A stretch of 64,000 bases of DNA, taken from positions 2,108,001-2,172,000 of the forward strand of contig OY740808.1 of NCBI GenBank assembly GCA_963514005.1, read 5' to 3'. The translations under genes were made by a program, and so were the position numbers. The stretch comes from Raja brachyura (Eukaryota). How positions within the stretch are numbered: the first letter of the stretch is position 1; each line of letters starts with the position of its first letter. A model generated the notes under the pieces. It was not told the origin of the DNA. It saw only the letters and a program-made list of their open reading frames with translations, and did not search any database. Positions 1 through 64,000 of the stretch are shown piece by piece.

Positions 1-2544
1 TGTGATCTGTTCACATTAGGGTAATTAACACAAGTGCAGATTGCTGAACATCTGTGCATTTAACTCTTATGTCAGACTCTTACACACAACACACAGAAGC
101 GGAGTACAAAATAAATGCTGCCAGCGATGTCCTTCCTATCATTACACTGCACTCAAGCAGCATTACTACTCTTCATCCACCCCAGGCCACATTCACATTT
201 GTATTCTCTTGTCAAGGGGTTGGAAGCAAAGTTCGGGCAGTTTGTTTTCTAGCTCTTGCCGGTCCTGAATTATGCATGATCAATTTATCATCCCCCCCCA
301 ACTGAAAACTAATTGTGTCCCCAGGATATATTTACTAGAAATTATAGTTTGCCTTGTGAAGTCCCCAGGGTAGCTGAAAGCAGATGATGTGAGAGAAGTT
401 GAACCTTACAATACGTGCTTGATGACTTCAGCTAGGGCATGGATCTTTGATTTGCAACTTTTGTGTTTTAATTTGACAGAGATGTTTTGCTCAGTAAACA
501 AACAAGAACACTCCCGCAGAGGAAGAAAAGCCTTAATCTGATCAAAAATGTCCAAAGGCAAATGGAATTGGGAATGTGTCCTGGCTAATAGAAAACCTTG
601 TAGAGTATGTAGATAATTTGTTTATCGGTTGGGTAGCATTACATTTATGAAATTACTTTGCTCCTGGGCAATGGAAAGTGAAGAATGAGAGATGAGGAAT
701 AAAATTGCGATGGTCTTCTAGCTGCAGGGGTACTAGGATAGCGGCTTTTGCTGATAGCACGTTCACATTTGCAGCCAGACAGGCGACTGCAGATCATCTG
801 CCCTTTCATTAATCGAGAAATGGCACATTAGCAAGCACAGGTTAGCTCATCTATTCACTGATGTTCTGCATGATCAACTGCAGCCTCTATGGCTTTTTAA
901 AATATTAAATACTGATAGCTGACTTGTCTCTGCTGTCTTTGATTCCTTCCATCAATCATGCCAGCTGCAATTTTGCACCAAACCTCCATGAAGCCTCATG
1001 CTGACCCTGTCTGCTTTTGTGCAGCAAAGTGTGGATCCTTCTAATTACAAGCCAGAGCAACGCAGCAGGTGCGGAGGCTTGCTGAGCGACTTAGCCCACA
1101 CCTGATAAGGCTTTCTCGTAGGAAGAAGCGCTTACGCACTTAAGCGTGCTCACCGAGATACCTAATTATCTGTAACTCTCAGGTTGTGTAAAAGAAAAAG
1201 CTAAAGGGATGAAATAAGGAATGGTTCCCCTGCTGTGACTGCAGCTTTTCACAGCTGATTAGATCTGAGCACTGATAAAGCTGTTGGAAGCTGCCAGGAG
1301 GTGGTATGGTTTTCCTGGGGATGCAGAAGTGTAGAGAATGAGGACAGGGGAGCAGTATCCTAAAGAAGCATGGTGTCAAATAGCATGTTGAATCCTCTTG
1401 TCCTGTGGGGACACAATAGAGACAAGATTAACCCATTTACTGTTTCACTTCTCTTCTGAAATCTGGTACAGTGTGATTTCTACAATTCATCCAGAGCAAG
1501 GAAGAACTTCAAATACAATTCCATGAAGCTGAAGCAAACTGATAACAGATTAAAGAGAGCAGCATATCCCTTTAACTTGGGATAAGCTGGTTTGCCTTTC
1601 ACTGCCAAGCCTTTCATTTTTTCTCGTGCTAGCTGTTTGAGCTACAAGGCCAAAACTGAGGGAGACTTGGATTAGCTTCTGTGCTGACAATGCCTGCAGG
1701 CTGATAGCCTGGTAGGAACAGCATGAAACACAAGGCGATTGGCTTGACTTTGCCTTTTATAGTGGTATTCTAACAGCAAGAATTGAAGGCTTGCATAAAT
1801 TTTCGATGATGTCCGTCCTTAACAATTTGGGATTCTTTCATTCTCTCTCCAAATTCAGTGTTCGTAAAATTAAGATGGGAAACTTGAATTCTCTTATTGC
1901 ACTGTGGACATTAATACATCTGCCTTTTTAATTTATTTTTCCTAAAACTATAGCTTCTGAGGTAGACTAGATTAATATGCGTACATTTAGGTGTAAGTAA
2001 CATAAATTAAAAATTCTAATTGCTATGGTTAAATGTGACATGGAGATTTGTTTTTAAAAATCCTTTTGGACTGCAACTGCTCCATATATAGTAATTAATT
2101 ACATAGACTGAAGTATTAGAGATTTTACTGTGACTTAATGGAGGTTTACAATTGTGGAAATGTTGAAGTTTATGTTTAATGTTGCTTTTAATCATTTATT
2201 TTAATATACAAATTAGTCTCCAAGGAACCCTCTGCTAAATGTTTAGTGTTGCAACACACAGGATGCAATATTACTGCTATTTAACTGACATCTGTGGTTT
2301 GTAATGAGGTGAGAGACAGCCTCTTAGAAATGGCATTTCTTAAAAGCACTTTTAACTTCACCCTGACTGCAGCATGAAAGCAACTGCAGCACAACCTAGC
2401 AGCCTTTGAATCACCTTAATTTCTAATATCAAAACATTCTTAGCAAATTCAACAAAGATTTTCACTTTTCACAAATCTTGGCAGCTTAGCTGCATGATGT
2501 TTTATTATGTTTAACTGCACAAGTACAATGGCCTTCTGTCCCTT

Positions 2545-3650
2545 GACAGCACCATCATTCCCCCCAAAACCTATCACCAAGCTCAGGGAACCGGGTCTCT
2601 GCACATCCCTTTGTAACTGGATCCTCGACTTCCTCATTAACAAAACACAATCGGTACGAGGTGGCAACATTTCCTCCTCAATAACTATCAGCACAGAGGC
2701 ACCTGAAGGCTGTATGTTCAGCCCTCTGCTCTACCCGCTCTATACCTATGCCTGTCACAGTCCCAACACTATCTTTAAATTAGCTGACGACACCACTGTT
2801 GTTGGATGAATTACGGATAATGGGGAGTCAGAGTATAGGAAGGAGATCAATTGAATGGTGACAGAACAGCAACTTTGCTCTTAATGTCAGTAAAACCAAG
2901 GAACTGATTGTTGACTTTAGAAGAGGAAGGTCAAGGATTCACAAACCTGTCTTCATCATTGGGTTGGTGGTGGAGAGTGTCAACAACTTCCTTAGAACTT
3001 CTTGAGAGTTAAGTTTCTGGGCATATATATCTCTCTGAAGATCTGTCCTGGACCCAGCACATTGATGCAATCAGAAAGAAACACCATCATTGCCTCTACT
3101 TCCTTAGAAGATTGAGGAGATTCAACCCATACCACTCTGGCCACACTCTCATTTCACTCTTGCTGTCAGGAAGAAGGTATAGGAGTCTGAAAACTCCAAG
3201 GTCCAGGTTCATGAACAACTTCTTCTTTCCACCAAACATCAGGCTACTGCGAACTCCATCTAAACTATGAACTGCCTTGCTTACCCTCGGGACTTTGGAC
3301 TTTGTTTTTGCACAATATTAGGTTTTCTATTTAACTTTTTTTTGTTTGTTTATATCCATCGAGTATTGTGTTTACAAAGCCTGTTGATAAACACAAAATG
3401 CTGGTGTATTTCTGGAGAAAACAAATAGGTGACATTTCCGGTCAAGACCCTTCTTCAGACTTACAAAACCTGTTGTGCTGCTGCTGTACGAATTTTATTG
3501 GGTACACAAAATGCTGGAGAAACTCAGCGGGTGCAGCAGCATCTATGGAGCAAAGGAGATAGGCAACGTTTCGGGCCCAAACCCTTCTTCAGACTGATGG
3601 GTAAATTTCATTGTTCTGTTTCAGTCCATATGGTAATAAAACACTCTTGA
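2545..3650 (+). mobile_element. Rex1/Babar-type LINE, 5'-truncated and degenerate (RT fragment plus 3' tail), interrupted by two Penelope-repeat insertions
   Basis: ORF 2507-2809 reads LCNWILDFL...[22 protein letters not shown]...[14 protein letters not shown], matching the Rex1 RT pattern (GAPQGCVLSPLL / KFADDTT). It continues with stops and frameshifts to about 3120. Tail ...ggtaataaaacactcttga near 3650. Confidence 0.8.
3503..3598 (-). mobile_element. Solo Penelope terminal-repeat (pLTR)-derived element with intact hammerhead-like core; a more degenerate copy lies at about 3390-3460
   Basis: The minus strand of 3562-3592 reads ctgaaga-a-gggt-ttgg-gccc-gaaa-cgttgcc. The same repeat follows the GIY-YIG ORF at 35353-35478. 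Confidence 0.8.
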
Positions 3651-4989
3651 CCTGACCCATGCACTTTGCCAATATGATTGCATACTTTCAAAAGCTCTCA
3701 AATGTACTTGCTTATAGTACTGGACTTCTTTTATGTACATTACACAGAATTAACTTTTTTCTGACCTCTTTTGTCCTTTTTTCATTTAAGTAATCTTTCA
3801 ATACTGAATTTCACGTTAAAATTAAGCCTGAGAGCTTCATCTCGTAGCTAACCCGAGTTAGTTAATGATATTATACTTCAAAATAGTGCTTATTTTCAAA
3901 ACTATTGCTCTCTCCCCTCAATAACTGCATTTTCATAATTTGTGAACCATGAACCTGTATCAGGTTTGATCTACGAGCACATTAACCAGCATCAGCGGGA
4001 TGTCAGTCTCGTGGTTGCAGAGAAACGGTTTCATGCTTTCCCACACTACTGAATTATTGATTTGTATGTCAAGATAAAAAGTACTTTCCCACAGTATTGA
4101 AATTACCATTCTAGGTGGGTCACGACTAATTGCACAAATTAACCTGTCTAATTACACTCGTAACTAAGTTTTTGATGAGATGTGCAAGCTGATACTGTTG
4201 TGGATCTGATCTTTTGGCTGCATGGCCTGATAATCATGTGAGTAAAAGTGCTGTGCCAGAGTCTGGTCGGTAGCGGCGATATTAGATCTTCAGTGATACT
4301 AGATTTGTCTTTGGATGTTTTCTACATTGCTTCAAGATATAAGTGCATACAAATGTGGCATTCTTTGTAGGTTAGAAATTTAGCCAGAATATTAACATTC
4401 AAAATCTCCAGTTTGTTAGTGGGTATAAAATACTGACAATTACAGAGACTGCCTTTTAGTCTCTGCAATTACAGAGACTGCCTCATATTTCCCAGGCAAA
4501 ATTGCAAGTCAATTTATGGTGCCGGTTTTATTTTATATATTTAAAAGATTCAAATATATTCACAAAGTCTGACATTGCTGCTCATTTGTGGTCTGGTTTA
4601 AAGTCTTTGAAGATTGAAATCATAGCAGAGGAAAGGAACAGAAAGCTAACTTTAGATGCTGCAAGGATTATTCAGATTGTGTCATTCTGGTCCTGTTCTT
4701 GAAGAAAGAAAACTTATTGAAGTCATGAATTTATTACATGCCAATGTGACAAAGCTGCACTATTGCAGCTGGCTTTTGGGTTGAATATAACTCATCAGCA
4801 ACTATAGAGCTTTGCCACAGTGTAATGATTAATAACTCTTTTCTAAACCAAGATTGCTTCAAGTAGAACTGTCATATCACTCGCTGATATCACTGATGAT
4901 TACTTCTTCAAATCAACAGATAAAAATGCTTCTATTTTAACCAGATTAAAAAGTGTTAAAATATCTGATTGCATTGTAATGGAGAATTA

Positions 4990-5395
4990 TGGGCCTGTCC
5001 CACTTAGGCAATTTTTTAGGCGACTGCCGGCGACTGAGCTGTCGCCACATGGTTGCCGGCAATCGCCTATATGGTTGTGAGTCGTCTCCTCAGTTGCCCA
5101 AAGAGTCGTAGCATCTTTCTGGTTGCCGCTGGATTTTCAACATGTTGAAAATTTTTCTGAGACAGGTGGCGACAGTGGGTTTGACGCCAATGAGCGTAGC
5201 TTGACTTCTGCTGACGTAGGTGCTGTCGTAGTTGTCGCCAGGTTAACGTAGATTGTCGCCGGTGCTGACCTTTTGTTGTTAAAGTAATTATTCTATTTCA
5301 AATTTTATGTCGAAGGGGGTCCAGTCGCGGGTTTTTCGGCGACCTGCTACGACTATGACAGTTGCCTTAAAATAGCCTAAAGTGGGAAAGGCCCA
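4990..5395. mobile_element. Non-autonomous DNA transposon (MITE), probably PIF/Harbinger-like
   Basis: TIRs tgggcctgtcccacttaggc ... gcctaaagtgggaaaggccca, flanked by TTA/TAA. Internal 20-bp palindrome attttcaacatgttgaaaat at 5133-5152. Confidence 0.75.
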
Positions 5396-5398
5396 TAA

Positions 5399-5961
5399 AG
5401 GGCCTGTCCTACCAGCATCCGACTCCATGCGATGAGCGCGATCAAACTAGAAGCGGGGGCCGCGCGGAGGTCGGGTGATCCCTGTACAGGGCCGTTCCCA
5501 CCTGCATGCGGCAAGTGGGACCAAACCTGCAGCGAGGGCCGCGCGGAGGTCGGGTGAGTGGCGCAAAGTGAGGCGAACTTGGAGCGAAGTCTGAAAAGTA
5601 AGTTCGCCAGGACAGAGAGGGCCACGGAGGCACACACACAGAGGGCCACGGAGGCACACACACGGAGGGCCACGGAGGCACACACACGGAGGGCCACGGA
5701 GGCACACACACGGAGGGCCACGGAGGCACGACGTCGAGACGGTGTGTAATGCGTCGAGGCGACCACGAGCCGACAAGCCGTTGCCACGCGGAATTTTTGA
5801 GCATAGTCAGTTTTTCGGAGCCCCGCGCGATGTCGGGACGAACTCCGCACAATTCCGCACGGCTCCGGCGATCGAAGTGGGACCGGCCCCTCGACGCCGG
5901 ACGGCTCAAGCGACCACGTTAGGTCGCGCTCATCGCATAGAGTTGCATGCTGGTGGGTCAG
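5399..5961. mobile_element. Second MITE of the same TIR family, directly adjacent to the first; GC/CpG-rich; right TIR eroded
   Basis: Left end agggcctgtcctaccagcat. Right end atgctggtgggtcag (5947-5961). Separated from the previous MITE by a single TAA. Confidence 0.65.
5617..5729. repeat. 24-bp minisatellite, about 4.7 copies
   Basis: Unit gagggccacggaggcacacacac(a/g) starts at 5617, 5641, 5665, 5689 and partially at 5713. Confidence 0.95.
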
Positions 5962-6644
5962 ATGGGAGAACTCATGACGTCTCCCTTCTGGTCAACCACT
6001 AAATAGTTACTTATTTTCAACAAATGAATGACACTGTTTGCATTGAAGTTTAGATCCAGACTGAATCCAATGTTTGCTGTTTACTTTCCAAAACAAACTA
6101 GTCATAGTTCGCCGTCAACTTTGAGAGAAAAGCTTCACACCAGCTTGCTTAAAAGCTGCACCCGGAGTTTTTTCAGTGGTTTACAACTAGAGGTGATTTA
6201 TTGGTCGCAGTTTGTATGTCTTTTACATTAGAAATCAAAGGTGATATGGTCAGTTCCTAGTGTATATAAAACATATTCCACTTCCAATGTTACGAGAATA
6301 TTTAAAGACTGTTTGGGGCATCCTGAGGTCCTAAAAAACATTAAATAAATCTGTCTTTTGTTGGTGTTACTGATTTCCTCTTCCTGTCGTCTGGGTCAAT
6401 AGGTTGGTCGATTATGTATTTCCCTGTCGGGGTCACTTTCCTGTAGTCAGAAGCGTGCTCAGGAGTTGATGACATGAATAGTTTGTGACATTTTGTTTGA
6501 GGCAGTAATCGTCTCGCCTACACGTAGTTTGCTTAGTAGTTGGAATGATGCTGGAGTTCAAGAAGATGCAAGTCATTCCATCAGTCTCAATTATGACTCA
6601 GTAGGTGCATATTATTGGTTCATATGGTTGATATATGTAAACGG

Positions 6645-7010
6645 TATAAATGTGAGCAATTTGTCCTGGGCCAGCCGCATCAAAGCAATGTCCAAGCAAG
6701 CACACCAAGCCTCTACTTCCTTACAAGGCCAACAGAGTTTGGCATGTCCCCAACAACCCCCTCCAACGTCATAGAAAGCATTTTATCGAGATGCACCACA
6801 CCATGGTTGCTGAACAACTCCATCCAAGACCATAAGAAATTGTAGAGAGTTGGGAATGTTGCCCAGACTTTCACACAAACCAACCCCTCTTCCATTGACT
6901 TAATGGGAGACCTTCGAACTATCTTAATCAGACTTTATTATCACACTAAATATGATACCATTATCCTGTACCTGTATGGCTTGATTGTCATCGTGCATTA
7001 TCATGTATAG
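6645..7010 (+). mobile_element. Degenerate Rex1/Babar LINE 3' fragment
   Basis: Translates in pieces as NLSWASRIKAMSKQAHQ..LYFL..FGMSPTT..IESILSRCTTPW, resembling the Rex1 C-terminal region. Confidence 0.6.
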
Positions 7011-7543
7011 GTTTATTTTTCTTAATATGCTTCATTAATAATCACATTTCACTCCATATTACATTTTTATTCATTCACAAGATATTGGATACGTGATGAG
7101 GTGCATAATTTTTTTTAATCCAACCTGAGTGACCTTTAGCACAGTCGCTAACTGCTGTAGTCTTTGTGGTGAACCAACATACACAGTGTTGTTCAGTCAA
7201 GAGTTGCAGGATTTTGATTTTGATGATTATGAAGAGGTGGCAGGGTATTTCCAAGCCTGGCTGCTGCAGACTGACCTGTGTTTCTTTGCACCTGCCACCC
7301 TTTCTTTCTAGTGGTGCTGTCAAGGATGCCCAGGTAATTTGCAGGAATGTGTCATATTTCTATATGTTGTGCAATGCAACCATTGTTTCAGATATTGAGA
7401 ATGTTTCAGATATTGTACAAAGTGCTAATCTATTTTAAGTGTTTAGGTATTGATTGGGTACATTTGTGATGAGTTACTCTCCTGATACCGCAAACTTTAC
7501 CACCATATGTAAGGCTAGTGTGACGGAATACATGACACAAGAT

Positions 7544-8031
7544 GTAGACACAAAATGCTTGAGTAACTCAGTGGGTGAGGCAGCATCTATGGCGAGAAGG
7601 AATGGGCAACATTTCGGGTCGAGATCCTTCTTCAGACATGTGTCAGGGGAGGGACAAAGATAGACACTAGGCGGAGACAGACTAGTGGGAGAACTGGGAG
7701 GGGGAAGGAGAGAGAAAGCAAGGGCTATCTGAAGTTAGAGAAGTCAATGTTCATACCGCTGGGGTATAAAATACCCAAGCAAAATATGAGATGGTGTTCC
7801 TAAAATTTGCGCTGGGCCTTACTCTGACAATGGAGGAGGCCCAGGAGAGAAAGGTCAGATTGGGAATGGGAGGGGGTGTTGAAGTGCTGGGCCACCGGGA
7901 GTTCAGATAGGTTAAGACTGACTGAGCGGAGGTGTTCAGCAAAACGATCGCCGAGCCTACGCTTGGTCTCCCCGAAGTAGAGAAGTTGACACCTGGAACA
8001 GTGGATACAATATATGAGGTTGGAGGAGGTG
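7544..8031 (-). mobile_element. Penelope-like (Neptune-type) retroelement 3' fragment: GIY-YIG endonuclease C-terminus, 3' UTR and pLTR
   Basis: Minus strand reads TSSNLIYCIHCSRCQLLYFGETKRRLGDRFAEH...PVAQHFN...GMNIDFSNFR* (stop at 7725-7727, one internal stop). The terminal repeat follows at 7544-7640. Confidence 0.85.
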
Positions 8032-8340
8032 TCAATCTTGCGGTATCAGGATGTGAGTAACTCGCCACAATGTACCTAGTCACTGGCCTCCTCTTGTAGC
8101 CATGGTATTTAGTGTCTGGTCCAGTTGAATTTCTAAGATGTTGATGATGGGAGACTCAGCAATAGAATGATTATTGAATATCAGAATGAATGGTAAATTC
8201 TGCACTCTGATATTTTTCTCTGCACTACCTATTGTACTGTGTATGGATTAATTGTATTCTTGTATTTGACAGGGTAATGTGAAAACAAAGCTATTCCCAA
8301 GTTTCTCTGCACGTGGCATTAATAAACGAATGTGCGCAAG

Positions 8341-8610
8341 GGCCTATATTCAAATGCTAAATTACCATTTGGTGTTATGTCATCACCAATAATGTTCCAG
8401 TTGACCGTGGGCAAGATCCTATAAGGTAGAGACCATTGCCTCTGTAGTCAGGACAACCTCCTCATTGCCAATACTCCTGACAATGAAAGGTATTGATTTT
8501 TAGAAGAGGTCTTTAGATGTCTATATCATAATGGACTGATACTTGAACAAAATAAATACAGTCCCTCACCAGAAGCCATCTATCTCAAATTAAAGGTGAA
8601 TGCCAATATT
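8341..8610 (+). mobile_element. Old Ty3/Gypsy LTR-retrotransposon RT remnant
   Basis: The frame from 8341 reads GLYSNAKLPFGVMSSPIMFQLTVGKIL*GRDHCLCSQDNLLIA...LEEVFRCLYHNGL. This aligns to the Gypsy RT pattern GLF..LPFGV.SAP.IFQ..M..IL.G....YLDDIL. Stops are present, so it is absent from the ORF track. Confidence 0.7.
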
Positions 8611-8744
8611 TTACAACCAGTTATACACAAAATTGAAAATATATAGTTTCAGTGAGTCGTCATTGACATGACAAGGACATCTGCAGTTCCTTCCTATACC
8701 AAATTGTAAATGTGAAGGTTGTTGCCAGACCCTTAGTGTACTGT

Positions 8745-8872
8745 GTAGGAAAGAACTGCAGATACTGGTTTCAATCAAAGGTAGACACAAAATGCTGGCG
8801 TAACTCAGCAGGACAAGCAGCATCTCTGGAGAGAAGGAATGGGTGAAGTTTTGCGTCAAGACCCTTCTTCAG
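8745..8872 (-). mobile_element. Solo pLTR-derived element
   Basis: gaactgcagatactgg...gtagacacaaaatgctgg...aactcagc...gcagcatctctggagagaaggaatgggtga...acccttcttcag. Confidence 0.8.
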
Positions 8873-10026
8873 AATTATCTTAATATACTGAGTACACCTT
8901 AGTATACTGAATATTAATTGATAAAGATCTAGAAAATTTAGAGTTAACCTGTACAATCTTAACTACCCCAGCTCTAGGGAGATCGGACCTAGCTGAATTC
9001 TTCATCTTCAGTAATTAGTTTTTTCTGAATGGGCTATGTCATCTATTGGTGCTATTAGCTTTGTTTTTCTACCGTCAGCACAACCTGACCTGATGGCATA
9101 AACTGAAATGTTAACTCTTTCTCTTTCCTTAAATACTGCCTGACCAAATTAATAGCATTTATTTTAGTCTTTATGTACATTCATTCGAAGTGGATTGAAA
9201 TCAGATGAGGGGTTGTGTATAACAAACATAAAACTGAGGGTTTAAGATTGATTTTTGCAAGGCATGATGTACGTTAAGAGTTATTTATAATATTGGACTT
9301 CAGTTCATGTCATTGTCTATTTAATAATCCATGAGTTGTACTTGTGATCGGTAGTGATTCCCAAAATGCTGATTGTGGGAGACTTGATGATGCCATTGAA
9401 TGTCCAGGGTTGATGGTTCGATTCTTTTTGAGAAGGTCATCATGCGACACTTTTGGGGTCGTTATTACTTGCCACATTCAGCCCACGCCAGAATGGGAAG
9501 GTCTTGCTGCAGCAAGCTTCATTTATGAATGAAGTTGCGAATGGAATTGGGTATTGTGCAATTGTTACCAAACATTCCCACTTCTGACCTTATAAATTGA
9601 ACCCAGTAGAGCTTTTGTCCAACTGCTGCAGTGACCCAGATTCAATCCCAACCTCGAGTGGTATTTATAATTCTTCTATGGGTTTCCTATGGATACTCTT
9701 ATTTCCTCTTGCCTCACAAAAACATGTTGGCATAAAATTGGTTACTTTAAATTGCACTTAATGTGGAAGTGGTAGGATCTGGGGGGGGAGGGGGGGGATG
9801 TTTGAAATCATGGGAATGTGAACAGTTTACAGAAACCAGTCAGTCTGCTCTCCACTGTACACCTGTGGAAGTTCAATTATACTGTTCAGTGTCGTGCTGA
9901 ATCTCCCCAAAGTTCTGACGAAGTAGAGCTTGATGTGTTTGCTGGAAGATCACTTTGTATTTTTAGTTCAGTTTTGTAGTTTCACCAGGTTGACTCTTTT
10001 TGATTCAGTGTCTGGATCCTCTTCAA

Positions 10027-11080
10027 CATGGTATTGGGGGTAAGGTATTGACATGGATAGAAAATTGGTTGGCAGACAGGAAACAAAGAGTCGGAATTAA
10101 CTGGTCCCTTTCAGAATGGCAGGCAGTGACTAGTGGGGTGCCGCAAGGCACGGTGCTGGGACCACAGCTATTTACAATATAAATTATTTAGATCAAGGAA
10201 TTAAAAGTAACATTAGCAAATTTGCAGATACAAAGCTGGGTGGCAGTGTGAACTGTGAAGAGGATACTATGAGGATACAGGGTGACTTGGATAGGTTGGG
10301 TGAGTGGGCAGATGCATGGCAGATGCAGTATAATGTGGATAAAAGTGAGATTATCCACTTTGGTGGCAAGAACAAGAAAGACTATTATCTGAATGGTGTC
10401 AGATTAGGAAAAGGAGAAGTGCAACGAGACCTGGGTGTCCTCGTACATCAAGCCACTGAAAGTAACCATGCAGTTATAGCAGGCAGTAAAGAAAGCTAAT
10501 GGCATGTTGGCCTTCATAACAAGAGGATTTGAGTATAGGAGCAAATAGGTCATTCTGCAGCTCTACATGACGTTGGGGAGACCACACCTGGAGTATTATG
10601 TGCAGTTTTGGTCTCCTAATTTAAGGAAAAACATTCTTGCTATTGATGGAGTGCAGCGTAGGTTCACAAGGTTAATTGCCGGGATGGCGGGACTGTCATA
10701 TGATGAAAGAATGGAACGACTGGGCGTGTATTCACTGGAATTTAGAAGGAAGAGAGGGGATCTTATGGAAATATATAAAATTATTAAGGGATTGGTCAAG
10801 CTAGAAGCGGGAAACATGTTCCCATTGTTGGGGGAGTCCAGAACCAGGGGCCACAGTTTAAGAATAAGGGGTAGGCCATTTAGAACTGAGATGAGGAAAA
10901 CATTTTTCGCCCCGAGATATGTGGAATTCTCTGCCTCAGTAGGCAGTGGAGGCCAATTCACTGGATGCATTCAAAAGAGATGGGCTAGTGGAATCAAGGG
11001 ATATGGGGAGAAGGCAGGAACGGGGTACTGATTGCGGATGATCAGCCATGATCACGTTGAATAACGGTGGTGGCTTGAAC
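10027..11080 (+). mobile_element. CR1 LINE, 5'-truncated, frameshifted RT and C-terminus plus 3' UTR
   Basis: ORF pieces WIENWLADRKQRV...VTSGVPQGTVLGPQLFTI, WADAWQMQYNVDK, RPHLEYYVQFWSP...VQRRFTRLI...RTRGHSLRI. Confidence 0.92.
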
Positions 11081-13369
11081 ATCCCTTTTTGGAGCCAGTG
11101 TTGGTCACTTGGTTTGGTGGTCATTATATAATATGGGATATGTCAGACCATGATGCTATTGGTTATGGTCAAAGGCAAATCTACTGCCGGTGGCCATTAG
11201 AAGCTCTGACCGCTCAGTTTGTGTTCCTTGACTTATTTTGAATTTATCCCATTTTACACAGTAGTAGTGCTCTGATGTATAGTCTGAAGATGGGTCTTTT
11301 ATCTGTAAAGGTGATATGATGGTCTTTCAAAAAATATTGATGTGGATATATATAATCAGAGTCTCAAGACTTTGAAGATTCGGGGTCGAGTTTGAGTACT
11401 TCCAGAGTCACTGTACATGCATGCTCTGGTGATTGAATCTTCTAGTGCAATTGGATACATCTAGGACTTGTGCTACAAGAGTCTGGAATGTTATCAGAAA
11501 AGTGCAATTCTGTGAGTGTGCCAGGCTGTGATACTGGAGTTTTTTTCCCTATTTTGGCATAATTCTGGGGATAACGACAGCAATGATGATGTGTCCTCAT
11601 TGCCTCTGGTTCTGATTCTTAAATTGATCTAACGGGAGTGGTCTATTCCAACGCGTTTTTAGCCTCTTATCTTAGTAATGTTACACCTCTTTGAGCAATG
11701 AATGTATATAACAAATTTTCTTAAATATAAACAGAAAATGCTGGAAATGTTAATCGGGTCAGGCAGAATCTGTGGCAAGAGAAAAGGGCACATCGAAAAG
11801 TTGGAAGTGCAACATTTGAAGTTGCAGAGAAGGGGGAAAGGTAAAGAGAATGTGGATGGTCTGCAATAGGCTGGAGACTAAAGGGGTGAAGGACACATGA
11901 AGGACATGATGTGGGCATGTTGATCAGAGATGATCTGTCTGGACGAGTTATAAATAGGAGATGAATAAAAGTAGAGAGGGACTGACAAAATACAAGAGAA
12001 TATGGCACTGGGGAAGTAATTCAGGATAATATTTGACATCAATATCATTAAGTCCAAGACTTTCAAAGCAATATAGACTATACCTTCTATTTCTTTCCAT
12101 TCCCCAATTGAATCTCTGTCAATGATTTCACTTTGAATTTCAATGCACACGTGCAAAGCTATGTACTTGTCTGTTAGAGACTAGTATGGCAACGGGTGAA
12201 GTACAACATTGAAATTTGATATCGAACGCTTCTGAAAGGCTCTTAACACCTAGAATCCACGATTATGAGAAAAGTTGGACGTTTAAAAAAAAAAAACAGA
12301 TACTCCCCACATTTGTAGATTTAAGAAATAACATTTAGATTCTTATCACGTTCTTATGAGAAGTTGAGTTTTCACTGTGCAGTAATATTTCACGCCCAGC
12401 TTCTGCACACGCTCATAGGCCTCACCCTCTTAAATGCAGAAGATAGACTGAAGTCTCCATTTTGGAGAAGATAAACTCATCAGTCTGCTAGGGTGGCACA
12501 GTGGTGCACCAAGAACAGCAGCTTCCCCACAACTCTCACAACCTGGGTTCAAACCTGACCTTTCACACTGTCCCTGGAATTTGCCCATTCTCCCAGAAAG
12601 TGCATGGTTTCCTGGTGCTCTGATTTGTGTGTTGGGGAACTATATATACACCATTCCCTGTAAATATCCTCCTTAAGACAATTTTACAATTTTGAGTCAT
12701 GGTTTGATGCTCTATTTTCATTTGTTAATTTTCAGTGAAGTTTTTCCACATTGCAGAAGTTTAGGAAATGAATGTAGTGTATGCAATGAAACATTATGTG
12801 ATGATGAATCTCAAGCACCAGCAGAAAAGCCTTTCTAAATGTCTAGAGGCTGTGGGAGGGCAGAACACAGATCTGTATCTAATTCAGTGGTAACGAAGGC
12901 CAGGCCTGATTCTCGATAAAGATTAATTTAATCTACAGTTGTGTCTTATCTATATAGTTCAAATGGTATTATACAACCTCGTAACAAAACATGCTCCTAA
13001 TTTAAAAGACATTTTCATTTTACAAGGTACTGTTTTCCATCAACGCTTTGTAAAATCTTAGTGTAGCTGCCTATGGTCCATTTTCAAACCTTCTGCCATG
13101 ATATAAAGTTCTTGTTTATTTTGTGTGGCATGTACATCCATGTGAGAGCCTTTTAATGTTGGACCTATCTTTTGGAAAATGGAATAATGCTGTTTGTAAA
13201 TAATACAGTTTTATGCTTAACAAGAATAACACCATATTCAAAGTCCCAACCATACTGAAGCAAATGCATTCAAATTTTCTTTGGGTTATTTTGTTCAACA
13301 ATAGGAAACAGAAGCAGGGTTAAGCCAATTGATTCCTCAAGCCTACTCCATGGATTCGGCGAGTTACTC

Positions 13370-13690
13370 AAAACAGAAACAGAGACTCTTTGGAACAACT
13401 CATCCAAAATGACCAAGATGCCTATCTAAGATAATTCCATGTGACTATTTGATTCTTATCCTTCTGAACGTTCCTTATCCATGTATGTCCAAATGTCTAT
13501 GGTGAATGAGTTGCAAGAGAAAGCTGTGGAGGCAGGTACAATTACATTTAAAAGACAGTTGGACAGGTTTGATGGATAGGAAATGTTTTGAGGCATCTGG
13601 ATTAAATACAGACATTTGGGAATAGCTTGCAAAGGCACCTTGGTTGGCATGATTAAATTAGGCCAAAGGGTATTTTTCCGTGATCTAACA
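13370..13690. mobile_element. Two degenerate CR1 3' ends in opposite orientation (minus then plus)
   Basis: 13370-13498 is complementary to the CR1 tail. 13500-13690 reads gaggcaggtacaattacatttaaaagacagttggacagg...ggccaaagggt. Confidence 0.55.
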
Positions 13691-13780
13691 CTATCTTTGA
13701 GAAAATGAGATTGCACATGAAAACAATAAAAAAATGACGTGTAGATTCAGTGAAGAAATTCAGATATTCACTTTGTACTA

Positions 13781-14060
13781 TTTAGTTTAGAGATACAGCA
13801 TGGGAACAGGCCCTTCGGCCCACCAAGTCTGCGTCAATCAACAATCACCCTGGACACTAGTTCTATTCTACACACTAGGAACAATTTTCAGAAGCCAATT
13901 AACCTGCAAATCTGCACGTCTTTGAAATGTGGGAGAAAACCAGAGAACCCATGCCGTGACAGGGAGAACGAACAAACTCCTTATAGACAGCAACTATGGT
14001 CGGGATGAAGCCCAGGTCTATGGCATTGTAAAGCAACAACTCTACTGCTGTGCCACTGCC
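13781..14060 (-). mobile_element. HE1-type V-SINE
   Basis: The minus strand has a tRNA-like head, a V-domain (...aaagacgtgcagatttgcaggttaattggc) and the CR1-like tail gggccgaagggcctgttcc...ctctaaactaaa. Confidence 0.8.
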
Positions 14061-14064
14061 TTCA

Positions 14065-14720
14065 GTCAGAGTACCAAGTATAGAAGTTGGGATGTTGTGT
14101 TACAGTTGTACAAGACATTGGTGAGGCCTGTGTCTAGTTTTGCTCACCCATTCATACGAAATATGTTAAGCAGGAAAGGATGCAGAAAACATTCATAGGG
14201 TTAGTTTAAGTTCATGTTTATTGTTACTTAACCAACTATGGTACAGTGACATTTGAGTTACCATACAGCCATATTGGATATTGCTAGGACTCCAGCGACG
14301 GTCTAAGCTAAAGGGAGAGGTTGAGCAGGCTAGAACTTTATTCTTTGGATTGCAGGAGCCTGAGGTGTCTACTACAGGTGTATAAGATCATGAGGGGAAT
14401 TGGTAGGAACAATGCCCCTCTTGTCTTTTACCAGAGTGAGGGAATCAAGAACTGTAGGTTTAAGATGAGGGGAAAGATTTATAGGAACCTGTGGGATGAC
14501 TTTTTCCACACAGAGAATGGTAAGTATATGGAACAAGCTTCTGGAGATAGTTGAGGCAGGTACTGTAACAACATTTAAATGACATTTGAACATGTACATG
14601 GATAGAAAAGGTTTAGAAGGATATGGACCAAACATCAGCAGGTGGCACAAGTGTAGATGGGTCATCTTGGTGTGGGCAAGTTGGACCAATGGGACTATTT
14701 TCACGTTCTATTACTCTATT
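14065..14720 (+). mobile_element. Degenerate CR1 LINE 3' fragment with a small Rex-tail insert at about 14200-14270
   Basis: YRSWDVVLQLYKTLVRP; RLELYSLDCRSLR..VYKIMRGI; CR1 3' UTR follows. Confidence 0.75.
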
Positions 14721-17129
14721 TCACTCGATACTCGATAGTCTTTATCACTTTAGTTGGGATTTTCTTTCCCTGGCTTCTCTGCATGTTTTCAATATATGTT
14801 TGTGAAATAATATACCAAACACTTCTATTTTCATTGACTTCATTTATGATAGAACATTTCTTAACGCAAGTTTCTACCTTAAACTATGGTGAATGCACAC
14901 AACCTTTCTTCCATGGCCATTCTCATTTGGAAAACTGATGAATTACTGAGTCAAAGTGCTAAATCACTATTTAACAGCTCTTTGTGGAGTATTTTCAATG
15001 GACATTCTTCAGTGAGATACTTTTCAGGGGTATCATCATCAAGTGGGACATTGGTTATAGGATTCCTCTCTTGACAGAATAGAACCACTTTAACTATCAT
15101 CCCGCTATCAAACTTTATTGATTTTCTTATTTACTTGGTGAGTTACGGAAATTTTAGAACAACATTTCTGGATTATATTTATTGAGGAGAAAATTTATTC
15201 ATTGAACACAATGAAGTTGGGCTTCCTTGAAATAGAGAAAATGCAAGTTGCATTTGAAAGTAAATCCAAGAGTGGAATATTTGATGAATTGAGGGTGAAA
15301 TCAGTTGATTAGAGTCAAGAGTGTTTATGTGTCATATGCACTAAAATGATCTAGATTATTTGAAATAAACTAAACCAGAGAGTGCATAAACCAATGAACA
15401 TGGAGCAACCAGAGTAGTACAAAGTCCATAGTGGTTTGGTTCTGAGTTAGGATTTTGTTTGGGATTGTTCAAGAATGGTTGATGGAAAGAAGCTATTCTT
15501 GAAGCTGGAGGTATTGGTTCTCAGGCTCCTGTATCATCTTTATGATAGCAGAGAGAATAGATTATTCAATGACATGCCTTGTGACGAGACATGTGAAAAC
15601 TTGAAGACTTTCATTGTTTAATTAAGAGAGTATACTGTGAGGATTATGAAGTTTATGCATGTAAAGAGAAGAGTTAGAAAAGAATGAATGGGTTTGTTGA
15701 TATCTGTAAGAGAATGAACATTAGTAGGAGCGAGGGTAGGTAAGTTGTCCTCCAACCTGCCCTGGGTCATGGTCATGTCATTCAGGGTCATGGCTGATCT
15801 TCAGCTTCAATGCTACTTTTCTGTTGCAATGCAGTACCCCCTAATTCCCTCCAGATCAATCTGTTTTCAGTGAACTCTGATTGAACCTCTATAAGCCTCC
15901 TTGGCGTAAATTCAAAGGTTCAGTGTACTCTTTCAAGAAATTTCTCATCATTTTAGTCTCATCCCTAATTCTGAGATTGGTACCCTGGTTTAGAGCCCCT
16001 CAGCCAGGGAATCTTTCCAGTGTCCTGCCTTTCGAACCCTATGAGAACTATAAGGTTCTAGAACTGTAGGGATTTCATTTACATCTCCTCCTCTGGCCGC
16101 TAGAGAATACAGTCTATTCAAGCTCTCCCGTATAGCAAAGCTGTTATCCCTCGAATCACTCTAGTGTGCCATCACTCTACTTCCTCTATCATCTGTGTAT
16201 TTCTTTTTTAAGTAAGATAATGATTGTTGTGACAATATTCCAAGTGTGGTTTCACAAAGACCTGAAGGAAAACAATGTTTATCCTTTTAATCAAATCCTC
16301 TTTGGAGGGGAGGGGGAAGAACTACATACATTTGTCTTCCTAATTGTTTGCAACACCTGCATGTTGGCTTTCAGTGACTTGTTTACAAGGATACCTTGAT
16401 CCCTTCAGCATTACCCAAGCTCTCTTTTTAATCCACTTTTATGTTTTGCACACTAAGCTGGAACGCTTCACATTTTGCTACATTATTTTGCATCTCCCAT
16501 ATTCTTGCCCACTTACTCCGCTTGTTTATATCCCCATGACACTTCCAATCTCACCTATTTTTGTATCATTGACAAACTTAGGATCGTGACATTTAGCTCC
16601 TTAACCAGACTGCTGATAGAGACAAGAGGCTGCACTTGATAGAATCCTGAGCACAAAATCAAAGTGCTTGAGGAACTTGGCATGCTCAGAAGGTTCTGCC
16701 CCAAGATTGTTGCCTGTCCATTTCCCTGGCTTGTTCAGTTTCCCAAGCACTTTGTTTTTTAATGATGTAAAGTAGGAAGTTTGGTAGTCAAGAGGAATAC
16801 TAACCATTGAAATAATGAAAAATTGGTCAGAAATGTAACTTGGTAGTAGCAGCTCCCAGAAAAGGAAAGTTCTTCATTTGTGAGAGGGAGTTATGGCCAC
16901 AGCCTGCTGCCAGGTTATACTTACATTAGTCTGTATCCACATTGGCATGCTGCCAATGGATGGGATGAGCCTTGTTTACACTGGCACAGTGTCTCACAAT
17001 ATGTGGATCAAACGGGTGGCATTTCAGAGGATTATGCTTGGATCTGTTTTGGATTTGGATTAACCCTCTTTAACACAGTCAAATATTTCCATCACTGATT
17101 CAAAGATTTTGCAAACCCAAAGTATGTCC

Positions 17130-17440
17130 ATGTTTTTGATTTATTTGTCACTGACAATGCCTGTATTATAGCTCATCCCGTGATGCTCCTGAAGGGAGAA
17201 GATGGGCATGGTGTTTCATATAGGCCAGACCACATGAGATTAGCACATTTCCTGCTTTCCAGGACATTAATGAACCAGCCTAGTAGTTTCATGGTAACTC
17301 TTGCTGAGATTTAATTCCAGATATTAGTTTGGTAATTTGAATTTAAATTCCCATCTGCCATGGTGGGATTCAAATTCATGATTCTGGATCAGTGGTATAG
17401 AACGCGGGTGACTGGACTGGTACTTAACTGCTATTACTGT
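17130..17440 (-). mobile_element. Ancient SacSINE1/DeuSINE-like SINE
   Basis: Minus strand contains aatcccaccatggcagatgggaatttaaattc...atctggaatt...ggttcattaatgtcc...ggtctggcct. Similar to 60600-60812. Confidence 0.55.
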
Positions 17441-20400
17441 GCCCTGTACTGTAACCATACAGTTGATCTGTTGAACCCGGTTATATTGGAAAAGTGAGAG
17501 GAAAAAGTAAATTTAAATTCTATTACTGCAATTTATTCTTTGCTTCCCAGGTGCAGCCAGTTTCCTGGTTAATCTGGATTTGACTAATAAGGACAGTGCA
17601 AATTAGGTTTGCAGTATTTTTTTCCTCCAAGGTTCTGTCCCTCGCATTTATTTTGCAGCATCCCCTTAGTTGCCTGTTACCTCGTCCAGCTGACAGCTCT
17701 GCTTTGCTTTGTGGTTTTATCTTTTTCTCCCCATCCCTGTCTGCTTTCTATCTCCTTTTATCTGCCTTTTACTACTTTCTTCTTTCTCTCTTGTCCAGAT
17801 AATGATTCCAAAGACCCAGCAGCATTTGAAGCGATAAACCAGCCGACTGGCATTCACTGATTAATCAGTCCTGCACTGCCCTGATAGGGTGTTAATTTGT
17901 AAAGTTAATGGACAGGCAGCCATGATAAGCTGTAGCAGCTGCTTTGTAGCTGCTGGTGAAGCAAGAAGGGAGGGGGATGGGTCTGATTGACACCAACTGG
18001 CAACAGACTAATATTTTGGTTGTACACGAAAAATGCTCGTCGTAAAAGTGTTTAATGTGTTTATAACATAAAAGGCAGTAGAACATGTGTTACAATTTGG
18101 AACTAGTTCAAGTGTTGGGGAGGGAGGAGGCATGTTAGTGATAAAATGTTGCCGTGACTGCAAAATGACATATGTGTGTAGAGTGCTGTCTGCAGCCAGC
18201 ATAATTTTACTCCTCCCTTGCCAAGCCTTCCCTTCTGTGCTGTTACACTGATATATGCAGGCACCTTGCATGGCGAGCAATTCTAGTTATGACACTGCCA
18301 AGAGCCTGAGGCGTTTTGTATTGCTGCCAATTTTTAAGTTTATACGGCAATTTGGTATCTGAATAGAGATGAGGGAAACCAGATCCTTGTATCAGTTCTA
18401 GTTTCTAGGAGGTTGTAAAGGAAAGCATTGAATGAAGTGGTAGAGATTGGCCACTACGGGAAGCAACAGAGTATCAGGAGATAAAACAGACTCTCCTTGG
18501 GGAGTTTTTAAACTGCACTGAGACTTCATGCTTAACTCCTTTTGCTTAGTATGTTTCTACAACTGTTTTACCCAGCTTAGCTTGGGAGGGGGTTGTGACC
18601 TCAAGAGCTTTTAATGCCCTTTCCTTAGGGGAGCTTTATTGAGCTCAGAGGAAGGTGATTCATAAAGCGTAGCTAATGGAGGGAATAGGGAAGAAAAACT
18701 TTGCAGCTGATGGCTCTCCAGGGGGAGTCTGTGGCTTGAGGCTTAATATGTGGACATGCTCAGAGGTCAGGTTTCCTGCAGCTTTTTGGGTAGGGTTTCC
18801 ATTTCCGGAAGGTGCAGATATTGTAGTAAACGTTTATAAATAGAGCAGACTCAGCAAATATGACCCAGTGGTACTACAAATACTGCAGTAACAGATAAGC
18901 AATTTGCTTGCTTCCAAAAAAAGACAAATGAACCAACCTAGATGTTTGCGGTAAATCCATAAAAGCTGATACATCAATTTATCAAGTGGAAGAAGTAAAA
19001 TTAAAATCTACTGTTTGTCATCAATCTGTAACTGGTCAAGTTAATTTGATAAAACTCAGTAAAATTGAGGATACTTCTCAATGAATTAAAATGTGAGGGA
19101 AATCAGGTAGTTTTAAGCAGAGTATGTAGACATTAGAACAAACTCACAATTCGATTGGGTGAATTAGTATTGAACCAATATGTAAATGTTTTGATTTAGC
19201 ATAGCTGAATGTTCATGTTGAAGAAAGGGAGGCTTTTACAATTGGAAAGAATATATGATGTATTTAGCTATTTAAATCTTGTAGTAAGCATGTAACTTTT
19301 TTTCCATGACAGCTTTGCACTTTTGAACAAAACAAGAAGTTTTTGCATTGGTACCTACCATTTAAAAATAAAATGTTCTCAATTAAGTAATGTTTTCTTT
19401 ATTTTAGTTAAAAATGATTGCACATCAGAAGAGTACAACATTGCCATGCTGTGATTGAGTGGAATTTTAGTATTATATAATCCTAATTTAATATGGGTGA
19501 AAGAGCTAGCTGGGGAAGCAATTAGAAATGTTGCAGGACTTTACACAAAAATCCCATTAATGGAGATGAATGCAATGTGTTCACGAAAGACAGAGAGACC
19601 CAGTTTGCAGACGCCAATGCGATGTCTGCCCATTTCCCTCCACAGATGCTGCCTGACCCGCGGAATTCCTCCAGCACTTTGTTTGTTGTTTTCAGGAAAG
19701 AAATGGTATTGCCTTCAAAGTTTTATGTACTTCAGAGAATTGTACACCATGGTCCTAGTAAATCATCATAGTAAATGACATTCACAGGAGTCAATTGCAC
19801 CAAGATAACATTGTTAGCATGTTGATACTTGTGTTCATAATCCTTTCAGACAGTCATATTAAAATAAATGTTGTCTTGAAATTCTAGGTAAAACTTTGTG
19901 TGCTGTGTTTTAAATTAATAGCTAAGTAAATCATGGGATATGGGGATAAGGCAGGAACGGGGTACTGATGTTGAATGATCAGCTATGATCATATTGAATG
20001 GCGGTGCTGGCTCGAAGGGCCTACTCCTGCAGTTATTTTCTATGTTTTTATATGCAGAAAACTCTGCAGTTCCCATCTTGGGGTGAGCATCTCCTCAGCG
20101 TGCGGGGTATTTTATTTTTTAATATATGTTAATCACCCCAAAGAGCAACTTATAGCAGCATTGGGCATTTTGAGGGGGGGAGGGGTGTGGTGGTAACAAA
20201 TAGTGCTTTAATTCAGAAAGATTCAGAACCACTGAAATAACAAATGCATAGAAGTAATTACAAGTCCATATAACAAATCATGAAGGGCAAAGGAAATATT
20301 TTATCAGACACAGAAAAAAGGCTGCAGTCTTGAGATTCCGCCCTGGTTTATTTGGTGGGATTATTGCCACCTTTAATTCTATTTCAGCAGTGATTGCTTG

Positions 20401-21169
20401 TCATCTCTGCATCCATGGAATTAATGTCTGATGAAATACACACAACAATTGATATGGTTATGACTTTGTTACTGGAACCTCACAGCCTTGGTTGGTAGCC
20501 ATGAAAAAATTATAGATCTCTTATGAGTATAATAAGCCCTTAGGTAAAATGAATCATGAATATACTAATACATTCTTTCACCTTTTTTAAAGTGGTAATG
20601 TGTTTTGTGGAACTTCAATATGTTAATATGAATAATGATTTATTTTAGCTTGCCTTTTGCAACAATGTAGTCCATTTTGTAGATAGTACACCGCAGCCAC
20701 TGTGCGGGTGCAAGAGACAGAGGGAGTTCTTAGGATGTATATTGTGCCAATATACAAGCTACAGATTTTTAAAATGATGGTAGTGACCAAAGCCAGGCTC
20801 CTGCTATATCAGGAGAGCAGTTGGAGGCTTCTGTAGATTAACAATAGAAATGTTTCTGCAAGCACAGGAGGCACAAATCGGACTGATACTCACTTAAACA
20901 TGGAGTGCGCTCGGGCTGAATTTGGGAGGGTTGGAATAATGTGTTCTGTCCCCGCTGCTGTCTTCCTCCACCACCGATGCTATCCCTTGCTGCTGTCACA
21001 GGACTTGGGTTAGAATTTTTAGATCATGTGCGTCAAATAAGGATAGATAGATTTTCAACCAATCACCTCAAATTATTTGCCAGGATTTTGATGGGGTTAG
21101 AGGACTGGGTGCAGCCAGGATGTTTCTCTTGGTTGTAGGTCTGTCTGCGGTCTCGGGACATTTAGGGCT

Positions 21170-22080
21170 GAGATGAAAAATGTCTTCACTCAGATGATGG
21201 TGAACCTGTCAAATTTGCCTCGACATAAGGTTGAGAATGTCAAATTGCTGAATATATTTTTGAAGTAGATACAATTTTACACACAATGCATCAAGGGTTA
21301 TGGGGAGAGTGTGAATATGAGGGATTCTGTCATGAACGTGTTGAATGGCAGCGTTCCGACTTCCTATATTTCTATAACAATGCTTATAAGAACCTTTAAT
21401 ACTTATGCTTATAAGAACCTTTTAATAAAGTTAATTCCCCTGCAGTATTTGTGAAACAATGAAGAACTTATTGAGAATGTGGTATATCTGGATTTGTTGC
21501 TAGCCCATTGCTGTTTGTCATCTACATGAACAATTTGGATGAGCATGTACAAGGCATGATTATTGGGTTTGCAGATGACACAAAAATGGGTGGAATTGTA
21601 GACAGTGCAAAAGGCCATCAGCGGTGTGAGGTGTTGTATTTTGAAGTCTGATCGGGCTGATCTTCCACAGTAGTACCTTGGAGTTTGTAAGACAGAGAGA
21701 TTTAGGAATGCAAGTATATATTTCGTGAAAAGTAGTGTCACAGATCGATAGGGTGATGAAGAAGGCATTTAACACACTGGCCTTTATCACAAGGCTGAAT
21801 ACATATCTTATAAAGGTGTATAAAATCAAGGGGAATAGATCGGGCAAATGCACGGTGTCCTTTTCCCAAGGTAGGAGAATCGAGGACTAGAGGACGTAGT
21901 TTAAAGTGAGAAGGGAAAGATTAAGTTCAAACGGTGATGGGTATATGGACAAGCTGCCAGTAGGAGTAGTTGAGGCAGGCACAATAACAACATTTAAAAG
22001 CCCTTTGCTCAGGAAACGTTGAAAGGGGAATGGGCAAGTTGGGCTGTAGGGCCTGTTTCCGTGCTGTATGACTCTAACTC
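21170..22080 (+). mobile_element. Cluster of degenerate CR1 fragments
   Basis: Fragments LLFVIYMNNLDE...FADDTKMGGIVD and CR1 3' tails (gggcctgtttccgtgctgtatgactcta). Confidence 0.7.
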
Positions 22081-22219
22081 TTTGTAATGTTATAAAACTT
22101 TATTTAGTTATTATTTCAACTTTATTGTTTCATCTTATTGCCTATCATGCCGTTACATTGTGCATACGTGGGCTTATCTCTATACTCATTGTTGTGTAAC
22201 CCGACTACTGTTTACAAGT

Positions 22220-22425
22220 TGGTTAAGAAGGAACTGCAGATGCTGGAAAATCGAAGGTAGACCAAAGTGCTGGAGAAACTCAGCGGGTGAGGCAGCATCT
22301 ATGGAGCAAAGGAAATGGGCACCCTTTCGACTCCAGTCTGAAGAAGGGTCTAGACCCGAAACGTTGCCTATTTCCATCGCTCCATAGATGCTGCCTCACC
22401 CGCTGAGTTTCTCCAGCATTTTTGT
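22220..22425. mobile_element. Fold-back (palindromic) pLTR-derived element with 15-bp TSD and intact plus-strand hammerhead-like core
   Basis: TSD ctactgtttacaagt at 22205-22219 and 22426-22440. The two arms are complementary. Core ctgaaga-a-gggt-ctag-accc-gaaa-cgttgcc at 22338-22368. Confidence 0.88.
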
Positions 22426-22572
22426 CTACTGTTTACAAGTGTTGTGCTTGCAGTTCACATCCAGCTTTCAAGACCTAAAACTATCCTTTGCAATTGATCT
22501 TGTTGCATGCGGTTGAGCGAAGGTGGGAATGAGACTGTGGTACAGGATATTCTGTTATTTAGATGTGACATG

Positions 22573-23247
22573 GGTGGCGCCCGTAATGGCTGCCTCGCTA
22601 ACAATCTATCTCGTCCCTTCTGTTTTTATTATTTTAAGTATATCTTAAATGTATGTTTCAATGTTTCTTGGTATGATTTGTGTGTGGGGGGATCGGGGGA
22701 AACTTTTTCCAGTCACTCACCTTGACAGAGATCGGATTTTTCTCCATCTCCCCTGCGGCCTAACACCGTGGACTTGGCGGCCTTTCCCGGAGACTGGCCT
22801 GGCGTTTCTTTAACATCGGGAGCTGCAATCCTTTGGCGGGGATTGTGGAGAGCTCCAACCAGGGGGCCTGCTGACTTTAACACCGTGAAGCCCACGGTCT
22901 CCAGTAAGAAGAGGCTGACTCGGGAGCTCCATGCCGCGAAGTGTTCCATTCCGTCCCGACGCCGGAGTTTCCATCATCCCGATGAGAGGGCTTCAGACAT
23001 CGGACCGTTGGCAGCAGCAAACCGGAGAGTTCCAAAGCCCCGACCACGGTTAAACAAAGGAGGAAGATGATTGAACTTTATTACCTTCCATCACAGTGAG
23101 GAATGTAAATTCCGTGGTGATGGATGTTTATGTTAAATTTTATTTTATGTGGCTGTGTGTCTTGTTGCTTTTTACTTAGTATGGCTGTATGGTAACTCAA
23201 ATTTCACTGTACCTTAATTGGTACATGTGACAATTAAATTGAATCAT
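22573..23247 (+). mobile_element. CpG-rich non-coding retroposon with a Rex1/Babar-like 3' tail
   Basis: Abrupt GC-rich block with no RT motifs. It ends in ttcactgtaccttaattggtacatgtgacaattaaattgaat (stem-loop tail), also seen inverted near 62310-62345. Confidence 0.55.
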
Positions 23248-24950
23248 AAGTCTTGGAAGTAGAAAATTTTAGACTAGCAGTTAATAAACTTAACAAAAGC
23301 ATAACGTGCAACTTTTCAGTTTTGGAATGTATAACTAACTACAATATTAAGGGATCATCCTTTGAACCTTTCAGCATACTGGAATGAGACTGCAATGTTG
23401 TAATTGTACCCCGTGCTGGCAGCTGCTACTGTAACTGGTTTAGTTGAGAGGTTGGTTACTTGTATTACTCTGCTGGATCAAAGTAGAAAACATTATCAAT
23501 GGTGCCTGATAACAGTGCTAAGCAACATTTTGATGTACAGCACTTGAATATTCAAAATTATGTAAATATTTATCAGCCCGAAGATTTTTTAAGAGCTGTG
23601 TAGTTTGTAGAACAATGAAGAGTTGAAGAGAAGCTTCGTTGATTTATAGCTTAAAGACTATTCGACTCGAGACTTAATACATAACTATTAACTATTTGCT
23701 AGAAATCTTCCAGCCGGCATAGAGATACTGATTTTTTTAAATTGAGGTATTGTATGTGTTTTTTCTGCAAACCATTATCGTTTATCTATTCAATGTTGTT
23801 GTATCTATTTGATAATGAATATTCAGATTAACAGTTGTAGTAATTTTTTAAAAAAAGCTTTGATGTCCAAAGTGCTCTTTCAGGGAATCGGGTTTTACAA
23901 CACCCATTAAAATAACTTGATAAAGAGACACATAAAAGTCATACTTTACGCTTGGATTAGAGGACAGGAGCTGGTTATGTCCTTTGCCATTTTTACATAG
24001 CAGTTAATCCTTTCCTCTACCACTTCGCCTCAGCATTAAGCAAATAATGTGCAGTTGCTTATGTTAGCTTGGTTGCTTGAGAATCCAGCAACCACAGATG
24101 GTTTTCATTGAAAATCAATTTTGAGTACAAAAGGCTTACTGAGCTCGACAAGTCAGTTTTAGGGCTGGTGGGAAGTCTTGGCATGTGAAACTTGAAGGAA
24201 GTTCAATCGCCTTGCGCCAAGGGGTGACTAGATCAAAGTGATGGGGTTAATTGATGAAATGGCACTCTCAAAGTAAGCCAGGTCTGAGGGGATCAAATAA
24301 ATTTGCTGGAACGTTGCTGGCTGCTGCATCAGTTCCACCCAGGCATGCCATATCCAGTCGATAGGTTGTTCTTCCATTTTCAAAAGATTTGCAAAAGTAG
24401 TTTCTATATTATCCGAGGTCTGTCAGTTGCAAATTCAGTTTCCTGTCAAAGTTGATGATGTGAATGTTCGCTGAGTGAATACAAATTGTATGTCCCGCAG
24501 TGCAAGAAGATTGCGGCTATATTGTAGGTTGCTTGTGTCTGATGGCCTGTGGGGTGCTTTCCACTCAACAGTTTGTCTGTGCTGTTTGAAGTTGCATATT
24601 TGTCAAAAAGCTGGAGCTTCCATCGAGCCAGATTCTGTCCTTTCCCTAACCATATTTTGTTTATTTGCATGTGGTGTAAAATATTTTTTGTTTCAATCCT
24701 CCATGAACTCTTGGCTTTTGCCACAGCTGTTTCTCCACCAAGAATTAGATTGGCAGGTGGTTCATTTTCCATTTACAGCAGGCAAATGAATAATTCTATC
24801 ACATATATACTTTTAAAATATATATGTTCTATTTGTGATTTTGTGCCCTTTGATGGCAAAATACTTCCCTCTACTGGTGATTTTTAAGAAATGCATGGAT
24901 ATAAATGTTAAACTTTAACTTATCTTAACATATATTTTATTTTTCCACAG

Positions 24951-24999
24951 GCATCAGATGTAGGCTCGGAGAAACTCTTTTCACCTGCAGCAATTAAAG
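24951..24999 (+). CDS. FBRSL1: Internal coding exon (49 nt, phase 0 to phase 1) of an AUTS2/fibrosin-family gene, most similar to fibrosin-like 1
   Basis: Acceptor tattttatttttccacag|, donor AAG|gtatgc. Translates ASDVGSEKLFSPAAIK. From memory, human FBRSL1 has ASVGSEKLFAP and AUTS2 has ASDASSEKLFNT in an exon of similar size and phase. The paralog call is less certain than the family call. Confidence 0.8.
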
Positions 25000-25866
25000 G
25001 TATGCTTATATTTCTATTCACAGCACAGTTTCAAATCTTAAGACGAGCTCAAAATTCATTCAATTAATTGAAATGTCAAGTATCAACATTTTGTTTAGTT
25101 TGTTTTGTTTTTGTTTATATCATTGCATTTACCAAAAATGTGCTTAACATCAGTAGTGGAAATAGTAAATTCTCAAAGTTGATCAGATAAACCTGCTTGC
25201 TGATTAATTTCTCAGAAGAAACATAAATGGGTAATCAAAATTTATAAAGACACAGTTTATCTTACTGGAACTTCAAGATCAGAATCTCAATTGCTGATTG
25301 TGGCTCATCATATAATCTGTCTTATTTTAGCATTTAGTGTTGTTGCAGTATGTTGACCACTATTACCATCTGTTTTTGAAACCTGCTCAGCTGGCTCTAA
25401 TTTTCACATGAACTTTTGTTTCCAAATGTTGGAGTATTTACAATGATGTTCCACCCAGAAATTTAAGAATCTTTCTTATAGCGGTTTTAATATTTTTATA
25501 CGTTGCAAGAAAGAAAGCCTCAATCATTGAAATGCTCAGACCTTGGAATAAGTTCAATCTGAAAATGTATGCAGCCACTGATATCAGAAGCTTCCCATTG
25601 TATTGTCGGATAAACGCTTGTACTGTTTGAATCCAACAAAAATACTGTCAACGATATGTTTTAAATGCAGGAATTGCGTTCTTCGTTACATTTTTAATGT
25701 GCTGCCAGGAATTCAAACAAAGCTTTTAATTAAATTGGTACTTATCTGCAATTAAGAATCTAGAGGAGGTAGATACTTTTATGTAGCAATGTTTTAATAG
25801 TGGTAATAAATGTACCTTTTATCGTCCTTGCCTTAATGTCTGTGGCCCTCATAATTCCTTCCCTAA

Positions 25867-26066
25867 AGGTCCTGTCCTACTTACGCAATTTTTTTTGGCG
25901 CCTGCTGACACCCGTCATAGTTGCAGCAGGTCGCCGAAAATTTTCAACATGTTGAAAATCCAGTGGCAACCAGAGTAAGATATGACTCTTTGGGCGACTA
26001 CTCACGACCATGCAGGCTTCACCCCCGCGACATGTCGCGTAAAATCGCGTAAGTGGGACAGGCCCT
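25867..26066. mobile_element. PIF/Harbinger-like MITE (short version, opposite orientation to 4990-5395)
   Basis: TAA|aggtcctgtcctacttacgc ... gcgtaagtgggacaggccct|TAA. Same 20-bp palindrome at 25940-25959. Confidence 0.8.
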
Positions 26067-28900
26067 TAAACCTATCCTTTTAAAACTATTTCAGTCCTAA
26101 ACTTTTTGACCAAGTATGTGGTGACCTTCCAAGTATGTCAGCGTGTCAGTTTTGGTTAGATTCTATTTTAGTCGACATAGAATACTCAATGGCATCAAGC
26201 ACTATTATTGGTAATTTTTTTTTAAACTTGAGTTGTAATTTCTGATGATTTTATTTTCTTGGTCTGCCTTTATGTTCTTTTCTCTTATAATGTTCCCATG
26301 CGCAAAATACGCAGTTATATTCTCAAACAATATTAATAAAGTTTTAATGGTGAACTTTGTGGGTTGTCTCTTTTGAGTAAAATTGCCCGGCTGCAACCAT
26401 TGCTTTACAAAATGAAGGGGTTACAAAATGCCCGTGGGTCTTTGGTTTATTTTTCGTCCCCTAGACGTTTAATTCTAATGTAGCAAATTTCAACAGTTGC
26501 ACATACAAATAGTCAATGTAGAACATAACTGATTTACTCAATCTTTAGTATATGTTACACAGACCAAATGCCCTGCAGGAGCATGAAACACATTAATAAG
26601 AAATGATTCTATGGAAAGCCCATTTATTTGAAGTGGGGCCATTTCTGAAGTGATGAGTGAGGCAGTTTACTTTACAGCTGGGAACAATTAAGGTGTAAGT
26701 TTCGGCAAAGTGCTTCCATTTCACAAATATCTTTTGTCGGCAGCATTGTTCTGATATCTTGCATCCAATGGCTTTTTCGTTTCCCATCTCCATTTCCCAT
26801 TTCCTTTTATTTTCCGTCAACCTCTGCACTTGCCCGCCTAAACATTATTCTTCTTGAAATCCTTTTGGTGATCCTTTTAAGGACAGGAGACAGAAATAAA
26901 TCTGTTTGTGCAGGTATGTTAAGAAGAATAGAGTAAGACAAGGAACAAACGGAGCAAAGACCTATTGGTCCAGGAGGCCTGTTTTAATGCTGCACCTTTT
27001 AATTTGTACACCGTTTTAGTGCTTTTTGCTCAATTTCAAAGAAATATAAGAACGTGATAGTGGTTAACAAATATGGCAATAACTTTGTTTTAATTTGGCT
27101 CTCTTTGCTTGGGAACGTATTTTACATGGAATGTCGTGGCTCGTATAGTAAGTAACTGAATGATGGATGGATCCATAATTCAGTGCATGAGTATTCTGGC
27201 CATATCATTAGAATGCTGCTTCATCCCCGATTACACTCTGGAGTAAGCCTATAGTTAAACCTTCTAGAAATGAGTATTTGGAGTAGAAATAACCAGTAAC
27301 ATTTGTATTTATACCATGTCTTTTGTGGGCTCTGAGAAACATTTCAAAAACACTTGCAATTAATTTGCCTTGGAAATGAGGAATTTCCATTGTGCAGACA
27401 TATTTGGCAAACAATTTGCATGCAACAAGATCACAGAAGTGGACCTGATTACAAAACACAGCATATTTGTAATTTTGAATAGGTACACGGACAGCTACCT
27501 ACCTGCCTTGGAATCTATTTCTGTATTTTTTAAAACTTGATAATTGCATCATTCCTTCCAGAATTTGGGTGTTTCAGCTAAGTTTTCAAACTTTCTAAAG
27601 TAGCCCAAGTATGATTTCTAAAGCGTCACACACGCTATGCTTATTTTTAGGAATTAATTAAATGCGATTCTGTCTCTCGGCTAAATACGTTTGTACCCAA
27701 AATTAATTTTTCATAATCTTTCAGAAGAATGCTGTCTTCCTTGTTATGTTCAAATAAGCTTCTTTTGAACGATGAGTTTGAGATCTGCTTTGTTGACTAT
27801 GCAAGTAAATGTAAGTTTTTGTAGCTTTATCTTGTGCTTGCACGTCAATAAATCTTAGTTATTATTTCTCTCCCTCTTTTATAATGTGTATAATTTTTAC
27901 AATAAATTGGAGAATGATCCAAGAGCAACTGTACTTCAGGAATTTATTGCATTTTGAGCAAACAACTCAAATTCATTTATTCCTTGTTGTTAAGACCTGT
28001 ATTTAGTGCCTATCCTACTTGGCTTTCGGGCAGTAGTAGAGAGCACCACTTTGAATCTTTGCAGTTTGCTTGGTGAAGGTCACACGTGTACCGTTCAATA
28101 GAGGATTCCAGGATTTTGATCTTGTGCATGATGGAACGCCTATATATTTCCAAATTGTAATGCTCAGATTTAGAAAAGAACTTGAAGGTGATGAAATATT
28201 CATGCACCTTCCTGGGCGTTAAGGGTTTTGTAGTTGCTGTCAAAGAAACCAGCAATTTGAATTAGTTTATCTTTTAATTGGTTGATGCTGCAACTAGAGT
28301 TGAAGAGTAAAACTTTAGTGCAGCGAATGAGGTGCCAGTCAAATAGATTGCTTTGTCCTGATAATGTTAAGCTGTTTGAGCATTGTTGGGTGTCATTATC
28401 CAGACAAGTAGAGATTGTACTTGGTCATCAGATTTTAAGATCTGGTCAATTATAGAGTGGTACAGGTCGGAATCAGGCTCTTCAGTCCACCACTTCATAC
28501 TCACTTTTTGCTCATCTACACCTTCTGTTTGATTATTTTTTCAAAATAAAATTCAATGGTAAATTATACTATTAGTTTAATTATTTTTGAAGGGTCAGTG
28601 AGCTCTGGTGGGTTTTACTCTTCCTGTGCTGTTAACAGAATGTCCTGCTTTATCATGTTGCAGGCAGTAATGTAGACCAGCCAAGGATGTTTTCTTTTGG
28701 TCCCATATGTAGCTCTATTTTCTTGCTTTGGGACACGTGACTCGCGTAGCTTGAAAGGAGAACATTTTTGCTTCGCCACAATTACAGTAGTTTAGTGTAA
28801 AGATCGGCAGTAAGTCAGTTAAACGGGTAACTATTAATGAAAACAGTTTACTTTATAGCAGGTAATAGCAGTTTACCTCATAGCAGTTTACCTCATAGGA

Positions 28901-29033
28901 GGTCTAAAGAAGAGTCTCGACCAAAAAACGTTGCCTATTCCTTCGCTCCATAGATGCTGCCTCACCTGCTGAGTTTCTCCAGCATTTTTATCTACCTTTG
29001 ATATTTCAAGCATCTGCAGTTCTTTCTTAAACA
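28901..29033 (+). mobile_element. Solo pLTR-derived element, core mutated
   Basis: gtctaaagaagagtctcgaccaaaaaacgttgcc...gcatctgcagttctttcttaaac, with acctcat on both flanks. Confidence 0.8.
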
Positions 29034-30716
29034 CCTCATCGCAGCAGATAAGTTTATTGTTCTTCGATCAACTTCAATCTTTTTCAGTTTGTTTATAGTC
29101 TAATTGCAGATAGGGTATTGAACATAATATCCTCCTCAAAACTCCTACAATTAGACTTTTAACACGTGCGGAAGCAAACTATATTGATTCAACAAATACA
29201 TTTTTTTCAAAATGCTAACATGAATTAGTGCTGTTAAAATAGTTAAAACCTAACCGTAACCTAACTTGAGCCTGCAAATAGTTTTTGTGCACAATGCTTC
29301 AAGGTCGTGATACACAAGTATTTAGTGTGTTTTCTAAACATATATTAAAATGGAATGTTTACTGCACCAACTGGAGTAGATTCGTGAAGCTCAGCAGATC
29401 ATAATGCTTCAACACAAATGGCATGTGAAGTTATTCTTAATTGTTTCCATGGACCTACCAGCCCCAGCTTGTTTTGCTCATACCTTGGAAGATTCTGTAC
29501 TATAAACTTCTGCGTATCCTCCATTTTGATGGGACTTTTGAGCGTCTTAAAAACATTATTTAAAAATACAAACAGTTTTGGCTTACTAAAGATTTAATTC
29601 AAAAGTCAAGGTAGCTTCAGTAGATTAGATAACCTGTCAATCAAGACGGGAATAAACTATATACTCCAAAACAATGCAATTTAGAAGTAATCGTAACAAA
29701 ATCTAAAACTTGGCGGAATCAATGTCTAATTTCTGTTGACTTGGTTGTAATATTCCAAAGAAATGCAAAATATCTCAGCAAGGTGAAGCATTAGCTTTAG
29801 ATCCATAGGCAGTTAGATTGGGAGATTCATGAGTGTGTGGGGATGTGGGTGGAGAAAGGTGGTTGCTGCCGACTTAGATGACAGTGGTCCTTGTGGGTCT
29901 CATTTGTAGACGTGTTAGATTGAATTAGCTGAGCTAAGCGCCATTACTAGATCCCATTTGTATTGTACTGAAGAACCACTTCTTGATCTTGTATATCTGG
30001 AATAATTGCTTTAAAATATTCCCAAGCCTCTCTCAGAAGAATGTCAAAAGAAATTAAGTGTTCCAGAGGGAGATGAGTTGATAGATTTGTAAGTGAGCAT
30101 TCATTTTCTTCCACCAACCTCCTGGCAATGCATGTACTCTGTCGATGGACTCATTTAGGTGTCTTTTGCGTAGTTGCCTTGGGACCCGGGCTTGTTAAAG
30201 CTGACAACCGGAAAAGCAAATGAAACAGGATAAATGTAACAGAAGCGTAAAGGCTAAGAAAGTATGAGTCGGGTAATCAACAGTGAAAAGTTAAATCTGT
30301 TGATGGGTAATACAACAACATTAGATCAGTGGAGGGAATATTCATGAAAAGATTTATGATGTAGAGCTAGTTCATGCTCTTAAAGAGCAAGTGCTCCTCT
30401 TCCCAGATCATCTCCCAGATGGTAAGATCAAACCAGAAGGGAAAAAGCATACCAAGATTAACAAAAGGCAAAAAACAGAATATAAGTTAAAATACATTTA
30501 CAATATGTATCAGCATAAGAACAATGGCATTTTATTTTCATCTAAAAAATAGTAAATGGGCCAAATATGAGAATCGGTGCAAGAGGAAGGAGACATTGAA
30601 ACTGCTCTGTCATTCATTGAAATAGCACCAAGGCTGATCTTCACATTGGTGTTATTTTTCAGCACTGCCTTCACACCCTATTACTTCTTATACACTCTGA
30701 TGTATAATCTCTATTA

Positions 30717-31917
30717 AGCAGTGGATGTTGTCTATATGGACTTCAGTAAGGCCTTTGACAAGGTTCCTCATGGAAGGTTGGTAAAGAAGGTTCAACTGTT
30801 GGGTATAAATGCAGGAATAGCAAGATGGATTCAACAGTGGCTGAATGGGAGAAGCCAGAGAGTAATGGTGGATGGCTGTTTGTCGGGTTGGAGGCAGGTG
30901 ACTAGTGGGGTGCCTCAGGGATCTGTGTTGGGTCCTTTGTTGTTTGTCATGTACATCAATGATCTGGATGAAGGGGTGGTAAATTGGATTAGTAAGTATG
31001 CAGATGATACCAAGATAGGGGGTGTTGTGGATAATGAAGAGGATTTCCAAAGTCTACAGAGTGATTTAGGCCAGTTGGAAAAATGGGCTGAAAGATGGCA
31101 GATGGAGTTTAATGCTGATAAATGTGAGGTGCTACACCTTGGCAGGACAAATCAAAATAGGACGTACATGGTAAACGGTAGGGAATTGAAGAATACAGTT
31201 GAACAGAGGGATCTGGGAATAACCGTGCATAGTTCCTTGAAGGTGGAATCTCATATAGATAGGGTGGTAAAGAAAGCTTTTGGTATGCTAGCCTTTATAA
31301 ATCAGAGCATTGAGTATAGAAGCTGGGATGTAATGTTAAAATTGTACAAGGCGTTGGTGAGACCAAATCTGGAGTATGGTGTACAATTTTGGTCGCCCAA
31401 TTATAGGAAGGATGTCAACAAAATAGAGAGGGTACAGAGGAGATCTACTAGAATGTTGCCTGGGTTTCAACAGCTAAGTTACAGAGATAGGTTAAATAAG
31501 TTAGGTCTTTATTCTCTGGAGCGCAGAAGGTTAAGGGGGGACTTGATAGAGGTCTTTAAAATGATGAGAGGGATTGACAGAGTTAATGTGGACAAGCTTT
31601 TCCCTTTGAGAATAGGGAAGATTCAAACACGAGGACATGACTTTAGAATTAAGGGACAGAGGTTTAGGGGTAACATGAGGGGGAACTTCTTTACTCAGAG
31701 AGTGGTAGCGGTGTGGAATGAGCTTCCAGTGGAAGTGGTGGCGGCAGGTTCGTTGGTATCATTTAAAAATAAATTGGATAGGCATATGGATGAGAAGGGT
31801 ATGGAGGGTTATGGTATGAGTGCAGGCAGGTGGGACTAAGGGAAAAAAGTTGTTCGGCACGGACTTGAAGGGCCGAGATGGCCTGTTTCCGTGCTGTAAT
31901 TGTTATATGTTATATGG
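30717..31917 (+). mobile_element. Young 5'-truncated CR1 (HER1-like) LINE with 3' UTR and (TTATATG) tail
   Basis: Uninterrupted RT frame. 3' end gggccgagatggcctgtttccgtgctgtaattgttatatgttatatgg. Confidence 0.95.
30721..31839 (+). CDS. CR1 ORF2 reverse transcriptase C-terminal fragment (372 aa; transposon-derived, no true start)
   Basis: DVVYMDFSKAFDKVPH, VTSGVPQGSVLGPLLF, KYADDTK, RPNLEYGVQFWSP, TRGH motifs. Confidence 0.9.
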   Translation: MDVVYMDFSKAFDKVPHGRLVKKVQLLGINAGIARWIQQWLNGRSQRVMVDGCLSGWRQVTSGVPQGSVLGPLLFVMYINDLDEGVVNWISKYADDTKIGGVVDNEEDFQSLQSDLGQLEKWAERWQMEFNADKCEVLHLGRTNQNRTYMVNGRELKNTVEQRDLGITVHSSLKVESHIDRVVKKAFGMLAFINQSIEYRSWDVMLKLYKALVRPNLEYGVQFWSPNYRKDVNKIERVQRRSTRMLPGFQQLSYRDRLNKLGLYSLERRRLRGDLIEVFKMMRGIDRVNVDKLFPLRIGKIQTRGHDFRIKGQRFRGNMRGNFFTQRVVAVWNELPVEVVAAGSLVSFKNKLDRHMDEKGMEGYGMSAGRWD

Positions 31918-31984
31918 TTAAGAAGGGACGTAACTATGGAGCATTCACAGCCCCCCAGTATAGAGAATTCCAAAGATGTGAATA

Positions 31985-32570
31985 GTGAAAGGCTTGAATA
32001 GAATGGATGTGGAGAGGATGTTTCTACTAGAGGGAGAGTCTAGAACTAGAGGTCATAGCCTCAGAATTAAAGGACGTTCTTTTAGGAAGATGAGAAGGAA
32101 TTTCTTTGCTAGACAAAAGTGCTGGAGAAACTCAGCGGGTGCAGCAGCATCTATGGAGCAACGGAAATAGGCAACATTTTGGGCCGAAACCCTTCGGCCT
32201 GAAGGATTTCGGCCCGAAACGTTGCCTATTTCCTTCGCTCCATGGATGCTGCTGCACCTGCTGAGTTTCTCCAGCACTTTTGTCTACCATCGATTTTCCA
32301 GCATCTGCAGTTCCTTCTTAAACAAAAGAATTTCTTCAGTGAGAGGGAGGTGAATGTGTGGAATTTTTTGCCACAGAAGGCTGTGGAGGTTACGTCAATG
32401 GATATTTTTAAAGCAGAGATAGATACATTCTTAATTAGTACGGGTGTCAGGGGTTACGGGGAGAACGCAGGAGAATGGGGTTAGGAGGGAGAGATGGATC
32501 AGCCATGATTGAATGGCGGAGTAGACTTGATGGGCCAAGTGGACTAATTCTGCTCCTATATTTGACCGTA
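31985..32570 (+). mobile_element. CR1 3' fragment interrupted by a fold-back pLTR element (32107-32327)
   Basis: CR1 sequence ESRTRGHSLRIKGR resumes after the insert. TSD gaatttctt at 32098-32106 and 32328-32336. Confidence 0.85.
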
Positions 32571-32964
32571 TGACCTTAAACAAACAAACCTACCTCTTGT
32601 TCTCCATCTGTACTCTCTGGTCTGAGATTCATTCAAAGGGCTTAGCATGTTAAGCCCTGCATGAAGCTGCTGGCTTTGCAACCTATGATGTAATAATGAC
32701 CTTTTTAGAAGAGTTGGTATATTGGCAAAGTAACTTCACTGTTTGGAATAATATCGTGGAATCTTTCGTGCTCGCCTGAGAGGGTTGTTCTGCGATTTGA
32801 TATTTGAAAAAAGTCATCTCTAGCAATCCAGGACGGAGTTATCAACTCTGCTGGAATCTAGAGACAGCAAGAAAGCAAAACTTTCTCTCCCAGCATGCGT
32901 ACAACCAAATGAGGAATTTGAAAGATTGTTTTGATGAGTCGAGGCCAGCAAGGATTTAAGAAGA

Positions 32965-33175
32965 AACAAGGAACAGCAGATGCTGGTTTACAAAATAAGA
33001 CACAAGTGCAGTTGTAGCTCAGCGGGTAAGGCAGTATCCCTGGAGAACATGGATAGATAGAGGTTTCATGTAGAGAAATACAGTCTGAAGAAGGGTTCTG
33101 ACTCAATGTCATCTATCCATATTCTGCAGGGATGCCGCCTGACCCGCTGAGGTGCTCGAGCACTTTGTGTCTGTC
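32965..33175. mobile_element. Older fold-back pLTR-derived element
   Basis: Complementary arms (gacacaagtgc...ctcagcgggt...ggagaacatggataga / tctatccatattct...acccgctgag...gcactttgtgtc) around agtctgaagaagggt. Confidence 0.8.
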
Positions 33176-34525
33176 TTGGATTTATGAAGGATTGGTTGTA
33201 TCTGGTGAACAAGTTTTAATTTTGGGGGGAGGTCACCAAAATATTGGGCAGGAATGTTCTTAGTCTATCACTTTTATTTCAATGGTTCAGCTGGAATTGA
33301 TACACTCGAGATTTATAGCTGAAGTTGAAACTTAGAATTGAAGGTGCATTAATTGATCTGGCTATGAGACCTGCTGAGCAACAGGAAACCAGAGAGTCAA
33401 GATAATGGGTAGTGTTCAGTCAGGATATGATTGGTGGTAAATGTTCCTTATAGTACAACCACATTCTTCCGGTGACCGGAATATGTAGTACTATATTGAT
33501 ATAACTAATCCGAGACAATACTAAAATAAGAAGAAATTTCATGTACTTTGGAATTCTGCATTGGCTATCATTAAGTAAAATCAAGGCTGAATTCTAGATT
33601 TTTGGGTTGCAGAAGGTATTGGAATCAGACAGGAGAATTAAGTTGAAGGCAAGAGTAAAATACCATCCAGAAGAGGTGTTATTGTATTCTCAAGACACAG
33701 ATAAATTCACCCACTGTTTCATCTACCTCTGCCTTAAAGTTTCCTCAAAAGGATGGTGGAGGCTGTCATTGAAAAGAGTTACTCCAGCTTTTTGTGTCTA
33801 TCTTGATTGAAAAGAGAGTGCCAAAGGCTCCATCCTCTGGCCAAAATCCTTTCATTTTAAGTGACCTCAGGGTGCCAATACCGAAAGGAGACAAAGTCAT
33901 GAGAGAAAAACTTATATCTGAATCGATTCTTGAAAGAAAGGGTGTCTGGTTTCTGCTCGGAATTTGACTGTTCAACGTTTCGAAGTTCATGTCTTCCTAT
34001 TCTGACATCATTCATTGATGTTCTTAAGGGGCTTGGTATCGCACTATTGCACTGCTGAAATTCCACGTTGGTATCGCTTACTGCAAATCACAGATTTACT
34101 GGGGAAAAAATCGATCCTTGAATTGGAAAAATGTATGAATCAGGAGCAAGAGTAGGTCAGTCAGCCCCTTGAGCCTATTCTTCCATTAAGTTAGATTATA
34201 GCTGATTAAACCTTAACTCTACAAACTAGCCTACATATCCAATAACTTTCACTCTTGTGTATCAAAAATCGTATCTTTTTGTGCCTTAAAACAACTAAGT
34301 CTGCTTCCACCAATGTTGTGGAAGAGACTCGGTCTTCAATCTTAAATGGGTCACCCATCATATCAACGGTGACCCAGAGTTCTAGTTTGTCCCGCCTTTA
34401 TACACACTCTCAGGAGACACCTCAGGAGCTTGCCAGTTTCATTGTCTCTTCTAACTGTTAAATTCCAGCAGATACAAATCAATCCCTCCAACCCTCCTTG
34501 TAAGGCAAACCATCTATTCCAGGTA

Positions 34526-35478
34526 GCTCCCCCAAGTCGCAACAGAGACAGTCCCCCTAGTCCTTACCTTCCACCCCATCATCCGTCGCATACAACACAT
34601 AATCCTCAGAAATTTTCGCCACCTCCTACGGGATCCCACCATTAGCCACATCTTCCCATATCCACCCATTTCCGCCTTCCACTGAAACCGTTCCCTCCGC
34701 AACTCCCTGGTTAACTCATCCCTTCCCACGCAAACAACCCGCTTCCCAGGTACCTTCCCCTGCAACTGCAGAAGATGCAATACCTGTCGCTATGCCTCCT
34801 CCCTCCCTCGACTCTGTCCAGGGACTCCGACAGTCCTTTCAGGTTAGGCAGAGGTTCACTTGCACCTCCTCCAACCTCACCTACTGTATCCGTTGTTCAA
34901 GATGTGGACTCGTATACATCGGTGAGACCAAACGCAGACTGGCCAGTCGTCTCACGGAACACCTTCGCTCAGCCCACGTGAACCACCCTGATCTCCTGGT
35001 TGCTGGACACTTTAATTCTCCTTCCCATTCCTACACAGACCTTTCTGTCTTCGGTCTCCTCTTTTGTCAGAGTGAGGCTAAACACAAATTGGAGGAACAG
35101 CATCTCGTATTTCGCTTGGGCAGCTTACAGCCCAGTGGTATGAATATTGATTTCTCTCACTTCAGGTAGCCACAGCATTCCCTCTCTATCCCTTCCCCCA
35201 CCCAAGTCGTACTAGCTTCTCATTTTCACCCTACAAACAGCTTACAATGGCCTGTTTCCTTAAATCATCTTTATTTTTTTGCATATCTTTGATTCATTGT
35301 TCTTTATCTCTCCACATCTTTGTCTACATCTCTGGTTTTCCTTATCCCTAACCAGTCTCGACCCGAAACGTCACCCATTTCTTCTCTCCAGAGATGCTGC
35401 CTATCCCGCTGAGTTACTCTAGCTTTTTACATCGTTATCTTCGGTTTAAACCAGCATCTGCAGTTCCTTCTTACACAC
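34526..35478 (+). mobile_element. 5'-truncated Penelope-like (Neptune-type) retroelement with 10-bp TSD, inserted in an old minus-strand CR1
   Basis: TSD attccaggta at 34516-34525 and 35479-35488. Cys motif CNCRRCNTC, then the GIY-YIG ORF, a 3' UTR and the pLTR at 35353-35478. Confidence 0.9.
34792..35169 (+). CDS. GIY-YIG endonuclease domain of the Penelope-like element (fragment)
   Basis: FTCTSSNLTYCIRCSRCGLVYIGETKRRLASRLTEH...VAGHFN...LEEQHLVFRLGSLQPSGMN. Confidence 0.88.
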   Translation: MPPPSLDSVQGLRQSFQVRQRFTCTSSNLTYCIRCSRCGLVYIGETKRRLASRLTEHLRSAHVNHPDLLVAGHFNSPSHSYTDLSVFGLLFCQSEAKHKLEEQHLVFRLGSLQPSGMNIDFSHFR

Positions 35479-36784
35479 ATTCCAGGTACAAATCTATTAA
35501 AATCTATCTGTTGCTTCCAACGAATTTCCATCCATCCTTTGGGAAGGAAACCAATAATGTACATAATTCCGAATGTTCCCTCACTTTCCCAATAACTCTT
35601 TGTACCTGCACACCATCCTTTGGCAAATCGTACACTTGAACATCCAAACCATAATCTCTCCTCATTTAGATTTCATGCTTTTGTATTTTTCCTGCCAAAT
35701 GGACAGTTCTACATTTTCCTGTATTATATTGCATTTGTCTGTTCTTTAATCACTCTCTTAACCCAGCTATATCCCTTTGTAGCCTACATCTGTCCTCTTT
35801 AAAATGTATCTTCAGTGCCTCCATCCAAATTATTGACATAAAACTGAGGCTCCAACATCAACCATTGCTCAGCCCACTTTCCCAGCAAGAACCTGCTGTA
35901 ATTTTTGATAATCATCGCCATTTACAATACCCTCTTTGGCTCATCCGCAACTTCAAAGAGCTCCAATATATTGGTCATCATGATCTTCCTTTCTCAAAAT
36001 GTATTGACCCTGTTTATCTTTCTAGGTGCCTTGCCATGATATTTTTCAAATGAAACTTATTAAGCTGATTATCCTGTAATTTCCTGTGTTCTATCACCTT
36101 CCATATTTGAATATAGACATTGCATTCACAATTTTCCAATGTAATAATCCTTCCCTGATGCTAGAGAATTTTGGAAAATTAAACCCAATGCATACCTGTC
36201 TTATTAGCGACCTTTATGATCTTAGGATGAAGCAATACTGACTTATACCTGAGTTTTATTTGGTCATTTGAGAATTAAATAAGAGTGGATAATAAAGCAA
36301 ATAATATAACTTGGGCTACATCATTCATTAGTGTTCTGGAGTCATTGCACAAATCGTGCACGAGGTACTGAGGTTATAAAGCATATGTGTGGACATTTTA
36401 ATTTTCCCTTTGTCTCGCAATAATTCTGTATGCATTTAAAAGCAAATGAAATGAATGGCTTGGAAGTGAACACACAAATGTATTGTGAAACCAAAGGCAT
36501 CATTGAAGCCAGGGTGCAACAACATTTTATTAAATTTCACTGTGTGCTGCACTCTTTAAAATTCCCATTTTAGTGTTTGAATTACATCTGTTGAGAGTTG
36601 TGCACCACCTATTTAAATTATTCATGAAGTGATACAGCACAGAATCGAGCACTTCATTCTACAGTATCCATACCGATCATCAAGTACCTATCAATACTAA
36701 TTCCATTTACCGGCACTTAGTCCATGTAACTTGGGAATTCAAGTGATCATCTAGGTACATAAATATTGTCTGAGTACATGCCTA

Positions 36785-37385
36785 TGTGGCGCAGCTGGTA
36801 GTGTTGCTGTCTCAGTGCCAGAGACCCAGGTTTGATCCTGACCGTGGGTACTGTTGGTGTGGAGTTTGCAGGTCATCCTGTGTGATTGTCTGAGCACAAT
36901 GGAGTTCCTTGTGGATTGTGAGCAGAATTTTTACATTTATTCATTTTTCAAGATGTGGACATCGTTGCCATGACCAGCATTTATTGCCCATTGCAGGTTG
37001 CCCTTATGAAGCTGCCACCTTGAATTGGAGTCCTCTGTGAAAGTGTCCCACAATGTTGTGCATTACAGAATTCAAGAATTTAGACTCTGTGCCAATGAAG
37101 TATTAGTATTGCATTTTTGAGACAAGATGGTGAGGAATCTGTGCCTTATAGGATGTACACTTGCCTTTGTAGCTTTAATCCATGGTCGTTGAGGTCATGA
37201 ATGTGGGAGATACTATTGGAGTTGCGAGGATACGTAACTGCAGTGTTATTTGTATATATAATACAGACATCATCTACTGTATGTGGAGTTAATGAATTTT
37301 AGGATTGGACAGCTAGTCAGGCTGGCTGCTTTGTCCTGTATGGTGTTTAGATTCTTGACTTTTTTAGCTTCTACCTCAACTTGCT
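36785..37385. mobile_element. HE1 SINE head (+, about 36785-36880) followed by an old LINE 3' end (-, about 36935-37385)
   Basis: gtggcgcagctggtag...gacccaggtttgatcc (A/B-box-like). Then cagcatttattgcccat...gcagtg...gctgctttgtcctg, similar to 28020-28410. Confidence 0.55.
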
Positions 37386-38307
37386 CATGTTTTTAGGTGA
37401 GATCCTCAGTTTATACCAAATACTTCTGAAACAGGAATTTTGAAATTTGAAGCTTGTTTTCTAAGTGATAATAATAAGAAAAAGTGTAATAATTCTTAGA
37501 GTTGAATAATGTTCTGCTTCCACTCAGCAAGGAACAAGAGGGTGTGAGCCCAAAGGGATGGTGAACGTTCAGTTGGTAAATTTTGCAAACTAACATATTT
37601 CCTGTTCTTTCCACTGAGAGTTTGTTCTGTTTAATTTCAATCACTCAGCTTGCATCTGAATTGGTTATTGAGTATAACATTTTATGCAAAGTACACAGTG
37701 CAGGTTTTGAACGTAAATTAGAAATATAATATTAGCTGTCAAAATTTGTCCAGAGTAGATGTGGGATTTGGGATTTACTTGGAATACTGCTCCCCCATAT
37801 CCCTGAGTTTATTGTGGCAGCACATCTCTAATATGACCCCATTAAGGCAGCCTTAATTGAACCTGACAATTCGGTTTTTTTAAACAGCTTTCAGTATTCA
37901 CATGAGATGTGAGTTGAATAATTTATCATGTTTTTGAAATAGTGTTTTTGATGTTTTTTAAGTCAATCCAATGGTGATTGCTTAATCATATTAAGACATG
38001 AAAAAATGGTACCTAATCCAAGGGTTAAAAACATCAAATCAGGGGAATTCAATTTCCCTTGTGATCTGCACCATGAATAATTTTTCATAGCACCTAAAAA
38101 TGAGATGGAAATACAGTAAAACAACAGCACAGTGGGCTAAACAACAAAATGAGGTGCAATGAGTAAGCGAAGCAATCTCACAACCACTGAATGACATCAA
38201 AACCCTGCAGTCCTGCCATATGAAATCATGAATGGATGATGGATAATGAAACGGCTCATAGAGGTGGAGGTTGCAAGAACATTCCTATGTGCATCAATAG
38301 CATAGCC

Positions 38308-38893
38308 CAGGGGTGGGCAACATGCGGTCTTCTAGGCTATTAAGTGCGGCCTTTTGAATGAATCCAAATTTTGCAGAACAAATCTTTATTTTTATTTCAG
38401 AAGGAACTGCAGATGCTGCAAAATCGAAGGTAGACAAAAATGCTGGAGAAACTCAGCGGGTGAGGCAGCATCTATGGATCGAAGGAAATAGGCAACGTTT
38501 CGGGTCGAGATCCTTCTTCTGGTCTGAAGAAGGGTCTCGACCCGAAACGCCGCCTATTTCCTTCGCTCCATAGATGCTGCCTAACCCGCCGAGTTTCTCC
38601 AACATTTTTGTCTACCTTTCATTTTTATTAATATGTTTTTGTTCATCTTTTATTAATTTTTATTTTAATCTTAAAATGAACTTGCATAAAATACCAAAGA
38701 GTACAAGAAGATTCAACAAAATAATTCTCCCCGACTGACAACCACAATTAAAACATTAGTAAGTCATGAGGGCTATTTTAACAAAACAATGTACATTTTG
38801 AAGTATATCTAATTGAAGTTTCTTGGATGCGGTCTTATTAGATTTCAGCTAACATAATGCGGAATTCCAACATGAAAAGGTTCCCCTCCCCTG
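38308..38893. mobile_element. hAT (Charlie-like) non-autonomous DNA transposon containing a nested fold-back pLTR element (38400-38617)
   Basis: TIRs caggggtgggcaac ... gttcccctcccctg. 8-bp TSD gcatagcc/gcatggcc (38300-38307, 38894-38901; one mismatch). Confidence 0.8.
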
Positions 38894-41796
38894 GCATGGC
38901 CCAATGCAAGCACTAAAGACGAGGCCAAATGTTGAATAGATGTTTCGCTTCAACTTCCTCATGAGAGCCCAGCATCACGGTGATCAGTCTTTAGCCAATC
39001 TCATTTGCTTCAGGTAATATCCTAAAAATACCTGGACCAAAAGACATTGGACTAAACAGCAATCTAGATATTGTATTGGTTTATTACGGGCACATGTGTT
39101 GAGATATAGTGAATAGCTTTTGTTTACATGCTGTCAAATTGAATCGGGTACCATACATGAGTATATTCAAGCACACGTAGAATAGTAGTGCAGAGGAAAA
39201 TACCAGAGTGCAGAATGTAGCGTTACAGCATTGAACCATTATAGTTATCAAGAAAAAGTCCATCGTTTGCAATGAGGTAGGTTGGAAGATCTGCGGCATC
39301 CCGGACAGATGCTTGTATCCAAAAAAATATTTGTGTCTCAAAATAAGCAGAATGTTTTTCAGATTTGGCTCGGGTCACGTTTCCTGCTCGACAAGCACAA
39401 TATCTGGTTGAGACGGTGGGGAGTGGGGAACAACTGCTTCTACCACCACCCTGCCAGCAGATCAGTCATAGCTAGCATAGGAGTCATTTGGGACTCTTGT
39501 GTGAATACATTGTCTCTTCAATTGTTCAGTGTTCATTTTAAGCCTTATGGGAGAATTCCACAAATGTGTGAGTGATATTGGCTGGCATCTAACACCCATA
39601 TAAGTAAATACCAGTTGGAGTCTTCTCTAAAAAGGCTGGGTTAAAGAGAAAATTAAATGGAAGACTGGGATGAATGCAGAAGACCCATTGGGCTAGATTG
39701 CTGTGTGTATTTATTTGTTCCCGACATCAAACTGTTTGAGAGCATGCAAAAACCTCAATACCAGAAGCATTCAGCATGGACTGTCAGATGAGTTGCCACC
39801 TATTGTGTCCAAATAGGATGAGGCAAGTGGCTTCAGAACTGATTTGATCCATTTCTGTCTGTTATTATATCAGCCTCAAGTTGGAATCATTTGTACAAGA
39901 CTGGATTTTCTGAGCATCGTGGTCACCTGGGGTCATTTAATTACTTCACTGTCGGGTTGCCTTAGAAGTAGTTGAACGTGTAACATTTCATTACTTTACT
40001 AATAGCTAATTTGATTAAGGCAGTGCATAAGTGACCATTGCAGACCAAAAGGTCCCTGTTCAATCTCTAGTCTGCATTTAATTAGTTCATTTCTGCCATG
40101 GCTGCAGTAGTACGCCCATTCCTAATGGTTTTGAAACATCTGGTTTTGAAATTGCTCATTTGAATGCCTCAGGGGTAGGATGGGACATAACTGCATTTGC
40201 CCTATACTCAAACAGAACCAGTGCTCATTGTTTAGGCTTGCATTTGATGACATTTCATGAAACTCGTGTGACGGCTGGAAGTGTGCTTGGCAGCCATGAA
40301 ACCATATCTTAGCTATTGTTACAAAATGATTATTGAAAACTCCACCAATACCCCACACTACATCTGTTTAAATGTTGTGCTTGTATGTCTGGAGTGAGTT
40401 TGACCTCACAACCATCTAACTCAGAGGCAAAGTCCAATGTGTGAGGTTAAAGCTACTTAATGAACAATACAAATTGTGCTTTTTTGACAAAATCAGATAT
40501 GCTGAATATTTATGATATCATTCTTTCCACCTTTATCTATTTTTAATGTAACTGGGATTGTGATATTTTGAATTGTGTGAAATATGTTGCCAAATATGAG
40601 GAAATACATTTTAAGTCATCAGTGGCTATGGGAAAAGCTCCTGCATTATTTAGAATGTTTGTGGTGTTAATTGTTAGGCATTTTTACACAGTTTTCCATT
40701 TGCACAATAAAATTCCGCTTTCAAAGTGATTTATTTTTTAAGAAAATTGTAAATGGAAGGTACTTTCTTGAATGAGAATTACTGCACTCATGGTGGTCTC
40801 CTTTTACAAGCAAGGTTGCTTTTTAGTTTAAATTTAAAATCTAGTTCCGATTTCTTGTCTAAAGTCTTGCTTTGGAAAGGCAAGTTGACAAGAAGTCAAT
40901 ACTAAGCTGTCTGAAACTGTAAATATCCATTAATGTTTCCCTATGGACAAAGCAACTGAGCCCCCTCTCTGCGTAGAGCTGCTAACCTACATAAAATCAC
41001 ATCAGGGACTGACAAGTAATTTGACAGGTCAAGGTTACAGTTTCAGGTAGTAGACGGGAACAGTCTCTGGGTCGCTCGTGTTTCAATATGAGCAATCAAG
41101 GAACCAGATGTTATGTGTGTTTATTGATTGAAAGTGGATATGTTGCCCTTTCAGCCTGAACTTTGCCTTCCCTGTTAAGGGATGCAATTTGCAGTTTCGT
41201 CTCACCATTCGTAGCAGTGTCTCTTTCTTAGTGAAACCCCTTGAGCATGCTGAAGGTTCCTTGTGGGTTTGTCAGAAGAAGTGAATTAAATTTAAATTTA
41301 ATTGCAAACTCAAAAGACACCTGGGAAAAGATGAATGAAAGGCTGCCATTTGATTTATGCCGTGTGCGGTAGGTTAGATTGATTTCTCGATCGATCTGAA
41401 TTAGAATCTATTACATTTCATTTTTGAAGTAATCACTTGCACTGGTTACTTTTTTCCTTTGCCCGAATGAAGATCATTTACACTTCTCTTTACAGAAATG
41501 ATTTTAATTTATAATTAAATCATGGTATCAGCCTCTTTCGGTCTTTATTCAGAATACCATATCAATAAATGCCGAGTCACTTTATTGTGACGCCGCTTTC
41601 ACCCGCAACCAGACTCTGCTAACTAGCAACACCAAATCTCCTCTCCGTTTTGTGTGGAATGATAAAGTTTACAATTCTCGCAATTTCCTGTTGAATTGAT
41701 GCAGGTTTCAGTAGTAGATGAGTGTAAAATCCAAATATACATTTTATGTGTAATTGACTAGTTACATGTATCAATAACATCACACTATACAATAAC

Positions 41797-42058
41797 TAGT
41801 TTAGTTTAGAGATGCAACAAATGGAAACAAGTCCTTCGGCCCACCGAGTCTGTGCCAGCCAGCGACTAGTTCTATCCTGCACACTAGAGACAATTTACAG
41901 AAGCCAATGAGCCTATAAACCTGCATGCCTTTGGAATGTGGGCGAAACCGGAGCAAACCCTTACAAACTCCATACTGACAGCACCCATAGTCGGGATCGA
42001 AACCGGAGTCTCTGGCACTGTGAACAGCTACTCTACTGTTGTGCCACTGTGCCACCCT
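41797..42058 (-). mobile_element. HE1-type V-SINE
   Basis: The minus strand begins gggtggcacagtggcac, has the B-box-like ggtttcgatccc, and ends ...ctctaaactaaacta. Confidence 0.8.
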
Positions 42059-42219
42059 AAACTACATCTCTAGGTTCTTCCTTTTAAAAAAAAAAAAATC
42101 TCTCAAGCACTTATGTTCTCTCCCTTAAAATATGTGTGTGTATGTGTCGTCAGCCATCCCTTCTCTCCAGAGATGCTGCTTCACCCATTGAGTTACTCCA
42201 GAATTTTGTGTGTATTTAA

Positions 42220-42405
42220 NNNNNNNNNNNNNNNNNNNNNNNNNNNNNNNNNNNNNNNNNNNNNNNNNNNNNNNNNNNNNNNNNNNNNNNNNNNNNNNNN
42301 NNNNNNNNNNNNNNNNNNNNNNNNNNNNNNNNNNNNNNNNNNNNNNNNNNNNNNNNNNNNNNNNNNNNNNNNNNNNNNNNNNNNNNNNNNNNNNNNNNNN
42401 NNNNN
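42220..42405. other. Assembly gap (186 N)
   Basis: Run of N, preceded by a pLTR fragment at 42148-42218. Confidence 1.
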
Positions 42406-45400
42406 TGATGCCACTTTAATCCAATCTGCCTGTCCATGCCCTGCCTGTTTGTGCCTCATTAAATGCCTCCGGGAGGCATATAGTCCAGCCCATTTGTATT
42501 GCTACTGTCATATTTTCACACAACGCAAGGTTATATTTTCTTCCCTGAGTCTTGTTTCCAAATTCTATTGCATCTTTCAGTTTGGATTTTCTCTGCCATC
42601 CATCTCTACATCCTATTCACTCGCCTGAATGTACCTGCAGTCCTTTGCAATCTTTTTCACAATTTGGTATGGTTATAGTTCAATATTCCTCTTTCAGAAA
42701 CTGACCAGATCGATTGTAAATAAGATCAGCCCCGCATAGTATCCCTTGGAACGTGTCTTTAACGTTTCAGTGGCAAAACAATCTTGTGACAACTTTGTTT
42801 TACTTTCTACCTTAAACTATTTCTCAATCCGGGCAGCAACATCTCCTATAATATATGCAGGTTTGCCACATAATTTGGAAAACATACTGTCATAGTATCA
42901 CCACAAAATCTGTTAAATGTCTTACTTTTTCCTCATTTGTAAACCTAAAAATACCGGATTTACTGTTTCCCATCTGTTTTAATTATGCCTACTTAACATA
43001 TTGTATCATTGGTCAGGTAACTGGTTTTATATAAAAACATGCCTCTGGTATGTTGGAACATTTTGTTCAAATAAGAATGTCAGTTTCCTGACACTGTGCA
43101 GCAGATCAAAGCAGAGAAAACATGGAAAATATCAAAACTGGAGGTTTTTTATTGGAATGAAGTAAACATTCATAAGATCAGTAGCATAAGGGCACAAATA
43201 GAGGTAAACAGATTAAATCTAATCACTATATCATACATAGATAATGTTGTAAAATGAACCCAAGGCTGGGAAATGAAAATACAGATACCTTGATATTCAG
43301 AAAATAAATGAATTGTAAAAGAGACCGTGAGTCTAAGCTCTGGTAAAGAATTATTTCAGGAAAGTAGTCAGAGAAGATCTTAGCAGAAGAGATCATCAGT
43401 AAGTAGAATAATTTTTGTCTGAAGATGAGGAATGCCAATAGGCAAATACTGTCAGCAATGGTAGCTGGGAAGTAATATCACTTTGCAACAAAAGTAATGC
43501 AATAATCGTCATTGACTTGTGGATAAGTAAGTATTTGAAAAGCATTGAGCTTAGTTTCCGGGAGTATGATGAGAAACGAGTCACACTTTTCCAGTTCTGA
43601 ATTAGTGTAATGACGTGGGGGAGCACGAGGGTGGTATGGAATACAACTCCAGCCTTTCCTTAGTCAGTCTTTCTAACATCCTTGTAAACCTTTATTGTGC
43701 CATTTCCAGTTTAATGGCATATTTCTTACTGGACACAGGAATCCAAATATACTTACCAACATTTTGTACAGCAATAACATATTATTTGACTCCTGTACTC
43801 AATACCCTAGGCCTCTCTGTTCAACACACTTCCCAAGTGCTCTACCATTTACTATGAAAGTATTACCTTGGTTTATCTTACCCATACGCGGCACCTTACA
43901 TTTATATGAACTGAACTCTCATCTGCCACAACACCTTAGGATAGACTTGATTTGGTTCCAGGTATGTATCTACCTTGTTTAAACCTCTAACACAACCTCA
44001 TCTGTAATATGGACACGACAAAATATCACCATAAACTTCCCCTGATCCCCTTGCATCAAGATGTTCTCCACAGTAAATACATATGAAAAATATTTGTTTC
44101 GGACCTCTCCTGGATACTGCAGCTCCCCAAATAGACGATCTATAAGGAATCCCATACTCTCCCCTCCAATATACTTGTAGATTCTCCTTTCCCTCATCTG
44201 TCTTTTTGTCCTCTTAATGTCCCTCTTCAGTGTATTCTCACCCTCCACTCCCCAAGGGTTTCACTTGATCCCAGCTGCATACACTCGACGTAAATAGTTC
44301 ATCCTCCAATTAAATATTGGCCTGAGTTAGCTGCATCTTACCCACTCTGGGATTGCTTGAAACCTAATTTTTCCGCTCCAAGAGTTATATTTTAATATGT
44401 AAAAAGATTGATCCCACTAAAATAATGAACTTTAAAACGATACTCGTACAGCTTAGGGACTATAATGCTAAGGTAATATCTCGAGTGTGCTTGGTCTCAA
44501 TTTGCAAAAACATTTTGCATAAGTTATTTGTTTATCCATTTTGCAGGGATCAAGTTTTGATTGAATCTAAGAAAGGGTGAAAAATAATGTGGCTATAAAC
44601 AGAAGCACAAACATCATAAATACATTGCTTTTTTCCAAAATCGAAAGTGGCAGAACTAACATTAATTGTGCTGTAAAACTAGATGCTTCCCTTGCTGAAA
44701 ATACTAGGCATTTTCATGCCTTTGTGTTAACACAGTGCAGTTTAGCTCTCAGCTCATTTAATTTCTTCTCATGCATTTTACGTAGGTTCAAAACATGCTT
44801 TCTGTTATACACTCAAGCTGCTGCTTGTGTTCACTTTATAGCTTTCCAGATGTCTTGATATTTATGAAGCATCATGCCAGCTTTCCTGATGGTGATTCTC
44901 ATGGCTGCAATCTGTTGTTCCTGCAGCAGACTGCTGGGAGATTACTGTAAAGTCTGCTGTATGTGTTCAAATTACTGAATTGTCTTAACAAGATTAGGCC
45001 AAGGATGCAGGGGAGCATCTTAGAGGTTTTCAACATCATGTCTGTGTAAATATTTATCGCAAGGGTATGCTTCCTTACAGTTTTTTCTAAACAAATGTTT
45101 GACATTTGATCAGACATAGAACAGATGGTTGTTGATTTAGTCCCATTTTTGAAGTCAGGAAAGCGAGTCTTATTAAGTAGAAGTTTATATTCCTCAGCAC
45201 TCAGCGTGAATCCCCTGAGAGCTGCACTTAAGGAAGAAACTAAATCAAAATACACAACGTGCTGAAAGACTAAATTTTACTCTAGAATAAAGACAACACT
45301 ACAGCAAAGTGCACATTATACAATAATACTGAACATTGAATTGAAAATTAATCTCAGCAATTCGTTACACATTTGCCTGGATGTTGGTAAATAATTTTAA

Positions 45401-46479
45401 TTATCTCGAGGAGGCGTGAAGTTATGAACAGCCTTATCTCGATATTTTTCTTAAAAAAAGCAGTGCTTTTTATTCCACTTTTGTCATTTTGGTTTTCATA
45501 ATTTATTACATTGTAAACGCCAGACCTAAAGCGTTAAAACTAAATCTACCCGTGTAACTGGTGACTTAATGCGGAAATTGCCTGAGGGAGTTGCGTGCAA
45601 ATTAACATTTTTGAATGGATCAGAATTAAATTTGTGGCTCAGAATGATGCAAGGCGAAAATATCTGATGCATGGGAGATTGATACTAGTTCCATTGGGAC
45701 AGGCTCCACTTAAATAGAACTGGTATCAGACAGAACATTAGGCTATAGGCAAGGTTTTAATCTAATAAAGGTTGTTCAAGAGGTATAGGCTGAGTTCAGG
45801 TGAGGGAAAACGTATAGGTTTTACAAGAGCAAGCAATCTGAATCGCAGACTTCTAAAAGTAGAGCAAAGATAACACCATTATTTCCGAAAGATGGAGAGA
45901 AATTGCAGGAGACTATAGACCTTTTTATTCTTGACAACATGCTGAAACCCATCATTATGTGCATGGCAGTGGGCACTTTGAAAATAATATGATTAAATAC
46001 AGTCCATTTGATATATATATTATTGATGAGGATAATGGACTTTTTTTGAGGATGTAACTGGCAAGTTAATTCACGGGATTTATAAGTGGCATCACAAACA
46101 AACTGGCTGCCAAAGATTCATGGGGTTAGGGATTGGTTAAAAAGCATAAAGCAAAGAAGGAATAAACATGTGTTTTTACTTTAGCATACTGTTACATTTG
46201 GATGCCACATAAATTGGTCCTGGAGCCTAAAATATTAACTATTTATGACAGATAAAAATATAAATGTGTATGATGTTTCATTATTTGCAGTGAACCAGAG
46301 CTTGGTACAATAGACAATAAACAATAGGTGCAGGAGTAGGCCATTCGGCCCTTCGAGCTAGCACCGCCATTCAATGTGATGGCTGATCATCCACAATCAT
46401 GTGAAACTGAGAGGGCACATTTGAACACATACAGTAGACTTTACAGTAATCTCCCAGCAGTCAGCAGTCGTTTGTTGTT

Positions 46480-46710
46480 GGAAGGAACTGCAGATGCTGG
46501 TTTAAACCGAAGATAGGCACAATGCTAGAGTAATTCAGCAGGACAGGCAGCATCTCTGGATAGAAGGAATGGGTGACGTTTCAGGTTGAGACCCTTCCTC
46601 ACCCTTCTCTCAGTCCGAAGAAGGGTCTCGACCAGAAACGTCACCCATTCCTTCTATCCAGAGATGCTGCCTGTCTAACTGAGTTACTCCAACATTTTGT
46701 GTATATCTTT
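46480..46710. mobile_element. Fold-back pLTR-derived element
   Basis: gaaggaactgcagatgctgg...gggtgacgtttcaggttgagaccc | gaagaagggtctcgaccagaaacgtcacccattcc... Confidence 0.85.
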
Positions 46711-47619
46711 GATAGGTTAAGATCTGGACATGGCAGGGCTCAAAATTAGCGGTTGCCCGGGTCCAATGACCACCCAATGTGCCGCCGGGCAACCTAAACG
46801 CCAACTCATTTTGCCCGGCTTGGCAAGCAAATACTGGTTTATACCGATAGACACAAAAAACTGGAGTAACTCCGCGGGTCAGGCAGCATCTCTGGAGAAT
46901 AGGAGCGTGACGTTTCGTGTCGACGGCGGTGGCTGTATTCCTGTAGTATCTTTGATTGCGGGGCAAAGATACCAGGTGCAGGGTGAGGATGGGTCGGAGC
47001 GAATGATGGGACCCGAACAGCGGCAGCAGCGGCTCTACCGCCTCCTCCCCCCGCACCCCGCCTGGTGGAAGGAGCCCTCCTTCCCTCCCTCCTCCCGGCC
47101 TCGGCGTGCGAGAGGGGTTGTTTTGAAAGCGCAGTTGGTGGCTTTGCAGCTGTAGCTTTTGATTTGCAGGCAGCGGCCGCTATCGCCCTGATAACGGCCG
47201 CTGCCTGCAAACCCGTTAACGGCGCTTTCAATACAACCCCTCTCGCACGCCAAGGGGGGGAGAGAGAGAGAGGGAGGGAGGCGGAGGTCTCCTTCCGCCA
47301 ACTGAAGCAGCTGCACCAAAGATCTTATAGTTATAGGATCTTTGAGCTGCACCGCTCGGCCCCGCACCTTGCTGGCGGTGGCGACGAGTTCCCAACCGCC
47401 TCCCCCTTTGGTGGCGGCACTTTGACGTTGGACAGGGACGGCCAAGGCTGCGGTGCGATGTTGTCCGAGGAGCGCTGACCTCCTTCTCTCCCCACCTCCT
47501 CTGCCCCTTCTCCTCCCCCCCCTTTCTCTCTTGCTCTCGCTCTCGCTCTCTTGCTCTCTCTCTCGCTCTCTCTCTCCCCCCCCCCCCCTCCACCACTCTT
47601 AGCCTGGGACTCCTCCTCT

Positions 47620-48006
47620 CCATCCCGCACTGATCCCCATTCCCTCCTCTATTCAGTCCTCACTGACATCCCCTGTGCTCCCCTCCCCATCTACCCCCCC
47701 CAATCTATTCATCACCCTACCAACCTCGCATTGATTCTCCTGCCACCCCCCCATCCATCCTACACTGGTCCCCCAATTCATCCTGTACTGACCCCCCTTC
47801 CCATCCATCCTGCGCTTCTCCCCCCCAGTCAGACTTCCACTGACCCACCTTCCATTTACACTGCACCAAACCTCCCATCCAACCTGTAGTGATCTCCTCA
47901 ATCATCTTTTACTGATCCCCATTCATCCTGTACTGATCCCCTCATGCATCCTGTACTGATCCCCTCATTCATCCCGTACTGAGCCCCCCATTCATCCTAT
48001 ACTGAT
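47620..48006. repeat. C-rich degenerate 21-23 bp minisatellite, preceded by (CT)n/poly-C low-complexity sequence at 47480-47590
   Basis: Units actgatcccc(tc)attcatcctgt at 47911, 47932, 47955 and 47978, with diverged copies upstream. Confidence 0.8.
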
Positions 48007-48438
48007 TATGGATAAATTATGTGGGAAGCCAGAGTGTTTCTGTGCCAATAGCAATAACGACCCATGCTATGGCCATGTCATGGTAATTTTCGGTCCTTCA
48101 CAAAAAACACGCTTGCATCAATCTGTAGTGTGCATGGTCCAGGATTTATTGGCACATGTTGATCATTTGCTGAATAATCCAACCACATTTTTGTTTGGAA
48201 GTGGAATGAACTAATAGAAATTGCATTCATTGCAATATGTAAAAAGAGTTGAGATATTGTATTATAATGTTGTTGCATATCATTGTGGTCATTTAAGATG
48301 GATAGGAAGGGGGGTCAGTACAGGATGAATTGGGGGACCAGTGTAGAATGGATGGGGGGGTGGCAGGAGAATATCATGTCTTCATTGGTGAATATGTTTA
48401 GTTTGTGAGTTATTTGAAGCAGAAATAATATGTGAATG

Positions 48439-48656
48439 TAGACAAAAGTGCTGGAGAAACTCAGCGGATGCGGCAGCATCTATGGAGCGAAGGAAATAGG
48501 CAACGTTTCGGGCCAAAACCCTTCTTCAGATTGATGGGTTTTGGCCTGAAACGTTGCCTATTTCCTTCGCTCTCTAGATGCTGCTGCACCCGCCGAGTTT
48601 CTCCAGCACTTTTGTCTACCTTCGAATTTTCCAGTATCTGCAGTTCCTTCTTGAAC
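48439..48656. mobile_element. Fold-back pLTR-derived element with 14-bp TSD
   Basis: TSD ataatatgtgaatg at 48425-48438 and 48657-48670. Arms are near-perfectly complementary. Confidence 0.9.
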
Positions 48657-49020
48657 ATAATATGTGAATGCTTCATTGAGCATAATTCTGACTGGTAACT
48701 ACGCACTTCGTTCGAGCACATTATCGCACGCGTCATGCAAACCGTCTTAAATGACCACCTAAACTGTCATTTGGCAACCTAAAAAGATGTCGAGATTGCC
48801 CGGCTGGCTACAGGGGAAAAAAGTTAAGTGAGAGCCCTGCATGGTAATGTAGCAAAATGTATCATTTTATTTTTCTCTTTTTCCAACTCATATTTTTAAT
48901 ATGTTGGTTACACCAGGGGATCTTGGCTCCAAAACGTGTAGTTAACAATTGGGAATTCTGTTTTAATTGGAGGCACTAATTTAAGGATATTGTTTTGGCT
49001 GTTGTGAAATTGCGATGTAA

Positions 49021-49709
49021 AGGGCGTGTCCCACAGCAGCGACCTAATTTGCGAGTTTAGAAGAGTTTGCTCTAGACACAAACTCGCAGCATGGTCAACA
49101 CGTGGTCCTAGGTCACTGGAACTCTCCTTCATGCTCGAGGGAAGTTCCCGCATACTCGCGGCCTCAGTTTGGTCGAGGAGAATTTTTCAACCTGCTGAAA
49201 AAATTTCCGCGAGTAAAAATTGGTCGGCATGGTTCTTTTGAACTCGTAGTGCAATGGAGTGGGGTCGCTATGTAGTTATAGGCAGTTGAGGGTAGCCGTA
49301 GGCAATCTCCTTTGCTGACTGGGCATTTTAATTGGCTCGGGAGTTTTCAGGGCCAAGGAAAAGCGGTCGGTAATGTTAAGTGCCCGCTAAACTTTATTAA
49401 AAGTTGTCTGGCATCTTAAAAGTGTCTCCAATCCTTCTACCCCCTTCTCTCCCCTCCTCCGCGCTCTCTAAAGGACTTACCGTACACTGTGGCAGCCGTC
49501 TTTTACCTTCCTGTTCATTGCAGGTGTGAATTTCAGACCGCGCTCCCCCGCTTTCCCTGGCCTTTGCGATGTGTTTGTGTGTTGACGGTCAATCCAGCTC
49601 ATGATTTCATCGCTGACTGTCGATTCAGCTCGAGGGTTTTCAGGCGCGTGGACTCGAGCTTGAAGGTCAAAGACAGTCGCTGAAAAGTGGCGTTAGTGGG
49701 ACAGGCCCT
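49021..49709. mobile_element. PIF/Harbinger-like MITE, long version
   Basis: taa|agggcgtgtcccac ... gtgggacaggccct|tta. Imperfect version of the internal palindrome at 49181-49205. Confidence 0.75.
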
Positions 49710-51142
49710 TTAAGTAATAAGTTCTGCCATGTTCACAACTTTGTGCAGACAGCTAATTGGTGTAAGTGGTTCGGTGAAGACCGTGCCAATAAAGATTTAT
49801 TTTTAAAGCAATTTTTTTGCTGTGAAAACTTTAAAATCTCAGCTGATAATATGTTGAATCATTGTTTCAAATTTTTGAATAGGATTGTGAACATCACAAT
49901 GCCACCGATTCCCGTGGCACCCAAATGTAACAATCTATTAAAGTGAAAATCTTGAACCAGTTAATCTTGAACAAAAACAGTTGGTCAGTGATACTCAACA
50001 TTTGTTTTTTCAAGCTTGTCCTTTTACCAATGGCTTTGTCTCCCAATGTCAAGTAGACATCATGCACCTGTTGCAGGAAGCAACATGGAAGATATTTTAC
50101 GGAGATAGTTTTGGTGCATTGGGAGAGAAATATATGCGGATCTGTCCATCTCAATACACCACTGCATGTACATCTTGGGAAAGTTCTTCAATCAGTAACT
50201 AGTTTAAACAAAAATTAATTGTGTCAATAAAACAACCGAGTCTCTATCTTTAAATATTAAAACTTAATACTTTCTCTTTTGGTCAGTTATGTCCTTCAAT
50301 TGTTTGATAAATCTGTTTTAGAGCAACAGCTGTTATTTGGTTTCAGAAGGAGTGCAGTAAGCCTCAGCGATGAGCAATTGCATAGTAGATCTGGTCATTT
50401 AATAAAGGAAAGTACTGCTTGCCTTTGTGTTGTACCTTATCTCACCTCTGGGAAACATCTCACTGTTCATTCCATTCATCTTTTTATGTGAATAGTGGTA
50501 TAGATGAGCAAGGCTTAGAGTAGCATTTACACTTTTGTAAATTGTGATGGACGTTTGTGTAAATTGAATTGTTTGTATGTTTTGTAGGAATTGTCTTTGT
50601 TTGTATGGCTGTGGAAACAGTTTCGTTTGAGCCTCACTGAGGTTCAAATGACATGGAATAAAATATTGTATTGTATTAGTCACACAACTTCTCACTTGAT
50701 GCTCATTGTATTATTTGGCTGCAGTTCCTGAACAACTGTTTTCCAAAAGTCTTGTGCACTTTGGTTTCCTGTAAATATTTGAACTGATTTCACCTGGCCA
50801 ATAGAAACGTAGTAAAAATCAATGGATGCTTTCAACAAATCAGAATCACAGATATTACAGAGTTGTATAATGTAACTGAACAGACAACATGTTTTAAAAT
50901 GAGCAGCTCTCTGCCAGATTATAAGTGCAATTGCTGATGGTTTGTATATCTCTGTTGGTAAAAGGTGATGTTAGGACTGTAACCTCAGAGCAGGCACGTG
51001 CCGTGAGTAATTGCTCAGGTTAGTCAGTCAGCTTTTTAAATTTAAAAAAAAATCTTAAATCGCGCATGCGCAGATTCTCCTCTCCGTATGCTGTCAGTCG
51101 ACTTTTATAAAGTCTTCAAAAGCCATATCTCGTAATAAAGTG

Positions 51143-51890
51143 CCGTATTTCCCGACAATGAAGACGCACCTGCGTTGAAAACGCACCCCATTTTGAGTTG
51201 CTAAATTTTGAAAGAAGGCTGGCGCGATATAGAATTTCTCACGCTCAAAAAAATAAAGTAAGTAACAATTCAATTTGCCCAAGGCTTCCAAATCTCCTTC
51301 ATTCTGAATTACTGATAGGTGGGGGGTGGAGGGTGATGGCAGGTGAATAGATCGTGGGAAAAACGGGAGCACACCGGGACGAGTTAAATCAGTTGTGATC
51401 TTATTGAATGACAATACTAGTTCAAGGGACCCATTGGGAGGGGAGAGTTCCTTTCACAGCATGTGGGGAGTCTGGCCGGGGGGTAAAGTTGCAGGGAGGG
51501 CAGGAGCGGAGGGATAGCCAAGTTGAGAAGGAGGGGGCCGGGAGTAAAGTTGTGGGGAGGGCAGGAGCGGAGGGATAGCCAAGTTGAGAAGGAGGGGGCC
51601 GGGAGTAAAGTTGCGGGGAGGGCAGGAGTGGAGGGATAGCCAAGTTGAGAAGGAGGGGGTCAGGGATCATGCCAGTAACTCGCTTACCACTGCTGCGACG
51701 CTCCAGGCGCGGAGCCGCCGCATGGTGGCCGGGGAGGGAAGTAGCTCGTTCTTGATGTTACTGTACTGAGGGAGAGCCAAGTCTATCTTTCTTGGCTAAC
51801 AACCTAACCTTCAGCCTCCAAGACGCAAGGGAACATTTTTGTGCCTTATTTTTGAGTAAAAAATAGCATCTTCATTGCCAGGAAATACGG
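51143..51890. mobile_element. Tc1/mariner superfamily (Tc2-like) non-autonomous element
   Basis: 25-bp TIRs ccgtatttcccgacaatgaagacgc / gcatcttcattgccaggaaatacgg. TA on the right flank and TG on the left. Confidence 0.8.
51474..51659. repeat. 61-bp G-rich tandem repeat, 3 copies
   Basis: gtaaag recurs at 51483, 51544 and 51605. Unit ggccgggagtaaagttgcggggagggcaggagcggagggatagccaagttgagaaggaggg. Confidence 0.95.
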
Positions 51891-54179
51891 TATTTAAAAA
51901 CATATAGCTCAAAGAAATATACGTACCACATATATACATGAACATTCTTCCCACTTTGTTTCATAAGATACTCTTAAGATAATGGCAATCCATGTTTGAA
52001 AAACTCGCCAAGAGACTTGCGCTGCTGTGTATGCTGAGTACACAGTCCACGGTGCAAAGGCAGAATTTCAGCTGCCTTCAGCTCCCCTTGTCCGTGAAGG
52101 TTTGAAGTCGCGTCGACGGCACGTGAGCTGCACACACTTTCACGTGTTACAAGTACTGCGGATGAAAGGCACGGAGTATTATGCCTGAAGAGATCGATCT
52201 CTTAGGTAGGCATAATTCTCCCGTGCCTTTACTAATAATTACCATTTTATAATTTTGGTCAGAGTAGGCCTCAGAGGATCTTGGGTCAGGTTCAGGATGC
52301 AAAATCTTTTTCCATAGAGGAAACTGATAACAAGGGGCTACGCTGTTGGGATAGCAAGAGATAATGGCAAAATATAGCAAAGTAAATCAGAACCTTTTGG
52401 TTAAAGTTCCTTGAGGGAGAGAAGACAAGAATTGTTACAGGCCCACATTCTGAAAAACAAGTCACCACCATCACCCTTGGCTTCTGCCACAAGCCAATTT
52501 TGCACCTATTTGGTGAGCTCACCTTGGATCCGATGTGTTCTTGTGGATCAGCCAACCATGCAAATCCTTGCCAAAGGTCTTGCTAAAGCCATGTATACAA
52601 TGTCTGCTGCTCCAACCTCCCCCCTCCCCTCCCTTCTACTTTATAAAGTAATTCCTTGAAGTATATCAATATTTTCAGGGAATTCATCACGCCAAAGTTT
52701 TTAAACCAATGATTTAGACATAATTGAGTCCCAGCTATTTTCAACACCTGCTGCTGCGATGTTAACATATTGGATTGCTGACGCTGTAACTGCATGCTCA
52801 TCTTGGTGTAGCTCCAATGTTAACTGACCCAGTTCCAGAAAACTGCAGAACATTTCTCGCACCTCTTCACCTTGACACCCACATCCTTATCAACATGTGT
52901 AAACTTCATCTAAACATTTAAAATAATATTTAGTGTTTTCACCCTTCAAGAGACTTTGCACTGTCTCCAATAAGTCAAAATTTACCTGCAGAATTCTCAT
53001 TTAAACAAAATAGTTGATAGTTGTGTCAAGCAGAAATGAGACAATTTAGACTTTAGCTCTGTGCAGTTGGCAATGTATCCTAATTTGATATTCAAAACTG
53101 ACATCTAAAGAACAACTTTGCCTGCCTAGGTTTGTGCCTTAGGGAGGAATAACGAGACACTGTTGTCAAAGTCTTATGAAGCAGCATTGCTGTTGGGTGT
53201 AGAAATGTCAGAAAAAGACGGTATGGATCAGGGAAATAGTGGAAGAGTGCAATTTGTATTGATGGGTTCAATGCTGTCAGTTTCCAGGGACGTGTGAAAG
53301 GGGTAAATCAGTAACGTTACCGAGTCGGCATTGCAAAACGTTTTGGTAAAGGTAATTCATGTTTGGATCCGTACGGGAATGTTATGTTCACAAAGCTGAT
53401 TGTAATACAGTCAATATAGTAGGTAGACTACTATACACTATACTATACTATTATTCCAGCATCTGCAGTTCTTTCTTAAACAGTCAATATAGTGATCGAG
53501 TGGTCATTTTGTAACTAATGATCTTGTGTGCCAAAAGGAACAATCACCTGTTTTGTTTCCCCCTGCTCAAGACTAATTGTAGATTGGGTCTGGGAGCAGA
53601 CAAATTCAGCCTAATCTATTGCACATTTTGAAGTCTGACCATTTATTTTCTTTGGATGTATACATACATTAAATGTAACAACTTTGCGCAATATTCTAAG
53701 ACTACTTACTTTGGAGCAAATTGCAATGCACTGTGAACAGCCCTATAAGCATTTTATGAAAATATAAAAATATTCCATTAGAATGGGTGGTATAGAATAT
53801 ATATTTAAAACAATCAAAATATTCATAAGGCTCCGCAGGTGCAGATTAGAACCAGTTAGGGGTTGTCTGCACATTTATAGTGAAGTACAGGTAAAATGAA
53901 CATTTTGCTTGCAGCAGTATCACAGGCATATAGACTCGGCCAATGCACAAAAATATCAATTATACATAAATTCTCCAAGGCAATGAAAAGAAAAAGACCG
54001 ACAGAAAACAAGATATTAGTTTTCTTAGGCCTTCTACACTCCCATTTTCACATCCTTCAACACCCCACTACAGCATCCTAAATCCTCAGAGCCCATTCTC
54101 ATCAATACCGGGGCTTGTTCACTTCCTGTTGTGAAAAGTTTGGTGATCAATTCAGAACCTGTGAGAAAGAGGTGTGTGG

Positions 54180-54303
54180 GAAGAAGGAACTACAGATGCT
54201 GGTTTAAACCGAAAATAGACAAAATGCTAGAGTAATTCAGTGGGACAGGCAGCATCCCTGAAGAGAAGGAATGGGTGATGTTTCGGGACGAGACCCTTCT
54301 TCA
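54180..54303 (-). mobile_element. Solo pLTR-derived element
   Basis: gaaggaactacagatgctgg...gggtgatgtttcgggacgagacccttcttc. Confidence 0.8.
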
Positions 54304-56475
54304 AGAGATTAATGGATTTGAGCAGTATTTGGGGAAAATTGTAATTAAGTTTACTTTTTAAGAATGAATATCTTTAAATATTTACAATGGGACCATTAAT
54401 ATACATGTTTCACCATGGACTAATGTCAATTCAAAAAAGGAAGTTATTCCATTTTACTTAAAACCTCTGAGATTTTGTTTTACTTATTTAAAAGCAAGAA
54501 GTTGCCCATTATGAGTCTAGGAAATTCTCTTTCTCAAAGGACAATGGAACTGAATGTTTTAATAGTTTTAAGGGAGTAGATGAAAGCAAGGGGGTGAAAG
54601 GTTACTGCATATTGAATAGTGGAGCAGGCTCACAGGGTTAAGAAGCCTGCTCTCGCGTCTAATTTGGTTGCACGTTCATATGTTAGGAATGTCTAATCAA
54701 ATAAAAGAGGATCCTGAGCGTGGCCAGCAAGCAAACTGCCATTCTGTGAAGAAAACAACCACTTGGAGACACTTTGTGCTTTGCGTTAACACAAATAATT
54801 CACTTGAGATCTGGATTGATTGTTGTGAAATAGGCAAAGTTAACCAAATTGTTTTAATACGAAAATCAAATGCAGGTGCACTAGTGCTTAACTCTATTTA
54901 ATCTCAGTTAAATGTGATTGAATGCAGCCAAAGAGCAGGGATTTGGAGGTATTAGCAGATATATCAGTGCATCAGGATCTTTAGGAAAGAACATAGCTGG
55001 TGTTCATTGATTCAATAGAAAAGTTCGTGAAGCGCCTTGAGATTAGGGATTTTGAAGGCTTTAGCCAAGGCTGTTAATAAATAAAATAAATGTATCCAGT
55101 CTACTTGTAGAATAGTGGTTGGAAAATTCAAGGTTGCATACAGTAGCTCTCCAGTTGGGGTGCAATCAAACAAATAAAAACTATATAGATAATTAATTGT
55201 GATGTTATCTGTTTTTATTGAACTTCAGACTGAAACCAAGTCTTTGTTTTGTACATTTCACAACTGAATTTATGTTAGACTTTATTTAATACTGTTTTTC
55301 TTGCCCCAAAACACGTTTTAAGAAATGTTTTAAGTATTCTATTTTTTTAGAAATCCGCATCGCAAGTATATTCAATTCAGTGGCGCTTTATTGTCTCGTG
55401 TGCACCGCACAATGAAATTCCCTGAAATGCCGTCATAACTCCGTGTGATCCTTTCAAATTGTATGGAAATGCCTGTCTCAGTATAAACGGGTCAGAAAAT
55501 GGTTATTATTTGAAAAGAAATGCACCCTTTTGGTACTATTGGCATCGCTTTTGGATCTGGTCTTCATGTTCAGTAAATATAGCTCTTTATCTGAACATAA
55601 TTTGCTGTGTTGTCCTATGATAGAAATGGAAGTCCAGTGAAATTTGAAGTTTATGGTTTTGTCGTTATAAATTATGTTCTCTTAATTCTCAGTAAGTCAT
55701 TTGTAAATATTACCCTAAAGCTTGGTTTCCTGCAAAATACTTGCAAAGTATCTGAGGTAGAGAAGGAGGCCATTCTGCCTATTGAGCATCTGCAAAGCAA
55801 TTTAATCAGTGCCATTAACATTTTTGGTCTCTGAAGCCCTGTAGACTGATGCTCACAATCATACCCTTGAATTCTATTCTAATACATGCATCAGTCCCTA
55901 AACACTAACTGTGGTCCACGTTGACCTTTCCTTTACCAGCATTCTACATACATTTACGTGCAGCATTCTTTCTACCTCCAACATATTTGAAAATCACTCA
56001 CTGCTTATCATTTAAGTTTTCTAATGGACATCACTCAATGTTTTCAGTTTCAATCAAGGAACTGGGTACTTTTTAAAGTTAAATGTTATTCAGCCTGAGA
56101 TCAGGATTCCGGATTTTCTTTGTAGAATGGTTAGTTTGTAGACAGTGAAGCGTTGATGTTTGCCACGTTGGAATTTAGCTGCAAATGAAGGAATAGATTA
56201 ATTTTTCATATCATTTATAATGTGCACAACTTCATAAGGGAAGGCACTTGGATATACCAACACAATTGCCGACTTTCACAAGAGGATATGATGCATTTGC
56301 CTGCAATACCTATAATTCATTTTACTAGTTTATAAATGTGTGTTTGATATTCAAATATGGCAAAAATAACTAAAATCAAAATAATTAAACTATATTACAT
56401 TTTACAAATTTCAGAAAATAAAATTAACTTTCCCTTTGACTCGAGATCTTTGTCCTACAATCCCCATTGAAATTA

Positions 56476-56775
56476 GGGGTGGTGCAGTGATGAGTTGTTG
56501 CCTTGCGGCGCCAGAGGCCCGGCATCGATCCTGACTACGGTGGCTCTCTAAACAGAGCTGGTTTGTTCTCCTTGTAATCACGTGGGGTTTTCTCCGGGTG
56601 CTTCAGTTTCCTCCCACATTCCAAAGACGTGCAGGTTTGTAGGTTAATTGGCTTTGGTAAAATTGTAAATTGTCCTAGTGCGTAGGATAGTAAAAGTGTG
56701 CAGGGATCGCTGGTCGGCGCAGACGTGGTGGGCCAAAGAGCCTGTTTCTGCGCTGTATCTACAAATGAAAGTAAA
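56476..56775 (+). mobile_element. HE1-type V-SINE, near full length
   Basis: tRNA-like head, V-domain ttctccgggtgcttcagtttcctcccacattccaaagacgtgcagg, and CR1-like tail gcctgtttctgcgctgtatct. Confidence 0.85.
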
Positions 56776-58554
56776 TCTGTGCGATCTCTTATACTGCCCC
56801 CAGGTGATGTCTGGAGTGTAATGCTGGAGAATCGAGCCAGACTTCCAGACCTATCGGCTGGACACAGACTACCTTGTTTTGTGGTGCTTCAATCATGAAA
56901 TTGAATTTTATTGGCTGAATACTAGTGTTTCTGGTCTTGAGATATTTAATAATACAGATTAGAGATTCTAATGTGCAATACCTATACACTGTATGGAAAA
57001 GTAAGCATCGGATCGAACTTAATTGCCTTTGCCTCTTATTGGTCACCTCTTAACAGGGAAAATGTCTCTTCTGACCAGAGGTATTTGGGAAGTGTTTGCA
57101 ACCAGTGGAGCAGAATCTTGCATTACAATTGATGCTTTCATTGCAGCATGAATGCAAGGGAAACTGCATATTTATTTTACTGGAATGTGGCAAGATGAAG
57201 AACATAACTTATGCAGGAATAATGCCATAAAAATATTTGAGCATGGAAGCGTGTGGGATATATGGTTACTACCAATATCAACTCTACCCATAGAATGCTT
57301 CTATTTATAAAATGAGTTTGCAGGTATAGGCGTGGTCATATCAACACACATAAGTGTACTTGATTTTAAGTCTTTGAAAATAATGCGACGATCTGATTCT
57401 CCGATATTTCTACATGAAAGCAATGCATTTATAAATTATAAAATAGTCCCACTTGTTTCCTTGAAGACTTGCATGGGAAATGAGTGAAATATCAAAGAAC
57501 AAATTTCTTTTGGTATACACATCTTGAAAGTTTCCACCTTAAGGACAGTTAAAACAAGAAGAAAGTATGCAAAGAAGTGTAAAGAGAGCAGTAGCATACA
57601 GAAGGGTGAAGCCTATCTTAATTTACTAACCAAAACGATCTTTTGCACATTAAAAAGGTTATAAACTTAACATGTATGTGGTGCATTTGAAAAGTTTGGT
57701 CTTTCAGCAAACGTGCCACCAAGGTTTATACTGACAAGAGTGATTCCCAGCCTTAATTTTTTGGTGTATATAATGATGGGAGATCATTTTCTCAAAGAAT
57801 TTCTTGTTTTTTTATGTGGAAGATTAATCTGAATTCTGAAATTGGAGATGCACATGCCTAATTTTAATCACATAGATATATCGATTATCCAAGACCTGTA
57901 GACATTGAGTAGTAATTTCCGAGGATGTGCTGCACATAAGTAACTAAAGCATGTGCGTTGTCAGCATGTCAGATACTTGCTGGGTTAATCAGGACATCAC
58001 CAAGGAGATTGTAATCGTGCTAACCAGGGTTTTAGTGGAATGGGCTCCTGGCATGAGAGTTTCAAGCAGTTGGAGACAGTGCCAGTGACAGATTTGCTGA
58101 TACTGTCAATCAAGGGCCACATTTTTTATGAAAGCACTTAGCCTACCTGAGCAACCTCAACACATGCTTTGGCTTGGCTGAGGCACATATGTCAGGAACT
58201 GGCAGCAGTAATACACCAGTAAAACAATGTAGCTTCAACTTGTAGTTTAAATTCACATTTATAGGAACTCTTTACAGGTGCCATACAAAGCCTTTCACAT
58301 TGATTGTGAAACATTGCTAACATAAAATAGCTTTTCCTTTACTGTATAGTTCTTCCCCTCTCATCTTTCTCACCTACACCATTGGGAGAAAAAATGTAAA
58401 TGCTTATGAGTGAAATAGAATGTCAGACTTCATGTCCTCAGGAGGTTATTTTGGGAAAGAAACAAACATTGATAAACTAATGGGAGATTTGAGGTCTTTC
58501 AAATACTTGTTAGCAGGACTATATTAAATACAGCAGGGAGAATAATGTAATGAA

Positions 58555-58870
58555 TAGGAACTACAGATACTGATTTATACCAAAGATAGACACGCAATGC
58601 TGGAGTAACTCAGGATCTCAGGACAGCATCTCTAGAGAAAATGGATAGCTAATGTTTCAGGTCGGGACCCTTGTTATGACTGATTGCAATAACGAGTGTA
58701 GGGAACAAGAACTGGAAGCAAGTAGAAAAAATCACAGGGCAAATCAGGGCCAGGAGGTTCCCTGATAGGCCAATTGTTGGCTCGAGACGAGTTTGAGCCC
58801 AAGAGGGATATTGTTGAGAGCTGTGGAGCTGGTTAACGGACTTTTCGTGGTGGAGGGAGGAATGCTGTGT
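58555..58870 (-). mobile_element. pLTR plus probable Penelope 3' UTR fragment
   Basis: pLTR motif at 58555-58685, then a purine-rich block like those next to pLTRs elsewhere. Confidence 0.6.
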
Positions 58871-59532
58871 TGTTTGCGACAGGTACATGGAAATAAAAAT
58901 ATGCTTCAGTGTTTTGTTTAATGATGAGTGAGCTTCCGTTTACATCAGTTGAATGTATTTATTGCTCAGCAAATGAAATTCATCAGGACAGCACATATCA
59001 GGTTGTGTATGGCCCTACAGTTACACCAATACTTGGTTCCTTAGAAACTTGTTTGTTGCACATTCCCCCTATTTGCCGCTGTCACTACAGCGCTACTCTG
59101 ATTTAGTTCCAAATCCATTTTGACAGTTTATAGAATGGGTTATATATAGAGAGGGAAACCAGATGTGACAGCCTCAGTGGCAAATTCCAGTTGCCTGCAG
59201 CCTGAAGGATGGAAGATGAACTGATCCCGATTTGTTTCACAGCTAGGGCCCTCTCTAGTTAATTGGCTGCCAATAGCTTTACTAATGAATGATGATGGAT
59301 GGAATGCAGGTTGCTTGAACAGGGCACTTAAAGCAATGAAAGCATCATACATACAGATATCACCTGAAGACAGCTGCTGAAGTAGGAAAGGCTGCAGCAA
59401 TCAATGCCTTTGCTCCGTGTCCCTTCCCTAAATGTTTCATTACAGTGCACGTGGGTAAGTATTGCTTATTGTGGCAAATTAACACAGTTGCTTCAATATT
59501 AATTTTAATTGGCCGGATGATATATCTTCAGG

Positions 59533-59758
59533 TGGACACAGAATGCTGGAGTAACTCAGTGGGACAGGCAGCATCTCTGGAGAGAAGGAATGGGTGACAT
59601 TTTGGGTCGAGACCCTTCTTCAGTTGGTTGTAAAAAACAATGTAACATATACTTTGTTTTTTAAATCACAAAAGTACTGGAATAACTCAGTGGGTCAGTC
59701 AGGATCCCTGGAGAATGTGGGTAGGTGACATTTTGGGTCAAGACTGCACTTCAGACTG
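59533..59758 (-). mobile_element. Two tandem solo pLTR-derived elements; another lies at 62385-62480
   Basis: tgctggagtaactcagtggg...gggtgacattttgggtcgagacccttcttcag, repeated. Confidence 0.8.
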
Positions 59759-60599
59759 AATTTGTGTTGTCAGTCAATGAGCATCTGTTTGTCCATAACC
59801 AACAGCTTCTGTCACTCGGCAGAATTTTCCTACTCCAGTGGGAAGAGATTGACTTTGCTTATCTATATTCTTCCTACTGCGCTGGAACAAATTTATCTGC
59901 CTCTACTTCAAAGCACTCTAATCCATTAAATTATTTCTGAGATAATGCTTTTATTCATGCTGAGATTCTTCAAATCAAAATTCTGGTTCTGAAGGCAAAC
60001 TACCTATTTTCCAGTAAAAAGTTTAAGCAATGTGATATAATAGACTATATCAGTTTGTGGTAGATTTTAGAATAAGCAGAATTTAAACACAAGATTATTA
60101 TTAAACAAATTTCATTTATAGATTTTTGGACATGAAATTCAAATCAGCTTCATAAAAATACCTAATTGCGATTTCATTGCAGTACCACACAAACAATTTC
60201 TGATCGTGAACATTTTTGTATTATGATTTTGTTCTCACTGCAAGCAAGATTTTGACTTGGAAGTAGGAAGAAATTGCACCTCATGTTTTATCAGTTTGAT
60301 TGTTTCTATCAATAAAGCAACTCAGAAGATCTTGTTATTGGTTGATGAGCAAGATGAACCAGTTGGAAGCAGATCTTGTTTAAGAGTGTATTTCATTCAT
60401 TAACATTGAATTGTAGCTCCACTGGTCTATTAAAACTTGAGTAAAGCCAGTTTCTTGGTATTACATTGTTCGATTGCTGCCCAGCGACCATTTAATCTTT
60501 GTGCAACTGAAGGAATCAATCTACAATTTTGCAGTTGGTTGAATTAAACCTGGCTGATCTGAAAAATGACTGAAGACTACTGATCCATCTGATCTTAAG

Positions 60600-61210
60600 T
60601 GGTATAGTAACACTTATTACTGACCCAGTAGCTGGGAAGTCTCACCACAGCAGCTGGGAATTTAAATTTAATCAATTAAATCTAACATTTTCTAAAAATT
60701 TACTGTTGATAACATTGAATATGAAACTACTGGATGTTTATAATAACCCATCCGATTCACTAATGCCTTGGATATTACAGAAAATTTGCCATCTTTATCT
60801 AGTTTGGCCCCACATTCTCCTATTCTTTCCCTTCTTTCCCCCCCCCCCCCCCCCCCCCCCCCAAATGCCAGACTGTACACTGACCTACGTACTAGGGGCA
60901 ATATACAGTGTGCAATATACTGTGTACAACATACCGTGGCCTAGTAACCTACCAACCTGCATATTTTTACAATGTGGGAGGAAATGGGAGCACTTGGGGA
61001 AACCCAAGTAGTCACAGGAAGACCATGCAAATGCCACACAAACAGCAGCAAAATTCAGGATTGAGCCTGGTTGCTGGAGCTACGAGATAGCGTTTCATCC
61101 AGCTGCCCAATGTGCTGCTCTACATGCTCGACCCGTAACTGCCTCTTCACCAGCAATTAAGGATGGACAATATATGGCAGCATTGTCAGCAAATCAACAT
61201 AAGTGAAGAA
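60600..61210 (+). mobile_element. SacSINE1/DeuSINE-like SINE interrupted by a poly-C run and a minus-strand HE1-like SINE (about 60900-61120)
   Basis: cagctgggaatttaaattt...aacccatccgattcactaatgcc...gccatctttatctagtttggcc, resuming at taactgcctct...gcaattaaggatggacaat. Confidence 0.55.
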
Positions 61211-64000
61211 TCAGTATGAAGAATAAATAAGCCCAAGTTTGCAATGTGCAGCTCGACCAGAATCTCTCTGTAAATACAACAGAAAATAGATACTGGAATG
61301 AATTGTGTTATCCATACTTGTTTCTTGAGGGATATTGGTCAATAAGTTAATTGAAAGCAGATCTTGATGTTTTAATGGTGTCATATCTTTGGAGTTTCTA
61401 AAAGGTGATGTTTATAAAAGGTGATTTTGCTTAGCAGCTGTGGACTATTATTCCTCGTCGCCATTAAAATCAAGCTGAAGATGCTCATTGTCACTTATTT
61501 GGCAAAGCCACCTGTACTTTAAACTCTTAAGGCATAATTTAATAATCTCACATAGATTCCTAAAAAAAAAGTGAAATCCGTTTACAATGAGCAAATGTTA
61601 TTCATTATTATTGGGGACACTCGGGCACTAATAATTGAATGAACTATCACATTTAGAATTACCTTTTAAGTATTTTGCAGCATAAATGTGAGTTAGTTAA
61701 TAAACCTGACGACCTTGCACTTTTGCCTTTTAATATCACCACTGGACTTTCATGGTACCTATAGGTACAGTATATACAGTAATTACATGCCACAATAATG
61801 CTCTCAGGGACCAAATACTGATGTAATGGTTTAGTTTCCACTTTTGGAGCATGAGCATGCATTAATTGAAAAGATTAATAACTTTCTGTTTAGGGAATGG
61901 GAGACAAAATCAATTCCTCAGGTCAGAATGGGAAATGCATATTGTTGCTTCTCATTTATTTCCTATCTACTAATGCTGCTACTATGGTACAGTTTGAGTA
62001 TAAACTATTTGCCTATGATATACTTTAGTGAAATACTACTAATAAATTGCAGTACAAGGTTGCCTTTTAGAAATCAAAAGGATTAGCATAATATTGGATA
62101 AAATAAGATATTTTCAAAGGAACACCTAACATTCCAATACTCAAGAAGGACAAAATTGTCAAGAATCTTGAATCCAGTTATTGTGTGATCCCATTAATTT
62201 TAGAACATTGATCAATATTTTACTGATAGAAATAAAATGGAGGAGTACTTGTTTATTGTTGTTCATTGGAGAAATTTGGGCTAAGTTATTTCCAGTGATT
62301 TAGTATAGTTTATTGTCACGTGTACTAAGGTACAGTGAAAAGCTTTTGTTGCGTGCTAACCAGTCAATGGTCAATTTAAATGAAGATAGACGCAATGCTG
62401 GAGTAACTCAATGGGACAGGCAGCATCTTTGGAGAGAGGAATGGGTGACATTTTGGGTCGAGGCCCTTCTTCAGACTGATGCATTTAAATGAGATGCATC
62501 ATAGACCTGTTTCTTTGGAAATAACTACTGGTACTTTTTTATGTTTAATGTCTAATGTGTACACTCCACATTCAAATACCCAAAGCAATATGAACCTATT
62601 CCTGATAAATGGCCAAATGTGTATCTGATCCAATTTTAAGCTAATCTTTTGTTCACAAACACTTATTCTGAAAACTTGAGTGTGATTGCCCCAAACCAAA
62701 TAAAGTAGATTTCAAAACTTTGTGTGCATCAATGCTGATTCTATTGGGTTTTTTTTCCCTTGGATTTTGATTAGAATTCCATTTTTTGCCTCGTCCATGG
62801 TACATTCGAAGATTGCATGACTCTGCCTTTGCCCATGTGGTCTTGATAGTTAAACATAGCTGGCAGTTCTTCAGAAGATCCTCGCATCTGCAGTGAAACT
62901 GTCATAAGTTTAGAAAAATAAAGCAGATGTAGAGAAAGCAAAGAATTAAAGCACCAAAAACATTTTTTGCTAACCACCCCAAATGATGCCAAATGAATGT
63001 TACATTTATGCCGCATTCATTATTGTATTGGTATTGACATTTTTCAATTAAAGTCTTAATGGCAACCAGCCTCTGGAACCATGATCTTGAAAATATGTTG
63101 TGCAACTAGTGTTACTGTAAGATGGTATTTAGGGTGTTTTACTTTAAATTAACATGGGCTCATAATAAGTCTAAAGCTCCACCCTATTGTAGTCATCTAT
63201 ATTTTCCAACATGACACATTTTAAAACGTTACATGAGTGTTTGCAAACTCTGTACAGGGCATTTACGGTGTTAGCTGGCTGACTATCTTAAGTACATAAA
63301 AAGAATAACTAAATCTGTTGGCAGCTGTTGAATAATAAATTAGCTTGATGCACTGATTCACCTCGGGAAAGTACTTCAAATGTTAATGTTCCTTACAGAT
63401 GTGAACAAGGAACAAAACACATGGAAAGGATTGCTAATTACTGCATCAAAGTAAAATGTGTCCCCTGATCTTTCCCTGTATGATCTCTGATGATTGCATG
63501 GTTTGAACTAGCTAACAAAAATGAACCAAAAGGCCCTGGTGCCTGATAGCATTTATACAACATCTGTGGTAGAATAACTGATATTTGATTTCCTCTTTTA
63601 AAAATGATTAAGCTATAAATATTCACTATTTTTCAACATTGATGTTTATCTGGTTTCCTATTTAACCCTGACGTTTGACATTCCCATCGATGAAGAATTA
63701 AACTGATTGGATGAGATGTGACCAAACTTTGCACGATCTTGAAAAATCAATTGTTGACTGAGCTGGATATATTAGATGGCTTTGACCAATTTGAAAGTAT
63801 TTTAACTACAGTATGGTAGTCTTCCTGCACAAAGCTCTATGCTTTCTCAAGTTTGTGAGCTATGTGGAATTGTTCCCCTTCCATTATTATTTTGAAGCAG
63901 GAATGTGTATATGGAGATAGAAAGCTCCAGCTATCATTGGAATTCTTGAGTATAAATCACCCATACGGCAAACTGCAACATAGGCACACAAATGGCTTTG

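Follow-up and report, generated by a model that had tools for sequence, protein, structure and literature searches.

We analyzed a window of 64,000 nucleotides of Raja brachyura DNA (assembly GCA_963514005.1, contig OY740808.1, positions 2,108,001 to 2,172,000), in which an initial annotation had described an abundant repeat of high density. A profile search of the window bore this out. Twenty-nine fragments were found, 12 on the plus strand and 17 on the minus strand, with E values from 4e-38 to 0.02; the profile was seeded with 10 window copies, which match by construction. No match was obtained when the reversed window was searched with the same profile. The fragments lie at 23 sites, cover 3,024 bp (4.7% of the window), and occur at a density of one site per 2.8 kb (Table 1). 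Each full copy consists of a minimal hammerhead motif, approximately 70 nt of further sequence, and an optional tail of approximately 30 nt. Three subfamilies (A, B1, and B2) were distinguished, and no ORF start was detected in the repeat.

Table 1. Copies of the repeat and associated features in the window
Feature	Position	Strand	Details
Old single	3383..3461	-	internal deletion; 15-nt flanking repeat, one mismatch (by eye)
Single, B2	3474..3597	-	intact minimal hammerhead, C3 at 3592, predicted cut after 3565; no tail
Second 5'-truncated PLE	7538..8030	-	GIY-YIG fragment 7728-8030, containing one stop; spacer of 92 nt; tailless repeat, core bases kept, stem II mismatched
Single, A	8742..8875	-	tail present; G12 mutated
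Old body fragment	11718..11779	-	no hammerhead part
Old fragment	19627..19683	+	begins near predicted cut site
Pair, B1	22220..22430		tail on - arm; 15-nt duplication 22205-22219 / 22426-22440, partly overlapping element end
Intact minimal hammerhead	22336..22367	+	helix I 2 bp; CUGAAGA from 22338; extra A; stem II 4 bp; GAAA-CG-UU; predicted cut after 22365
Single, B1	28901..29032	+	tail present; core mutated
Pair, B2	32101..32328		both arms begin within core; 5-nt filler; tail on + arm; 9-nt duplication
Old pair	32966..33180		tail on - arm; 7-nt flanking repeat (weak)
Body fragment, 31 nt	33776..33806	+	
5'-truncated Neptune-like PLE	34526..35478	+	frameshifted Cys-motif linker and GIY-YIG (~34503-35169), then a 3' region rich in pyrimidines, the repeat with 12 nt of its core deleted, and a tail; target-site duplication of 10 nt, 34516-34525 / 35479-35488
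Pair, B1	38392..38620		tail on - arm; 9-nt target-site duplication
Copy	42148..42217	+	begins near predicted cut site; runs into N gap at 42220
Pair, A	46480..46712		tail on - arm; duplication looked for, none found
Single	46827..46923	-	begins in stem II loop
Pair, B2	48432..48655		tail on + arm; 14-nt target-site duplication; - arm with intact core, C3 at 48529, helix I 1 bp
Tail-only fragment	53449..53481	+	weakest match, E 0.019
Single, A	54181..54304	-	tail present
Old single	58551..58682	-	tail present
Single, A	59521..59624	-	no tail; G12 mutated
Old single	59667..59759	-	43 nt from the 59521..59624 copy, different subfamily
Single, A	62373..62479	-	no tail; 10-nt target-site duplication

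The window also contains two GIY-YIG endonuclease fragments, and the repeat terminates both, as had been claimed; a Pfam GIY-YIG match was obtained at E = 1.5e-4; in the copy at 35353, 12 nt, CUGAAGA included, are missing between two GTCT words. Eight of the 150 listed homologues are 770 to 930 aa long, and all eight have RT motifs, a Cys linker, and GIY-YIG. Of six homologues scanned, four matched both Pfam RVT_1 and GIY-YIG. Neither an RT core nor a full-length element was found within the window, so the clade assignment is drawn only from the linker and the endonuclease. The Cys-rich linker is a Neptune trait, but Nematis has a similar one, so it is not exclusive. Mobilization by a Neptune-like RT/GIY-YIG protein, in line with the suggestion of the initial annotation, is supported. 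Neptune-clade EN+ Penelope-like elements (PLEs; PMC8557442) likewise have a C-terminal GIY-YIG domain after a Cys linker, 5' truncation, an inverted 5'-truncated copy, a tail of 30 to 40 nt at one end, and a hammerhead near the 3' end. Here, in contrast, 27 of the 29 fragments lack coding sequence and any partial upstream region and comprise the terminal ~100 to 135 nt only, with a sharp 5' boundary. We put at roughly 0.6 the probability that a Neptune-like Penelope retrotransposon family has this repeat as its terminal (pLTR) segment and that the short copies are two-ended insertions.

The Penelope origin, also proposed earlier, is supported by the hammerhead as well as by the GIY-YIG fragments. 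The pattern CUGANGA-N, a 4-bp stem II, and GAAANNUH occurs in the window only at 22338 (+), 3592 (-), and 48529 (-), exactly where the three best copies had been placed; 60 dinucleotide shuffles gave a mean of 0.07 matches. All 11 core bases are intact in 5 of the 29 copies, and core plus stem II in 3. In the A, B1, and B2 consensuses alike, one extra base separates the CUGANGA box from stem II. Stem II has 4 bp and a 4-nt loop, within the published range (3 to 7 bp, loop of 3 to 10 nt), and is closed by G10.1-C11.1, with 85% of cells paired; GAAA-N-N-U-H with palindromic 15.2/16.2 is also present. The core, extra base, stem II, and palindrome match the consensus of the minimal hammerheads published for PLEs (PMC4209133), which share the lack of helix III, a U/pyrimidine-rich upstream region, and mostly dispersed single motifs with some opposite-strand pairs. 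Such motifs were reported there in fish Neptune, Poseidon, and Xena elements; the 56 aligned motifs include no cartilaginous fish.

The repeat differs from the published motifs in helix I, which consists of one A-U or G-U closing pair and one G-C pair. The published descriptor (helix I of at least 3 bp; Fig. S7 of that paper) gave no match in the window because helix I has 2 bp; when relaxed, it gave two matches at 2 bp and three at 1 bp. Since the same paper accepts variants with a 2-bp helix I (6 of 56 aligned rows, all with two G-C pairs), we file the repeat as such a variant and not as the descriptor type. A possible third pair in two B1 copies may derive from the junction. Given this helix, the earlier doubt about monomer activity appears justified.

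The U-A and U-G forms of stem II and the ACGU palindrome named in the initial annotation are as described, but the change is one-sided and so is not covariation; two-sided change was seen at 0 of 6 stem pairs in 21 aligned rows, a set with little power. The core is identical in all three consensuses even though G12 lies in a CpG and shows decay in 7 of 23 copies. Core conservation exceeds that of the body only at p = 0.065. An Rfam scan of the window returned no hammerhead hits. A competing hairpin is conserved to the same degree (90% paired, against 85% for the hammerhead stem), and the active dimer is predicted to lie 20 to 26 kcal/mol above the best dimer fold. All four to five subfamily changes in the hammerhead fall at tolerated sites (chance, 0.003 to 0.018, with tolerance judged by us and post hoc). 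Genomic copies probably decay neutrally. We propose that the hammerhead is kept by the source elements and would most likely cleave slowly, only as a protein-assisted dimer; it would not be needed for making short insertions.

It is possible, if not our preference, that the hammerhead is vestigial, persisting as a promoter, splice context, or protein-binding site and no longer cleaving. Its helix I is weaker than the six two-pair cases among the published rows and has a predicted pairing probability of 0.0, covariation is absent, and 8 of 9 Xenopus dimers showed no cleavage in vitro. Against this stand a core that agrees in full with the published consensus (extra base, G10.1-C11.1, and 15.2-16.2 palindrome all present) and the avoidance of constrained sites by the subfamily changes. 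Moreover, an anole PLE hammerhead that is silent alone cleaves with protein (PMC11167929).

Absent from the initial annotation were six head-to-head pairs, which account for 12 copies. In all six, exactly one arm carries the ~30-nt tail (0.016 if the arms were independent) and both arms share subfamily-diagnostic bases; four have target-site duplications of 9 to 15 bp. Exact flanking duplications of at least 9 nt were present in 6 of 18 units, compared with 0.6% of random pairs; the other 12 units had no exact duplication of that length at their ends. The short copies are single insertion events with 9- to 15-bp duplications. The junctions all differ from one another, which indicates that every insertion forms its own palindrome instead of inheriting one as a unit. 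The paired copies are insertions of the "inverted pLTR plus tail" type known for PLEs; an inverted 5'-truncated copy and a one-sided tail have been described for PLEs (PMC8557442, PMC3846280). Adineta vaga Penelope insertions share the head-to-head inverted pLTRs, the tail on one pLTR, and a palindrome or overlap at the junction, and have 8- to 10-bp duplications and a 31-bp tail (PMC3846280), but only a few such rotifer cases are known, and most of them still contain ORF sequence. Neither the motif, nor its association with PLEs, nor the combination of inverted pLTRs and tail is new to the literature; the window supplies another example of the described arrangement.

By eye, 18 of 25 short copies begin within -10 to +5 of C3, and 2 of 25 near the cut site. 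These 5' ends lie upstream of the cleavage site and so point to an RNA template that had not been cleaved. Two RT start sites, an uncleaved template, and a protein-assisted hammerhead have been described for Poseidon of Anolis carolinensis (PAc; PMC11167929), in which the hammerhead is likewise followed by two 3' end points ~30 nt apart and insertions at AT-rich targets hold an uncleaved hammerhead. PAc belongs to another PLE clade, and its ORF starts in stem II. By analogy, the RT/GIY-YIG protein would make cuts in the two DNA strands where the target is AT-rich. Reverse transcription would begin internally on element RNA that has not been cleaved, at either of two closely spaced sites that correspond to the tail ends. 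If both target ends were extended, one per site, two cDNAs, or one cDNA and its fold-back copy, would meet at their far ends and be linked by microhomology or filler only a few bases long, which would yield an asymmetric palindrome. Extension of one target end would give a single copy. More tentatively, synthesis would stop just upstream of CUGA because the RNA 5' end lies there, with the start site in the pLTR, in which case most short copies would be run-off products from the 5' pLTR of the element's ordinary transcripts. A transcription start site within the pLTR has been described (PMC2377424, PMC6765202), but in Drosophila virilis Penelope it precedes the hammerhead by ~50 nt (spliced) and not by 5 to 10 (PMC2377424, PMC4209133 Table S1), which counts against the run-off step.

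The same enzymology could act on another template. The initial annotation postulated a separate non-autonomous family, and short RNAs starting just 5' of CUGA might be transcribed from inserted mini copies and remobilized in trans by the Neptune-like protein in a SINE-like manner. The sharp 5' boundary and the scarcity of coding sequence favor such a mini-PLE. In addition, B2 is a supported clade (96/96), B1 and B2 group apart and have no endonuclease-linked member within the window (weak evidence, because only two coding copies are available), and putative non-autonomous PLE derivatives are known in Chlamydomonas (PMC8557442). However, the endonuclease copy at 34526-35478 groups among the subfamily A short copies, so these can be truncated products of the autonomous element, and the copy at 7538-8030 groups next to B1/B2. 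The dissimilar pair junctions also count against this option, which we consider rather unlikely, at about one chance in four.

Somewhat less probable still is that the 5' boundary reflects RT arrest at the border of hammerhead and pyrimidine tract during copying of the 3' pLTR, after which the cDNA would snap back on a palindrome overlapping CUGA. Several copies have short inverted complementarity around CUGA, the junctions at 22336 and 48529 have 3- to 5-nt overlaps, and 5' palindromes of the pLTR with self-priming have been proposed for rotifer Penelopes (PMC3846280). Other junctions, though, lie at +5, +8, +12, and +20 with fillers, away from the palindrome, and two copies read straight through the region.

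The two-ended reading can be extended, speculatively, into a joint scenario to which we give similarly low credence. A PLE protein dimer would hold two RNAs, with the DNA ends primed at the distal and proximal RT start sites; both cDNAs would run off where the RNA begins, immediately 5' of CUGA, and be joined by microhomology. Within this complex of two RNAs, two minimal hammerheads would come together and form the "dimer" ribozyme in trans inside the particle, and this would act after copying, e.g., by releasing or removing the template. B1 and B2 would then be a PLE-dependent SINE-like class consisting of hammerhead and RT-start signal only.

The term "retrozyme-like" used in the initial annotation is not supported, because there are no tandem arrays and no ends set by cleavage. 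In a true non-LTR retrozyme, cleavage frees monomers that circularize and are reverse transcribed into tandem copies. Animal retrozymes (PMC7229834; bioRxiv 10.64898/2026.07.22.740005), including those of Xenopus in the latter study, share a short noncoding repeat with a type I hammerhead and a relation to the PLE pLTR, and direct copies ~130 nt apart occur at two places (3383-3597 and 59521-59759). Animal retrozymes, however, form head-to-tail arrays bounded by mostly canonical hammerheads and give circular RNAs, whereas the copies here are single or head-to-head and the motif is minimal. The family overlaps none of the 16 tandem-repeat rows of the window, both sets of direct neighbors differ in subfamily and have unrelated DNA between them, and the cut site lies inside the copies, whose ends are fixed on either side of it. 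For this window the retrozyme reading is largely refuted and very improbable. A foldback MITE of a DNA transposon or a microRNA hairpin family, suggested by the ~100-bp hairpins of the pairs and Rfam miRNA matches down to E = 8e-08, is rejected as scarcely credible, given that the repeat ends a GIY-YIG ORF and is linked to RT-GIY-YIG elements, that all these matches fall far below gathering scores, that the arms are asymmetric with single arms at 17 of 23 sites, and that the duplications vary from 9 to 15 nt.

The significance of these observations lies mainly in annotation: approximately 5% of the window consists of Penelope terminal stubs, which also produce false miRNA-like hairpins. Their regularity may matter too: each pair has a single tailed arm, and the 5' boundary is sharp and lies at the edge of the hammerhead. 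Across the whole genome, the same regularity could separate two-ended priming from fold-back models of PLE integration, whose second-strand step is still unvalidated experimentally (PMC11167929), and could show whether a hammerhead with a 2-bp helix is under selection. If the joint two-RNA scenario were true, this genome would offer, on a very large scale, natural material for studying the second-strand step of integration by PLEs.

A profile seeded with 10 copies from the window was used to search the window for the repeat that carries the candidate minimal hammerhead (min-HHR). This revealed 29 fragments between positions 3383 and 62479, totaling 3,024 bp (4.7% of the window) and occupying 23 sites, of which six hold inverted pairs and 17 hold single copies. 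The profile gave no match in the reversed window, and the repeat family is real. In the consensus, a helix I strand precedes CUGAAGA and one additional A; next come a 4-bp stem capped by a loop of 4 nt and then GAAA-CG-U-(C/U), followed by a body of ~70 nt and then an optional tail of ~30 nt. All 11 hammerhead core bases are intact in just 5 of the 29 fragments, in 3 of which stem II also is intact. One copy abuts at its 3' end an N gap of 186 bases (42220-42405), which may conceal a second copy in inverted or tandem arrangement. Searching contigs of prokaryotic genomes for the repeat pattern gave 0 matches, as expected because the repeat is animal. Elsewhere, a Pfam scan of 40 of the 138 stop-to-stop ORFs in the window matched only the LINE reverse transcriptase (RT), which we take to be CR1 type from its RT motifs, and no host gene.

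Features of the window apart from the dispersed copies of the hammerhead-bearing repeat
Feature	Positions	Strand	Details
GIY-YIG fragment, longer	34526-35478	+	Pfam GIY-YIG E 1.5e-4, just below curated cut-off
GIY-YIG fragment, shorter	7538-8030	-	73-aa piece, no Pfam match
LINE reverse transcriptase	30718-31839	+	373-aa open frame; Pfam RVT_1 E 2e-22
Decayed older LINE copy	10121-10628		65% identical to 30718-31839
23-bp minisatellite	47747-48006		In GC-rich stretch
Inverted minisatellite copy	48297-48372		76 nt, 97%, about 490 nt from the 47747-48006 array
24-bp tandem repeat	5617-5729		x4.7
61-bp tandem repeat	51474-51659		x3
Second dispersed repeat family	13777-14058, 41795-42049, 56492-56760, 60939-61025		~280 nt; ~71% between copies

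Two copies of the repeat lie after the ends of GIY-YIG reading frames, which confirms the claim of the initial annotation that the repeat terminates both fragments. The fragments are 75% identical to each other at the DNA level. A search of 1.84 billion representatives returned 4,049 relatives at E values up to 0.001. Among the 150 matches listed, all eight relatives of 770 to 930 aa combine RT motifs, a linker of the C-x-C-x2-C type and the endonuclease; RVT_1 and GIY-YIG were both matched in 4 of the 6 relatives scanned with Pfam. The longer fragment has the same Cys linker, and the window contains no RT core of a Penelope-like element (PLE). Neptune-like is a reasonable label for the element on these sequence features but is not proven, because the linker is given for both Neptune and Nematis (PMC8557442). 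The sole species-named match among those listed was an NCBI skate gene model for neuromedin-U receptor 1, in which the last ~60 residues are a Penelope endonuclease with 75% identity to that of the window; this probably is a mis-annotation, or possibly exonization, and the match would fit a skate or ray host. Blastx of the repeat copies longer than 80 nt against 153 proteins gave no match that would place an ORF start inside the repeat, a weak test given the distance of the homologues. At 35330-35356 (+), just 5' of helix I, a pyrimidine tract that ends in CAG resembles a 3' splice site, as in Drosophila virilis Penelope, where an intron ends 5 nt before C3, the first base of CUGAAGA (PMC4209133, PMC2377424). 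The AG is absent from the copy that ends the shorter fragment, and that fragment is bracketed by short inverted arms of another repeat at about 7430-7495 and 8035-8075.

The inverted-pair architecture was overlooked in the initial annotation. Twelve copies form six head-to-head pairs, with the pair centers at the 5' edge of the hammerhead. When copies were sorted by diagnostic bases into subfamilies A, B1 and B2, both arms matched in all six pairs. The tail is on exactly one arm of every pair (identity of 0.83 to 1.00 versus 0.00 to 0.43 on the other arm), a pattern with a chance of 0.016 if the arms are independent. Flanking duplications were sought in 18 units, leaving out five small fragments. 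Exact duplications of 9 to 15 nt were observed in 6 units, including four of the six pairs and the longer endonuclease copy, and random pairs attain a 9-nt match in 0.6% of cases; two further units have one-mismatch duplications by eye, and 12 of the 18 have no exact duplication of 9 nt. A 10-nt match at 3597 was dismissed as a target-site duplication, as it lies inside two element copies. The architecture is that reported for PLE insertions, in which a 5'-truncated copy lies in inverted orientation and one end bears a tail of 30 to 40 nt (PMC8557442, PMC3846280, PMC8969392). In the anole, the Poseidon protein cuts and extends both strands, and reverse transcription begins at two internal positions, one on either side of the tail (PMC11167929). 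Junction sequences vary among the pairs; therefore, the palindrome is generated with each insertion rather than being amplified as a unit. At the junction at 32190-32205, a 5-nt filler matches sequence from the stem II loop region of the element itself, with 3-nt microhomologies on either side, which suggests a template jump during joining.

The 5' ends of the copies were read by eye for 25 of the 29 fragments (the two ORF-linked copies and two tiny fragments were left out). The first base lies between -10 and +5 of C3 in 18 of these short copies and between +8 and +40 in seven; none starts upstream of -10, and no copy in the window has just part of the upstream region. A start close to the predicted cut at +28 was seen in only 2 of the 25, and the inserts therefore are copied from uncleaved RNA, which also is the main template of anole Poseidon (PMC11167929). 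Something sets the insert end just 5' of CUGA. We favor run-off at the 5' end of the RNA, which would place the boundary there, because PLE transcription start sites are located in the pLTR, the terminal segment (PMC6765202, PMC2377424), and products of the Anolis Poseidon element become shorter with 5'-shortened templates (PMC11167929). The D. virilis Penelope start, ~50 nt upstream on spliced RNA, fits the boundary only loosely (PMC2377424). Besides run-off, the boundary may come from RT arrest with fold-back or from a dedicated short transcript.

A min-HHR descriptor coded from PMC4209133 Fig. S7 gave 0 matches in the window at its own helix I minimum of 3 bp. Relaxing helix I to 2 bp yielded two matches (22338+ and 3592-) and to 1 bp a third (48529-), compared with a mean of 0.02 to 0.07 in 60 dinucleotide shuffles. 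These are exactly the three best copies named initially. No Rfam hammerhead model matched the whole window or two intact copies at E values up to 10, and Rfam miRNA matches in the window were dismissed as palindrome artifacts. The motif matches the published min-HHR consensus in full (PMC4209133). Its helix I is weaker than those of the 6 of 56 published motifs with 2 bp, all of which have two G-C pairs (PMC4209133). A longer helix I drawn from upstream DNA is impossible in the two ORF-linked copies because both strands are pyrimidine rich; the copy at 35353, which ends the longer fragment, has lost CUGAAGA through a 12-nt deletion.

The core is the same in all three subfamilies, even though G12 sits in a CpG and is A in 7 of 23 copies, and the 4 to 5 subfamily differences within the 30-nt motif fall in loop 2, at H17, or change A-U to G-U. 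The chance that all fall on tolerated sites is 0.003 to 0.018, calculated post hoc with our own count of 11 to 12 such sites. Judged from the sequences, core constancy, consensus match and the placement of differences would count for hammerhead function. Counting against function, conservation of non-CpG core columns exceeds that of random columns only slightly (0.86 versus 0.80; P = 0.065). The covariation check, which had little power, showed two-sided changes in none of six base pairs (21 rows) and pairing not above shuffles. A competing hairpin between the stem II 5' strand and the strand after the cut site is 90% paired, versus 85% for stem II, and helix I has a predicted pairing probability of 0.0. 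Ignoring tertiary contacts, Mg2+ and protein, the active dimer reaches -6.5 and -7.1 kcal/mol, and the most stable predicted dimer folds reach -26.6 and -33.5. In anole Poseidon, the hammerhead requires protein for cleavage, and in vitro insertion does not depend on the hammerhead (PMC11167929). Most likely, the source elements carry a putative slow, protein-assisted ribozyme that is dead in nearly all copies.

Animal retrozymes are head-to-tail tandem repeats that carry hammerheads and are expressed as circular RNAs (PMC7229834; bioRxiv 10.64898/2026.07.22.740005). None of the 16 tandem-repeat rows in the window overlaps the repeat family, and the two direct-neighbor sites hold copies of different subfamilies separated by unrelated spacers; the proposed retrozyme label thus fails. 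In a tree of 26 of the 29 copies (only 1 of 23 inner branches is strongly supported), the longer endonuclease copy lies among subfamily A and the shorter adjoins B1/B2, of which no member in the tree is ORF linked. A non-autonomous family, as proposed initially, is a possible reading.

It is already published that min-HHRs occur in PLE pLTRs and are dispersed by the thousand as single motifs, that opposite-strand hammerhead pairs lie 100 to 700 bp apart, and that animal retrozymes derive from PLEs. The 56 aligned motifs of PMC4209133 include none from cartilaginous fish, and one such fish is covered by bioRxiv 10.64898/2026.07.22.740005. The accessible portions of the literature searched held no direct description of the repeat family in elasmobranchs or of its 5' boundary, and the genome literature checked made no mention of Penelope; an entry for the family in Repbase or Dfam is likely. 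If transcribed, the six pairs would each fold into a near-perfect hairpin of ~100 bp (-104 to -167 kcal/mol), and such hairpins could give rise to double-stranded RNA or small RNAs or be subject to A-to-I editing.

Follow-up and report, generated by a model that had tools for sequence, protein, structure and literature searches.

Six head-to-head palindromes in the window, i.e., the 64-kb stretch of DNA analysed here, are single insertions that originate from a Penelope-like element (PLE), with unequal arms and with a junction that varies from copy to copy. Judged by their sequence, they are derived insertions of the pLTR of an endonuclease-bearing (EN+) PLE. Each hairpin probably represents one insertion of the ~140-nt end module of this element, which would have been built during integration by priming from both ends of the cut target and by snap-back. 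The order of priming and the snap-back are what we infer from the arms described below.

Palindromes and their target sites

A search of the window yielded 13 inverted repeats. All six palindromic copies reported in the initial annotation (A-F, in order of position) were among them and are thus real, with arms of 55-100 nt and a complementarity of 80-91%. In each, an antisense arm precedes a sense arm, as had been noted, an order which is expected for any head-to-head pair; the junction, said to differ between copies, is indeed distinct in all six. The pLTR family is dense, with about 27 arms or solo copies in 64 kb.

Palindrome A (22205-22440) is bounded by a 15-bp target-site duplication (TSD; 22205-22219 and 22426-22440) and consists of a tailed left arm (22220 to ~22329) and an untailed right arm (22334-22429), the last 4 nt of which are identical to the first 4 of the TSD, a microhomology. 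Palindrome B (32098-32336) lies in the 3' part of a LINE ORF and has a 9-bp TSD (32098-32106 and 32328-32336), an untailed left arm (32107-32195), a 5-nt centre and a tailed right arm (32201-32327). Palindrome C (32952-33184) is old and decayed; its tailed left arm and untailed right arm (33081-33177) are enclosed by a weak 7-bp TSD (32952-32958 and 33178-33184). The left arm is also tailed and the right arm untailed in palindrome D (38388-38629), which has an AT-rich 9-bp TSD (38388-38396 and 38621-38629) and a near-symmetric turn at the built-in palindrome TCAG-T-CTGA. No TSD was found at palindrome E (46476-46713; first listed at 46480), where the best match is 4 bp; its tailed left arm (~46476-46601) and untailed right arm (46610-46713) are separated by a 9-nt filler, which repeats nearby element sequence. 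Palindrome F (48425-48670), within a multi-copy host repeat, is flanked by a 14-bp TSD (48425-48438 and 48657-48670); its left arm is untailed and contains an intact hammerhead core (48529-48502, minus strand), and its right arm is tailed.

The three TSDs claimed at the outset proved exact, i.e., 15 bp at A (22205/22426), 9 bp at B (32098/32328) and 14 bp at F (48425/48657), and their lengths were reached in 0, 13 and 0 of 2000 flank shuffles, respectively. Additional TSDs were found at D (9 bp, 38388/38621; 15/2000 shuffles) and, weakly, at C (7 bp, 32952/33178; 71/2000). TSDs of 7-15 bp are therefore present in five of the six palindromes, with a distance of 206-224 bp between them, and also in a mini copy and several solos; their base composition is 75% AT. 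Empty paralogous sites fit two copies by sequence. A paralogous LINE ORF is covered continuously by the two flanks of B (reference residues up to 324 and from 323, respectively), whose alignments overlap at the TSD only. At F, a high-depth contig from run X10 lacks 232 bases, a length equal to the TSD offset, and a second contig carries one target copy; both contigs come from paralogous repeats, their sides measuring 28 and 23 letters. The contig comparison covered one 12-kb stretch in related organisms, with A-D lying outside it and the contigs stopping at 46318-46343, before E. Together, the TSDs, the unequal ends and the empty paralogous sites bear out the earlier proposal that each palindrome is a single insertion.

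The parent element and its hammerhead

The pLTR module of the palindromes also ends a GIY-YIG-bearing copy, a 5'-truncated PLE on the plus strand (34516-35488) with a 10-bp TSD (34516-34525 and 35479-35488). This copy begins 3' of the telomerase-related RT that EN+ PLEs carry in the same ORF and comprises a GIY-YIG remnant frame (34603-35169), the 3' region and a tailed pLTR (35350-35478), from which the CUGA core is deleted. The frame matched the GIY-YIG family of Pfam with an E-value of 2e-4 and 21.9 bits, just under the curated cut-off of 22.6, scored 0.96 in the atlas and carries a CxxC between the two halves of the GIY-YIG motif. Thus, a GIY-YIG endonuclease, an inverted pLTR, a one-sided tail of 30-40 bp and a TSD of variable length, all traits of EN+ PLEs, are found. 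Neptune elements are told from Poseidon by RT phylogeny and by a CX2-5CxxC linker finger before the endonuclease; the linker is frameshifted and decayed in the sole copy, which is at most tentatively Neptune-like. Two degenerate patterns gave no matches to the element in viral contigs or in metagenome contigs.

Five complete hammerhead cores are present in the window, two of them in palindrome arms (2/12 arms). The predicted self-cleaving core in the untailed arm of A (22338-22365, plus strand) consists of CUGAAGA, an extra A, helix II and GAAA-CG-UU and has the minimal type I form, i.e., CUGANGA...GAAA-(CG)-UH with helix II and an extra preceding base. Helix II is paired for 83% over 15 copies, among which changes are one-sided and no compensatory change was found, and helix I measures no more than 2 bp in the context of the palindrome. 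Rfam gave no hits at the gathering score and no hammerhead hit; D matched hairpin-shaped microRNA models only, below threshold. The RNA of copy F is predicted to fold with -165 kcal/mol (z -21), and none of 200 shuffles was equally stable. As suggested at the outset, such stems might mask the ribozyme or serve as ADAR or Dicer substrates.

The core resembles the minimal hammerheads of metazoan PLEs and non-LTR retrozymes in CUGANGA, the extra base before helix II, the G-C closing pair and the palindromic CG after GAAA, and pairs of hammerhead motifs lying 100-700 bp apart on opposite strands are known in Schistosoma (PMC4209133; bioRxiv 10.64898/2026.07.22.740005). Whereas retrozymes are head-to-tail tandems with a hammerhead in each unit, the pairs in the window are head-to-head and end upstream of the cut site. 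The two direct pairs (3408/3501 and 59530/59667) have members of different sequence type with unrelated DNA between them.

Arm ends and a possible route of integration

One arm is tailed and the other is not in all six palindromes, which has a P of at most 0.016 if ends are drawn independently; the value is given as an upper bound because the tail-motif regular expression missed a tailed solo at 28901. The tail slices past gtctac measure 33-41 nt in A, B, D and F, up to two flank letters included. One arm had been described as truncated near gtagac; the short end is real, but it is no random truncation, as it coincides with the published boundary of the PLE tail. This tail was reportedly described in a paper of 2006. 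Two 3' ends are preferred, and the untailed arms stop at the second, a site shared by solo copies, i.e., a 27-bp insertion on the plus strand (33768-33816; 11-bp TSD 33768-33778 and 33806-33816) and an untailed pLTR on the minus strand (62374-62492; 10-bp TSD 62374-62383 and 62483-62492). Shuffles reached these TSD lengths in 1/2000 (11 bp at 33779) and 2/2000 (10 bp at 62378) cases. Since both solos end there with TSDs of their own, this second site (site 2, the gtctac zone) is a true 3' end.

At their other side, the arms extend beyond the hammerhead cut site, and their turn lies between -7 and +20 of CUGA; the cut site is not where copies end, and a model in which the arms end there was rejected. 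The turn had been placed at or just upstream of CUGAAGA, which holds for the longer arm but not for the shorter one, whose start lies at ~+6 to +20 in A, C and F (as far as +40 in C, which is decayed); both arms of B stop at +6. Rather than at the cleavage site, the turn lies near the 5' edge of the short unit, ~10-35 nt upstream of the cut site. In A, C, E and F, the untailed arm clearly extends beyond the tailed one at the 5' side; it does so marginally in D, the arms of B tie, and the tailed arm is clearly longer in none of the six (sign test, P 0.06 for 4/4 or 0.03 for 5/5). The sample behind the arm-length and tail tests is six full copies and one mini copy, and later deletions could have reshaped the centres, of A and C above all.

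The two arms of a palindrome are related. They have subfamily marks in common in the five copies other than C, and inspection by eye shows the same for the decayed C. Partner arms do not, however, pair up as nearest neighbours: they rank 1-5 of 24, with ranks 9 and 16 for C, so that a common RNA molecule for both arms is no more than likely. They differ at 5-10 of about 72 columns in A, B, D, E and F, with 28 differences, partly due to misalignment, in C.

The seventh, mini copy of 59 bp (53407-53493) is flanked by a 14-bp TSD (53407-53420 and 53480-53493). It contains an 8-nt antisense piece (53421-53428), which starts at the untailed end site, a 24-nt filler (53429-53452), which at its start repeats the target end in inverted form, and a 27-nt sense tail (53453-53479). 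The arms do not overlap, as the antisense piece is missing from the sense piece. An 8-bp inverted repeat in this copy may mark a snap-back onto the target. Alternatively, loss of the centre could have turned a full palindrome into the mini copy. The short form, rather than a deciding empty or full allele, is also what three related organisms have, and two of its joints have under 31 letters on one side.

The lopsided arms hint that one RNA may have been copied from both cut ends of the target. In such a scheme, the GIY-YIG endonuclease would nick AT-rich DNA in a staggered way, with 7-15 bp between the two cuts. Reverse transcription would then be primed from both 3' ends, with one RNA as the most likely template, from one of them at the end of the tail (site 1) and from the other 30-40 nt upstream, in the gtctac zone (site 2). 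The site-2 cDNA would pass the uncut hammerhead to the 5' limit of the RNA, a few nt before CUGA, where its 3' end could snap back or be end-joined to meet the site-1 cDNA, possibly aided by the self-complementarity of TCAG-T-CTGA and of helix II. Fill-in would then leave a TSD, an untailed antisense arm, a variable junction, a tailed sense arm and the second TSD. The letters at the junctions fit snap-back and end-to-end joining of two cDNAs alike. Tail-to-tail joints in contigs (25-33 per run) were discarded as proof of two-sided priming, as chance adjacency in a dense family could yield them.

Self-priming after a single priming event is an unlikely alternative route: the tail-end cDNA would reach the 5' limit, fold back and copy itself to near gtctac, or an antisense template would prime itself. 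It would explain why both arms belong to one subfamily and why the turns of D and E sit on the built-in palindrome; moreover, the centre of B reads, by eye, as two snap-backs, and in the relevant passages of PMC3846280, self-priming on an antisense template is the interpretation proposed for the junction palindromes of rotifer PLEs. However, the fold-back of one tailed cDNA, as first proposed for these hairpins, is disfavoured because a copy cannot outreach its template at the 5' side, yet the untailed arm does so in A, C, E and F. Self-priming also leaves unexplained why copying stops at the start point of the TSD-flanked solos and why the arms at 53407 do not overlap, objections to which, like that of arm length, the antisense-template version is less exposed. 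Less likely still, two full-length cDNAs were made from two separate RNAs in a dimeric RNP and joined at their ends by host repair, without snap-back. Both the modelling of a lizard PLE protein as a dimer and the extension of both strands in vitro, as given in passages of PMC11167929, would agree with such joining, as would the turns, where fillers and overlaps of 0-4 nt resemble end joining, and the differences between partner arms; yet two tailed or two untailed arms should then occur often, whilst none was found in six, and no bias in which arm is longer is predicted.

Copying of a ready-made palindromic master, RNA or DNA, as a unit would account for the similar lengths between the TSDs of five copies but is very improbable, as the same-subfamily pairs A/D and B/F differ in their centres and end points. 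Equally improbable is that these elements are MITEs of a DNA transposon, or pairs of independent insertions that lie head to head by chance, as their hairpin shape, the absence of a TSD at E and the density of the family might suggest. Symmetric, fixed TIRs are not seen: the tail of 30-40 nt at one end is partnerless, and end points vary by ~10 nt. Nor is TSD length fixed (15, 9, 7, 9 and 14 bp, and none), the TSDs enclose both arms, and the empty paralogous sites at B and F lack both. No transposase family was matched among 292 of the 341 open frames (at least 55 aa) scanned with Pfam, the other 49 lying mostly over known repeats. The four hits were two RT fragments, one match far below the cut-off and one ALKBH8_N, a family that is presumably hit commonly on LINE remnants; no host exon was identified in these frames, a scan that would miss short exons. 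For A, B, D and F, most of the case for MITEs or independent insertions is thus refuted, and the variable TSDs, unequal ends, GIY-YIG copy and empty sites uphold the initial view of the hairpins as products of retrotransposition.

Related systems and implications

Twin priming of L1, reportedly described by Ostertag and Kazazian in 2001, is said to involve internal priming by the second target strand, yielding an inverted 5' piece and microhomology at the TSD, with inverted and direct parts that do not overlap. The mini copy at 53407 shares this layout. In contrast, a body of ~95 nt is present in both arms of the full palindromes, for which snap-back, strand displacement or a second RNA would be needed.

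The head-to-head pLTR architecture is known already from the relevant parts of PMC3846280 and PMC11167929. Passages of PMC8557442 give a general scheme of inverted pLTR and tail in PLEs and describe the mechanism of tandem and inverted insertion as undefined. The EN+ PLEs Pen2a and Pen3a of Adineta vaga likewise have an adjacent, head-to-head inverted pLTR, a 30-40 bp tail at one end only, TSDs of 8-10 bp around the whole unit, junction palindromes and AT-rich targets (PMC3846280). The inserts in the window differ in consisting of two pLTR arms alone, about 210 bp without an ORF, and, whereas antisense self-priming was suggested for A. vaga, the bias in arm length and the mini copy here favour a model with priming at each end of the target. 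Passages of PMC11167929 show that PAc, a Poseidon element of Anolis, cuts and extends both strands of an AT-rich target in vitro, uses uncleaved RNA and starts reverse transcription at two sites, between which the tail lies. The window copies agree in the AT-rich target and, under the proposed route, would agree in these start sites, in nicking and extension of both strands and in reading through the uncut hammerhead. In those same passages inverted insertions are not treated. The window element could be assigned to neither Poseidon nor Neptune. Against the two-end model, start sites in vitro did not differ between top and bottom strand, according to PMC11167929. A literature search that included papers from 2024 onward, with subscription papers largely outside its reach, found no paper stating the two-end model for Penelope.

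About 300,000 contigs per DNA run aligned to the 12-kb stretch, most of the depth being on the pLTR family. Very many TSD-bounded copies of ~210 bp would constitute a large natural record of integration junctions, in which counts of tail pairing and arm-length bias would discriminate twin priming from self-priming. For annotators, such hairpins can be misfiled as MITEs or microRNA-like stems. Possibly, though we put it at somewhat less than even, a single process gives PLEs both their inverted pLTR and their tail on one side: both nicked strands would prime on one RNA at the two start sites, and the cDNA from site 2 would snap back and be transferred to that of the tail. The mini copy at 53407 would then be an aborted intermediate. 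If so, antisense self-priming would be replaced as the explanation, and across all EN+ PLE clades exactly one arm should be tailed, without exception, and the untailed arm should be the longer.

The repeated module and its palindromic copies

A self-search of the 64-kb window revealed ~27 arms and solo copies of one module of ~140 nt. The module forms the end of a longer piece at 34516-35488 (+), which is enclosed by a 10-bp target site duplication (TSD; 3/2000 shuffles) and contains a frame with a GIY-YIG domain (Pfam E-value 2e-4, slightly below the curated cut-off; atlas matches 0.95-0.96). This frame has both internal cysteines described for endonucleases of Penelope-like elements (PLEs) (PMC8557442). 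At the 5' start of the module lies a minimal hammerhead as defined earlier (PMC4209133), i.e., CUGAAGA, one extra base, helix II, GAAA, a palindromic CG, and UC or UU. Helix II pairing amounts to 83% across 15 copies, with compensatory changes absent, helix I has 2 bp only in the module context, and an Rfam search yielded no model matching this hammerhead. Since the module ends a GIY-YIG-bearing piece and starts with a minimal hammerhead, it is a PLE pseudo-LTR (pLTR). In the pLTR of the GIY-YIG copy itself, a deletion bounded by a 3-nt repeat has removed the CUGA core together with the first helix II strand (35350-35360). A solo copy at 7544-7720 (-) runs on upstream into pyrimidine-rich sequence resembling the 3' region of the longer copy.

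An inverted-repeat search of the window gave 13 inverted repeats, including all six palindromes (A to F) of the initial annotation (arms of 55-100 nt, 80-91% complementarity), each with an antisense arm followed by a sense arm. The TSDs listed there for A (22220; 15 bp), B (32107; 9 bp), and F (48439; 14 bp) are exact; D (38400) has an additional one of 9 bp and C (32965) a weak one of 7 bp, and none was found in the flanks of E (46480). These lengths were reached in 0 (A and F), 13 (B), 71 (C), and 15 (D) of 2000 shuffles of the palindromes' own flanks, and repeats of at least 9 bp occurred in 5 of 1500 random position pairs. The targets are AT-rich (75% AT across 106 TSD bases). Also present are nested inverted repeats (arms of 40 and 44 nt) with short tandem units, transposon-like, at 4987-5961, and minisatellite-like arrays at 47917-48359, with inverted blocks, and 51474-51664.

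Each palindrome as one insertion

The palindromes are single events of PLE origin, as the initial annotation had proposed. B interrupts a LINE ORF. When its flanks are aligned with a paralogous LINE frame of the window, the left one reaches residue 324 and the right one begins at residue 323, and they share the TSD only. At F, 232 bases are missing from one contig of run X10, the same number by which the TSD copies are offset, and a second contig has a single target copy. Because the depths of these contigs (654 and 1084; shorter sides of 28 and 23 letters) compare with ~20 in the unique flanks, they are other copies of the host repeat, and the empty sites of F are paralogous, not orthologous. 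The two arms of each palindrome have subfamily marks in common, which in C were judged by eye. The ends are unequal and the TSDs vary from 7 to 15 bp, which rules against MITEs and agrees with the earlier view that the hairpins are not DNA transposons; that they are MITEs or chance pairs is very improbable. LINE reverse transcriptase (RT) fragments lie at 30718-31839, 10549-11031, 9994-10179, and 21475-21648, one being a 373-aa open frame (Pfam RVT_1, E-value 2e-22).

Two 3' ends and one tail per palindrome

Two 3' ends are preferred by the module: site 1 closes the 3' tail, and site 2 is a zone of ~10 nt around gtctac. In PLE insertions described earlier, only one end has a tail (30-40 bp) and an inverted pLTR is adjacent (PMC8557442; PMC3846280), with TSDs of 8-10 bp (PMC3846280); in vitro, RT starts at two sites that bound the tail (PMC11167929). 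Insertions do end at site 2, since solo copies at 33779 (TSD of 11 bp; 1/2000 shuffles) and 62378 (10 bp; 2/2000) stop there with their own TSDs. Hence, the short arm, earlier called truncated near gtagac, instead ends at a known PLE tail boundary. Among the best-supported positions, loose ends are located at the tail-end positions 46476 or 46480 in at least 600-810 contigs per DNA run, and at 46861, close to site 2, in at least 136 contigs of X20. All six palindromes combine one tailed with one untailed arm (P at most 0.016 if ends were chosen independently), and their center sequences differ in all six, as the annotated variation of the junction implied. Variable centers and the one-tail rule characterize the palindromes.

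Several other arrangements were observed. A tail-only sense piece (8678-8703, +) faces a tailed antisense copy (8742-8873, -), tail to tail and ~40 bp apart; such joints, which 25-33 contigs of each DNA run also show, may reflect chance or else priming from two sides that was resolved without leaving a TSD. At 28869-28898 and 29033-29044, a tailed solo (28901; TSD of 7 bp exact, or ~12 bp with a mismatch) has a 15-bp tandem duplication of the target directly on its left. Two direct pairs of untailed solos (3408-3600 and 59530-59760, -) have members ~130 bp apart that differ in sequence type. A GC-rich repeat adjoining E (46733-47480) contains a 58-nt inverted repeat (47092-47149/47205-47262) as well as a partially tailed solo pLTR (46830-46923), and an untailed sense arm at 42148-42405 ends straight in a 186-base assembly gap.

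The turn and the origin of the palindromes

With the C of CUGA as +1, the hammerhead cut site would fall after +28, and the palindrome arms extend past it. The untailed and tailed arms reach -4 and +13 to +20 in A, +6 and +6 in B, -4 and +12 or later in C, -2 and +1 to +3 in D, -5 and +2 in E, and -7 and +6 in F; some reference alignments crossed the center in B and D, giving -9 and -5, which we took as spurious. A turn at or just upstream of CUGAAGA, as first annotated, holds for the longer arm only; the shorter arm of A, C, and F starts farther downstream, and both arms of B stop at +6. Most 5' ends lie on (A)TCAGT, at -7 to +2 of CUGA, as at 22334-22337, 33081-33084, and 46611-46614 and in solos on the minus strand. 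They may mark an initiator-like start or, alternatively, a 3' splice site resembling the intron end next to the Drosophila Penelope hammerhead (PMC4209133).

We consider it fairly probable that the palindromes arise by priming at two ends. Priming would occur from both nicked target strands, with a separate RT start site for each and probably a single RNA as template; the cDNA from site 2 would read through the uncut ribozyme as far as the 5' limit of the RNA, and would then snap back or be joined, meeting the tail cDNA. In vitro, both strands are extended, cleavage is unnecessary, and the protein was modeled as a dimer (PMC11167929), which fits such priming. Against it count that the start sites show no difference between the strands in vitro (PMC11167929), that partner arms are not each other's nearest neighbors, and that the sample is small, with six palindromes and a miniature copy. 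Self-priming, including its published antisense version, is unlikely. The untailed arm is the longer one clearly in four of six palindromes and marginally in a fifth, and the remaining palindrome is a tie (sign-test P of 0.06 or 0.03). Because copying of the tailed cDNA cannot yield a strand that outreaches it, fold-back of a single tailed cDNA fits poorly unless four centers were all trimmed on one side by later deletions. As judged by eye, the turn of D and E lies on a TCAG-T-CTGA palindrome at the 5' edge of the module and the center of B is readable as two short snap-backs; by their letters, these three centers fit snap-back and end joining equally. That products of two RNAs were joined end to end is still less likely, and copying of a palindromic master is very doubtful.

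A seventh, miniature copy (53407-53493) has a 14-bp TSD (0/2000 shuffles) around 59 bp. These comprise an 8-nt antisense piece that starts at site 2, followed by 24 nt of filler and a sense tail of 27 nt. Across both strands of the window, the 8-mer has seven occurrences: five belong to family copies, one is this piece, and one lies elsewhere; it is missing from the sense piece and, therefore, was not copied from it. The first part of the filler repeats the target end in inverted orientation over 8 bp, with a loop of 5 nt, and was apparently left by a free 3' end that snapped back. Twin priming gives non-overlapping inverted and direct parts, and this copy has such a layout, although it might also be a full palindrome after an old central deletion. 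Contigs of three related organisms have the same short form across the left junction (tail overlap of 23-30 letters, below the 31-letter threshold), and those spanning the site include neither a full nor an empty allele.

If transcribed, the palindromes are predicted to form stable stems (for F, one long stem of -165 kcal/mol, z -21); no host exon was found in the 292 of 341 open frames scanned. The proposed masking of the ribozyme has little to act on, since only two of the 12 arms keep the full core and minimal motifs of this kind showed no monomer cleavage in PMC4209133; use of the stems by ADAR or Dicer would be a guess. The head-to-head pLTR layout is already known (PMC8557442; PMC3846280), and opposite-strand hammerhead pairs were noted in Schistosoma (PMC4209133), whereas retrozymes are arranged in tandem (bioRxiv 10.64898/2026.07.22.740005). 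No statement of a two-end model for PLEs was found in the literature covered, mostly non-subscription papers. The palindromes supply a testable mechanistic lead on PLE integration.
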